NCBI GenBank assembly: GCA_051294905.1
Contig: CM119371.1
Coordinates: forward strand, 7,318,001-7,382,000
Source: Botryllus schlosseri
Lineage: Eukaryota
Reading direction: 5' to 3'
DNA: 64,000 nt
The notes under the pieces are model-generated. The model made no database searches and was not told the DNA's origin. It saw nothing but the letters and a program-made list of their open reading frames with translations. The position numbers were made by a program, and so were the translations under genes. This document shows positions 1 through 64,000 of this stretch, in pieces. How positions within the stretch are numbered: position 1 is the stretch's first letter; each line of letters starts with the position of its first letter.

Positions 1-150
1 TAACTATACCATAAAAATCTAAAAACCTCGTGAAACCAGTGTATCAATGCCAAAGCCAGATACCACATTAAAAACTTTAAGCCAGATTCCCCCCTAAAAA
101 TTTCAAAATTCCCCCCAAGGGGGGAATTCCCCCCCGGTTGGGAACCACTG
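1..150. mobile_element. Right end of a hAT-type non-autonomous element (same family as 25474-26778)
   Basis: Ends in ...AAAATTCCCCCCAAGGGGGGAATTCC..GGTTGGGAACCACTG, near-identical to 26733-26778; left end lies outside the window. Confidence 0.7.
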
Positions 151-151
151 G

Positions 152-245
152 AGTAGGCCAACACCGACAGATGGCATTGCTGCGTCACAATGCATGTAGC
201 AAGTAGACCAACACCGACAGATGACATTGCTACGTCACAATACAA
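152..245. repeat. Two-copy ~50 bp tandem duplication
   Basis: AGTAG(G/A)CCAACACCGACAGATG(G/A)CATTGCT(G/A)CGTCACAAT occurs at 152 and again at 202. Confidence 0.7.
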
Positions 246-2020
246 GTGTCGATTTCACCAGGTGCCGAGTTCACTGGCAACCAGCCCTACAAATGGGTAC
301 AGTCTTTGAAAATACATGCATTTACGATGATGCAGGAGCTATTTAGTGCAATTTTTTACGACTCACAAATGTGTATCAGATGTATCACAAAACTAATTTA
401 TACTTTCCAAAATCCAAAGTGAAAAAGTAGGTAGTTGTGGGCCTAAACAACATTTTAAGTAGTAGCGGAAGTAAAATGTCAAAATGTCACCATTAGGGCA
501 TGTAGCGCAATTAAGCAAAACGTACTTAAGTACTGCGAATAGGAACAATCTTCAGCAACATATTCAGTTACGATATGTGGCTCTTTTACGGCCTTTCAAT
601 TTCCCTCATAAGAATGATCCCAATTATCCAAAAGCTACTATCTACTTTCCAAAACTCAATGTGGGAAAAGTAGTTTGCACATAATCTGTTCAAGTAGTAG
701 CCGTTACTAATGGTATAAAAAGATAGCCACTTCAGTACTCGCTCAAAGTAGTAGTAAATTGTTATAGACCCCCTCTGGCAATATGTAAAAAGTTGAGAAG
801 ATTATATGGAGCCGCGTGGACTCTCTCTCTCACACACTGTAAAATCTTCATTTACTGTGTACCCTTTGTTATTCATGCCTGGCTGTCCCAAATCAGGGTA
901 GGGCAACATGCGACCTGCAGACAGCTTCCGGTCGTATACGATAATGTCGCCGTCGTCTACCATCAACCGCGAGTCATCGTTTTCGACCATGATCATTATG
1001 GCCTAATAAGACAAAGCCTCGTTCCAATCAAACTTATGTTTACGGGCAGTCTCTACTTCCAACATGCAGCCAGATAGTTCAAAGAACTTTCTCGGCACAC
1101 AGAATTATTTTTACATCTACTGAATTACATTACGATACTGAATTCATTGACAACTGTTTTTGGTCTCTATACTTCACGCTTAAAATTTATATTATGCATG
1201 TTTTGTTCCTTGCATAGGTGGATAAAGACGTGTTTGACGTATCGATTCATCAATCCGTACCGGAGCCAAGTACTTCAGTTTTCCATTTCAGGCCCGCAGA
1301 ACGGAGAAGTTGCCCAGCCCACCCCAGTTCTAAATGTTCACAGCATAATAATCAGGTCGACAACTCGCTAGATTCCCAATTTCATGCTTTCAACACAGTT
1401 TATTTTTTACAAACAGTAGACAAATAAGAAACCCAATTATACGTGATTCATTCCACAGGAAATTACGAGAGTTTACTCTTACGCAATTGCAAGCAACAGA
1501 TAGAACGAAGACAAAGAGACATTGAATTTCAAGCTTAACCAGAACACAGTCGTGTCTTAAATTTAGTGTCGATATATTTTAAAACCTATAATGCCAAAGC
1601 CTCAGGTTCCGCAAACAACAACCCAATATTATTCAAACCATCGAGGCAAAGTGTCAAACCAGCTGTTTCAACTATAAGGGCGAAAGAATCAAAACTTCTG
1701 TACAATCATCTGTACATAGCAAGTATAAGAATGTGAAACCTGAACTGCAGTTTCCATAAGTCAAGAAAGACACAGTTTTTCGGCTTTGTGAATAGTGAGC
1801 GTTAACATGTATGCGTAAAGCAGTGGCTCTTGTCGTTTTCATAGACTTGGCCCAATTTCCATTATGCAAATATTCCATAACCCACCACACGGCCTCAGTT
1901 TCCTTTCAAGCGGCGGCAATACGGCAGGTTTATGCCTAGCAGTTCTTAAATAGCTGGTTCGTGGTACAGAACTTGAATATAGCTTTCAATACAACATCCA
2001 TTGTAGCAGTATATTTATTA

Positions 2021-2057
2021 AACTCGAACACTTTTCGGGTGCCTCTTTTCAAGAGTT
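2021..2057 (-). ncRNA. Candidate minimal type I hammerhead ribozyme in the PLE 3' UTR (left arm)
   Basis: Minus strand reads AACTC-TTGAAAA-GAGGCACCC-GAAA-AGTGT-TC-GAGTT: 5 bp stem I, U3/A8 variant of the CUGANGA box, GAAA box, UC site, then AATAAA; minimal hammerheads are typical of PLE repeats. Stems II/III are marginal. Confidence 0.55.
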
Positions 2058-2445
2058 ATCGGCACACTAAAGGGATTTAAACAGATTTAAAAGCAAAACC
2101 AAAAAGGCAAAGTATGACGCAACAATCAAAATCACAGACCATGAAATTCGCATTGTATCAATGGCAACAATAACAAACTACGAAGTATACGGACGTCGGA
2201 CATACGGTACTATTGGGCTCGAAAGTCACGTGACTTCTGGTTCGCTGGGGCCAAACAACTGTCTTGGATAGCTGCTGCCTGTGTTAATTTGCGATATTGG
2301 TCTGTTTTTAAATCGTATTTTCTGTCTCAGTGAGGTTGTTTGAAGTACAGTTCTGGGTTTTATGTTATCTTCTATGACTTATTAGCTAGTTTCAGGACTT
2401 TTAGATACTAACTAGGTAGGATTATGTTGTTTTGCAGCCGCGCAA

Positions 2446-2985
2446 AATGTCAGGGTATAACGTGCCAATTTGTTATAATGGATGAGAAAACAATTCGGAG
2501 TAGTCTTTCCATCGACTTCTGAATTGCCAGAAAACGACAGGAAAGTGACTGAAATTAATAAAGCTAGTGAGAATGATAAATATAATTAACATTTGAACTA
2601 TGTTGACTTGTTTGTTTGGTGGTATCAAATGTCATACCGGTATCTCGTGTGCCCCAAGATAGCGTAATCGAGTCAGCTTCAATAGCAAATGATTTAAGAT
2701 AAGCCGCAATTATTAGATTTTTTAAAAGTGTTTATGTAGTGAAAGTGGCCTAAGAATAGATGCATCAAGGATAGTGCTGAGAAGACTGCTATTGCCGGAC
2801 AAGGATAAGAGTACCGTACTTTCGACTTGGTGTTTTTGATGATGCAGCGATTTACAATTTGGTATCATTCTAACTGGAATGTAAATATTCTTTTAATGGG
2901 AGACCAGGTCTTGCTGTTACTCATGACACTACTTCCTATAATTTAGTACTGGCACTGTTGCCAATGTTTTTCTAAATTTTGGTCA
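2446..2985 (+). pseudogene. Decayed THAP + helix-turn-helix N-terminal part of an ISL2EU transposase
   Basis: Frameshifted fragments read by eye: C..CYNG...SFHRL (THAP-like) and DQVLLLLMTL...TGTVANVF (HTH_Tnp_4-like); many stops; boundaries approximate. Confidence 0.45.
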
Positions 2986-4379
2986 AGTTTCTATACATCA
3001 GTGTTGTTCAAAAATAACTTTTTTTCCAAATTTCACTGGCTCATGAACAAAATTGTTAGGTGGCTTGAAAAACGGTTGCACACTAGATTTGGCTCAAGTC
3101 CAACATGCAGAAGTGAAGCTATCAGATTTAAAAAAAAAAATGAATTTATTGAAAAAATAAAATAGTTTTATTAAATTTTACTGGCTATGCCATGAAATTG
3201 TTGAGTTTTCAAAAAATGTTTAGCAAATTTGGCTAGTTGAGCCAAATTAAAAATTTTCTACTTTCAGTAGCTTTTGCATTGCTCCATACAAAATTTACAC
3301 AAATTTCTTGAACAAAAATCAGAGGGTAATTCATAACTTTATTCTCTTTATAGATACTTTTAGATGGTTAACAAATCAATGCAAACATTGATGCTAGCCT
3401 CACTAATCTGTACCTGATTGCTGTGCTAGTGAAGTTGCACTGTGCGCTATATGTAAACCATATCCGGGGCATCTCTGATCCCGGCATCTTGTATGATGCA
3501 ATTGGTATCTCTGCCAAAAACTGCTCTCCAGAAGACACCATCTCCTTCATCGCAAGAACGAGAAACACACGCACGCTATTTACCCCTTGAACTGTGAGAA
3601 AATGCAGCTCAACTTTCTATGGAATGACGTCACCATAGGAAGGTGGAGCGACACACTTCAAGACGCTACCGGCCTTAAAAGTCAGGACCACATATACTTC
3701 CTGAACTTGTAGAAATCCACCCAAAACGCTGGGAAGGAACTGACATTGTTATAGACATATGGTACATCATTGCCACCAGTAGGTCATTTGTGACACCGGC
3801 CTCGTAGCCATACGGACCCAACCACACTGGTATCCCTTACCGTCGTTCTCAGGGCCAGAGCACCGTGAATTTACACAAACGCCGTTCAGGATCTTGGCTT
3901 GTCAATGGAAGATACTTACGTCTACGCGATGCAGAAACGCAATAACTACAGATTGCCATGGAGTACTCACAGTTACACTGCTTGCTGTTATTCTCGTCAA
4001 TTTCGATATACCACCACAGTCCTATCAATTGTATTGCTTATGACTGCCCATTTTCAAGCCAACTCTGTGTGTTTAAGTGAGTCGTCAGTATAAGACTACC
4101 TCCACAGTAGCAGTGTATAGCTTAAGTCAAAACTGCATCCGTTTATGGCAAGTTGGCAAAATTAATCAGGAATACCTAATCTGTGACCAATACCTACATT
4201 CTATTTGTTTCATTCTCGGTACAAAGGAAATACATTCTCAAGTTGTGAATTCGTCGAATTTATTGGCCAGTTATTGATTTCGTCAGCACTCCTGGAATTT
4301 TGTAAAATCAAGCGAGAGTATGCAACTATGCAAGATTAAGAAAGTATTGTTGTGGAAATATTATTATATCAGAATTAGG

Positions 4380-4850
4380 TAGTTCTTCTATTCAGAATCT
4401 CGAGGGAATCGTCGGGTCCAAAACGAAGAAATGGCATAAGTTTTGAGTATGCAATGCACAAGCTGCCCTGCACTTGTCAAAGTACTTGTGATGCTGGGCA
4501 AGTACTATAGTATCACCGACTCATTTCAAAATGAAGACTTTCTTCTAAACGCTCAAGTCTATTAATGATCTTGATTTGGTAGAATAGGGACACTTGATAT
4601 CTGTCAATACACACATTACAAAAGTGCCGCAAACATGTCCTAAAACTACTTTAAAAAATATAACACTCCGGCAAGTATGCAATATTACATAGTACTCTGA
4701 AAAGGTGGAAATACTATCTTCTTTACTTTCATTCAGTGTGCATGCCTCCTCTTTACATCGCCTAGGTCAAGATGGGTGTCTGATTCCATAGACTATTCCA
4801 AGTCGCTTCGACATCTTCCTGTCTTTTCATTGTATCGCATTTTGTGGTGT
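4380..4850 (-). pseudogene. Decayed YqaJ/lambda-exonuclease-like gene of element A
   Basis: Minus-strand fragments DIKCPYS (~4585-4605) and HKYFD/QVQGSL...CHFFV (~4420-4495) match the ExKCP and YxxQVQGQL..CDFVV motifs; frameshifted. Confidence 0.6.
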
Positions 4851-4878
4851 ATTGAACTGATAAAATTGCTAATAAACC

Positions 4879-4901
4879 AATGATGATGATGATGATGATG
4901 A
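4879..4901. repeat. (GAT)n microsatellite
   Basis: About 7 ATG/GAT units. Confidence 0.85.
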
Positions 4902-6000
4902 CCGTCTGTTTGCACCACAACATAAATGCTTTAAAGTTTAAGGGTCTCTTCGCTTTTTGATAAGCTTTTTCTTTCTTTATTTCTCTTGCTTGCTTCCATA
5001 CGTCCTCGTCAATGGTGCCGATTTTCGAGCCTCATCGGCTTTACTTAGCCATTTGGGCTTGATTACATGACGCTGCTCATGTAGTTAGGTAAGCATTGGG
5101 GAGTCCAGATAAGCCTCCGACTCACTTGCGTCAAGTGGGATTCGAACTCAATTCCAACGCTTCCCCAATCTTTCAGGTAATTTTGCAGTTACCAACCTCT
5201 ACGTCATAAACTTTCATTATACTCATGGCTAAACTGAATATTTCCCAATTCTTTGCCATCACCACCATACATTGCTGATATTGACCAGATTCGGATTATT
5301 TTTGAAGAACTCGCAAATCGTAAAAGTAGCTTAACCAAATCCATCTGAAATCAAATTTAACACGGTACGGTAATGTTACAATATTAATAATCTCCGATGT
5401 TGACTGATCACTGTCTCCGTGTCGATAAGTATACACTTGAAGCATAATAATGCTGCAGCCATACGATGAATACCGGTAGTTAGTAGGTCCAGATGAAAGT
5501 ACTAAACCTTGGAATTATTTGTGTGAAATAGGCTATCTTAAACTGCTCTATACTCCATCATGTTAATTGAATACTATACATTGTCATCTATCTGCACGAA
5601 AAAAAAATCAATCCTGGAACACAAACACATAATATGACAGCAAAGACCAGCGCAGTAGCAGAAATTGCGACATACAAATGCATTACTGTCGCAGAGAAGA
5701 TGATACCAGAAACGCGCTTGGCCCCAGACGGTGGTTGCTATGCTGAAAAGTCACGTGACTTTCAAGCCCAATACGGCCGTAAACCAAACTTTACGCTGAT
5801 TGGTCGAGAGACAGTGGCCATGGATACGACGCAGCAACGGAGGACGCTGCATTTACCTAAGCCTAGTTGGCACTACGATGTATTCCTATAGCCGTGTAAA
5901 CTGCATAAAAACGACAAGATTACAGTTAAATGTTTATTACTTCATCAATAATAAAATTAGGAAAGGATATTAAATATTTAGTAATGTATACTAAAATATA

Positions 6001-6198
6001 ATGCCGAAATACTGCTGTGTTTATAAATGCAGTGTCACCAATGGCAATGAACTGGGGAAGAACAGATTTTTCCATTCATTTCCTTCCAACGCAAAGGTCA
6101 GGAAGGCTTGGGAATGCAGACTAAGAAGGCAGGATTTCAAGCCTACTTCCACAAGCTTCATTTGCTCCTCATCGCCGACCTCACTGCAGTTGCAGTGA
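6001..6198 (+). pseudogene. THAP zinc-finger domain (truncated) of element B
   Basis: MPKYCCVYKC...FFHSFP....RKAW...RRQDFKP....ICS is the canonical THAP pattern; frame is lost at the final His. Confidence 0.85.
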
Positions 6199-6777
6199 CT
6201 TAAAAAGCCCAGAAATCACAGTGAGCCGAGCTACAAGTCAGCAGCTAAAGACCCGATGAATCGCGAGCCGATGCATGAGAGAGTGGAAAGAATGTCAAAG
6301 ACAAGAATAAATGCATTGATCAGTTCAAATACTGTCATGTCGTGGAGCACAAAGCCTTAAACAGGCTAAAAGCACCACTGTTGTGTACAATTATAATAAT
6401 AATAATAATTTGCTACCACCACTTTGGCAAGGAAGATTTTGCTGCTAGTGCATTATAGATACACCAATACAGTCACGTCTAAAGAGAGGTGCGATTCCCA
6501 GTCGCAATCTCCGTGGTGAAGCAGAAGATATGCGCATTGCAAAGAGGCGGATCCTGAACTCCATGCCGTGTCAACTGTCTTCCTGCAATGTTGTGGGTGC
6601 TGCACATGCGAATCTTACATTGTCATCTGGTGATCCTGATCTAGAATCGCCATCGTGTAGCCTTGAAATGGAATCTTCAAATCCATCACCTGAATCTTAG
6701 GGTTAGAAGCCAACGAAGTCAGTCATATGCAGATTAGCTACCTATAAGCCCACAGGACATCAGAACAGAGATGATGT

Positions 6778-7243
6778 GCAGAATGGTGTAAATACACAGG
6801 GCTCTTCGACTCACAAGTAGCAATTTTGGTAGGGTTTTGGACTGCTTTGAGGGGAACAAGACAGCAGGTACTCCATATGCAACATCTCTTTTCAAATCAC
6901 TTCAAGGACAGTACAGTATGAACAGGTATTCAATATTGTGGGGGTTATTATTGCACGAAGAAAGGGCCATTCAAGACTACTAAGCATCACTCATGTGAAT
7001 GTAGCAAAGATAGGTCTTGTTCTTTTTCCATATGGATATCTGGGTGCTTCACATGATAGAGTGGTTCTAGCTGAGCAGACCTCATCTGCCTTGGTGTGCT
7101 TGAGGTATCGTAACAGCACATGCGATGAGTTCATGAAATTTGAACTTGGGCAGAAATCACAGAAAAATAGTTTTTATTTGACCGCTGCTAGATAATTACA
7201 AGTAAATCACTCTTATTGGCATCAAATTCAGGCCCAAATGTGA
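6778..7243 (+). pseudogene. Decayed YqaJ-like exonuclease of element B
   Basis: Motifs in order: EW...RLTSSNFG, GLVLFPYGYLGASHDR (GxLGASPDG), NHSYWHQIQAQM (YYxQIQGQM); frameshifts and stops. Confidence 0.75.
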
Positions 7244-7671
7244 GCCACAAATAATCCTGCCTTCTTATACTCTGCCTTCCCAAGCCTTCCTGTCCTTTGC
7301 ATTGGAAGAAAATGAATGGAAAGATCTGTTCTTCCCCAGTTCATTGCCATTGGTGGCACTGCATTTATAAACACAGTAGTATTTCGTCATTATATTTCAG
7401 TATATGTTATTAAATATTTTATTTCCTTTCCGAATTTTAATATTGATGAAGTAATAAACATTTAACTGTAATCTTGTCGTTTCTATGCAGTCTACACGGC
7501 TATAGGAATACATCGTAGTGCCAACTAGGCTTAGGTAAATGCAGCGTCCTCCGTTGCTGCGTCGTGTCCATGGCCACTGTCTCTCGACCAATCAGCGTAA
7601 AGTTTGGTTTACGGCCGTATAGTAGCAGCACAATTTGTAAATAAACAGTTACACGCACGGAACAACACGCA

Positions 7672-8724
7672 CTAATGAGGAATTTGTAGGTTATAGAGGA
7701 AATCTTTCTGTCTGCATAAAATAGGTTTGCTCAACTGAATAATAGTAGACTCCAACACTTTTAAATGAAACACAGACCTACCACGCGTAATGACAGAGAA
7801 CATATTGTCACCATAGTGCTGTGCACAGGCAAGGTTTTCACTCAGATGCTGACCGATTGACGAAGCATATGCTTGGTAATCATCATAGCAGTCTGTTTTT
7901 GCAGCCAATTTGCACTGACGTGCGAGCTCCGTGCGATCATTTGCGCATGTTTTTGACCGAATCAATTTTGGGATATGCTGCTTGATACGCTCAAACAATC
8001 TTTGAGATGTACGTCCTACATACCTACTATCACAGTGGCACTTGTATTGGTAAACAACATTTCTTGCATCAAAGGCAGGAAGTACATCTTTTCGAGAGTT
8101 GGGTAACAAGGGTTTCGTCGTGTACACTACATGCGTGTTAACGCTGTAGTAGCAACGGTGAACAGCCGATTTAATAAGCTTTTCAAATCGGCTAGACACG
8201 TTACCTAGCCAAGGTAGGTGTAAAAATGCCGGGCATTTTTCTGGGCCATATTTTGGAGCTGTATCCGATTTTTTCAATACCCTAGAGATGGAGCATTTTA
8301 ATATGTGGTCCGGATAGCCATTTTTGGAGAGAATCAAGTGGATATCATCCAATTCGCGTGACAGTTTTTCCGGTGAGCAGAGGCGCAAGGCGCGATTAAC
8401 GAGAGATGAAATGAGGTTTAATTTACGCCGCTTCGGGCAGAATGAATCCCAACGAATGTAATGACCAGTGAAAGTAGGTTTTCTGTACACCGACGTTAAA
8501 AACGTTTGTCCTGATCTCTCTACTAAGACGTCTAAAAAGGGAAGGGCAGCATCAGTTTCCTTTTCCACGGTAAATTGTAGAGCTGGATGGAGACAATTCA
8601 ATTTTTCGAAGAAATTATTACACTCTCGCTCATTTTTAAAGGCAACAAAGGTGTCATCGACATATCTAAAATAGAGAGGAGGTTTTGTGACGTTTTCAAA
8701 CAATTTCTTTTCATGGTATCCCAC
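7672..8724 (-). CDS. Penelope-like polyprotein, 5'-truncated: RT C-terminal part, thumb/linker and GIY-YIG endonuclease
   Basis: YFRYVDDTF, LQFTVEKE, LPFLDVLV, VYRKPT, NGYP, VVYQYKCHCDSRYVGRT..RL..RIKQH, IGQHL, LESTII; no true start (truncated at the inversion junction). Confidence 0.93.
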   Translation of the reverse strand: MGYHEKKLFENVTKPPLYFRYVDDTFVAFKNERECNNFFEKLNCLHPALQFTVEKETDAALPFLDVLVERSGQTFLTSVYRKPTFTGHYIRWDSFCPKRRKLNLISSLVNRALRLCSPEKLSRELDDIHLILSKNGYPDHILKCSISRVLKKSDTAPKYGPEKCPAFLHLPWLGNVSSRFEKLIKSAVHRCYYSVNTHVVYTTKPLLPNSRKDVLPAFDARNVVYQYKCHCDSRYVGRTSQRLFERIKQHIPKLIRSKTCANDRTELARQCKLAAKTDCYDDYQAYASSIGQHLSENLACAQHYGDNMFSVITRGRSVFHLKVLESTIIQLSKPILCRQKDFLYNLQIPH

Positions 8725-8738
8725 GAATATATCGGCCA

Positions 8739-9551
8739 GTGGGACCTACTTTCATTGGTCATTACATTCGTTGGGATTCATTCTGCCCGAAGCGGCGTAA
8801 ATTAAACCTCATTTCATCTCTCGTTAATCGCGCCTTGCGCCTCTGCTCACCGGAAAAACTGTCACGCGAATTGGATGATATCCACTTGATTCTCTCCAAA
8901 AATGGCTATCCGGACCACATATTAAAATGCTCCATCTCTAGGGTATTAAAAAAATCGGATACAGCTCCAAAATATGGCCCAGAAAAATGCCCGGCATTTT
9001 TACACCTACCTTGGCTAGGTAACGTGTCCAGCCGATTTGAAAAGCTTATTAAATCGGCTGTTCACCGTTGCTACTACAGCGTTAACACGCATGTAGTGTA
9101 CACGACGAAACCCTTGTTACCCAACTCTCGAAAAGATGTACTTCCTGCCTTTGATGCAAGTAATGTTGTTTACCAATACAAGTGCCACTGTGATAGTAGG
9201 TATGTAGGACGTACATCTCAAAGATTGTTTGAGCGTATCAAGCAGCATATCCCAAAATTGATTCGGTCAAAAACATGCGCAAATGATCGCACGGAGCTCG
9301 CACGTCAGTGCAAATTGGCTGCAAAAACAGACTGCTATGATGATTACCAAGCATATGCTTCGTCAATCGGTCAGCATCTGAGTGAAAACCTTGCCTGTGC
9401 ACAGCACTATGATGACAATATGTTCTCTGTCATTACGCGTGGTATGTCTGTGTTTTATTTAAAAGTGTTGGAGTCTACTATTATTCAGTTGAGCAAACCT
9501 ATTTTATGCAGACAGAAAGATTTCCTCTATAACCTACAAATTTCTCATTAG
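8739..9551 (+). CDS. Inverted, further truncated copy of the PLE ORF (thumb/linker + GIY-YIG)
   Basis: Near-identical to residues ~83-350 of the minus-strand ORF (about 6 amino-acid differences); lacks the YVDD motif. Confidence 0.9.
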   Translation: MGPTFIGHYIRWDSFCPKRRKLNLISSLVNRALRLCSPEKLSRELDDIHLILSKNGYPDHILKCSISRVLKKSDTAPKYGPEKCPAFLHLPWLGNVSSRFEKLIKSAVHRCYYSVNTHVVYTTKPLLPNSRKDVLPAFDASNVVYQYKCHCDSRYVGRTSQRLFERIKQHIPKLIRSKTCANDRTELARQCKLAAKTDCYDDYQAYASSIGQHLSENLACAQHYDDNMFSVITRGMSVFYLKVLESTIIQLSKPILCRQKDFLYNLQISH

Positions 9552-10130
9552 TGCGTGTTGTTCCGTGCGTGTAACTGTTTATTTAAAAATTGTGCTGCTA
9601 CTATAGTACCGTATGTCCGTATACTTCGTAGTTTGTTATTGTTGCCATGGATACAATGCGAATTTCATGGTCTGTGATTTTGATTGTTGCGTCATACTTT
9701 GCCTTTTTGGTTTTGCTTTTAAGGGTCGGGTGCATGGATGCTAATCAGATTAGGGCCTAATCACTAGTTAATTGATTTCTGATTAAGCAGCAGATTAAAT
9801 TCCAGGGCATGGATAGTGATTGACTAGTAATTAATTAATCTATGATTAGCCACGTAAATGACGCATGACTGACGCATTTATCTGAGCTGACGAACCGGAA
9901 CGGTTGTTTTGCACTGCTTTCAAAACATCCTACGCATAAGTTTCGGGCGTTTGTTGCTTGATAAACGATAGCTGCCGTTCAGTGCATTATCCAAAACGTA
10001 TACATGGTTATCTTCATTGTCTAAATTATAAATTAATGCCTGCTAATGCCATTGTTGACAGGAATATTTCATAGCTGCTTCTGCTTACTATATCAGCACC
10101 CTACCAAAGTACCAATACGGTAGTCTGTTT

Positions 10131-11228
10131 ATGGTAGTTTATTGGGCATCAAACCACTTTACCATGGACTATCATCTCGATTCGATCATGCTGCTCTACA
10201 ATTTGAACAACAGGAGTATACCAAGGCGTATCGTTAGAGACCGGAGTAATCCAGTGGAGCACCTATCAAGCGGAGAGTTTGTACATCGTTATCGCGTGTC
10301 CAAGGATTCCTTCATGGTACTCTTGGAGATAATAAAAGACGACCTTCAATACGACTGCAAAAGGAGCCATCCTATTCCTCCCATCTACCGACTACTTGCA
10401 ACCCTACGGTTCTATTCTTCAGGACATTTTCAGAGGACTGACGGAGACTTACTGCAAATGGATAGGACGTCAGTGTGCAGAATTGTTCACCAGGTGTCAA
10501 AAGCAATTGCTAAAAGAAAGCGAAAATTTATAAACTTTCCAAACACGCAGCATCAAATCAATTTAGAACAGATGGCATTTCATAGGGAGCATCAGTTTCC
10601 CGAGGTAATTGGACTCATAGATGGTACACATATACCAATTAGATCACCTGGTGGACCTAATGCAGAGTTATTCAGGAATCGAAAAGGTTATTTCTCTGTA
10701 AATGTACAAGTTGTTTGCAATTCTACAATGGAATTCACGCACATTGTCGCAAGGTGGCCAGGATCGACTCATGACAGCAGGATATTTGAATCCAGCTCAC
10801 TTCCTGTGTATCTGTCACGAACGAACAAACTGCTTCTTGGTGACAGTGGATACCCACTGTTGCAAAATCTGATGACTCCGCTCCCAAATCCTCAATCCGT
10901 CGCTGAGAGGCGTTATAATAGATCCCATATATCTACCCGCATTAAAATTGAAAGAGCGTTTGGTGTATGGAAGCAAAGGTTTCAATGCTTGATGATTCCA
11001 CTGCGCACCAGATTAGATAACTCGCTCGTGATCATTGTTGCTACTGCGTGCATCCACAACTTGTGCATTCGCCGACACGAAGACCTAAGCGACATTATGC
11101 AGCTCTCAGATAACGTTGCTGATGTGATAAATACACCCGAGAGCGATTTTGGGCATACGCCAGATAGTACTAGTACTATTTCAGGTAGAGCCAAACGCGA
11201 CGAAATAGTGTCCTGTCATTTTACGTAA
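10131..11228 (+). CDS. Harbinger DDE transposase (HARBI1-like, DDE_Tnp_4)
   Basis: GLIDGTHIPI, NRKGYFSVNVQVVC, WPGSTHDSRIF, LLGDSGYP, RIKIERAFGVWKQRF; uninterrupted ORF (start could be the second Met). Confidence 0.95.
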   Translation: MVVYWASNHFTMDYHLDSIMLLYNLNNRSIPRRIVRDRSNPVEHLSSGEFVHRYRVSKDSFMVLLEIIKDDLQYDCKRSHPIPPIYRLLATLRFYSSGHFQRTDGDLLQMDRTSVCRIVHQVSKAIAKRKRKFINFPNTQHQINLEQMAFHREHQFPEVIGLIDGTHIPIRSPGGPNAELFRNRKGYFSVNVQVVCNSTMEFTHIVARWPGSTHDSRIFESSSLPVYLSRTNKLLLGDSGYPLLQNLMTPLPNPQSVAERRYNRSHISTRIKIERAFGVWKQRFQCLMIPLRTRLDNSLVIIVATACIHNLCIRRHEDLSDIMQLSDNVADVINTPESDFGHTPDSTSTISGRAKRDEIVSCHFT

Positions 11229-11488
11229 CTGGAACGTGATAAGCTTTGTCAACAGGAGTTTGCGTACCATCTGGAATGGTACATTAAACGGTCTTTCTTA
11301 TCTCATGCTGTCATATTTTGTGATACGATTGTTAATATACAATGTTTTCAATTCTGTGAACAACTCGCTACCTATTACCAGCCGACAAATATTTGGGTTT
11401 CAGTTGTTAATAAACAAAGAATTGCAGTCGAAATATTTGCAAAGTTGGGCAAGGTTTGGGATGGTAGGCCTATTTTAAAGTCAACCAG

Positions 11489-12905
11489 TCACACATTGGC
11501 ATATTTATTTTTTTTCAAGCGGTATAGTTCCTCTGCCATTTCCATCTTCTTCTCTTCATTACGACGTTGCAGTACAGCATTTTCCATTTGGAAGCGATAT
11601 AGATCCATCCTCATTGAATGCTCCTTTGCATTCATTGCATGGATCTGACTGGACAAGCCTGTATTGAAATAGGCACATATGAAAGATCATGTATGACAAC
11701 GTATATGCATGCAATGGGAAAATCCTTGTCTACTGTGGCATTCTATCAACACCGTTGAAAGCACCATAACCATTTGATTACGTACAGGTAAAATTTGCAA
11801 CAAACCTTCAAGTTTAGGATTATCCATCCACGGTCTTTTCCGCGCCTTCACAATTGGAGTAAACGATAGATTGAAAATGCTGAGGTTCATTAAAATTGAA
11901 ATGTCTCTGCTGCACACACACCGAAATTGCTGCAATTATTGTTGGATGCTTCTGGCACATCACATCTGTTTGTCTCACTTTCTGTTAAAACAAACAAAGA
12001 TCCTGTCAGAAGCTCTCGAATCTGTAACCTGCTTAGATCATAAGGATGTGGCAGTATCTTCGTCTGCTGTAACTATTCCAATTGCAACTAAAAGGCCTCT
12101 GCTCACCTATCGGTTCATCATCTGGTATTTGTGCTGCAAAACAATTGGTAAGTATCAATGTAAATACTCATCACATACAAATATGTGAATTGAATACCCA
12201 CTGAATAATATGTCAATAAGTTGATCCTGTTTATCGGGCTCATTACCGAATTCCGGTACTTTCTCTGCATCAAAGTCATATGGATTTTGCAGTGGTTCTA
12301 TCTGTGACGGAATGATGCCTGGAAATGAACAGCAATATAACTTTGTGATATCGTTCTCTGGAAAGCACATCCCACACTTTCTAGATCTCTTTGGGCTAGA
12401 TCCGGAATAAAAATTTACTATGGGACGTAGTTATAGGTAAACTTTCACATCACCTGTCAGCTGTAGAATTTTTTGATTGATAATCTGTTGTAATTAACTC
12501 ATGATATCTGTTCTCAACTATAGGCTCGATACAACCACTGTAGTACAGTAACAAACTAAACTATAAAATATGAATCTTACTAAGTATTTTCTTGGACATC
12601 TCGTCCAACTCAGGAGGTGGGGGTCCTCCTCCGGTTTTGAAAGCGCATTGCCTTTGTTTCGCGAAATCCTTTTTGGTCTTCTGCTTCAAATTACGCCACA
12701 GGTTTTGCAGCTGACGGTGTGTCCGCTTGCAGCCAGTTGTCCGAGAGTTGAAATTTTCAGCAATTTCAATCCAGCAGTTCTCTTTTTGCTTACTAGTCTT
12801 GCCATCTGTTGCTTTGCTCTCAATAATTTTAGAATAACTTTCAGCCAATTCTACTATCAAATGTTTTTCTAACTTTGAATAGTTTTCTCCTCGCTTCACA
12901 GCCAT
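11489..12905 (-). CDS. Harbinger Myb/SANT-like DNA-binding protein (MSANTD/NAIF1-like), multi-exon
   Basis: Exon 12581-12905: MAVKRGENYSKLEK...WIEIAENFN...RQLQNLWRNLK...TGGGP ending at GTAAG; next exon from ~12318 (IIPSQIEPLQNPYDFDA); coiled-coil last exon ~11489-11658 (KEHSMRMDLY...); internal exons not fully resolved. Confidence 0.8.
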
Positions 12906-13589
12906 TTTAGAAACCTGTAGACTGAGCAATGGAATCATGATCATTACTCACATCAGTAATGGACTTAAATGGAGCAGTGTAACAGCACCAAATAAACCTA
13001 AGTCAAACATTATCAGGCACCGAAGACTGGATAAGAACCGGCTACCGATATTTACCGATTCCCGAAGAGAAAATCTATGTCACATCAACTGATTGATAGA
13101 CATGGATGGACAAACTTGACATGGTTATCACTTTACCGGTACTAAACACCATCATCATTTTCCGGCAAGCAAATTATCATCATTTGCGCCATGCAAATGG
13201 TTAAATAGCTTTATTCCCATCGGTTCGCTCTGTGGAGAAATCCTGGCTAATGTACGACCCACAAAATAAAATAGCCCACTTCTCACTTGATCATGACAGC
13301 CATTCACTTTCTATATTGAAAACCATAGCATATAGCCAGCACTACAGGCTTCCGGGCTACAATGAGGGTAGCAAGCTACCGATACTATACAGCAGTAGCT
13401 ATACCCGCAAAGACTAATCAGGACCTTAATCTAGCTTCCGAGGTTGATTAAATTTTAACACTTGATTAACTTTAATTACAATCTGTGCAGTATAATTTCA
13501 GAAATTAACGTTACTAATCACTAGTTAGTGGCTAATCAGCATCCGTGCACCCGACCCTAAATCTGTTTAAATCCCTTTAGTGTGCCGAT

Positions 13590-13626
13590 AACTCTTGAAA
13601 AGAGGCACCCGAAAAGTCTTCGAGTT
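13590..13626 (+). ncRNA. Candidate minimal hammerhead ribozyme in the PLE 3' UTR (right arm)
   Basis: AACTC-TTGAAAA-GAGGCACCC-GAAA-AGTCT-TC-GAGTT followed by AATAAA; one substitution vs the left-arm copy. Confidence 0.5.
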
Positions 13627-15088
13627 TAATAAATATACTGCTACAATGGATGTTGTATTGAAAGCCTAGCAGTTCATATCAAATCATAGCTCGTTCTCAC
13701 GAGCAGGACAGGGAATGTACATATCGCAAGCTTGGATCGTTTCCAACTACACGGTTATTCTGTAGCCTGTACAGAAACACCAGAAATTAGAGTGGAACAT
13801 TTCCCAAATTAGATTATATTCAGATTACTGGCATTTCGCTCTAATGAGACAAAACACACAGCTGAAATTTTTCAAGTCTGTCTGGATCTTCTCCGCCTTT
13901 TTGGTTCAACTGTTTGATTTTTGGGTCCGACTTTGATTATAAATTGGGGCCAGCAGTGCGCTTCGCCCTGTCACTGGATATCGGCATGATGAAGGAAGCG
14001 CTTTTCGTAAAGAGTTCTCCCTCGACAAATTTGAATTTTTGTCGTCGTCTGATGCCGTCGTCGTGACAACCTGTGACCAAGGGAGGGGGTACGAGGTTTG
14101 AATTTTGCGACTTCTTCGTTCAATTGAGCCGCCACATTCTTATTCGTTTTGGAACATTGCACAGAACTTGCCGGTCTGCAAAAAATAGTAGGGGGTCAGT
14201 CAATACTAGTATTGAAATCCCGGGATTTCAAGGTATATTCTGGTTGCGATCCCGGGCTTAACTTTATTGAAATCGCCGGATTTCGCAAAAGCATCTACCA
14301 GGCCTTAAATTACTTCCACTTAAGTTTTTTTTCGGCAAAACTAAGCCTACAATACTTCACTTTTTTACTTATTTGGAAATTTCTACTTCTCCTTGTACTT
14401 AAGTAGAAATTTGCGACTCTACTTATCCTTCCATTTGAGTACCGACGATAAATACTTTAACCACTTCTGCTCCTGAAACAGCAATGTCGAATCACCTCCA
14501 ACCCCGACCTTCACCCACATTCGCCGCCCCCTTCATACATCGGGATCAACTGACTCTTCCCGTAGGCACCCGAACTGTCGGAGGGACCTGGGACACTTTC
14601 TGTTGGACCACTCCCAGCCAGTGGGCCGACCTTTGACCAGTTGGGTGACGTGCAGGAAATCCAACCCGAACGAGGGCGACGCTGGAATAAAAGGGGTTCA
14701 GTTTGTGACAGTGACTCGATTACAAATATACTTCTAAATAGTGTTTTACAAATTAGATTAGCATTAGAACGATAGCTACAGTTTTTTTCCCAGAGTAGAT
14801 TAAAATTGGAATTACTGAATTTGCTAAAACTTGGGCATTGAATGAAGTTAAGTTCATCAGAGTTCGTTCGCATAACCACGAGAAAGGCAAATGTCAATAC
14901 AGCAAGCTTGGATTGCTTCATGAAATACGGTTCTCTATCATTTTCAGGAAAACCAGAAAATATATTAGAGATAGTATTTGAGCATAGAAACATTTTACAA
15001 ATCATAATAGAATTATGTAGTTGTCCAAGTCTGCACAGATGTGGTCAGTAACGAAGCTTTACGTTTTCGAAGTACTATAGTAGTTTAC

Positions 15089-16259
15089 CATAGGCGCCGA
15101 ACCTGGGCATGCAAGGCATGCCAGGCATACCTAGACATTTTTTTAGGCATGCGGCATGCCTAGAATTCGGTTCGGCATGAATCGGCATAATCCCCGATTG
15201 TGTTATTTAGAACGAATCGCAATGTATTTCCGTTTACGACATTACCTGCTACCGCTTATGTGAGCGAGGTAACCCGTTGCGCGGGGCCAATTAGCTACAA
15301 GCGCGTTGCCAATTAACGAGATATGTCTGTGCACAATGTAACGCGACACGATCTCCCGCTGAGATGATCGCGAAATTGTGCCATTGATTGCCGTGCGTTC
15401 GGCAATCATCGCTTGGGACGCTTGCCTGCTTTATCGCGTCTCCTACAAGCCTAGTTTCACTCGCTTGAGCATGATGAACAATCACATCAGCAGTAGGCCC
15501 GGTGCCATCGCTGCCTGCACATTCGCATCTGCATTGGCGCACACGATATTATCGCTTGCCTACGCAATCGCATCTGCAACATGCCTGGTACGAAAGATAT
15601 CATCGCTGGCTAACTATCGCGTCTAGAGCCGAGCATGCGTTGCCTCCCATCTCTCGAGCCTAGCATGCGCTAGCTCCAATCTTTCGATGGCTTGGTCACA
15701 ATGCCGTTAGGTGTTTGTTGGTTAGCGATTGTAATTAAAGAGCGACGACATCGCTTACCTGAATGACATCGAATGTCCGCAGACATGTGCGATTGTGAGT
15801 GCGCCGTGCATGCGTAAGTGAATCCCGCTAATACCTAAACATAACCATCAGAAGATGTGTGTCAACTGTCAAGACTTGAGTTGTAAAAGACGGGAAAGAT
15901 TTGAACAACCTGAAATCGGTGCCATTATAGAACAGATTCCATAACAACTCTGACATTTTGCCTTGCGCAAATCGTCGCCGAGGTTACGTAATACGCGTTG
16001 ATAAGCGGCGTATTTAATTGTTCGCTAGCGATCAGGGACTCGCTAATTGACAGCACTTCCGGACTCGTTGACAAGCTTATCATACGCGCAAGTTTGTTAA
16101 CACGCAGATATTGCATAATCGGCATTTATGCAGGCACTTAACCCTCAAGAATTGATGCTATATTATCCCTAATTATCAATTCCGTCGGATAATGACGTCA
16201 TTCCTTTGTGACGTCATCGAACTCGCATGCCTAAGGAAAATTAGCGTTCGGCGCCTATG
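15089..16259. mobile_element. Non-autonomous DNA transposon, hAT-like
   Basis: 14 bp TIR CATAGGCGCCGAAC; 8 bp TSD TAGTTTAC at 15081-15088 and 16260-16267. Confidence 0.85.
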
Positions 16260-17138
16260 TAGTTTACCTATACTTTTAGATATTTTCCGCTACTTTTACT
16301 TTCACTTTGTCATGTTTCGTGACTTACCAACTCTTTTCTATTGACAGTTTGTCAAGTAGAAGTGTCACATTCTTCCAATAAGAGAATAGAGTGACCAAGA
16401 TTAAGAAATTCAGGTGCTGCTTTTGCGAAGAGCCCTGACTTTTTTTGTGCTACGCGCGAATATACGGGTTGACCAATATCATTCCACTTAAGTATGGGTC
16501 AATAAAATCGATGTTGCAGTTTGCCTGGTTCATGTGCGTAATTTCAAGCCGCCTAGTTGCCATATAGCAGTTTCATCACATTACGCTTGACTAAAGTTCA
16601 ACAAAGCGTTTGGAATTATATAACCTGCCTTATTTCAGCTTGCTTCCTATTAGCTCAAAACATCAATGTGGTGTCCTTGTAGAATTTATCTACATCGGTC
16701 ATTGTCTTATTTAGTAAAGGCATTGCAATACAACTGAGGGCGCCGTATTATCACGTTTTCTGAAAGGGGGCACTTGGATGACAATGAGGTCAAGAGCCAC
16801 TGTTCGATAGCAATGGCGTCATTGGTTGGCTATCAAATGATAATTCGAATCCTCATGCTGTTAAAACACATATCTCTGGGATGTAGCAACACGAACCCAG
16901 CTCTCAGCACCGTCAGTTTCCAGGTTTTGAGAGTGTAGTTATGACGAATTTTCAAAACTGCTAACATAATTCAGTAGTTTCGAAAGACAGCAAATTCGAC
17001 TTCTACCTGACGTAGGCCACTTCTGGGTTGCTTGGAACAGAATTTCTCCTACTCATACTTGAGTGAAATATAGATCACTACTTGTACTTGAGTAGTCTTC
17101 TCGACTACTTTGACAACTTCTGATCATGCATGTAGAAA

Positions 17139-17726
17139 AGGGTTGTTCAAAAATACCTTTTCCGGATTACGGGGATTCACTGATTAAATCGCAAAGTTGC
17201 CTAAAAAAGGTTGCACACCAAATTTGGCTCGATTCCAACCAGCCGTATCCGCGGGAGAGCGAATTGAGGTTTTTGAGTTTATTTAAAAAAATGATTTTTA
17301 TAAAAAATTGACTGTCAACTTAAGAAAATTGTTGAGTTGCCTAAAAAAACGATGCATAACAATTTTTGCTCACTTTCAACTGGTACAAGCGAAGTTATTG
17401 CAGTTGAAAGTTTTAGATTTGCAAAAATAGCATTTATGGTGGGTAATCCTAGAATAATTGATAAAAAACTTCTCTTCTACCGGTTGAACTTGCGTCAAAT
17501 TTGTTTTGCAACGTTTTCCTAGACAACTCAACCATTTCATGAGGTTCACAGCAGAAAATTGAAAAATATATATATTTTTTTTAATAAATGATAAATTTTA
17601 ATTGACTATGCCTCGACTTCTACGGGTAGGAATTGAAACAAATTTGGTGTGCTGCGTTTGTTACGGAAACTAACATTTTAATCAGCGTATCCTCGGGATA
17701 CGGAAAAGTTATTGTGAACAACCATA
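17139..17726. mobile_element. Old fold-back MITE (related copies ~3000-3320, 31139-31730, ~35030-35323)
   Basis: Imperfect long TIRs starting AGGGTTGTTCAAAAATA; shared internal GCACACCAAATTTGGCTC motif. Confidence 0.55.
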
Positions 17727-20520
17727 ATGCACCCAATCGCAGATAGTTATTTTTTATTGGCTATTTCGCGACAATTAAACGACTTTAACCACTCCGAATT
17801 TACTGGAAATCAGAGAGCCATATTTAGTGCATGAATTCTATGTCCGCTCAGAATGAGCTGGATGTAGGAGTCTGTAGGGTGTAAATATATGATGTGCTGA
17901 TGTTAAGGAAGATAACATGTTGATAAGAAAATCCATGAGATTGATTCATTAACAATGAAATTGTCTACATAGCAGACAGAATGTTTGCTATATATTTCCA
18001 CATTGTCACAATATTACATAGCACCTCACCTGAAGTTATCACAAGTCCTGAAAATCTCGATATCGAGATCTTGTCTTTTGGCAGGTGACAAGGTCTGGAA
18101 GAAAAACTCATAATTACACAGCCGTAAAAATAGACTTGAACCAAACTGGAACAACTGTAAATTTTTCAGCTTTCCGACATTAGATTCGAGTAACAGCCAC
18201 ACAGTTCTTACCATATTGCCTTAAAATTATCGTCATAGCTACCGCGTTGTCCCAATTAGATTAGAATTACCGAATACACTGAAGCTGGATATTGAATCAA
18301 CTTCCATCAATATCAAATCTTGGTTCACTCTAATGAGCATGGCTTGAGTAAAGGCTGCTGCATGAGAATAGTGAATGTCTGTAGAGCAAGCTTGAATGAA
18401 TGTGAATGAATGCTTTTAAACGGGATTTCAAGCATTCAAGAACATGCAGTACTGGCAAGGATAGCTATTAGCCATACATCAATTGTTCTATTAGCAGACA
18501 CACACGGCTCAATCAGTACTTACGAACCGGGACAATAACTTCAACGTAGGGAGCAAATTGAAAACTGATATCATTATGTTGAGAGTAATCAATTCTTAAA
18601 TACTTGAGCAGGTGCGAATAGAATGTCGATGTCCATACTAATTGTGACTTGAAAATACAGAGTCGGGTAAAACTCACCTTGAATGACAATTTGTAAACTG
18701 GCTTGACTCTGATCAGAAGAAGATCATTGCCTGTGCATATGAAGAAAGGATACATCGGGTTAGAAACGATTCAAATTTGAACTTTACAGTCACCCAATGT
18801 GTTCTGACTTGTTGTTACAGATAGAAAGAAGATTGTTACTAGCGGTTGAGTTGAATTTATTGTCAATAATTTTTCAATTCAAAACACCCCACCATAGCAT
18901 TGACAACAAATAGGTAATCGAATACGAAAATATGAAATCAGAATTACTCACTTTCATCTCCCAGGAAGATTTGTCAGACATTGATGTATGTCAAATTCCA
19001 ACTGATTGACGTTGGTCGAGATCGTCATGCAAACTTTTTTCATCACCAAAGCCATTTCACATTGGATAATCAGACTATTAAATGATAGGCCTACGTTATA
19101 AATGGTGATCTGCTGGTTGCAATCCACTGTAACAAATTGAAGAGTGGTTATGAAAAGTAATATTAATGAATCTATATACACCACAGGTTACTCAAGCCTG
19201 GCCATGGTACCAGCAGATGCGGTGGATAACGAGTAACCGATAGTCGCCACATATAAACATAATCGAAATGGTTAGTTTTGAGTAAAATCAGGAATCTTGA
19301 TCATGGATAGCGAAAAAATGACACTTCTTTATTCGGCACACTTAAATTGATCAAAAACAATAAAAATGACGAGATAAACAAAAATTTTATCCGATTATAT
19401 TTCGTATTTATTCATTGTTCCTCCACGATTCTCATAGAATAAGATATTCATATCAACTCGCAACTTGGAACCTAAACTCTATTTGGAAGCGCATCCTGTT
19501 GTGAGCAATATTCTCTATAAGCTGCATACGTGCGCAAATGCGCCGTGCTGAGATGGTCTCTGCACACAAAAAATCCGAAGGGATGACTTGGTTTTAGTCG
19601 TTAGTCGTTACGCACTTTCGTCCAAGGGTCTGCGCAGTGAGTTGGCGAGTGTGCGCAGACTCGTCAAAAAATAGAGGGAACACAAATTGTGAGTATTCCT
19701 TTTGAAGAGCGAATAACTTGATATCGTATGCGATTCAACAAGGGACAGATCATCAGCAATGATTTTAAAATATTGAATTATGGGGAGGTAAAACTCATAC
19801 TGCCTATAGTAATCAGTAGGTTACCCATTGCTGATATTGGCCATATAACTCATGTGGAATCAATTCCACAAGTCATCAAAATCATTGATCATATTCATAT
19901 TGAATATGGAATTACTGTAAATATATGATGGACTGTATCAACTAAAATTGCCGGCAGATTGATACACCACTTTTCGTATCACACAAAATTACTGCTTACT
20001 ATTGCTATGACATTCATGAAATGGTACAAATCGATCACACGCCAAAATCTTAAAAACTGGACCTACAAAGTTTTGCCGCTTTGAAACATAAAATGCACAA
20101 TGATCAAGACAATTATGATGGATTGAAAATGAAATGAATCGAAAATTGTAATAGTGAGCTACTTCATTTTAATCATATATCAGCTTCAGACTTGTACAAA
20201 CTACTGATCTAGTTTGTTCATGGTCAAAGAAAAGTTCTGGTTGCGAATTTTGAAAGCGAGTAGTTAGGTGTGAATAGCGATACTGGTGTTCTGTTTTGTG
20301 ACGTTCTTGCAGCTATTGCTATCTTGGAGTAAACACTACTAACCATGGCGTAGCCAGGGAATGGGTATTGAGGGTCGGAAACCGTTCATTTAGAACTCTA
20401 AACTCTGTTCTTTTGAAACGCAGATTCTATTTCAAGTCAGTAATTCGCATTATAAATACTGCAGTTGCTTCACAACCGAAAATCCAGTAATTTGTACAAG
20501 TCTGCTCAGGTGAGTGCAAT

Positions 20521-22134
20521 CTATCTCTTCACAAATACGGATCTGTAAATCTCAAAACATCGATCCACTTTTGGTGTCACTATAAGCCATTTGTCTCGAG
20601 ATATATCATACATTTCAATTGCATTAGAGTTTTCGAAATCTGTTACTGCAAAAATCCACTTGTCAATGTGATACGCAGAAACTTGAAAATGACGATCATT
20701 CATAGAAGATAATGAAGTCCACTGAGCTGAAGTAACATTGTAACATTCTACGTTGTCGACATTCTTTGTTCCACTCCAGCCACCGATCACAAAAATCTTT
20801 TGATCAACTGCAACAACACCACTCCCATACACAGGATATCTCATTGGGTCAAGATCAACCCACTCTGATGAGGATGGAGTGAATCTGCAGAATGATGAAA
20901 CTATGACACCATCTTGTCCTATACCTCCAATACAATAGATGGAATCATTCAATGATACGAGACTTGCTGAACGAATAGCTGTAGGTTTGTGTTCAAGTTG
21001 AATCCATTGATTAACGAGCGAAGTGAACATTTCCACATCATTTGTTGCTCTAGTGCTTCCTCCAACAATGAATATCGATCCTGACAAAGAAACTGAGCGA
21101 GGACAGTATCCATGGTCACAAATCATATCTTTCATCCTTTCCCATTTTGAATTTTTGCTCTGAAAATTGAGTCGATAAACTGATTTATTGTTACATAAAA
21201 CGTAGATATATGAGTCCAAAAAAATCGCTGAAAAATCTCTTAAATCCCGAAACGTCTCGTCATGGAACTTCTCTACTTTCTCAATTACTGGATTGAAGGA
21301 TCTGATACAATCTGCCTGATCGTCAAAAAGAATTATCAATTCATCTTTGCTGATTTCTTCGTTTCTTTTCTGCGGTGCTTTCAACAGATGTCGAGTGATC
21401 AACTTGTACAGTCCTAAGTCGTTACTGATAATAAGGTTCGATTCTAAAAGACGTAAAAATGCCAAAGAGACTTTCTCAAACTTGATCGCTTCAAGACATT
21501 CGCGCAAATGTTCCTGATTTTTGCGATTTTTCTCGACCCAATTGAACAATAGCGTTAGTTTTTCTTCTTCGCATAATTTAGATCGTTCCAACTTCACAAA
21601 ATTCCGGATGTAAGTTTTTTCAATACTTCCAAATTCGGGTTGGCTTGATATTTCCATGATATTTTCATGGAAAAATGCTTTACATTGCGCAGAGACAGCA
21701 TCCAGTCCATACATATCGGCGATATTTGTTGTGGAAAAGTAATTCTTTACATTAAGTGATTCCTCCAAAACGCCAGATACTGCCTGTTTCACGTCTTCCA
21801 ACTGCATCATGATTGCAACATGTAGTAGATCGTTCATCTTTTCATCAGGAATCTCAAATTTGCCCGAATATATGAAATCGATGCAATTTTTGACACACTG
21901 AGAATCGACCTCTTTCAAAACAACTTTTCCTTCACGACTCTCTTTAGTGTCGTGTTTCAACATGGCTTTGAAATAAGCACTACCAGCCGACAATACATTC
22001 TTGTGAGTGTAATAGACATCATCTCCTACTTGAATTATGAAATCACATTGATCATTATCTTGCTTCATTCGATGTAATTCTTTCATCATCTCCACTGAAT
22101 GTTTCTCTACATTTGTACACACAATCTGCACCAT
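20521..22134 (-). CDS. Kelch-like protein (BTB-BACK-Kelch), paralogue K1, intronless
   Basis: BTB (CDFIIQV...HKNVLSAGSAYFKAM...CIDFIYSG), BACK (EEE...LFNWV), Kelch repeats with GG...Y...W pattern; first ATG at 22134 (track start is TTG). Confidence 0.93.
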   Translation of the reverse strand: MVQIVCTNVEKHSVEMMKELHRMKQDNDQCDFIIQVGDDVYYTHKNVLSAGSAYFKAMLKHDTKESREGKVVLKEVDSQCVKNCIDFIYSGKFEIPDEKMNDLLHVAIMMQLEDVKQAVSGVLEESLNVKNYFSTTNIADMYGLDAVSAQCKAFFHENIMEISSQPEFGSIEKTYIRNFVKLERSKLCEEEKLTLLFNWVEKNRKNQEHLRECLEAIKFEKVSLAFLRLLESNLIISNDLGLYKLITRHLLKAPQKRNEEISKDELIILFDDQADCIRSFNPVIEKVEKFHDETFRDLRDFSAIFLDSYIYVLCNNKSVYRLNFQSKNSKWERMKDMICDHGYCPRSVSLSGSIFIVGGSTRATNDVEMFTSLVNQWIQLEHKPTAIRSASLVSLNDSIYCIGGIGQDGVIVSSFCRFTPSSSEWVDLDPMRYPVYGSGVVAVDQKIFVIGGWSGTKNVDNVECYNVTSAQWTSLSSMNDRHFQVSAYHIDKWIFAVTDFENSNAIEMYDISRDKWLIVTPKVDRCFEIYRSVFVKR

Positions 22135-23459
22135 GATTGTCAATCAACCACGATATATAGGCTAATTATCCTACGATTATTATTATACAGTAGCACTGTT
22201 ATTGAAGTAAAGATAATTCTCAAGTAATGCCTGTTAAGCTGTTGGAATAATCATACTACTAATCAACACCACGAGTATGAATCGAAGGAAAGTCAACTGC
22301 AAACAAGGCACTAAACCAGGGGTTCTCAAAGGATGGGCCATGGCCCACCGGTGGACCACAGGAGTAATTTTAGGTGAGCCACAAAGCTATTTGGAAAATT
22401 GTACAATTAGTGAAAGTTTAGTTTTATTTGTTATGTTCCTATATTCAAAATAATAGTCATGTTATCATAATGCTTTTCATCCGTCTCTGATCAGTCACAA
22501 TGTACAGTCGACATAGCAGGGGAAATTGTGAGGGATACAACGTCTTTTTGCATGTATATTTAACTAGATATTTGTTATTTGATTCAAGATAAATGATCAA
22601 TTAATGTCTTTCGCACAGCTAGCAAAATGTAATGACTTTGAATCATCACTTATACTTTAAAAATTAAATTTAACTTGAATTGTGACTTCACTTGAATCGA
22701 GTGACCTTCAAAAAATGAGCGACTTGACTTGACTTAAGTCACGTTTGAAAATCAACTGACTTGACTCGAGTCAAAATCTGCAATGACTTGAGATGACTAG
22801 AAGGTAGTGACTTGATCCCAACACTGTTTGACTGTTGCTACTTGATGACTTGAAATTGACAAGTCATTTTACCAAAGTGACTTGAGTCAAGTCACGTAAT
22901 ACGAAAAACTTGAGTCATCCTAACACTGCCCTGCACTAACTCTAGTTTAAAAACACCAGAAGTGTCACCTCTGAATCCGACTAATCTCAACTTTCAACTG
23001 TTGCTAAGGCTACTGCTTATGTTTACATCTCTCGCGGACAGTAGGTGTCGCTGTAAACAAAAACATCGATTATATTCAGATGGAACGCTCCAATCTCCAT
23101 GCCAGGGCCAGCGAGGAGCGACGCTGTAAATTGCTATGGTTTGACCATAGTGTCCTATATGGTATTGACACAGCGAGAGTGAATGGCTCGCTGCATTTGG
23201 ATTACGTCATACTTTCCATTTGACCAAAGGCAACTTTACGGCCATTTTTGTCCGGATTTCCGAGCGTCAAATTCAATAGAACGGGTATCAATGGAAAGCT
23301 GCTTCTATACTGATTACGAAAATATAAATATGATTCTGTTCAGGGTCCTGGAACCCCCGAAATGAGCCTAGAAATTTGCATCGTTATGGAGTTTTGTCAT
23401 TGTGACGCAACAGGACTATCTGGCACTTCACTCTCGTTTTGGCAGACAGGATTGTTGGG

Positions 23460-23620
23460 CCCTGTGGATATAAAGCTGTATCAGCTGTATCAGCTGTATC
23501 ACCCTGTGGATATAAAGCTGTATCAGCTGTATCACCCTGTGGATATAAAGCTGTATCAGCTGTATCACCCTGTGGATATGAAGCTGTATCAGCTGTATCA
23601 CCCTGTATCAGCTGTATCAC
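23460..23620. repeat. 33 bp subterminal minisatellite (about 4 copies; inverted copies at 25181-25259)
   Basis: Unit CCCTGTGGATATAAAGCTGTATCAGCTGTATCA with internal 9 bp GCTGTATCA sub-repeat. Confidence 0.9.
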
Positions 23621-25075
23621 GTCTATACTATGTCTGGGATGCGCAAAATAGTCTAGTAGTCCATCACACATTTAGTGAGTCAGCTCTTCTTGCGTAAACG
23701 CGCGAAGCAAGAGAAATTTATATATGTCATGATTGAGTCGGTCAATATATGATCGCGAATTGCATATAGATTGCTATCAATTTTTTTCCTCTCTTTACTC
23801 ACGTAATCTGATTTAGGCTACCGACCGGTAGAGCTGAGTGAGTGTGTTTGAAAAGGTATAAGGACCCCTCGTATAATAATTAATTAAACATCTCCTGCTT
23901 TATACCCGTTGGCAGGAACGAAAAAGCACTTCGTCAGGCTCCCCAAAAAAACTTGAGTCTTGGGCTCCTAGGGTCATAAACAGAGGTGATCATGATCAGT
24001 AACGAAGTACTTCTACTTTTTCGAAGTACTCAAGTAGTTTTCCTCTACTTCTGGCACTTACTCAAGTAGATCTGATTTTCGCTACTTCTACTTCGTAATA
24101 TTTTGTGATTTACTTACTTATTTTTCGCTATTTTCAGTTTGTCAAGTAGAAGTAGTTCAATCCTCCAAGCAGGAAGATAGCCTGAGCAATTTCGGGCTGT
24201 TTCACGGAGTATCAACATTTAATTTTCATAAAAGTTGAGTAAAGCCCAGAATGTTCGTCGCGCTTCGCGCGCAGTGTGTCAGGATTGTCCAGTATAATTT
24301 CACGATATTGTCGGTGAATATAATTTAGGTAGCGGCTTGGCGTGGTTCCGTTCACACCACATTGTCGCCCTTCGCCCATTTGAAATAGTTCGTCACAGTA
24401 TATATGGCTCATCATAACGTTTTGGGGTGTTTGGGATGCGATGCGGCAGTTGTATACGGCCCTACTTATAGCCAGCCAACAAGAGGATTTGTGCGATGAT
24501 GAAGTATAGACCAAGATTCACTCACTCAACAATGATCACTCATATAACACCTGGCCATCATGTTCGAACAGATATTACAAGTATCTAGTATCTAGTATCT
24601 AGACTGCTTTCAAACCTGCAATTAAATTTGATAATCCCAACTACTCCTGTGTGTCTGTGTACCCACATCCGCCTCTAGACCCAGATATTTATGATACTGT
24701 TTTTTCTCATAAAAGAAGTAAGTTTCATGAACAAAAATAACGTAACCCCGGAACGAAATTGCAATCAATATCTATTTAACTAAAAATTGCCATTTTCTTT
24801 CTTTTTCGCAGGCTGCGGCCTGGTTTCGATCCAGCATTTTTATTTGGAACCGTGATGCGTAGCTTTCCGTCGGCAGAAACTTGCAAGTTAGTATCAACAG
24901 GCAAAATTGCTTCCCCAAGAAACCTTGCAAATACTATTTCTTTTTCCTTGTCCGATTTTTGTCCCATTCATATAAATGGAGGATCCCTGGTCCAAAGGAT
25001 CCGTGGAGGTGATATCTGCGCACCATAAGAGGCCGGGTTTGGTCAGAGAGACAGACGGAGTCTTTATTTCTTCAT

Positions 25076-25110
25076 CAGGGATATCTTGAAACTCCTTCTA
25101 GATATCCCTG
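25076..25110. mobile_element. 35 bp micro-MITE
   Basis: CAGGGATATCT...AGATATCCCTG hairpin with 8 bp TSD TTCTTCAT. Confidence 0.7.
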
Positions 25111-25473
25111 TTCTTCATCCAACTGAAATACAAACAAACAGACGGCAATAATGGTGGTACGGTATTCGGTACCAGATAGGGATATCCACAGGGTGATACA
25201 GCTGATACAGCTTCATATCCACAGGGTGATACAGCTGATACAGCTTTATATCCACAGGGCCGGATTGTTGCGTCACAATGCCAAAACTAAATCAAAATGC
25301 AAATTACTTGGCTTATTTTGAGGGGTTCCATGACCATGAACAGAATAACATTTATCTTTTCGTAATCAGTACAGCAGCAGCTTTCCATTGATGCCATCGA
25401 ATTTAGCGCTCGGCAAGCCGGTCATAAATGGCCGTAAAGTTGCCTTTGGTCAAATGGAAAGTATGACGTAACC

Positions 25474-26778
25474 CAGTGGTTCCCAACCTTTTTCATCTCG
25501 TGCCTCCCTTGGCCGAAATTTAAGCCAAAATTCCCCCCCCATGGGAAAAATCTGCCCGATGATTAAAAAAGGTCATTTTTACCGCGCAAACACCTGTTGA
25601 TTGAGAGAATAAGACGGGTGGTACCGAGTGTTTGTTTCTAGCAGTGCTGTAACAACACTTTGTAGACCTCCAAAAACAATGGTATTCGTCTCAATCAAAC
25701 AAATTCTGGAAGGCTTGACTCAACAGACCCCCACATTTCCATTTGTGTTTTGGGCTTACCATGCACCAATCGCTAATATAACTTCTGTGAAAAATCAGTA
25801 TTCATAAATTTACTGGTCTCGCGATATTTTGCTCAAGCTTGCGTATGCATTTGGCCAATACTCTTGGTACTTTCATATATAGCTGGGTTGACTAGACTCG
25901 AGTCACCATTTTCTGATGACTCGACATGATTAGAGTCATTTTCTCAAAATAAGGAAACGACTCGACTCGACTCGAGACAATCTGGGTATTGACTCGACTT
26001 GGACTCGAGTCATTGTGCATGACTGGAACCAAGCCATACGATTCGAGACTATAAGACGGCCAAGACCGACATTTCATTGTAGTTTCGAAGAACAGTAAAG
26101 TGACCATCCTATTGGAATTTTGTCTATTGATCCTGGTACTGGACAATGCGACAAGAAACTGCTCAAAGTGAGGAAAATTAGTATATCATAAATTCAAATC
26201 ATTCAATATCACCAAACAGTGTTGACTTGAGTGTGACTTAGACTCGGACTCGAGTCATAATACCATGACTCGGACTCGACCCTCTGCTCGGTGACTTGGA
26301 CTCGGACTTGACTCAATGATAAATTGAAAATGACTCGAAGTGTATAAACATGTCTTTTTTTGATCGGGTAGCTGTTCACTAAAAATAAAGCAAATCTAGC
26401 GATCTCTTTGACTTGAATCGATGACGTTGGAATATTTTGTCACTGTCTGAAAATGTTGACTTGAAAATATAAGATAAATACTTTCACTAGAGGCCTTGTT
26501 GTGATAGATTCGGCACGACATTTGCTCGCCTAGGATATATTTGATTGAGAGGCCGTCGCTGGCCTATAAATTGTCTTGCGAACTGCAGCACATCTGAACT
26601 AGTTTTAAAAAGGGGGGGATTTGTATGTGAATAAGCGATTTCAAATAGTAGGTTGACTATACGACAGTTCGGACATGAAAAATTTGGGAAATCCGTTACA
26701 ATTATAGAGTGTAATTCCTCCCTAAAAATTGCAAAATTCCCCCCAAGGGGGGAATTCCTCCCCGGTTGGGAACCACTG
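25474..26778. mobile_element. hAT (Charlie-like) non-autonomous element, containing a GACTCGAGTC-rich repeat at ~25884-26340
   Basis: TIR CAGTGGTTCCCAACC; 8 bp TSD ACGTAACC at 25466-25473 and 26779-26786. Confidence 0.88.
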
Positions 26779-29169
26779 ACGTAACCCAAATGCAGAGAGC
26801 AGTTCACTCTCGCTGTGTCCACACCATATAGGACACTATGGTTTGACTGTTGCGGTCGCTGAAATCCCTTCACGAATCTATGCAAGCTGTCTTCCCGTCA
26901 ACTGACAGCGCCGCAAAGTCCTATAAGTTCCCCGATGTAAATATACGCGATCTTGAAGTACGGTAGGAACAGTATATTGCTTGAAGTTCCAATAGATCGA
27001 ATTTCCTTATATCCATATTATAATACGACACAGCACTAGCACGAATAAGCCCAATTATGTAAGATTCATTTCGTAGAAAATGATGAGAATTTACTCTTAC
27101 GCAGTTTGTAAGCAACAGATAGGACGGAGGCAGAGAGGCATTGAATTTCACGCCTAACCTGAACACAGTCACGTCTTAAATTTACTGTTGATATATTTAT
27201 AGAAGCCTGCTCTTCCAAAGAAAGCCTCAGGTCCAGCAAACAACAACTCAATATTATTCAAAACACTGAGGCAAAGTGAAGATGTTAAACTAGCCGTTGT
27301 AACTAGAAAGCGAAAGACTCAAAACTTCTGTACATGGTAAATATTAGAATGTGCAACCGGAGCCAACGATAATACGTGTAATGTACCAGCTAAGGCCGTA
27401 AATATCGTAGGCCCCAGTGCAACCTAAATGACATATATTTCTAAGTCAAGAAAGAGAGTGCATTTTGGCTTTGGCAATAGTCAAGGTTAACATATCTGCA
27501 AAAAGCAGTGGCTGTTGTCCTTTTCATAGCCGTGGCACAATCTCCATTTTGCAAATATGCCATGACCCGTTACTTGTCCTCAGTCTCCTTTTAAGCGGCG
27601 GCAATACGACAGGTTTAGACCTAGCAGTTCATATCAAATAATAGTTCTCATGAGCACGAGAATGGCAAACGTATGTATCGCAGGCTTAGCTCATTTTGAA
27701 CTATACAGATCTTCTGTAACGAAATCTGTCCAGTTGTCCAAGCCTGTCTGGACCGTATCTGCCTTTTTGGGTCAATTGTTTGATTTGGGGGTCCGACTTG
27801 AATTGTTACTTAAGGCCTGCAGTGCGCATCACCTGCTCACTAGGTGTCGACAAAGTGATGAGTTCTCCCTCCACAAATTTGAAATTTTGTCGGTGTCTGA
27901 TTCCGTCGTCGTGACAACCTGTGACCAAGGGAGGGGGTCTTGCGTTTGAATTTTACAAATTCTCCGTTGGATTGAGCCGCCGCGTCCTTACTCGCTTTGG
28001 AACGTCGCGCAGGACTGGGCCGGTTCACGTTCTCCTCAATCTGCAGAAATCGAAGGGGGTTTTAAGGTATATTTCTGATAGCGATTCAGGGATCAACTCT
28101 GTTGAAATCCCGGGATTTAAAAAACCATCTACAAGACCTGACACTACTTCCACTTACAGTTTTTAACGGCAAGACTAGGCCTATAATACCTAACTTTCTA
28201 CTTATTCGGAAATTTCTACTTGTACTTGAGTAGAAATTCACGACGCTACTTATCCTTCCATTTGAGTACCAACAATGAATACTTTGTTCTCCTCCTGAAA
28301 CAGCGATGCCGAATGACCTCCAACCCCAGCCTTCACCCACATTTGTCATCCACCTTCTTACATCGGGATCGACCGACTTTTCCTGCAGGCATCCGAACCA
28401 ATGGTGGGTCTTGGGGAAACTTTCTGGCAGATCACTCCCAGCTAGCGGGCCGACCTTTTATCAATTGGGCGCCGTGCTGGAAATCCTTCCCGAGCAAGGG
28501 TGACTCTGGAATCAAAGAGTGTCAGTTTTTTGGGCAACGCAAAGCAAATTGCGACACTGACTCGATCACAATCATAATTGTAAATACACAGCGCCTTCTA
28601 AATAACATTACAAGTAGAAGTTTAAAAAAATTAGCCTGTTTCATGGCTCAGTTCACGTGATACAGTTCGTCTCGATCCATTTCAGGAAAGCCAGAACATA
28701 GATGCGTTATAAAACTAGAGCATGGAAATATTTCACAAATCATAAGAATTACACAACTAAAAATATCTAGTTGTCCAAGTCTGCACAATGGTGGTCACTA
28801 CCAAAGTACTTCTACTTTTTCCAAGTAATCGAGTAGTTCCCCACTACTGGTAGCACCAACCAGAGTCAGTAAAATTTCTGCTACTTTTACTTGTAATCTG
28901 TCATATTTCGTAACTTGACTACTTTTCACTATTATTTCCAGTTTGTCAAGCCGGCATGTTATGTTCTTCTGATAAGACAGATAGAGCGACCAAGACAGAG
29001 AAATTCAGGGGCTGCTGTTGCAGGGAGCCCAGACTTTTTGTTGTGCTCTGCGCGAGTATGTAGGTGACCAGTATCTTGGGGTGGCCAACAGTTTCGGCCA
29101 GAGGGCCACATGCGATCTATGAGCCTTTGCTGGGCCACTTGAATGTTGTTTTCCGATTCCAGCTACCTC

Positions 29170-29300
29170 TGCTTCATGGCCCGTGGGAATGTGATTGATG
29201 ATGGCGGCGGCTGGTTGCTCGTCTTGATGCCACACTAGATGGCCGATTAGGCGGAAGCGTCGTTCAGCTGCCAATGGAGACTGATCTAGCATAACGCAGG
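29170..29300 (-). mobile_element. Non-LTR retrotransposon (RTE-like) ORF C-terminal fragment
   Basis: ERRFRLIGHLVWH...PAAAIINHIPTG resembles the RRLRxxGHxxR..P....W.P motif at the end of RTE-group ORFs. Confidence 0.55.
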
Positions 29301-32300
29301 CTGTCGCATGAAGACGTCCACGACCGCCTACGTTGGAGACGCTTAACACGAGCCCAAAACTGATTATCTCGATGTTCTTTTGTTTCCTGTTTTCTTTTGC
29401 CCATTTTATTTTATCTAATTGAACAGTTGACATATATATATATATATACATGAATGTTGATGACCGTTTTAGTCGTCTGATAGGAGTGAACCGGACTAGG
29501 TAACGGGGAAGACAAGACTTATCTTACTATGCATCAATATCGATAACTATTATTTCATGAAAGGTCCTAGCCGCGCGAGGGGAGAAAAATTTATTGAATG
29601 AATTCGGTCAATTATACTGTACCTTGCATACATTGCGGGAAATCGAGTGAAAATCAATCGCGCGCAGTGGTGGGAAAAATTTACAGTCAAATAAATCTGC
29701 CTTGATATATTCTACTTAATGGTCATATACGAAGATCTACGAAAATTGTGACTGGCGCGTGGCTTATATGCCTACGCGTCGTAACTGATATCTTAGTCAT
29801 CAACATCCCAAATTTTGTGCTCATGCTTAAAATTTTTCGTTTCCTTTGCAAGTTCATAATAAATTACCTGGGTAATTTATTTTTTTTGACATTCATTACC
29901 AATTTCGAGAATTACCGGGCCATGGGTTGGCTGCCCCCAGGGTTGATGACTCAACTTGACTCGAGTCATTTTCTCGAACTACGGAAATGACTCGACTTGA
30001 GTCAATCTGTGTGTGACTTGACTCGAGTCAATTGCGTATGACTCGAACCAAGTCATATGAATCGAGACTCACACTGCTGGGATTACGTATATTGGTGCTG
30101 GTACTTGAAGTTGCAACCAGAACTACTAAAAGTGAGGAAAATTAGTATATTATAAATGCTGACCATTCGGTACCACCAAACAGAGTTATGAAAAGTGTGT
30201 TTAGCAAGAATTTAACCGGAAACTGAGCAGTCAACACAATGACTTGGACTCGGACTCGAGTCATAATACTGTGACTGGGACTCGATCCTCTGCTCGATGA
30301 CTTGGACTTGACTCGGTGGCTGCGGCTTCTGCATCTTATTTTAGGCCCAAAACCAGCTTCTACTGTAAGCGGTTATCAATATGTAGCGAAATTAGTCAAT
30401 TTTGGCTCGTTCGGTTTGTACAACCACTAGACTAGACAGTGAACGAGCCCAAAATTATTATATAAATTATTTTTTGATCTTTGGCACCACAGAGCAAGTG
30501 TCCGTTTTGAAATTCAGAGTTTTCCATTTTCACTCCATCCTAATATAGGAGTTTCGTGACAGTAAACAGGCTTAAAATTCAGCAAAACGTTTTGAATCAT
30601 ACAACCTGCCGTACAGTATTTCAGTTTCCTTCCTAATAGCGCAAAACATCAAGGTAGTGTCCGGGCAGAACTTATCCACATCGGTCATTGTCTTGCTAAC
30701 TACAGGCAGTGTAATACGACTTAGGGCCCCATACCATCACATTTTCTGAAAGGCGGCACTGGGGTGAAAAAGAGGTCAAGAGCCACTGTTCTTATGCAAT
30801 GGTGTCATTTGTAGGCCATCACATGATACATTCGAATCCTGATGCTGTTAAAATACATATCTCCTCCTCCTGAGATGTAGCAAAACAAACCCAGCTCTCT
30901 GCACAGTCCGCATACCGTTATGTCAGTTTTTAGGTTCCAAGAGTGTATTTATGACTGATTTTCAAATGTACATACATAATCCTGTAGTTTTCAAAGACAG
31001 CAAATTCTACTTCCACCTTAAATTAGCTACTTTTGGAACAGCAATACTATTACTCATACTTGAATGAAATATGTCTCACTACTTCTATTTGAGTAGCCTT
31101 CTTGACTACTTTGGCAACTTCTGATCCTGCATGCGGAATACGCTTGTTCCGAAATAACTCTCAAATTCCGGGGATTCACTTGTTAAATTGTAAGGTTGCC
31201 TAAAAAAAAGCTGCACACCAAATTCGGCTCAATTCCAACCAGCCAAAGTCGCGGCAGAGCAAATTCAAGCTTTTCTTGAAATTTTTTAAAAATTTTACTG
31301 TCACCCCAAGGAAATTGTTGAGTTGCCTAAATGAACGATGCTTAACAATTTTTGCTCACTTCCAACCCGTAGAAGTGAATTTATTGCAGTTGAGAGTTTT
31401 GGATTTACAAAAATAGCATTGCTGGTGGGTAAACCCAGAATTATTAATGAAAAACTTAAATAACTTCGCTTCTACAGGTTGGAATTGCATCAAATTTCTT
31501 TTGCATCGGTTTTGTAGACAGCTCAACAACTTCATGGAGCTGACAGTGAAATTTGAAAAAAAATTGCTTTTTCTAATACATAACGTGATTAATTTGAATT
31601 GGCTCTGCGTCGGCCTCTACTGCTAGGAATTGAGCCAAATTTTGGGTGCAGCGTTTTTATTTACGCAACCTAAAATTTTAATCAGTGAATCCCCGGGATA
31701 TGGAAAAAGGTTATTTTTGGACGACCCTGAAGCATGCAGTCGCAGATAGGTATTTTTTGTGACTATTTCGCGACAACTTAAAAGACTTCACCCAGGCTCC
31801 GAATTTACTGGCAATCAGTGAGCCAGATTTATTGCACGATTTCTTTGTCATCTCGGAATGAGTAAATGCTGAATGTGCGAGTCTGTAGGGTGTCAGTATA
31901 TGGTGCGCTGATGTTAAGGAAGATAACATGCTGATATGAAAATCCATGGGATTCCGATTGATTCATTTAAAACTGACATTGTCTACATAGCGGACAGAAT
32001 GTTTGCTATGTATTTCTACATTGTCACCTATTCTGGATATGTTATAAAATTCCACAGAAACTCACCTGTAGTCATCACGATTCCTGGAAATCTTGATATC
32101 GAGATCTTGTCTTTTAGCTGGTGACAAAGCCTGAAAGAAAATACTCATAATTACACAGCCGAAAAAATAGACTTGAACAGTAGAATTAAACAGTGGTTCC
32201 ACGAGCCACCAGGAACTGCATAGAGCACAAAAATGTTTTCATTTGGTGCAGAAAATATGTAAGCGTCCACAGGAAAATGGTTCACTTTGGTTTATCCATT

Positions 32301-32717
32301 CCATCTTTACGACATTACAGAAACGTCGCAGTGCATGTTTTTACAATTTAGGTAGATTTGGTTGTTCATTAAACTCTGGCCTGTGCCCAATGTCACATCA
32401 AAGGTGTTTCAATCAAGTACCGGTATCTCATAAAAGAGTTTAGCCACAATCGCCACTAATGAACAGAGAGGCATTCATGGATGCTTGCTTCCCAACGGGA
32501 TTTCAAGAACATGCAGCACAGTTATTAGCCATACCTCGATTGTTCTACTAGCAGTCATGCATGGTTCAATCACTTCCTGTAAAACGTGTTAGCAGCTTCA
32601 GCGTGGGAGCAGTGTGCAGCTTAAAAGCCTGTATGTTGCGCGAAGCTTGCAGTTTTTCTGAAGTGCGCCCTCTCTTGACCACGCGTTTCGTGTTTTTGTC
32701 ATAAGACCAACTCTTAA

Positions 32718-33396
32718 GGGCGAAGATAATAAAGTTAGCTGATCCGTGGGAATGCTAATCATGTGATTAAAATCCGCTAATCGGGACGCATTTCAGGCGG
32801 GGATAATAAAGTCAGCTGATCCGTAAGAATGCTAAACGTGTGATTAAATACTGCTAATCGAGACGCAAGGTTGGAAAAGGTTGCGCGCTATGGTTAGTCG
32901 ATTTGTCCCGAGTTTTCAATCAAGTGGCGTTATCAGTTGCATCATAATGCGAAAACGCGTTATGAGCTGTCAGTTGTTTATTTTTTAAATGAAACAGTAT
33001 AGCCTGCTGATAACGATACTGTCACAGGTAGAATTATCATCTTCGAGAAATGAAAGTCGTATGCAATTCGTAAGGTACAGCAAAGGAACGGATTATAGAA
33101 TATTGATATCGCTCTGCAATGACGGGTACATAATTTGTTGATAGTTTAGTTAAGCCACTACCAAGAACTCTAGGAGACATTGGACACATTTGTGTGTGGT
33201 AATGATACGCAGCGTACGCAGTTTTTATAGAAAACTAGTTATCTATAGTTTGTTCCGGTTTGTCGGTTTGTTCAATCAAGTGATTACCACTGACTTTATG
33301 CGCTGCGATCAACCGTTTTCCTTAATCCTGGGTTGATAAATCCTGACTAACGCGATAATCGACTTTATTGCTAATTCAACTTAATTATCTCCGCCC
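32718..33396. mobile_element. Harbinger-like MITE
   Basis: TIR GGGCG(A/G)AGATAAT; TAA on both sides; ~78 bp tandem duplication at the left end. Confidence 0.65.
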
Positions 33397-36300
33397 TAAT
33401 TAATACCCTTAGTCTTGGCAAGATGTTCGGCAAAAACTAAAAGGACGAGTTTACCCCTGAATCCAGTATACAAATATTTAGTGTTCTAGTCTAAACCTAA
33501 ACCATTTTGGCTTTTTTAGGCATGCACGTTAACAATTTATGGGTGATAAATATGATGAGTCACATAGTAATCGCAAGCACTGATTGAGTTGTTTTACAAA
33601 TTGGGGATTTGGAAACGTATCACGTATCAATTTGAAACACATGCCATATAATGCGTAATGTGACATTGTCAGGGTGACAATGGCAATGAAGAAGGTTTGA
33701 ACTAAACTATATGGAAAGAGTAACTTCTTGCGACTTCAACTGCTACTCATACTTTGCCACGTTGCCTTTATTTTGAATATGGATAACGCATGCGAGGTGT
33801 GTAGGCAATGTAATCGTGGCATATTATTGAACAGGCTCCAAAGTAGACCAATTTCCTGTTCATTTGATACATCCTACGATTTTAGTCCTGCAAAAAGCAA
33901 GTTTTATATTTTGAATTCCAAGCAACCTGTCGCGGTCCGCATTTGGCCCGCACTTTGCCCAGCTCTGTTCTATAGCATTGATGGCAAATAATCGAATCCG
34001 AAATTATTGATTTTGTAAATGAATAAATTCAGAATTACTCACTTTTATCTCCTGGATGGACTTGTCATACATTGATGCATGTCAGATTCCAACTGATCGA
34101 GGCTGAGATTGCAATGCAAACTTTTTTTATGACCAAAGCCATTTCCCATCCGACAACCAGACTATTAAACGATATGTTATCCGATATGATGATATTCTGA
34201 TTGCAATCCACTATAACAAAATGAAGAGTGGTTATGAAAAGTAAAATCAATGAATCTATATACACCAGTGGTTCTCAAACGCCGGTCCGCCAGGTATATA
34301 ATAACTTTATAAAGTATTTTTTAAATTTCATTCAATGCGGTTTGGCGTCACTAATTGTCTTGATTATTGGGTGCCCTTCCTTCCAGAAATACCCATGACA
34401 TATTGCAATAGGCATTCTGGTTTCAATCATTACCGCGCCACGACGCACCATCCCATAATGAAGTTTAGGCTAACATAGGACTCTGAAAAGAGTGCCGAAA
34501 ATTCGGCAGCGAGAAAACCTTGGCTGAAAAGGATTAGCCTTTGTTGACCGAAAACATCGATATATATATATATTGTCCATATGTGCTTAAACGGCTGTCA
34601 CCGAATCTCACTGTCCTGGCCATCTGTGCCTCACAGGACAAATGCCATCCCACAGAGAATAAAATTGTTTGCCAGCGAGCAAATACCACTTTGGAATCGT
34701 GTGCATCTTCTCACCCAGATCTACTGGAAAATCTGATAATTCTGAGATAATGAAAAATTGATATCAATATGTATGCAATTACCAATAGTATTGACCAACT
34801 CGATAATGAATTATAAAATATTTTCGCGCGAAAGCTACATAAACACTCTGCCTACACTGAGTAGAATGAATGCGCTCACAAGTACTGGGGAAAACATCCA
34901 TCAAACTGTGGGGAGGCCGTTTTTGGGGTGTGGGCTGACAAAGTGCTTTTTATGCGCTGATTTTATGGATGATCACTGATGACAATCGATGATAATCCTA
35001 GTATTATCCTTGATCAGTGGATAATCCGCGATTTATCAACGAAAAACTCACATAACTCCGCTTCTACTGGTCGGAATTGACTCAAATTTGTTTTGCAACG
35101 TCTTTGAAGACAGCTCAACAATTTCATGGGGTTGGCAGAAAAATTTGGAAATTTTGTTTTTTCAATTTTCCATAATAAATTAAAAATTTTAATTGGATCT
35201 GCGGAGTCCTATGCTTGTTAGAATCGAACCAAATTTGGTGTGCAGCGTTTTTTAGGGTAACCTGACAATTTAATCAGTGAATGGCTGGAATCCGGGAAAA
35301 AAAGTTATTTTTGAACAGCCCTATGATCAGGTACGGTATAGGTGTTATCATGCAGGTGTTTTCGTGCCGCATTTTTCATTCGTAGTAGGGTATCCTACGT
35401 TTTGTCGCAGACGGCAATCGCCAAGGTGGCACGACAAGGTACTTAGTTCTATTCCAAAACGCTTCATCTCTCAATATTGTCGAAGAGAAGAATATTATTC
35501 GTGTTGGCGTAGTCAACACGAATAATGAGCCGAGAGATTGTAATCGGGTGTAAGCTACTTCAGAAGCTTATCACATACTCCAAAAGATGCGACTGCTGAA
35601 TATGGGATATCGTAAATTACGACAAATATATCCATCAGAGGACATAGGAAAGTGTATCTTTATAAGAACAGTAATATATTTGAAATCGGCAATGAATCAC
35701 AGTAACATGCTTAATACTTGCTGCCGATTGCTGACACCGCCAGCGGGATACCCCTTACCACAATTCCAATTGGTGAAGGCATGAGGGGAAATTGAGATAA
35801 GGGATGAATAAGGGGGCATTAGCCTTCATAAACTACCCATTTTTGTTGGGGGGGGGGTTGATTAGGTAAAAATCATGCAATAGGCCAGACATATACTATT
35901 TCGTTTCAGTTTTACCCACTGCTCTCATAAACGCTTACCAAATAACCTCATTTACGAGGCATCATAAACAATAGAGGGTAAAGGCGTACAAAAAACTACA
36001 TCGTCCAAAGTTACTCCACATGCCGGGATAACTTTGGACACGGATAATTCACAAAAATGAGGTACTTATTTATGACCATGAAGATTCTGGATTAGTTAAT
36101 TCTAATCTTTGCTCCATGACTCCTGAAAAACACAAAACTTGCCTCCCCTACACCCTGGCATTTCCAAGATGCAAAGTGGAATTGTTGAAAATTGTCCGTA
36201 GTTACCCCAGTTTACGGTACTTATTCTTATACTCAGTAACTTTTTCGAGACAGCTAAGAGACTTTACTGCGGTCTCAGTGTGTAATTTTTATTGCATGAT

Positions 36301-38885
36301 TTCTTTGTCAGCTTGGAATGAGTAAATGCTGGATGTAAACGTAGGTACAGTGTAAATATTGGTGTGCTCATGTCACGGGAGATAGCATAGTGCTATGAAT
36401 ATCCATATCTGGATATGCCACAACTCACCTGAAGTCATCACGATTCCTGAAAATCGAGATCTTGTCTTTTGGCAGGTGACAAAGCCTGAAATAAAATCTT
36501 ATAATTGCACAGCCATTAAAAATAGACTTGATCACTTTAAGTCTTAAATGCAACAGTAAAAGTAAATATATGATCACCCAATCATCTTGAACTGTATAGA
36601 GCAGAGGTTCTTGAACACCGGCCCACCAAGTACATAAGAACTTTATGTGTATCAATTCCAAAACGCAAGAAGGCAAACCCTTGTTCATTATTGGAGAAAT
36701 GCACACCAAATGTGAAGTTGATTTGGAAGTTTGTAATGCATTTTCTGCATGGTGTCATAATAGGGAGTTCATGGTCCACGTTGGGCATAGGCCTACATAA
36801 CAATGGTGCAACTGTTGTACAAAACTGTTTGAAAGTAGCCTACACCTTCTGATAGGTTACATGTGAAAGCTACTGAGACTTTTAAATCACTTAATTAATC
36901 ACTTGTCAGTATAATAAAGACGACAGCAAACAGCAAAGTCGCCTTTCTTTTAGAGGATACTGAACACTCACAATCAAGTTACGGGTATGTAACAGGAATT
37001 TGCGAGCTTCGGCCACGGTCTCTAGTAACGAATACAGAGGCGTGCATGAATGTCTGTTTCCAAATGAGATTTCAAGGAGAAAATGAGACATGGGCAAGGA
37101 TAGCTAATAGCCATACCTCAATTGTTCTAGTAACAGGCACGTAAGGTCCATTCAGTTCCTACAAATTGGGGTAATAGCTTCAACGTAGCCTCAAATTGAA
37201 AACTGATATCATTATGTCAGTAATCAATTGTTAAATATTTGGGTAGGTTTGAATAGAATGTCGATTTACATCCTAATTGCGGATTGAAAATACGAAGCCA
37301 GATAAAACTTACCTTGAATGAAAATTGGTGACCTTGCTTGAAAGTTGCAACTTGTTTGACTCTGATTGAAAGAAAAATCCTGCCTGTGATGATAAATAAA
37401 CGATACTTCGTGATAGAAACGATTTAAAATTCGAACTTTGCAGTCACCAAATGTGTTGAGACTTGTTGCTACAGATTGAACTAAGATCGTTTATCGGATC
37501 GCGGTTGAGTTGAGTATAAACACCCCACTATAGCCTTGAAGGCAAATAATCGAATCCGAAATCATTGATTTTGTAAAAAGATAAACTCAGAATTACGGTA
37601 CTCACTTTTATCTCCCAGGTAGAATTTTCATAAATTGATGCATGTCAGATTCCAACTGATTGATAACGGTTGAGATTGTCATGGAAACTTCTTTTATCAC
37701 CAAATCCATTTCCCATCGGACAACCAGACCATTAAATGATACTTTATAAATTATGATCTTCCGATCGCAATTAACTGTAACAAAATGAAGAGTGGTTATG
37801 AAAAGTAAACTCAATGAATGTATAATTGTATTGTATATGCACCACAGGTTGTTCAAGCCTGGCTACTGTACCGGCATAAGTGGTAGCCTATATAACAAGT
37901 TGCCGATAGTCGCCTCATATAAACAGAATCGAAATGGTTTATTTTGAGAATACATACAAATTTGGTATCCTGATCATGGATAACGAAAAGCGAACGACTT
38001 TTTTCAATCAAGGTGTCCCCAAATTCGTCAAAAACAATCAAAAGAAAGATTTTATTATGCAGTAAAATATTGTTTGTGCAAGATTCTCATAAAATAAGAC
38101 GGGCATATGAACTTGTAACCCAGGGTTGCAATGACTCGAGTCATGACTCGAATCGAGTCCGACTTGAGTCACCATATTTTGGTGACTCGACTTGACCAGA
38201 GTCATTTTTTCAAAAGCGCAAAATGACTCGACTCGAGTCAATTTTTGTATTGACTCGACTTGTAGGCCTAATCGATTCATTGTGCACGACTCGAACCAAG
38301 TCATATGACTTGAAACTAGGACGGCCAAGACAGACATTTCATTGTAACTTGGAAAAATAGTAAAAGTCACCAAGTTATTGGTATTTCGTCTATTAGTCCT
38401 GATACTTGCGAAATGGGCCAGAAACTGATTGTACCGAGGAAAATTACAATATTATCATTATGAACGCGAACCATTCTATTTCACTCGAGCAGAGTTGAAA
38501 GAAGTGGGTTGGACCCGGTTGAACTGAAAAAACTGAACAGTAAACACAATGACTTTGAAGAGTGAATAGCTCGAAGCATATGTCGCATGCGGCTCAACTA
38601 GTATTGAGATAATTCTCGCTCATTTGAAATTTCCATGCATTGAGTCATTGTATGCTGTGGGGTATTTCATACTGAATTAGCGGAAGTGTGAAACTTGAAC
38701 CGCCTGCAGTAAGCAGTAGGTACAAACTTTGGATATTGGCCATGTAACCATTGTGGAAACAATTGTAGGCTACAAGTCATCAAAATCATTAACCATATCT
38801 ATATTGAGTAGGCCTAAGGAACTAAATATATGATTGGCTATGTCGACTATATCTACCGGCAAGATTATGCACTGTGGTACAATTA

Positions 38886-39356
38886 CTTACAATTACTTCC
38901 GCGTGTTGAGAAATCGTCCTCCCAGAAAAGTTTCTATTATATTGGTGCCGCTACCTGGAACTCTCTACCAGAAGACCTCAGAGATTTGCCCGATCATCTA
39001 TTTAAAAAACGTTATCGGAAATATATATCAGATAAGTATAATTGATAATATGCCGATTTTGCAACTACTGTCTCATTGTTGGAAAGTACCGTATAATCTA
39101 CTCTATTGACCCTTCTTCTGCACTGCTGTCTTGAAACTGTAATATTTATAGCTCGTGTATCCTTGTTGAATTTTTTTTCTCTGCTTTTCTTGTAGTTTTG
39201 TATATTTATTGTCATTTGTTTTGTGCCATTGAATATAATGTGTATACTCCTTCAGGTGGCGACTGTGTACTAAGGCCTTGCGGCCCCTCGTCGTCATCCT
39301 GGTCCGTACCGGATTTTCACTGGTGTGACAAATAAATGATTGATATATATTATTAT
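38886..39356 (+). mobile_element. 5'-truncated CR1/L2-group LINE
   Basis: ORF2 C-terminus KSFYYIGAATWNSLPEDLR...FKK; 3' UTR ending AATAAA + AT-rich tail; 11 bp TSD TGGTACAATTA (38875-38885, 39357-39367); absent from the paralogous site at ~59167. Confidence 0.85.
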
Positions 39357-39990
39357 TGGTACAATTAATGGAAGTATATTAGCACAAAATTACTGGTTAC
39401 TATCGCTATTACATTCATCAAATGATACGAATTTACCGAAAAGCAGTTTACATTTGACAAATTACTGCCGCATTGACGAAAATGCACAATTTTCAATGCA
39501 ATTATGATTAATATAGCTTGATGAATTGAAAATATCAAATGTGAGAAACTTCATATTTATTCATGTCTAAGCTGCAGACTTGTACAAACTACTAATCGAG
39601 TTACTTAGACGGTCAAGACTAGTTCTAATTACCGATTTTGAAAGCGAATAGTTCTAGTGTTGATATTAGTTTGAATATCAACAGTGGCATAGTCATGGGT
39701 GGGTTGAAAACCGTTACATATCGAACTATAAACAAAATTCTTTTTGAACGCCGATTCTATCCCCGATATTTTCAAGTTCATTTCCAATTTTGTAATTCAC
39801 ATTATCAGTACTGCAGTTGCTTCGGAACTGAAACCACTAAGTTGTGTTTTTATTTGTCAGTTACGGATATTGAAAGCAGGTCAATTATAGTTCCAGTAGC
39901 CAGTTTTGAAAAGTGAGTGGTTCTAGTTATAGGTCGAGTTTCATTTTAAAAATCCAATAATTTGTACAAGTCTGCTCTTGTGAGTGCAAT

Positions 39991-41619
39991 CTATCTCTTC
40001 ACAAATATGGATGTGTAAATTTCAAAACATTCATCCACTTTTGGTGTCACTATCGTCCATTTGTCTTGCGATGTATCATACTTTTCAATTGTATCGGAGG
40101 TTTCGAAATTTGTTACTGCAAAAATCCACCCGTCAACGTGATACACAGAAACCCAATCGTGATAAGCATTCATAGAAGATAATGAAGTCCACTGAGCTGA
40201 AGTTACAACGTAACATTCTACGTTGTTGACTTTCATTCCTCCACTCCCCCCACCGATCACAAATATCTTCTGATCAACTGCAACAACACCATTCCCCCAC
40301 ACAGAATATCTCATTGGTTCGAGATCAACCCACTCTGACGAGGATGGAGTCAATCTACAGAATGAAGAAACTATGACACCATCTGGTCCTTTACCTCCGA
40401 TACAATAGATGGAATCATTCAATGATACGAGACTTGTGAAACGAATCGCTGTAGGTTTGTCTTCTAATTGAATCCATTGATTCACAAGGGAAGTAAACAT
40501 TTCCACATCACTTGTTGCTTTATTACAACTTTCTCCAACAACAAATATTGATCCCGACAAAGAAACTGCACGAGGATACCATCCATGGTTACAAATCGTA
40601 TCTCTCATCCTTTCCCATTTTGAATTTTCGCTCTGAAAATTGAGTCGATGAACTGATTTCTTCCCACATAAAATGTAGATATACGAGTCGAGAGAAATCG
40701 CTGAGAAATTTGTCAAATTCCCAAACTTCTCAACATGAAACTTCTCTACTTTCTCAGTTACTGGATTGAAGGATCGGATACAATCTGCCTCCTCATCAAA
40801 AAGAATTATCAATTCATCATTGCATATTTCTTTGTTCGTTTTTTGTGATGCTTTTGAAGCTTTCAAAAGATGTCCGGTGATGAACTTGTACAGTCCTAGG
40901 TTGTTACTGATGATTAGGTTTGATTCCAAAAGACGTTCTAAAAATGCCGAAGAGACTTTATCAAACTTGACAGCTTCGAGACATTTTTGCAAATAATCTT
41001 GATTTTTCCCATTTTTCTCAACCCAATTAAACAATAACCTTAGTTTTTCTTCTTCGCATAAGTTTGATTTTTCCGACATCACAAATTTGAGGATGTCAGT
41101 TTCTTCAATATTTCCAAATTCACGTTGGTTTGATATTTCCATGATATTTTCAAGAAAAAATGCTCCACATCGCGTAGAGACGGCATCCAGTCCATACATA
41201 TCGGCGACATTTCTTGTAGAAAAGTAATTCTCTACATTAACTGACTCCTCCAAAACGTCAGATACTGCCTGTTTCACGTCATCCAACTGCATCATGATTG
41301 CGACATGAAGAAGATCATTTATCTTTTCATCAGGAATCTCAAATTTGCCCGAATATATGAAATCGATGCAATTTTTCACGCATTGAGAATCGACCTCTTT
41401 CAAAACAACTTTTCCTTCGCGACTCTCTTTAGTGTTGTGTTTCAACATGGCTTTGAAATAAGCACAACCAGCCGACAATACATTCTTGTGAGTGTAATAG
41501 ACATCATCTCCTACTTGAATTATGAAATCACAATGATCATGTTCTTGCTTCATTTGATGTAATTCTTCCATCATCTTTACTGAATGTTTCTCTACATTTT
41601 TACACACAATCTGCACCAT
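39991..41619 (-). CDS. Kelch-like protein (BTB-BACK-Kelch), paralogue K2, intronless
   Basis: Same architecture as K1; intact ORF; ATG at 41619. Confidence 0.93.
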   Translation of the reverse strand: MVQIVCKNVEKHSVKMMEELHQMKQEHDHCDFIIQVGDDVYYTHKNVLSAGCAYFKAMLKHNTKESREGKVVLKEVDSQCVKNCIDFIYSGKFEIPDEKINDLLHVAIMMQLDDVKQAVSDVLEESVNVENYFSTRNVADMYGLDAVSTRCGAFFLENIMEISNQREFGNIEETDILKFVMSEKSNLCEEEKLRLLFNWVEKNGKNQDYLQKCLEAVKFDKVSSAFLERLLESNLIISNNLGLYKFITGHLLKASKASQKTNKEICNDELIILFDEEADCIRSFNPVTEKVEKFHVEKFGNLTNFSAISLDSYIYILCGKKSVHRLNFQSENSKWERMRDTICNHGWYPRAVSLSGSIFVVGESCNKATSDVEMFTSLVNQWIQLEDKPTAIRFTSLVSLNDSIYCIGGKGPDGVIVSSFCRLTPSSSEWVDLEPMRYSVWGNGVVAVDQKIFVIGGGSGGMKVNNVECYVVTSAQWTSLSSMNAYHDWVSVYHVDGWIFAVTNFETSDTIEKYDTSQDKWTIVTPKVDECFEIYTSIFVKR

Positions 41620-42921
41620 GATTGTCAATCAACTACAATATATATTGATCCTACGATTATTATGATCTAGTAGCACTGTTATTAAAGTAAAGATGATTAG
41701 GTAGCTCAAGTAATGCCTGAACCAAGGATCATAATACTTATCAATGTCACAATTATGAATTGATGTGAAATCAACTACACACAAGTCGCAGTTGTAAGCA
41801 AACAGACAGGACAAAGGCGAGAGGAGAGACATTGAATTTCAAGCTTAATCTGAACACAGTCATGTCTTAAATTTAGTGTTGATATATTTATAAAAACCTG
41901 CTATGCCAAAGCAGCAGGTTCCACAAACAACAACCCAATATTATTCAAAACACTGATGCGAAGTGAAGATGTCAAACTATCTGTAGTAACCAAAGCGAAA
42001 GAATCAGAACTTCAGTACAATATCATCTATACATAGTAAGTATTAGAATATGCAACCTAAATTGCATATTTTCCCCCAAGTAAAAGGAGCCGTATTGTGG
42101 CTTTCGGAATAGTCAGGACTAACACATCTGCGAAATGCAGTGGTTCTTGACCTTTTCATGGATGCGGCCCAATTTTCTTTTCGCAAATATGCCATGATCC
42201 ACAACTCAGCCTCAATCTCTATCTAAGCGGCGGTAATATGGCAGGTTTAGAGAGGTGACCTATGTAATGGGTGTCACATCACAATTCCCTTGTCATTGAC
42301 CTAAGTTATTGTTTCAACTGAATAGCAGGTTGTAAATTCAGAAAGGGGCGTCAATGTCATTAACGAGCGGCACAGTGAAATTTTACGATTCGTCAAGGGG
42401 TATCCGGCCCTCGACTTAAACAACTAGAACTTTTCAGATTTTTCAAATTAGGGTAAAGTCTGAATAATAGCTACACTGTTTTTTTTCAAATGAAGGGTAA
42501 AATAAGAATTATAGCTAAACAGTATTTTCCAAACTACTTTAAAATTACAAATATAGTTACTTTTTTTTTCAAATTATATTCGAATTGCCGAGTCCACGAT
42601 AACTTGGACATTGAATCAAGTTCAGAGCAAGTCATAGTTGTGAGCACGATAAAGGCAAACCTTAGCTCGTTTCGAGCTATACAGTTCTTCTGGAGCATTT
42701 ACAGGAAAACCGGAAGTTAGATTAGAATAAAAATTAAAGCATAAAAACATTATTGAAATTAAATTAGTATTAAAGCAAGGACACATTTCACGAATTCGAC
42801 TACTTGCATTGCAACCTAATTGGTCAAATTGTACAACTAAAATTATGTAGTTGTCCAAGTAGGTCTGGACTCTGGACAGTCTCCGATTTTTTAGGTGAAC
42901 TGTTTGATTTGGAGTCCGACT

Positions 42922-43472
42922 CAGGGTTGTAACCAAGTCACAAGGCTCCGAGTCACAAGTCAATCTCACATTTATAGTTTTGACTCGAGTCAAGTCGAGT
43001 CATTTCAATTCACCACCGAGTCAAGTCCGAGTCCAAGTCAGCGAGCAGAGCGCCGAGTCCGAGTCATGGAATTATGACTTGAGTCCGGGTCCAAGACATT
43101 GTGTTGACTGCTCAGTTTCTAGTTGGAGTCTTGGTAAACCCACTTTTTATAACTCTGTTTGGTGATATCGAATGGTTCCCATTTATAATATACCAATTTT
43201 CCTCACTTTTAGCAGTTTATGGTCGCATTTTCAAGTACCAGTACCAACAGACGAAATCCCAATAGTGTGTTGGCTTCGGAATTACAATGAAATGTAGGTC
43301 TTGGCCGTCTGAGTCTCGAGTCAATGACTTGGTTCGAGTCATGCGCAATGACTCAAGTCCAAGTCGAGTCAATACACAGATTGACTCGAGTCGAGTCGAG
43401 TCATTTCCGTATTTTGAATAAATCAGAAAATCGTGACTTGAGTCGGACTCGAGTCGAGTCATTACAACCCTG
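42922..43472. mobile_element. GACTCGAGTC-rich hAT-type MITE (partial copies ~25884, ~29938, ~38121, ~58431)
   Basis: TIR CAGGGTTGTAA; near-perfect 8 bp TSD GTCCGAC(T/A); dense subterminal GACTCG/CGAGTC motifs. Confidence 0.8.
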
Positions 43473-44393
43473 GTCCGACATGGATTGTTACTTGGTGCCT
43501 GCAAAGCGCTTCGCCTGGTCACTAGATGTCGCCAAATTGAAGGAGGCGCTTTTCGTAACGAATTCATGACAAATGTGAAATTTTGTCGATGTATGCTTCT
43601 GTGAGAACCTGTGATCCAGTGATGGGGCTGGAGTTGGGTCAGTGATGGGGCTGGAATTCTTCGTTTGGTTGCTTCAAGCCACCATATTCTTACTCCGCAT
43701 GAAACCTTGCCGGGTATGCGCTGCTTCACGGCCCACTCGATCTGAAAAAAAATATTAATGAGTCAGTCGATACTAGCATTGGAATCACAGGATATTAAGG
43801 TATTTTTAAATCTCGGGATTTCAAGAAAGCATCTTCCAGCAATTAGTTCGCTTTTAAAGCAGCGTTACAATATCATCTGAATTTCTTGAACACTCTACAT
43901 TGATGTGAAATTAATACCAACTATGGCATAATAATGAACTACAATCTTTTTCAATCTTTTTCGTAATGGTAAGCCATTTTAAAGAATGCTCAAAACTTGT
44001 CCACCTCGGTTCACATAATATATCGAATCCGTAGCAATCCTAATCGGAAGAGGGATGTAACATGTAACCATGCATAAATCCATTGGAAATGCTAATGCAA
44101 CCAACCAATCAGCTTTCAACATAACCGGATCCTGATTGAACACATTGCTTTTCAACCGGGGTCTACGAAACATTACTAGGCAACCGTGAACTGATTGATA
44201 AATATAATTTGTGACATCGGAAGCTAGGGTCGACCAACGCAAACACAGATCTTAACACCATCCAGTCAGATTCCAGGTTTCCAGAGTGTATTTATGACTG
44301 ATTATCAAATCAAAACTACTTACATAATTCAGTAGTTTTCAAAGACAGCAAATTCCTTTTTTCCTTGAAGTAGGCTACTTCTGGGTTGGAAAA

Positions 44394-46068
44394 TCGGGTT
44401 ACCATACATCCTCCTTTTCTCAGGTTTTTGAAAATGTCCTCCGAGGACGCCTAAATGTCCTCCTTTTTGGTAATTCGTCGTCTTTTACAGCTATTACAGC
44501 TAGAGCCCGACCGATATTGGATTTTTGAGCCGATACCGATAAGACCGATATTCAGCACCTCCACCGATAACCTCGATATATTCAGCCGATATTCAAAAGA
44601 TATGGAATCTAGCTCAAGGCCCAATTTTAACAACTCAAGAACATTTATTTCAACAGCTTTACAGCCATTGATATGCTTGAACATGAAATAAATGATCTAG
44701 GGGCTATAAAAATATATCAAAAGCACCAATCCAGCAGTTGCAGATTACAGTTCACAAAGCACAATTTCTCGGCTCTTTCTCCAAGGAATGAACTTCTGTG
44801 GTCTTCCATAAATGATGTATATAGTACTAATCATAGTGAGCAGTCTTTCACTTGGTACCATAGTTAGTGGCACAGCAAGAATTGGAAATCTTTCTTCATT
44901 TCGGTTCCACCGCGCCCTGGGATCTTTCCTTCAATGGTTTCACCAAATATTGATATTATTATTGATATTCTTCTGGCAGTGCACCTGGAGCCTTCAGCAC
45001 ATCATTAACAAATAGCTGAAGAGAATGTGCAAAACGACTGAAATTGTCCACGTCTGCAACTGTTCCACCAATCCCCGTTGTGCCTTGACCATGACTAGCA
45101 TTCAAACAATCAATTGGTCTATATTTTACGCTCTTTTGTCAGAATTGGCCTATGTCATCATGGAATTAAAAATTTTCGTATCAATTATTGGCTTTACTCC
45201 ACGTTTGCTTGATTTTCTTGCCCTCTATGCTCGCATATTTCCAATCATGGTGGCCCCGAAGGCCTCAGTCAGACGACTTCATACATTACTGGTAGCTCTG
45301 TTGGTACCGAACCAATAGCACTATCTTCCGAGAAATGTTTCGACGAGACGCTTTTCTCTATCATCACGAGGGTCAGTCCAGCATGATTGATGTTCTCATT
45401 TCTTCTACTGATTGAAATCTTCTGCAGACAACTATCCACCCAGCTGCTCTCTGTCTTTGGTGATCGATTACTGCAGGGGGATTCCCACAAAGTCAGTGGG
45501 GCATAACGGTGGTTAGTATTCCATAATATTTTTCAGATAGGCACGCCTACTGCCTGTATGGAGTATGGACTATGTGCAGCTTGGCCATTTATTTTTTATA
45601 ATTTACCGTCCTCACGTCTTCTATCGACTTCTCTGACTCCCTGACACCGTGCTGTGACGTCACGAAAATGGCCGATATTTTTTTACCTTCAACGGCCGAT
45701 ACCGATATTTCTCTCCAAGCGTGATATCGACTCGATATTATCGGCCAGCCGATAATCGGTCGGGCTCTAATTACAGCCTAGATAATGGATAGATTCAAGT
45801 TAAAACGAGCATAAAAGTACGCTAAATAGAAAATTCATGGTTTGATCGAAAGTGAAGACCTTTTTTACAAGTCAACACCACTAATTTTAAGTAAAAAGTG
45901 TGTAAAACGAGTGTCGAACCAAAGTGATGACCTTTTTTTAGTCAAGCAACCATCAAATCAAGACATAAATTACCATTTTTTCCGGATGTTTCTCCTGCAT
46001 TGTAAGTCTGAAAATTTTGATAAAGTGACCTCATTTGAGATTTCTAAAAAATGGTAATGGTAACCCTA
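44394..46068. mobile_element. hAT-type MITE hosting a nested hAT derivative
   Basis: TIR T(A/C)GGGTTACCAT; 8 bp TSD TTGGAAAA at 44386-44393 and 46069-46076. Confidence 0.75.
44501..45769 (-). mobile_element. Internally deleted Ac-like hAT transposon
   Basis: TIR TAGAGCCCGACCGAT; 8 bp TSD ATTACAGC; transposase remnant FAHSLQLFVNDVL on the minus strand at ~44995-45035. Confidence 0.85.
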
Positions 46069-47009
46069 TTGGAAAAGCGATACTTTTACTCGTACTGGAG
46101 TGAACTTTGCATTGTTACTTTTACTTGGAGTAGATTTCCGACCACTTCTGATCATGCATACGGGCTCATGCAATCACAGATTGTTGTTCTTATTCTTAGA
46201 AACTTTTCCGAGACAGCCAAGAAACTTTACCTCCATCCAAATTTACTGGTCTCGGTGTGCAATATTTATTGCATGATTTCTTTGTCAGCTAGGAATAAGA
46301 AAATATTGGGTGTAGACATAGGTAGAGAGTGTAAATATTGGTGTGCTCATGTCACCAGCAGAATTGGACAACTAGATAATTCCAACTAGATAATTCCAGT
46401 TGTCTAATTTCACTAAATTAGAGCGATATGCCAGTAATCTAATTCTAATCTAATTTGTGAAATGTCCGTATTCTCTAATTCTAGTTCTAATCCAAATAAT
46501 GTTTTCCTGAAAATGCCTCTTTGTCCGAGGCATATTGCACTATTGCAGTGAGTTAACAAGAATATCCCTCTTGCGCAGGGAAATCCAGTGCCAAGTCGCC
46601 ATCGCCTTACCTACATCGTGCAGTCATAGAAGATATTATGACGAATAATAGCCTGCTAGAGTAGCTTGTAGTCTGGGAACAACATTCTAGTTTTTAAAAC
46701 TTTATGTTAGTACATGGTCATTCTGACTAACATGGGCTATGCCCACGGTTACCATAAAAGAAGTAAATAAAAGAAGTAATATTTTAATAAAGTATAGTAA
46801 AAAATCGAGCAAAGCTTGGTGTACAGAGGTTAACCATTCTCATGGTTATGGGAATGCACTGTTGTTGTTTTTATTAAACAAAAATATGTGGCGCTTATCG
46901 CCTCAGGGCCTTTTTCACCACGCACTGTGATTTGATGTGAACTGAATTTGGCTGTATTCCTTTCCCATATACAATTTCATTCAATTTCCAAGTTTTTGCG
47001 AACTAAGAA

Positions 47010-47490
47010 GCTCTAATTATAATTCTAATCTAATTTGAAAAAAGCTATGTAGCTGTAATTCTAATTATAATTTGAAAAAAGCTGTGTAGCTGTAATTCTA
47101 ATTATAATCTAATTTGTAAAAACTGTGTAGCTCTAATTCTAATTCTAATCTAATTTGAAAAAAGCTTAGTAGCTCTAATTCTAATTATAATCTAATTTGA
47201 AAAAAGCTTAGTAGCTCTAATTCTAATCTAATTTGAAAAAAGCTTAGTAGCTCTAATTCTAATTCTAATCTAATTTGAAAAAAGCTTAGTAGCTCTAATT
47301 ATAATTCTAATCTAATTTGAAAAAAGCTGTGTAGCTCTAATTCTAATTCTAATCTAATTTGAAAAAAGCTGTGTAGCTCTAATTCTAATCTAATTTGAAA
47401 AAAACTGTGTAGCTCTAATTCTAATTCTAATCTAATTTGAAAAAAACTGTGGAGCTCTAATTCTAATTCTAATCTAATTTAGAAAAGCTG
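47010..47490. repeat. ~37-43 bp minisatellite inside a TIR element (~46356-47516)
   Basis: Repeats of TAGCTCTAATTCTAATTCTAATCTAATTTGAAAAAAGC(TTAG/TGTG); element ends TTGGACAACTAGA / TCTAGTTGTCCAA. Confidence 0.85.
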
Positions 47491-48702
47491 AAAATTGTCT
47501 AGTTGTCCAAGTGCTGTGAATATCTATGGGATTTCATTCTGAAATTTACAATATGAATGTTTGCTATGTATATCTTTTACACTGTTGCCAATTGTGGATA
47601 TGTCACAATATTTCATAGCAACTCACCTGATGTCATCATGATTCCTGGAAATCTTGATGCCGAGATCTTGTCTTTTGGCTGGTGAAAGCCTGAAAGAAGA
47701 TCTCACAATTACACAGCCAGAAAAATAGACTTGAACTAGATTTGGACAACTGGAAAATTTTCAGCGTTTCCAAATTAGATTACAGTTACAGCTACAAAGT
47801 TTTTGCAAATTAGAGTAAAATTATATTATAGCTACACAGTTATTTCCAAATTTGATTAAAATTATTATTGTAGCTACAGCTTTGTCCCAATTAGATTAGA
47901 ATTACAGAATTCGCGCAAACTTGGATGTTGAATCAACTTATCAAATCATGGTTCATTCTTAGTAGCATGTCTTGAGTATAGCATGCTGCACGAGGATGGC
48001 CAATGTCTGTAGAGCAAGCTTGGCTCGTTTCGCACTATACAGTTCTCCTGTAGCATTTACAGACCAACCAGAAAGTAGATTAGAAATAAAATTAGAGCAT
48101 AGAAGCATTTTACAAATTAGATTACCGGTACCAGCATTTAGAAAAATTTGTTCGTTCATTAGACTCTACCCTGTGCACAATGTCACATCAACGGTGTAAT
48201 TAACCAATAACCATCCAATAAAGACATCAATCTTGATGATCACTAACGAATACAGAGGCGTGCTTGAAGGAATGGTTTTAGATGGGATTTCAAGAACATG
48301 CGGCATAGGGGAGGGAAGCTATTATCCATACTTCAATTGTTCTATTAGCAGCCATTCACGTTAAATCAGTTCCTACAAACTGGGATAATAGTTCAGCGTT
48401 GGGGCAAATTGAAAACTGATATCATTATGTTAACTTTACTAATCAACTCCTAAATTCTTCCATAGGTGCGAATTGAATGTTGATGTCTGTCCTAATTGTG
48501 ACTTGAAAAAACGCAGCCAGATAAAACTCACCTTACATGACAATTTGTAAATTGCTTGAAAGTTGCAGCTTGCTTGACTCTTATTGCAAGAAAATCCTTG
48601 CCTGTGATGATAAGGAAAGGATGCGTCAGGTTGGAAACGATTAAAATTTGAACTTTACAGTCACCAATGTGTTCAGACTTGTTGCTACAGATGTAAATAA
48701 GG

Positions 48703-49132
48703 TAGGATTACTATATTTCGAAATCGGGAAAGAGGACACTTCTACCAAATCATTTCAAGTTAGTTGAACAAAACTGAAAGCAGCCGATTTTGCAATATTC
48801 ACCGGAAATTATGTTGAGTTCACTACAAAAAAAGAGTTCATCATTTTTACTCGACTCCTGATTTACCCACTTTTTATTTGAATTTTGTGGTATCACTAAA
48901 AAAAGTAACCACTATCATTTAAATCCCGAATTGGCCCCACGAACGTTCGTATTGCCAATTTCACGTCATTTATGCAGATTTCCGTTGAATCTGTCCATTA
49001 ACCTAGCTGTAAAAGCTGTAAATGAGGACCGATTGCCCAAAGGGAGGGCATATATCCGTCCTCGAAGGACATTTCTAAAAACCTGAAAAAGGTGGTAAAA
49101 ACCTTCCTAAACGAGAACGTATGGTAACCACA
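48703..49132. mobile_element. Old hAT-type MITE related to 44394-46068
   Basis: Degenerate TAGG.TTAC.AT termini; 8 bp TSD AAATAAGG; absent from paralogous units. Confidence 0.7.
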
Positions 49133-50536
49133 AAATAAGGTCGTTAATCGTGGTTGAGTTGAGTTTATTGAGAATGATTGTATCATTTCAAAAACACCCC
49201 ACCGCAGCTCAGCATTGATGGCAAATAATCGAATCCAAAATCATTGATGAATTCAGAATGACTCACTTTTATCTCTCGAATTGAATCGTCAGACATTGAT
49301 GCATGTCAGATTCCAACTGATTGAGATTGTCATGCAAACTTCTTTCATCACCAAAGCCACTTCCCATCGGCCAACCAGACTATGAAATGATGCGTTATAA
49401 ATTATGATCTTCTGATTGCAATCCACTGTAAAAAATTGAAAAGAGTGGTTATGAAAAGTAACATCAATGAATGTATTGTATATACACCACAGGTTGCTCA
49501 AACCAGGCTATCGTACAAGAAGATGTGGTAGATAACTAGTTGCCGATAGTCGCCTCATAATCAAAGTGGTTTGTTAAGTAACATGCGGAAAAATTCGGAT
49601 TTCTTGATCATAGATAGCAAAAAAATAATGACACACAATAAAGACAACAAGATAAACAAAAATTACATCCGATTTAATTTCGTACTTGAATATAAAGTTG
49701 TAAATTGGCTCAAAAAGTGGCTCAACAAGGAAGACATCCACACTTTTTGAAATTTTCATGCATTGAATCATTGAATGCAGTGGGTTATTTCATACCGAAT
49801 TATTGGAAGGGTAAAACTTATACGACGTACTGTAAACAATAGGTTCCCAACTCCTGATAAGGGCCATATAACCCTAGTGGGATCAATTGTGCAAGTCGTC
49901 AAAATGAACAACCATATCTATATTGGGCAAGGTAGTAAATAAATGATGGGCTGCATCAACTAGAATTACTAGCATGATTATGCACTTTTGTACAAGTCTT
50001 GAAGAATATTTCCACAAAATTACTGGCTACTATTGCTATCACATTCATCAAATGATACGAATCTACCGAAAAGTAGTTTATATGAAAAATTGACCATACA
50101 GATACAAAGTTCTGCCGATTTGAAACAAAAAAATGCACGATCTTGAAGGCAATTGCCGTATGATGCATATAGCTTTATGAGTTGATATTTTTATTCATGT
50201 CTCAATTGCAGATTTGTAGAAACTACTAATCCAGTTGGTGTATGGTCAAATAGTAGTTCCAGTTGCAAATTTTTGGAATGAGTAGTTTGGTGCGAATAGT
50301 GATACTGGTGTTCTGTTGTGTGACGTTCTTGCAGCTATTGCTAGCTTGGAGTCAACACTACTAATAACAATGGCGTGGCCGGAAAATGGGTTTTGAGGGT
50401 AGAAAACTGTCCATTTCGAACTTCAAACACAGATTCTGTCTCCAAGTCAGACTAATTTGCATTAGAAGTACCCTACTGCACTTGCTTAAGAACTGAAAAT
50501 CCAGTAATTGCACAAGTTTGCTCAGTTGAATGCAAT

Positions 50537-52165
50537 CTATCTCTTCACAAATACTGATTTGTAAATTGGAAAACATTGATCGACCTTTGGCTTCCCTATA
50601 GTCCATTTGTCTTGCGATATATCATACTTTTCAATTGCATCAGAAGTTTTTCCATCTGTTACTGCAAAAATGCACTTGTCAATGTGATATGCAGAAACTC
50701 GATAATGACAATCATTCATAGAAGATAATGAAGTCCACTGAGCTGAAGCAACATCGTAACATTCTACGTTGTCGACATAATTTATTCCTCTCCAGCCACC
50801 GATCACAAAAATCTTTTGATCAACTGCAACAACACCACTCACACAAATAGGATATCTCATTGGGTCGAGATCAACCCACTCTGATGAGGATGGAGTGAAT
50901 CTGCAGAATGAAGAAACTATGACACCACCTGGTCCTTCACCTCCGATACAATAGATGGAATCATTCAATGATACGAGGCCTGCATCACATATCGCTGTAG
51001 GTTTGTCTTCTAGTTGAATCCATTTATTCAGGGGGGAAGTAAATATTTCCACAACACTTGTTGCTTTAGTATAACTTCCTCCAACAATAAAAATTGATCC
51101 CGACAAAGAAACTGAGCGAGGATAGTATCCATGGTCACAAATCATATTTTTCATCTTTTCCCATTTTGAATTTTTGCTCTGAAAATTGAGTCGATGAACT
51201 GATTTATTCTTACATAAAGCGTAGATATGTGAGTCTAGAGAAATCGCTGAGAAATGTTTTAAATTCGTAAACTTCTCATCGTGAAACTTCTCTACTTTCT
51301 CAGTTACTGGATTGAAGGATCGGATACAATCTGCCTCATCATCAAAAAGAAGTATCAATTCATCATCGCCAATTTCTTCATACTTTTTGTGCGATTCTTT
51401 TGGAGCTTCTAAAAGATGTCTTGTGATCAACTTGTACAATCCGAAGTCGTTTCTGATAATTTGGTTTGATTTCAAAAGACGCTCTAAAAATGCAGGAGAG
51501 ACTTTATCAAACTTGACCGCTTCCAGACACTTGTGCAAATGTTCCTGATTTTCCCCATTTTTTTCAACCCAATTGAACAACAATGTTAGTTTGTCTTCTT
51601 CACATAACTTAGATTTTTCAGACTTCACATAATTGAGGATGTTAGTTTTTTCAGTATTTCCAAATTCAGGTTGGTTTGATATTTCCATGATATTTTCATG
51701 TAAAAATGCTCTACATCGCGTAGAGACGGCATCCAGTCCATACATATCGGCGACATTTGTTGTGGAAAAGTAATTCTCCACATTAACTGATCCCTCCAAA
51801 ATGTCAGATACTGCCTGTTTCACGTCATCCAACTGCATCATGACTGCGACATGTAAAAGATCATTCATCTTTTCATCAAGAATCTCAAATTTACCCGAAT
51901 ATATGAAGTCGATGCAGCTTTTCACACACATAGAATCAACCTCTTTCAAAACAACTATTCCTTCACGACTTTCTTTGGTGTCGTGCTTTAACATCGCTTT
52001 GAAATAATCACAACCGGCCGACAATACATTTCTGTGAGTGTAATAGACATCATCTCCTACTTGAATTGTGAAATCACAATGATCGTTCTCTTGCTTCATT
52101 CGATGTAATTCTTCCATCATCTTCATTGAATGGTTCTCCACATTTGGACACACAATATGCACCAT
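50537..52165 (-). CDS. Kelch-like protein (BTB-BACK-Kelch), paralogue K3, intronless
   Basis: Same architecture; intact ORF; ATG at 52165. Confidence 0.93.
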   Translation of the reverse strand: MVHIVCPNVENHSMKMMEELHRMKQENDHCDFTIQVGDDVYYTHRNVLSAGCDYFKAMLKHDTKESREGIVVLKEVDSMCVKSCIDFIYSGKFEILDEKMNDLLHVAVMMQLDDVKQAVSDILEGSVNVENYFSTTNVADMYGLDAVSTRCRAFLHENIMEISNQPEFGNTEKTNILNYVKSEKSKLCEEDKLTLLFNWVEKNGENQEHLHKCLEAVKFDKVSPAFLERLLKSNQIIRNDFGLYKLITRHLLEAPKESHKKYEEIGDDELILLFDDEADCIRSFNPVTEKVEKFHDEKFTNLKHFSAISLDSHIYALCKNKSVHRLNFQSKNSKWEKMKNMICDHGYYPRSVSLSGSIFIVGGSYTKATSVVEIFTSPLNKWIQLEDKPTAICDAGLVSLNDSIYCIGGEGPGGVIVSSFCRFTPSSSEWVDLDPMRYPICVSGVVAVDQKIFVIGGWRGINYVDNVECYDVASAQWTSLSSMNDCHYRVSAYHIDKCIFAVTDGKTSDAIEKYDISQDKWTIGKPKVDQCFPIYKSVFVKR

Positions 52166-52476
52166 GATTTTCAATCATCCACAATATGCTATATAGAATG
52201 ATCCTATGATTATTATGATATAGTCAGGCACTGTTATTGAAGTAAAGATGATTAGTAGGGCGAATTTTTTTCACATGTCAAGAAGAGTCAAAATGGAAGC
52301 GTTATGTCAAAAATTGTGAACTTTTTTTTGACGTCTGCATTTCGTTTGTATTGAAATTGTCGGTAGGCCTACAATTGTAAACGGCTAATCGTCTGCTCAT
52401 TGTGAATCATAAACGGTCAAATGAAAAAAAATAGGTAGACATGGTATTATGGTCAATGTGCCGCAATATCCTAACT

Positions 52477-52796
52477 CAGTGGTTGCCAACGTGGGCGATA
52501 TCGCCCACCAGGGGGCGATTTGGCGGTCTAGGAGGGCGAAAATGATGAAGGGGCGACAGGGGGGCGTAAATGGACAAAGGGGGCGACGGGGGGCGAAAAC
52601 AGCGAAGGGGGCGATAGGGGGGCGATGACGCGTCAAACCAGCACAATTCGAGTCGACAATTTGACCTTTTTTTTTAGTCAACCCGCCGGTGATTACAGTT
52701 TGTATGCCCAATTTTGGGTACACAAAATTTGGGGGGCGATGATTGGCGTTGACCTTGAAAAGGGGGCGATGGATCGAAAAAGGTTTGGAACCACTG
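52477..52796. mobile_element. Charlie-like hAT MITE with GGGGCGA subterminal repeats
   Basis: CAGTGGTT.C.AAC termini; imperfect TSD TCCTAACT/TCTAACT. Confidence 0.7.
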
Positions 52797-55700
52797 TCTA
52801 ACTGAAGAAAGACTTCTTGGGCATTGCATCATCCTTATATTGAGAAACGCATAATGAAAAATTGTGATGTAGACAACATTGTTAGAATGAAGTAACACGG
52901 TGTGTCACCAGCAGCGTACGCACAACTTGAGTGTTGTCAGCCAAAAACTGCTGCTGTTGAACGGCCTTGGCAAGTTTCTTAGTAAGGACATGCACTTTCT
53001 ATTCAAGAATATAGGAAAGTATCTCCCGTTGTACTACAAAGAATTTTAATTATTTCTATCATAATACAGAATGTAACCACTGGAATTCTTCATAGGGCCA
53101 GATTTCATTGAAATATTTTTTTTTGTTGAAGTAAAAAGTTGCCTGTATCTAAGCCAAAAACATTTTTCTCAGGCCAACCTTCGTTAGGACAGCCAGTTCC
53201 AACCAGAAATGAAGATAATTGTTACAATTTACATTATGTGGGAAAACACCTAATTTTCATTCATTAGTTCAAATGTTGGTAAAAATTCAGTTTGTTCAAT
53301 TCAAAAAAAGTCAAAATTATAATTTTTTAGGTCAAAATTTTCTTTTTAGGTAACAAAAAAAACGCCCCACTACTAAGCATTGGTCAGAAACGAAATTTAT
53401 GAAGTAGTCAATTAGCATGTGTCTAGTCTACATGCCCTTAGTCAAGTATTCAAGGACTAGGACTTGCAGTCTTTCTTAATCAAGTGTTCGACCCATGCAG
53501 CTGAGCTACACTACAAATATTTTCAATTTTGTCAAGTGGGAAGCAGCATTCGGTTATATTTACATCAATTTTACAATTTAACTAAACCAGACGATGTATT
53601 TACTCAGTCCCAGTATCATAGCATAATTACAAAAATTGTATCAATTTGTGACTGCATCACAAAGATGAATATTGCGATTTTCATGCTCTGTGCAAGTGAA
53701 TTGAATTTAAAAATGATTTCCAATTTTATCTATATCATTATTCATTACTATCATTGGCTGCAGCCTAATTTCCATCTAAGCGGCAGTAATATGGCAGGTT
53801 TAGGCCAAGCTGCTCATATCAAATCGGTTTCTTCTCATCGAGCACGAGAATGGCAAAGGTCCGTACCACAAGCTTAGCTCGTTTCGAGATATACAGTTCC
53901 TCCGCAGCATTTACGCGAAAACAAGAAATTAGATTAGAATTAAAACTGGAGCATAGAAACATTTCCCAAATTAAAGTAGAGTTAGAGCAAGGAAACATTT
54001 CACAAATTAGATTTCTGGCATTTCAATCTAATTAGTCTAATTATACAACTAAAATTATGTAGTTGCCCAAGTCTGTCTGGACGGTCTCTGCCTTTTTGGG
54101 TCAACTGTTAGTGTTTAATTTGGGGCTTTTTGTAACAAGTTCATCCTTGGCAACTTCGAAATTTTGTCGGTGTCTGATCCCGTCGTTGTGACAACCTGTG
54201 ACCCAGCGAGGGGGTCTGGGTTTTGAATTTTACGAATTCTTCGGTTGATTGGCTGCTTCGAGCTGCCACATTCTTACTCCCCTTGAAACGTCGCTCGGGT
54301 TTGGGCCAGTTCAGGTTCTCCTCAATCTGCGAAACATATTCAAGGGTTCAGTCAATACCAGTATTGGAGTCGCGGGATTTCAAGAAAGCATCTATCAGAG
54401 CTTAAGCAGTGCATACTTAGCTCTCAGAGCAACGTTGCAAGATCAGTTGACTGACTTGAACACTCTAAATTAGCTTGATAAAAATACCAACTATGGCACA
54501 ACAATGAACTACACCAGCGGTCTTAAATATTTTTCGTAATGGTAGGTACACCATTTTAAAGAAAGCTCAAAATTTCTCCGCGTCAGTTCACATTATTCAT
54601 CGAATCTGTAGCGATCTTAACCAGAAGAGGGATCTTACCCTGCTGCAATCCATCGGAAATGCTAATGCTACAAACAAATCAGCTTTCGACATAACTGAAT
54701 CACAATTGAACACAGTGGTTTTCAACCAGAGTCTACGAAACATTATTAGGAAACCGCGATCCGATTGATAAATATAATTTGTGATATTGGAAGCTAGGGT
54801 AGACCAACACAAACCCAGCTCTCTGCACCGTCCAGCCAGATTCTAGGTTTCAAGTACCCTATGTATTTATAAATGATTCTCAAAACTACTTACAAAATTC
54901 ATCAATTTTCAAAGACAGCACATTCTTCTTCCACCTGTAGTCACAGGCTACTTCTGGGTTGCTTGGAATAACATTACTTCTACTTCACTACTTATACTGG
55001 AGTGAACTTTGCGGTGGTACTTTTACTTGTGTAACTTTTGTGAGCACTTTTGATTATGCCTGTGGGCTCATTCAATTGCGGATACGGTAGTTATTCTTAT
55101 ACTCAGTAACTTTTTCGAGACAGCTAAGAGACTTTACCTTCGTCCCAATTTACCGCGGTCTCAGTGTGCAATTTTTATTGCATGATTTCTTTGTCAGCTC
55201 GGAATGAGTAAATGCTGGATGTAAACGTAGGTAGAGTGTAAATATTGGTGTGCTCATGTCACGGGAGATAGCATAGTGCTATGAATATCCATATCTGGAT
55301 ATGTCACAACTCACCTGAAGTCATCACGATTCCTGAAAATCTTGATATAGAGGTCTTGTCTTTTGGCAGGTGACAAAGCCTGAAAGAAAATCTTATAATT
55401 GCACAGCCATTAAAAATAGACTTGATCGCTTTACGTCTTAAATGCAACTTGGATATAAGAACAGTAAATGTAAACATTTGATCACCCGATCATCTTGAAC
55501 TGTATAGAGCAGAGGTTCTTGAACACCGGCCCGCCAAGTATATTAAAACTTTATGTGTATCAATTCCAAAACGCAAGAAGGTAAACCCTTGTTCATTATT
55601 GGAGAAATGCACACCAAATGTGACGTTGATTTGGAAGTTTGTAATGCATTTTCTGCATGGTGTCATAATAGGGAGTTCATGGTCCACTTTGGGCATACAT

Positions 55701-56526
55701 AACAATGGTGCAACTGTTGTACAAAACTGTTTGAAAGTAGCCTACAACTTCTGATAGGTTACATGTGAAAGCTACTGAGACTTTTAAACAAACTTCCTCG
55801 ACTTCCGACAGTGCAATTAATCACTTGTCAGTATAATAAAGACGACAGCAAACAGCAAAGTCGCATTTCTTTTAGAGGATACTGAACATTCGCAATCAAG
55901 TTACGGGTATGTAACAGGAATTTGCGAGCTTCGACCACGGTCTCTAGTAACGAATACAGAGGCGTGTATGAATGTCTGTTTCCAAATGAGATTTCACGGA
56001 GAACATGAGACACGGGCATGGATAGCTATTAGCTATATCTCAATTGTTCTAGTAACAGGCACGTAAGGTTCATTCAGTTCCTACAAATTGGGGTAATAGC
56101 TTCAACGTAGCCTCAAATTGAAAACTGATATCATTATGTCAGTAATCAATTGTTAAATACTTCGGTAGGTTAGAATAGAATGTCGATGTAGCCTACATCC
56201 TAATTGCGGATTGAAAGTATGCAGCCAGATAAATTTTACCTTGAATGAAAATTGGTGAACTTGCTTGAAAGTTGCAACTTGTTTCACTCTGATTGAAAGA
56301 AAATTCCTTCCTGTGATGATAAAAAACGATACTTTGCGATAGAAACGATTCATAATTCGAACTTTGCAGTCACCAAATGTGTTGAGACTTGTTGTTACAG
56401 ATTGAAATAAGATCGTTTATCGGATCGCGGTTGAGTTGAGTATAAACACCCCACTATAGCCTTGATGGCAAATAATCGAATCCGAAATCATTGATTTTTT
56501 AAAAAGATAAACTTAGAATTACAGTA

Positions 56527-57902
56527 GGGGAGACCGGGGACAAATGTAACTAGGGGCAAATGTAACAATCGACCTCACCGCTAGTAGGATGGAGAAATCA
56601 GCTTGATATTTTAAGTGCGCATGCAGTAGTTATCTCTCCTATTATACCTGGAGTTACGTTGAGCTACGATGCGAAACCCCGGAATAATTTGCAAAAAACG
56701 AAATTTTTGACCCTTGAGTAAAGTTTTTCTGGTCTGGAATAATTTGTCTGGACGAATAGTACCTCAAGTAGTTACAACGTAATATGTGTAGCTGGAACAA
56801 TGTTACTATAGTCTACCGTGGTGATGGAAAGAATAGGACTTGCATCGCCGGGAAGGTACCATACTGAGACAGTAATCATGGTCGAGCGTGTCAGGGGCAA
56901 TCGTAACACTCTGTTACTTTTGCCCCGTTACAATATGTTATCAATTCTGAATGTATTTGTTCATATGTTGGTATTACCATTCATCTACTGCAGAATAATC
57001 TTGCAACAGCCAGAAGTTCACCAGAACAGATACTGCCTTGCGATACCAATTCTAACATGATCATCGGTAGAAACGGCCATACAATAGTGGTGATGTGAAT
57101 CTGACGGTTCGGTTATTTTCGTGATTCAACCACCCTTTCTCATGTTGATCGACTTTTGGTGTGTCGAACTTCAATAGTCATGTCTTAATTCTCGTCCTCT
57201 GACTTTGATCATGGCCTACTTACATTTTGATATTTGATGTGAACAATTTATGTTAATTTTCTGCAGCACAGATAAATGTCATTAGAGCTTTGACGCCACA
57301 CAATGTTGCGTCCTCGTTTTACTATACTATCATCGGCCCATTCAACCAAGATATGTTAGCCAGGTCGGTTTCGCACCTTCGCAGGTGACCGAATGACCAA
57401 CCCATTATGCCCGCTGAACAACAGAACCTTGGTAGAAGAGGCCGAATATGTGTAGGGAGATGATGGAATGAATGTGTCTCTTGTACACTTTAAGCTTGAA
57501 CAAGACACGGAGGGTGATATTGCATTCAGATGCCATAAATGCGATGGGGTGTAGCCTGGAAGCGTTCAAACGTCTCTTCCTTTAGTTTCATGCAACGTTA
57601 CAATTTGTGCTTACGTTTTCGTTGTTCATTCAGTTTGTGTTTAGTTATAAATAACACTGTTACAATTGCCCCGTAAGGGTGGTACAATTGCCCCTGGGTA
57701 CGGGGCGATTGTAACATTTGAGCAGCGATTTTTGCGACCCAAAATTTCCATGATTGATTGTTGATTGAGTTCCAATTTAGTTTTCATATCAACTATAGAG
57801 TTGTTGGCTTCTTTATATAAAACTTTGGAAGTGAAATTTCCACGAGAAGAACACGTAATGTTGGAAAATACGAAAAGTGTTACAATTGTCCCCGGTCTCC
57901 CC
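56527..57902. mobile_element. Tc1/mariner-pogo-type non-autonomous element
   Basis: TIR GGGGAGACCGGGGACAA(A/T)TGTAAC; TA TSD; empty paralogous site at ~37599. Confidence 0.88.
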
Positions 57903-59799
57903 TACTCACTTTTATCTCCCAGGTAGAATTTTCATAAATTGATGCATGTCAGATTCCAACTGATTGATAACGGTTGAGATTGTCATGGAAACTTCTTTTA
58001 TCACCAAATCCATTTCCCATCGGACAACCAGACCATTAAATGATACTTTATAAATTATGATCTTCCGATCGCAATTAACTGTAACAAAATGAAGAGTGGT
58101 TATGAATAGTAAACTCAATGAATGTATAATTGTATTGTATATGCGCCACAGGTTGTTCAAGCCTGGCTACTGTACCAGCAAAAGTCGTTGCCTATATAAC
58201 AAGTTGCCGATAGTCGCCTCATATAAACAGAATCGAAATGGTTTATTTTGAGAATACATACAAATTTGGTATCCTGTTCGTGGATAACGAAAAACGAATA
58301 ACTTTTTTAATCAAGGTGTCCCCAAATCCGTCAAAAACCATCAAAAGTAAGATTTTATTATGTAGTAAAATATTGTTTATGCAAGATTCTCATAAAAGAA
58401 GATGGGCATATGAACTTGTAACTTGTAACCCAGGGTTGTAATGACTCGAGTCATGACTCGAATCAAGTCCGACTTGAGTCACCATATTTTGGTGACTCGA
58501 CTTGACCAGAGTCATTTTTTCAAAAGCGCAAAATGACTCGACTCGAGTCAATTTTTGTATTGACTCGACTTGTAGGCCTAATCGATTCATTGTGCACGAC
58601 TCGAACCAAGTCATATGACTTGAAACTAGGACGGCCAAGACAGACATTTCATTGTAACTTGGAAAAATAGTTAAAGTCACCAAGTTATTGGTATTTCGTC
58701 TATTAGTCCTGATACTTGCGAAATGGGCCAAAAACTGATTGTATTAAGGAAAATTACAACATTATGAATGCGAACCATTCTATTTCACTCGAGCAGACTT
58801 GAAAGAAGTGGGTTGAACTCAAAACTGAACAGTGAACGCAATGACTTTGAAGAGTGAATAGCTCGAAGCGTATATCGCATGCGGCTCAACTAGTATTGAG
58901 ATAATTCTCACTCATTTGAAATTTCCATGCATTGAGTCATTGAATGCTGTGGGTTATTTCATACTGAATTAGCAGAAGTGTGAAACTTAAACCGCCTACA
59001 GTAAGCAGTAGGTACAAACTCCTGATATTGGCCATATAACCATTTTGGCAACAATTGTAGGCTACAAGTGATCATAATCATTGACCATGTCTATATTGAA
59101 TAGGCCTAAGGAACTAAATATATGATTGGATGCGTCGACTAAATCTACCGGCAAGATTATGCACTGTGGCACAATTAATGAAATATATTTCCACAAAATT
59201 ACTGGTTACTATTGCTATTACGTTCATCAAATGATACGAATTTACCAAAAAGCAGTTTACACTTGACAAATTACTGCCGCATTGAAATAAAAATGCACAA
59301 TTTTCAATGGATTTATGATGGATATGGATTGAGGAATTGAAAATATCAAATGTGAGAAACTTTACATTCATTCATGTCGAAGCTGCAGACTTGTACAAAC
59401 TACTAATGGAGTCACTTCGACGGTCAAGACTAGTTCTAATTACCGATTTTGAAAGCGAATAGTTGTAGCGTTGATATTAGTGTGAATACCAACAGTGGCA
59501 TAGTCATGAGTGGGATGAAAACCGTTACATTTCAAACTATTAACAAAATTCTTCTTAAACGCCGATTCTATCCCCGATATTTTCGAGCTCATTTCCAATT
59601 CAGTAATTCACATTATCAGTACTGCAGTTGCTTCAGAATTGAAACTACTAAGTTGTTTTTATTTGCCAGTTACGGATTTTTAAAGCATGTCAATTGTATT
59701 TCTAGTAGCCAGTTTTGAAAAGTGAGTGGTTCTAGTTCTAGGTTGAGTTGCATTTTGAAAATCCAGTAATTTGAACAAGTCTGCTCAGGTGAGTGCAAT

Positions 59800-61425
59800 C
59801 TATCTCTTCACAAATACGGATGTGTAAATTCGACAACATTGATCCAATTTTGGCTTAACTATAGTCCATTTGTCTTGCGATGTATCATACTTTTCAATTG
59901 CATTGGAGGTTTTAAAATCTGCTACAGCAAAAATCCACTTGTCAATGTGATAAGCATAAACTCGGCCATGACAAGCATTCATAGAAGCTATTGAAGTCCA
60001 CTGAGCCGAAGAAACATCGTAACATTCTACTTTTTCAAATTCCGTTATTCCTCTCCTGCCACCGATCACAAATATCTTCTGATCAACTGCAACAACACCA
60101 CTCTCATAAATAGGATATCTCATTGGGTCGAGATCAACCCACTCTGATGAGGATGGAGTGAATCTGCAGAATGATGAAACTGCGAAACCATTTCGGCCTA
60201 TACCTCCGATACAATAGATGGAATCATTCAATGATACGAGACTTGCTGAACGAATCGCTGTAGGTTTATCTTGTAATTGAATCCATTGATTCGCGAGGGA
60301 AGTGAACATTTCCACATCATTTGTTGCTATAGTGCTTCCTCCAACAATAAATATCGATCCTGACAAAGTAACTGAGCGAGGACGCCATCCATGGTCACAA
60401 ATCATATCGTTCATCCTTTCCCATTTTGAATTTTTTCTCTGAAAATTGAGTCGATGAACTGATTTATTTTTACATAAAACGTAGATATATGAGTCCGAAG
60501 AAATCGCCGAGAAATCTGTTAAATTCGTAAAATTCTCATCATGAAACTTCTCTACATTCTCAGTTACTGGATTGAAGGATCGGATACAATGTGCGTTATC
60601 ATCAAAAAGGATTATCAATTCATCTTTGTCAATTTCTTCGTTTGTTTTCTGTGATGCTTTTGAAGCCTTCAAAAGATGTCCATTGATTAACTTGTACAGT
60701 CCTAAGTCGTTACTGATGATTAGGTTTGTTTCCAAAACGTGTTCTAAAAACGCAGGAGAGACTTCATCAAACTTGATTGTTTCAAGAAATTCACGCAAAT
60801 GTTCCTGATTTTTGCTATTTTTCTCGACCCAATTGAAAAATACCGTTAGTTTTTCTTCTTCACATAACTTAAATTGTTCTAACTTCACAAAATTGAGGAT
60901 GTTCGTTTTTTCAACCTTTCCAAAATCCGGTTGGTTTGATATTTCCATGATATTTTCAAGAAAAAATGCTCTGCATCGCGTAGAGACGGCATCCAGTCCA
61001 TACATATCGGCGACATTTCTTGTGGAAAAGTAATTCTCTACATTAACTGATTTCTCCAAAACATCAGATAGTGCCTGTTTCACGTCTTCCAACTGCATCA
61101 TGATTGCGACATGAAGAAGATCATTCATTTTTTCATCAGCGATCTCAAATTTGCCTGAATATATGAAATTGATGCAGTTTTTCACACAATGAGAATCGAC
61201 CTCTTTCAAAACAACTTTTCCTTCACGACTCTCTTTAGTGTCGTGCTTTAACATGGCTTTGAAATAAGCACAACCAGCCGACAATACATTTCTGTGAGTG
61301 TAATAGACATTATCTCCTACTTGAATTATGAAATCACAATGATCGTTTTCTTGCTTCATCCGATGTAATTCTTCCATCATCTTCACTGAATGTTTCTCTA
61401 CATTTGGACACACAATCTGCACCAT
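59800..61425 (-). CDS. Kelch-like protein (BTB-BACK-Kelch), paralogue K4, intronless
   Basis: Same architecture; intact ORF; in-frame ATG at 61425. Confidence 0.93.
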   Translation of the reverse strand: MVQIVCPNVEKHSVKMMEELHRMKQENDHCDFIIQVGDNVYYTHRNVLSAGCAYFKAMLKHDTKESREGKVVLKEVDSHCVKNCINFIYSGKFEIADEKMNDLLHVAIMMQLEDVKQALSDVLEKSVNVENYFSTRNVADMYGLDAVSTRCRAFFLENIMEISNQPDFGKVEKTNILNFVKLEQFKLCEEEKLTVFFNWVEKNSKNQEHLREFLETIKFDEVSPAFLEHVLETNLIISNDLGLYKLINGHLLKASKASQKTNEEIDKDELIILFDDNAHCIRSFNPVTENVEKFHDENFTNLTDFSAISSDSYIYVLCKNKSVHRLNFQRKNSKWERMNDMICDHGWRPRSVTLSGSIFIVGGSTIATNDVEMFTSLANQWIQLQDKPTAIRSASLVSLNDSIYCIGGIGRNGFAVSSFCRFTPSSSEWVDLDPMRYPIYESGVVAVDQKIFVIGGRRGITEFEKVECYDVSSAQWTSIASMNACHGRVYAYHIDKWIFAVADFKTSNAIEKYDTSQDKWTIVKPKLDQCCRIYTSVFVKR

Positions 61426-63167
61426 GATTGTCTCATTCACAATAGGTTATATCAAATGATCGTATGATTATTATGATATAGTCAAGCACTGTTATTGAAG
61501 AAAAGATGATTAGTAGGGCGATTTTTTTGACATGTCAAGAAAAGTCAAAATTGAAGCGTTAGGTCAAAAATTGTTCACAAAATCATAATTTTTTTGAACT
61601 CTGCATTTTGTATCGTAGATCATTTCATATTTTACTGCTTGTAGCCTATTTTATAGACCTACTTTTGCAGACGGCACATTGTCTGCTCATTGTGAATCAT
61701 AAACGGTCACAAGCACACACACTCTCGCTACTAATGAGCATTGGTCAGAAACAAAATTTATGAAGTAGCCAAATAGCATATGCCTTGTCTACATGCAATT
61801 ACTCAAGTATGCAAGGACTAGGACTTGCATTCTTTCTTAATCATTTGTTCGACCCGAGCAGCTGAGCTACGCTACAAATATTTTTTATTTGGTCAAGTGG
61901 GAAGCAGCGTTTGGTTATATTTAAACCAATTTTACAATTAAGCGAAAGCTGACGATGTATTTACTCGGTCACAGTATCACGGCATAATTCCAAAAACTGC
62001 ATCAGTTTGTGACTGCATCGCGAAGATGCATATTGCGATTTTCTTTCAATATGCAACTGAATTGGAATTTACAAATTATGTCCAATCTTATAAATATCGT
62101 TACTAATAACAGGGATTGGTGGTACATAAAAATCCTATTTTAGTTATTATTAGTAATTTATAGATACTTTTGAAAGCAATAGTTTTCATAATAAAGAAGT
62201 TGTGACTCAAACACTCAATGATTTTGTGTTTTACTGAGCCTCCATTGTTCTATCATTAATAAATTGACCGCAAACAAAGTGATCGGAGCTCGCAAACTAG
62301 TAGTATAGTAACCTAATGGCACAGTATATATCCATTTTTTATAGAATGCTGATAGTGGTCGGTACCCGCCTTAAAGGGGCACTGCGCTCTAAAAATAATG
62401 TGGTCTCAAATTGAAGGGCAAAAGGAAAGAAAAATTGGCCGCAGTCATTTCCTTCAGAACGCCACCGTAATGAAGCTGCAATGTATTGAAATTTCCATAG
62501 GACCTTCACGCTCCAGCTGGCGCGGCTGCGCTTCATTTCTTAACCCGTTACATGGCACGATGTTTTCACCGTTGCACTTGCTCGACGCGATTAGGCAGTC
62601 ACGCAGAATGTGTAGTTGTCAGCCGATGTTATGAAGGAAATATGTCTTACACGCCAAGGTGGTTTAGATACGGCTCTCAACAGATGATGTTAAGTTCAGT
62701 CAGATTTATGTCTAAATTGGACCAAGTGTATTATATTTCTTCAGATAAGAAATAGATCATGTCCTATTCTTACGCATAAAACATGATCATCACTAATCAG
62801 TAGGGCGATTTTTTTTTTACCTAAAAAACGAAAGATTTTGACCTAAAAAATCTAAATTTTGACATTTTTTGACCTTAAAAAACTAAATTTTGACTAAATT
62901 TTGACCTAACGTATGCAAATTAGGTGGTTTCCCAAAAAATGTTGGAATTTTACTACTTATCCTCATTTCTGGTTTGGATTGTCTGTCCTTTACGAAGTAG
63001 TTTTCCCTGAAAAACTTGTTTGACTCAAAAACTGACAAATTTTTACATGGCGAAATATTATTTTAACAAAATTTAGCCCTATGATGAATTCCAGTACATG
63101 AAGTACTACGGTGAAAATAATTAAAATTTGTTGTAGTACAACGAAAGATACTTTCCTGCATTCTCGG

Positions 63168-63203
63168 CAGGGATATCTAGATATCTAGTTCTAGATATCC
63201 CTG
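63168..63203. mobile_element. 36 bp micro-MITE (same family as 25076-25110)
   Basis: CAGGGATATCTAGA...TCTAGATATCCCTG; 8 bp TSD ATTC(T/A)CGG. Confidence 0.7.
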
Positions 63204-63259
63204 ATTCACGGGTAAAAAGTGTCTGTCTTTACTAAGTAGCTTGCCAAGGATGAAGTTGT

Positions 63260-63543
63260 GGCGAGATAGCGTAGTGGGATAATCCACAGCTACAACACCA
63301 ATGGGTTTTAGGTTCTGGTCCGACCGAGGTCGACTACAGAATTCCACCCAAGTGTTGAAGGTTTATCTAGGTTCCTCCTCGCCATCTCATCCGCGTAAGC
63401 GGTGTCTTACAAAAAGCATAGAAGTGGGCCGTGCTACAAATCGGCAGATACTCGACGGATGCGGAATCGAAAATAAGGAATATCGGCCTGGTGTAAATGA
63501 CCATTGTAGTCGACAAACACCATGAATATACAAACAACAACAT
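63260..63543 (+). mobile_element. Candidate tRNA-derived SINE
   Basis: A-box-like TAGCGTAGTGG (63267) and B-box-like GGTTCTGGTCC (63311); CAA-repeat tail; absent from the other copy of the host element (~52965). Confidence 0.5.
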
Positions 63544-64000
63544 CAAGAAGAATGGAGAAAGAACGTTCAACTGTAGCAGCTATTGGCTGGCAACACTGAA
63601 GTTGTGCGTGCGACCGTGCGTACACTGCTGGTGACACACCGTGTTGCTTCATTCTGACAATGGTGTACATCTCAATTTTTGTAAGAACCATGCAATGTCC
63701 ACGCAGTCTAGCTTCACTTAGAATATTGCGGTACGTTGAGCATAACACCGTGTCAACCTATTTGTTTCATTTGACTGTTTATGATTCACAATGAGCAGAC
63801 AAAATGAGCCGTCTGCCACGGTAGGCCTATAAAGTAGGCTACAAACTGTAAAATGTCAAACGATAAGTTCACCGATTGCGGAAAATCTACGATACAAATA
63901 AAATGCAGGTTGCGAAAAATTCAGTCAATTTTGACATTTTTTGACCTAACGCTAAAATTTTGACCTTATTTTGACTTTTTTTGACATGTCAAAAAAAAAT

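Follow-up and report, generated by a model that had tools for sequence, protein, structure and literature searches.

A tandem family of single-exon BTB-BACK-Kelch genes in Botryllus schlosseri with positively selected propeller loops, a probable repertoire of Cul3-receptor-like proteins

We analysed a 64-kb stretch of DNA (the window, C1:7318001-7382000 of the 495.5 Mb Botryllus schlosseri assembly GCA_051294905.1, contig CM119371.1). Four genes, K1 to K4, were detected (Table 1), and the CDS of each is one uninterrupted ORF, with introns possible in the UTRs. The sequence-only reading had described four intact intronless paralogues, and all of them were found at the positions it gave, on the minus strand, each encoding BTB, BACK and Kelch. 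The BTB domain (PF00651, E about 1.7e-20 to 2.9e-22), the BACK domain following it (PF07707, E 5.9e-12 to 4.2e-14) and the Kelch repeats (PF01344, Kelch_1, E about 1e-21 to 1.4e-28) were identified by Pfam in 4/4 proteins. K2-K4 are 80-81% identical to K1 and the mean column identity of the 4-way alignment is 88%; every conserved string and variable patch quoted in that reading is present in this alignment as written. A tblastn search of the 64-kb window detected no fifth copy or pseudogene.

Table 1. Features of the four BTB-BACK-Kelch genes and their flanks (positions in the window).
Feature	Position	Strand	Basis or remark
K1 BTB-BACK-Kelch gene	20521..22134	-	intact single ORF, 537 aa (stop included)
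K1 BTB	aa 22-126 = nt 21757-22071	-	Pfam
K1 BACK	aa 135-228 = nt 21451-21732	-	Pfam
K1 six-blade propeller	aa 265-536 = nt 20527-21342	-	Pfam + AF2 model (24 strands)
K1 conserved proximal upstream block (~95 nt)	22135..22230	-	4-way alignment, 29-locus conservation
K1 3' flank / putative 3' UTR	19775..20520	-	common to K3 flank 49797-50536
K2 intact paralogue	39991..41619	-	ORF 542 aa; Pfam; 4-way alignment
K2 conserved proximal upstream block	41620..41715	-	alignment, 29-locus conservation
K2 duplication unit (gene + ~3.8 kb 3' flank)	36213..41700	-	self-blastn, homologous to K4 unit
K3 intact paralogue	50537..52165	-	ORF 542 aa; Pfam; 4-way alignment
K3 conserved proximal upstream block	52166..52261	-	alignment, 29-locus conservation
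K4 intact paralogue	59800..61425	-	ORF 541 aa; Pfam; 4-way alignment
K4 conserved proximal upstream block	61426..61521	-	alignment, 29-locus conservation
K4 duplication unit	55083..61513	-	self-blastn, homologous to K2 unit

The conservation over 29 loci shows that about 95 nt of upstream sequence with a TATA-like element is kept per copy, and the upstream homology among copies stops 84-170 nt beyond the ATG. The K1 element, ATAATAAT, lies ~45-50 nt before the ATG, and the K1 block is a candidate core promoter with a short 5' UTR. AATAAA-like signals were found in the family consensus ~400 nt past the stop. The K2 and K4 units are 91-94% identical in the flank versus 87.9% in the CDS region (self-blastn). 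The closest paralogues of K2 are 373-729 kb distant, and that of K3 lies at 733 kb with 1.2% nucleotide divergence. The DNA between the genes is repeat-rich. A Harbinger pair lies nearby, outside the array; with this pair excepted, no transposase, reverse transcriptase, integrase or viral domain was detected in the 44 intergenic window ORFs of at least 90 aa.

In the genome search with K1 (561 first-look candidates), 81 candidates were scored, and all 81 match K1 at E <= 1e-203. Fifty-three of the 81 loci lie within C1:6.54-7.55 Mb, an array of ~1 Mb with at least 53 loci, and 45 of these are intact and full-length, the other 8/53 being broken, truncated or rearranged. The copies are in one orientation, spaced 7-89 kb apart, and share multi-kb unit homology. 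The family motif has 73 exact matches genome-wide (0 for the control), 24 of them at loci beyond the 81 scored, giving a lower bound of at least 105 loci, so that the copy number is larger than the four window genes first noted. Relatives outside the family are at most 54% identical among 1.84 billion representatives. The loci count, the broken copies and the distance of the outsiders characterize a large lineage-specific, tandem-clustered family with birth-and-death turnover; K1-K4 are members of this lineage-restricted single-exon BTB-BACK-Kelch family.

Two bulk RNA-seq runs of unspecified tissue and stage gave almost no reads on K3 or K4. None of the 13 matched reads in run X21 (~12% read, 12.8 million records) belonged to K3/K4, and in run X24 (~6% read) the K3/K4 CDS depth was 0.05-1.0, with 1563/1589 matched reads fitting only partly.

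The AlphaFold (AF2) model of K1 (pLDDT 89.8) has helices and strands fitting the BTB fold at residues 9-125 and an all-helical segment at 132-256, in which the 3-box is assigned by position only. The C-terminal part was found to be a six-bladed Kelch beta-propeller by Pfam Kelch_1, the AF2 model (24 strands in six four-stranded blades with C-terminal strand closure) and Foldseek. The PDB sequence matches of K1 include full-length KEAP1 (E 2e-40) and KLHL12/2/3/20, and K1 aligns with the KEAP1 BTB-BACK over residues 10-229. Over the full length, Foldseek ranks chains of KBTBD2-CUL3 and KLHL22-CUL3 highest; the propeller alone superposes on KLHL12/KEAP1 with TM 0.82-0.85 (KLHL12 TM 0.84, rmsd 2.7-3.0). 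A conserved Cul3 is present in the Botryllus genome, and one of its exons shares ~93% identity with residues 34-89 of human CUL3.

Column entropy across the 45 intact array copies peaks at HG-YC-P, GG-I..GVI, PVY-G-S, GG-W..TKN, DRH-FQ and D-F-EN, the same patches that had been noticed in four sequences, and variable columns hold up to 15 different residues. Selection was analysed in 44 array copies by custom codon-likelihood code (not PAML or HyPhy), with fixed FastTree branch lengths, a single scale factor and sites called by NEB instead of BEB. The pooled dN/dS was 0.39 overall, 0.35 for BACK and 0.53 for Kelch; the BTB, proposed earlier as part of a constant E3-recruiting module, is under strong purifying selection (0.18), and 170/538 codons are significantly negatively selected. 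M2a was favoured over M1a with 2dlnL of 570 (3 partition trees), 449 (6) and 333 (18), its positive class covering about 4-7% of codons with omega2 3.5-4.6. Site models after recombination partitioning, the check suggested for the loops, thus gave omega > 1 at a small codon set, robust to the partitioning.

Recombination in the array is strong (PHI z = -7.7, 0/500 permutations as low); segment trees raise lnL by ~1180, and the copies L022/L025 are mosaic. Null simulations with block-wise trees and heavy recombination (n=4) gave 2dlnL of 54.6, 44.7, 21.2 and 57.1 versus 452.7 for the real data; by chi-square these nulls would pass as significant, with spurious omega2 of 2.0-2.5 and 1-4 false positive sites per null (3 replicates counted) versus 20 in the real data. 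Recombination therefore inflates the M1a/M2a test. In the site-wise test 20 sites came out as positive at p<0.05, and 11 of these hold at q<0.05. The site-wise test supports 11 of the 20 NEB sites (p<0.05); site 405 is borderline (p 0.051), and sites 204, 262, 361, 456, 458, 484, 500 and 528 fail it (p 0.17-1.0); some of the NEB sites lacking site-wise support also show high synonymous change. Pairwise comparison without a tree gives nonsynonymous differences of 0.55-0.69 at the top sites, 2.3-2.9x the global synonymous value (0.237), and between L037 and L040, a recent pair, there are 13 nonsynonymous versus 2 synonymous changes. These data show a small codon set under positive selection on a scaffold constrained by purifying selection.

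In Kelch proteins the DA and BC loops define the substrate pocket, according to the available text of Canning et al. 2013 (PMC3597819). With strand and loop classes defined from the AF2 model alone, dN/dS was 0.33 for strands, 0.35 for bottom loops, 0.85 for top loops and 1.33 for B-C loops. The propeller holds 16 of the 20 NEB sites (7, 204, 211 and 262 lie outside), and these selected sites cluster on one face as predicted earlier: 13 of the 16 are in the B-C/D-A (top) loops and the other 3 at the ends of strands next to those loops, and the bottom loops have none (Fisher p 3.9e-4 versus the rest of the propeller, 0.014 versus bottom loops). The pooled top-loop dN/dS is not above 1 (bootstrap 0.63-1.10), and selection therefore falls on some of the loop positions rather than on whole loops. 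Arg (3.7x) and Trp (2.3x) are over-represented at the selected sites. Since the selected codons are almost only in the B-C and D-A loops, nearly every copy has its own top-face signature (unique over 16 sites in 43/44 copies). The placement of the selected sites in this model is consistent with predicted ligand binding on the top face.

Not all patches named in the sequence-only reading are supported one by one: within IRSAS (387-391) and DRHFQ (480-484) the site-wise test backs no codon. The core proposal of that reading, selection for new ligand specificities on a constant module, is supported by the selection tests and by the clustering on one face, but not for the loops as a whole, nor for every patch.

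Our preferred explanation, which we consider probable, is a Cul3-receptor-like repertoire of at least 105 loci with a constant scaffold and a diversifying pocket facing fast-evolving targets. The family grew by tandem and segmental duplication and is reshuffled by gene conversion, and the selection results show about 10-20 codons driven to change while BTB, BACK and the propeller strands are held constant. By homology to KEAP1/KLHL/KBTBD, each protein would dimerise via the BTB and dock Cul3 via the BTB and 3-box, and the individual propeller pocket would recruit a particular target for ubiquitination by the ligase. In that case the array would be a repertoire of Cul3 substrate receptors encoded in the germline. 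The selection pattern suggests that the targets evolve fast, pointing to genetic conflict. As to the driver, our tentative first choice, short of an even chance, is non-self or selfish proteins (pathogen, parasite, transposon), with reproductive or germline conflict a possible driver as well and the remainder left to other or unknown drivers.

The same Cul3-adaptor mechanism could be driven by reproduction, the family being a KLHL10-like germline or testis family shaped by sperm competition, sexual conflict or meiotic drive, a reading that we judge possible but rather unlikely. Tandem amplification and positive selection are common in male reproductive genes, and the near-zero RNA-seq reads would fit tightly restricted expression. 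The best named full-length relatives found are annotated KLHL10; however, their identity (21-22%) is too low for an orthology claim and the candidate search was word-limited. In the termite Zootermopsis nevadensis 37 BTB-BACK-Kelch (KLHL10) genes are read as spermatogenesis-related in the accessible part of PMC4348803, but the termite-type SINA co-expansion is absent here, with one SINA locus. Because of the KLHL10-like affinity and this termite precedent (PMC4348803, as far as its text was available), a reproductive or germline-conflict role is as live as an immune or anti-parasite role.

A Cul3-independent function, with the BTB serving for oligomerisation only and the propellers being scaffolds, decoys or cytoskeletal binders, is improbable. 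Some Kelch proteins bind actin, and in the alignment to KEAP1 Thr-63 of the family falls where the Cul3 clamp of the BTB alpha3-beta4 loop has its hydrophobic residue, a position presumed to be important for the clamp. This residue is Phe-130 in KLHL11 and Met-233 in SPOP, according to the same available text (Canning et al., PMC3597819). However, at least 90% of 66 aligned relatives keep the Glu of the aligned x-E motif (Glu-65), the full BTB, 3-box/BACK and Kelch layout is the hallmark of Cul3 receptors, the closest full-length structures are Cul3-bound, and the purifying selection on BTB and BACK in all copies is as expected for a common conserved partner.

That there is no adaptation, unconstrained loops and gene-conversion homoplasy mimicking omega > 1, seems very unlikely to us. 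The strong recombination, the inflated nulls and the pooled top-loop value would suit it, but the real 2dlnL exceeds every null 6- to 20-fold and persists with 18 block-specific trees, the real data hold several times the sites of the nulls, and the excess of nonsynonymous difference at the top sites is tree-free. Moreover, the bottom loops are equally exposed and have 0 NEB sites, and neutral loops would not pick one face. Just as hard to credit is a silent, decaying segmental-duplication array or a mobile-element or virus cargo, compatible with the scarce reads, the broken loci, the intronless genes, the repeats and the nearby Harbinger element, but opposed by 45 ORFs of ~540 codons open at dS ~0.29, by scaffold dN/dS (0.18-0.35) and constrained codons incompatible with pseudogenes, by the lack of mobile or viral domains in the 44 intergenic window ORFs other than the Harbinger pair, and by the single orientation and unit homology, as in tandem duplication.

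The probable Cul3-receptor-like family shares the three-domain layout, the fold and the six-blade propeller with the vertebrate KLHL/KBTBD Cul3 receptors (KEAP1, KLHL12, KLHL2/3/20, KBTBD2, KLHL22). Most vertebrate KLHL/KBTBD genes are conserved single-copy genes with several exons at dispersed loci, whereas the Botryllus family has at least 105 single-exon copies, megabase arrays, a positively selected pocket and Thr at the clamp position. In the vertebrate proteins the binding face is likewise formed from the B-C and D-A loops (available text of PMC3597819). The identity between the two groups is only 17-25%.

Teleost finTRIM and primate TRIM5-type genes are intracellular E3-linked families with duplication and positive selection in the B30.2 target-binding loops, and an antiviral role is documented for TRIM5. 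They resemble the Botryllus family in being E3-linked and loop-diversified, the link in Botryllus being a predicted one, but use a RING ligase and another binding fold, whereas a Cul3 adaptor is predicted here. Poxviruses carry multigene BTB-Kelch families, which similarly have tandem Kelch-propeller arrays whose surface loops vary on a constant scaffold; the Botryllus genes, unlike these, lie in the chromosomes of an animal genome of 495 Mb, with a megabase span and 7-89 kb spacing.

Adaptive expansion of nematode and plant cullin adaptors (F-box, MATH-BTB) was reportedly described by Thomas in 2006, and related papers include PMC8120010 and PMC4091423. These families share with Botryllus lineage-specific tandem clusters, birth-and-death turnover, purifying selection on the docking domain and positive selection on the substrate-binding domain. 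The Botryllus family differs in its variable module (a Kelch propeller, not MATH, FTH or FBA), in the animal lineage and in being intronless. The termite offers another lineage-specific BTB-BACK-Kelch multiplication with KLHL10 as nearest named relatives (37 genes versus 10 in Macrotermes, in the accessible part of PMC4348803), and that part of the article reports no site-specific selection or propeller-face mapping. According to the same text, the termite genes are accompanied by a SINA expansion (33 genes), whereas Botryllus combines at least 105 loci with a single SINA locus.

The window was found to carry four intact paralogues on the minus strand, K1 to K4, as the sequence-only reading had proposed: open reading frames, Pfam matches (BTB, BACK and Kelch repeats in all four genes alike) and alignment agree with its gene positions, and the conserved strings and variable patches that it quoted were all recovered verbatim in the four-way alignment, where K2-K4 are 80-81% identical to K1. 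The coding region of each gene is one open reading frame, with introns possible in the UTRs, and tblastn detected no fifth copy or pseudogene in the window.

Features of the window and of the surrounding array; positions are those of the window, or of its contig where prefixed C1
Feature	Position	Strand	Remarks
Inverted repeat pair	5771-6136 / 7620-7253		94% identity
Inverted repeat pair	7610-8479 / 9613-8744		98.6% identity
Transposase ORF, DDE_Tnp_4	10131-11228	plus	365 aa, intact; Pfam E 8e-35
Myb/SANT-like DNA-binding ORF, PF13873	12564-12947	minus	Pfam E 9e-20
K1	20521-22134	minus	537 aa, single ORF
Candidate selected sites outside the propeller	~21349-22116	minus	K1 residues 7, 175, 204, 211, 234, 262
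Upstream sequence of K1 and K2	22231-22300, 41716-41785
K2 unit	36213-41700		matches K4 unit
K2	39991-41619	minus	542 aa, single ORF
High-depth intergenic stretches	44668-45334, 52672-53338, 63344-64000
K3	50537-52165	minus	542 aa, single ORF
Upstream sequence of K3 and K4	52262-52331, 61522-61591
K4 unit	55083-61513		matches K2 unit
K4	59800-61425	minus	541 aa, single ORF
Array copy L043	C1:6707039-6708646		coding sequence identical to L044
Array copy L044	C1:6851876-6853483		145 kb from L043
Array copy L022	C1:7059284-7060909
Three consecutive array members (7172157, 7192032, 7218266)	C1:7172157-7219882	plus
Array copy L025	C1:7551495-7553120		492 kb from L022

The tandem array claimed from these four genes proved to be much larger. 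In the assembly (495.5 Mb, 219 contigs), where the window spans C1:7318001-7382000, a six-frame search with K1 as the query gave 561 first-look candidates in all, and the 81 that were scored all match K1 at E <= 1e-203. Of these 81, 53 lie at 6.54-7.55 Mb of C1, nearly all on the same strand and with a median spacing of 19.4 kb; 45 of the 53 are intact and full-length (536-551 codons, identical start position), and eight are broken, truncated or rearranged (four with premature stops, two that break off near codon 395, one whose N-terminus is replaced, one divergent edge copy). More clusters, at 60-73% identity, were detected on C1 (13.9, 14.7-15.7 and 35.9-36.2 Mb) and on contigs C3, C4 and C14. 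Searching with a family-specific motif pattern yielded 73 exact matches against 0 for the reversed control, and since 24 of the 73 fall at places absent from the protein-search table, the family comprises at least 105 loci genome-wide. The nearest proteins outside the genome, among 1.84 billion representatives searched, are 54%, 48% and 46% identical; the next shell consists of full-length relatives (~540 aa, 27-34% identity), and the best named relatives are KLHL10-like, at ~21%.

Homology between units extends beyond the open reading frames: the K2 and K4 units are 91-94% identical in the 3' flank and 87.9% in the CDS region. The ~95 nt upstream are the sole 5' sequence common to all copies and contain the ATAATAAT element ~45-50 nt 5' of the ATG, and AATAAA-like signals lie within the conserved 3' region; judged from sequence, the former block is a putative promoter and the latter signals are putative poly(A) sites. 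Past the ~95-nt block the upstream sequences are of two types, one common to K1 and K2 and the other to K3 and K4, so the array may contain at least two promoter-distal classes.

Within the array, divergence shows no relation to distance (Spearman 0.006), the closest paralogue is the immediate neighbour for only 3 of 45 copies, and the nearest relative of K3 lies 733 kb away at 1.2% nucleotide divergence. Gene conversion among the copies is evident: the PHI statistic stood 7.7 SD below the permutations, with 0 of 500 equally low, and three segment trees beat a single tree by ~1180 lnL units. The 16 codons that separate L022 from L025 are all confined to codons 1-113, and the remaining ~430 codons are identical, a clear gene-conversion or recombination mosaic. 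The identity of L043 and L044 is explained by a segmental duplication of very recent date or else by a duplication in the assembly. The three plus-strand members, standing amid an otherwise minus-strand array, suggest an inverted segment of ~50 kb or more.

Selection was analyzed in 44 array sequences over 538 codon columns, each filled in at least 40 of them. Three copies were left out: L021 for its premature stop, L032 for its replaced N-terminus and L044 for its identity to L043. Pooled pairwise dN/dS (dS 0.285) was 0.39 for all codons, 0.18 for BTB, 0.35 for BACK and 0.53 for Kelch. Likelihoods were computed with self-written GY94-F3x4 pruning code, using FastTree branch lengths multiplied by one scale factor. 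M2a was preferred over M1a with three segment trees (2ΔlnL 570, p2 4.1%, ω2 4.6), six segment trees (449, 4.1%, 4.2) and 18 block trees of 30 codons (333, 6.9%, 3.5). Because recombination invalidates the chi-square reference, null data were simulated under M1a with a new tree per 30 codons and passed through the same six-segment pipeline: four replicates gave 2ΔlnL of 54.6, 44.7, 21.2 and 57.1 against 452.7 for the real data, and the three replicates counted had 1-4 positively selected codons at NEB > 0.95 against 20. A site-wise grid (FUBAR/FEL-style, synonymous rate variable) scored 20 of 538 codons as positive at p<0.05, of which 11 passed q<0.05, and another 170 as negatively selected; the mixture test on this grid gave 2ΔlnL 173 with segment trees. 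The excess over the recombination nulls and the site-wise test support the positive selection predicted earlier, at a small set of codons.

Eleven of the 20 NEB sites (7, 211, 273, 296, 315, 343, 344, 411, 437, 453, 457; K1 numbering) are also positive site-wise at p<0.05 and form a firm core set of selected codons; site 405 is borderline in that test, and eight (204, 262, 361, 456, 458, 484, 500, 528) are without its support. The strongest, 343 and 344 (YC of HGYCP), 437 (G of PVYGS) and 453 (W of GGWSG), carry 10-14 different residues across the 44 copies. The recent pair L037/L040 shows 13 nonsynonymous versus 2 synonymous differences, and two further recent pairs show 11:9 and 5:11. The candidate sites outside the propeller sit in the N-terminal tail, BACK helices and linker, and their support varies by method. 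Two other measures were set aside: the 3' flank as a neutral yardstick (p-distance 0.345 vs 0.206 at four-fold sites; gappy alignment, r = 0.18 with four-fold divergence), and the dN/dS of 1.5-1.9 at entropy-selected columns, whose circularity is the reason for using likelihood tests and structure-defined classes.

The AlphaFold2 model, built on a 66-sequence alignment, has a mean pLDDT of 89.8 and pTM of 0.54, with low confidence only at residues 1-3 and linker 254-262. DSSP assigned 24 propeller strands to it, that is, six four-stranded blades, with strand 528-536 closing blade 1. The best full-length Foldseek matches are KBTBD2 and KLHL22 chains of Cul3 complexes, and the propeller overlays those of KLHL12 and KEAP1 with TM 0.82-0.85. 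A four-stranded antiparallel blade has its A-B and C-D loops on one face and its B-C and D-A loops on the opposite one. According to Canning et al. (PMC3597819), the B-C and D-A loops, here called top loops, determine the substrate pocket.

Residues 265-536 were classed from the model alone. The 104 top-loop residues have a pooled dN/dS of 0.85 (bootstrap 0.63-1.10; B-C 1.33, D-A 0.61), the 38 bottom-loop residues (A-B, C-D) 0.35 and the 130 strand residues 0.33. The selected sites cluster on one propeller face, which had been set beforehand as a check: 13 NEB sites fall in top loops and none in bottom loops, while the three in strands (453, 458, 528) are strand ends adjoining top loops. Top-loop enrichment holds against the rest of the propeller (Fisher p 3.9e-4 for the six-segment NEB list, 1.7e-4 for the 18-block list, 0.005 for the site-wise list); against bottom loops the p values, in the same order, are 0.014, 0.0099 and 0.12. 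Selected sites are richer in Arg (3.7x), Trp (2.3x), Glu and Gly, the blade-5 B-C loop ranges from 3 to 12 residues, and the 16-site signature is unique in 43 of 44 copies.

Reads of four sequencing runs were mapped on positions 44001-64000 of the window, where K3 and K4 lie. RNA-seq run X21 (~12% read) gave 13 mapped reads, none on K3 or K4; X24 (~6% read) gave a depth of 0.05-1.0 across both CDSs, with 1563 of 1589 mapped reads matching only in part. X1 and X3 were rejected as RNA; both look like DNA, because intergenic repeats are covered as well. The mapping argues against broad high expression and is compatible with restricted expression or silence; purifying selection on 45 open reading frames speaks for the proteins being produced somewhere. 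In read and contig depth the high-depth intergenic stretches rise far above their surroundings in X24 and X1/X3, nearly all their reads run on into unlike sequence, and they are probably expressed or high-copy repeats.

By architecture and fold K1-K4 are BTB-BACK-Kelch proteins. The genome has a conserved Cul3 gene, and in the KEAP1 alignment Thr-63 occupies the place of the hydrophobic Cul3-clamp residue, followed by a conserved Glu-65; Cul3 docking and substrate capture by the family are putative. One possible, if rather unlikely, role for the array would be that of a germline-encoded receptor set, in which over 100 intracellular Kelch propellers, every one with a pocket of its own, take rapidly evolving targets, foreign or selfish (proteins of viruses, parasites or transposons), to Cul3 for ubiquitination. 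If true, this would be a so far unrecognised kind of innate recognition system in animals, comparable to TRIM5/finTRIM and the nematode F-box/MATH-BTB repertoires but based on propellers. Of the sequence-only interpretation the evolutionary core is supported; its biochemical and biological parts remain proposals.

A serious rival is that reproduction drives the diversification. A termite study (PMC4348803) reports 37 KLHL10-type BTB-BACK-Kelch genes for Zootermopsis nevadensis and 10 for Macrotermes, ties them to spermatogenesis, and describes an accompanying expansion of SINA; a SINA co-expansion of this kind was looked for in the present genome and is absent. A mobile-element or viral origin of the array was rejected, no such domain occurring in intergenic ORFs except the Harbinger pair: among 44 of at least 90 aa, the sole Pfam match is the Myb/SANT ORF, outside the array.

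This Myb/SANT ORF and the transposase ORF make up a two-ORF PIF/Harbinger-type element upstream of the array, adjoined by long near-perfect inverted repeats; the nearest proteins to the transposase are HARBI1-like (41-56% identity) from many animal phyla, including echinoderms, arthropods and molluscs. Rfam gave zero matches in the window.

In the searchable full-text literature, which mostly excludes subscription journals, we found no account of a BTB-Kelch array in an animal whose propeller face is under site-specific positive selection. For the largest Cul3-receptor class the family amounts to a clean natural experiment, with more than 100 near-identical scaffolds differing almost solely around the substrate pocket, and a ready panel of natural pocket variants for Kelch-ligand specificity studies. 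Finding its targets would reveal how Kelch pockets get re-tuned, whether non-nematode animals employ Cul3 receptors as a recognition repertoire, and which conflict (pathogen, transposon or germline) is the driver.

Adaptively expanding cullin-RING adaptor families are generally viewed as systems of intracellular surveillance or conflict; to our knowledge the well-studied cases are few, namely nematode and plant F-box and MATH-BTB proteins and vertebrate TRIMs. Adaptive cullin-adaptor expansion of the F-box/MATH-BTB type was reportedly described by Thomas in 2006. The Botryllus array behaves in evolution like these nematode and plant expansions, but its variable module is the Kelch propeller.
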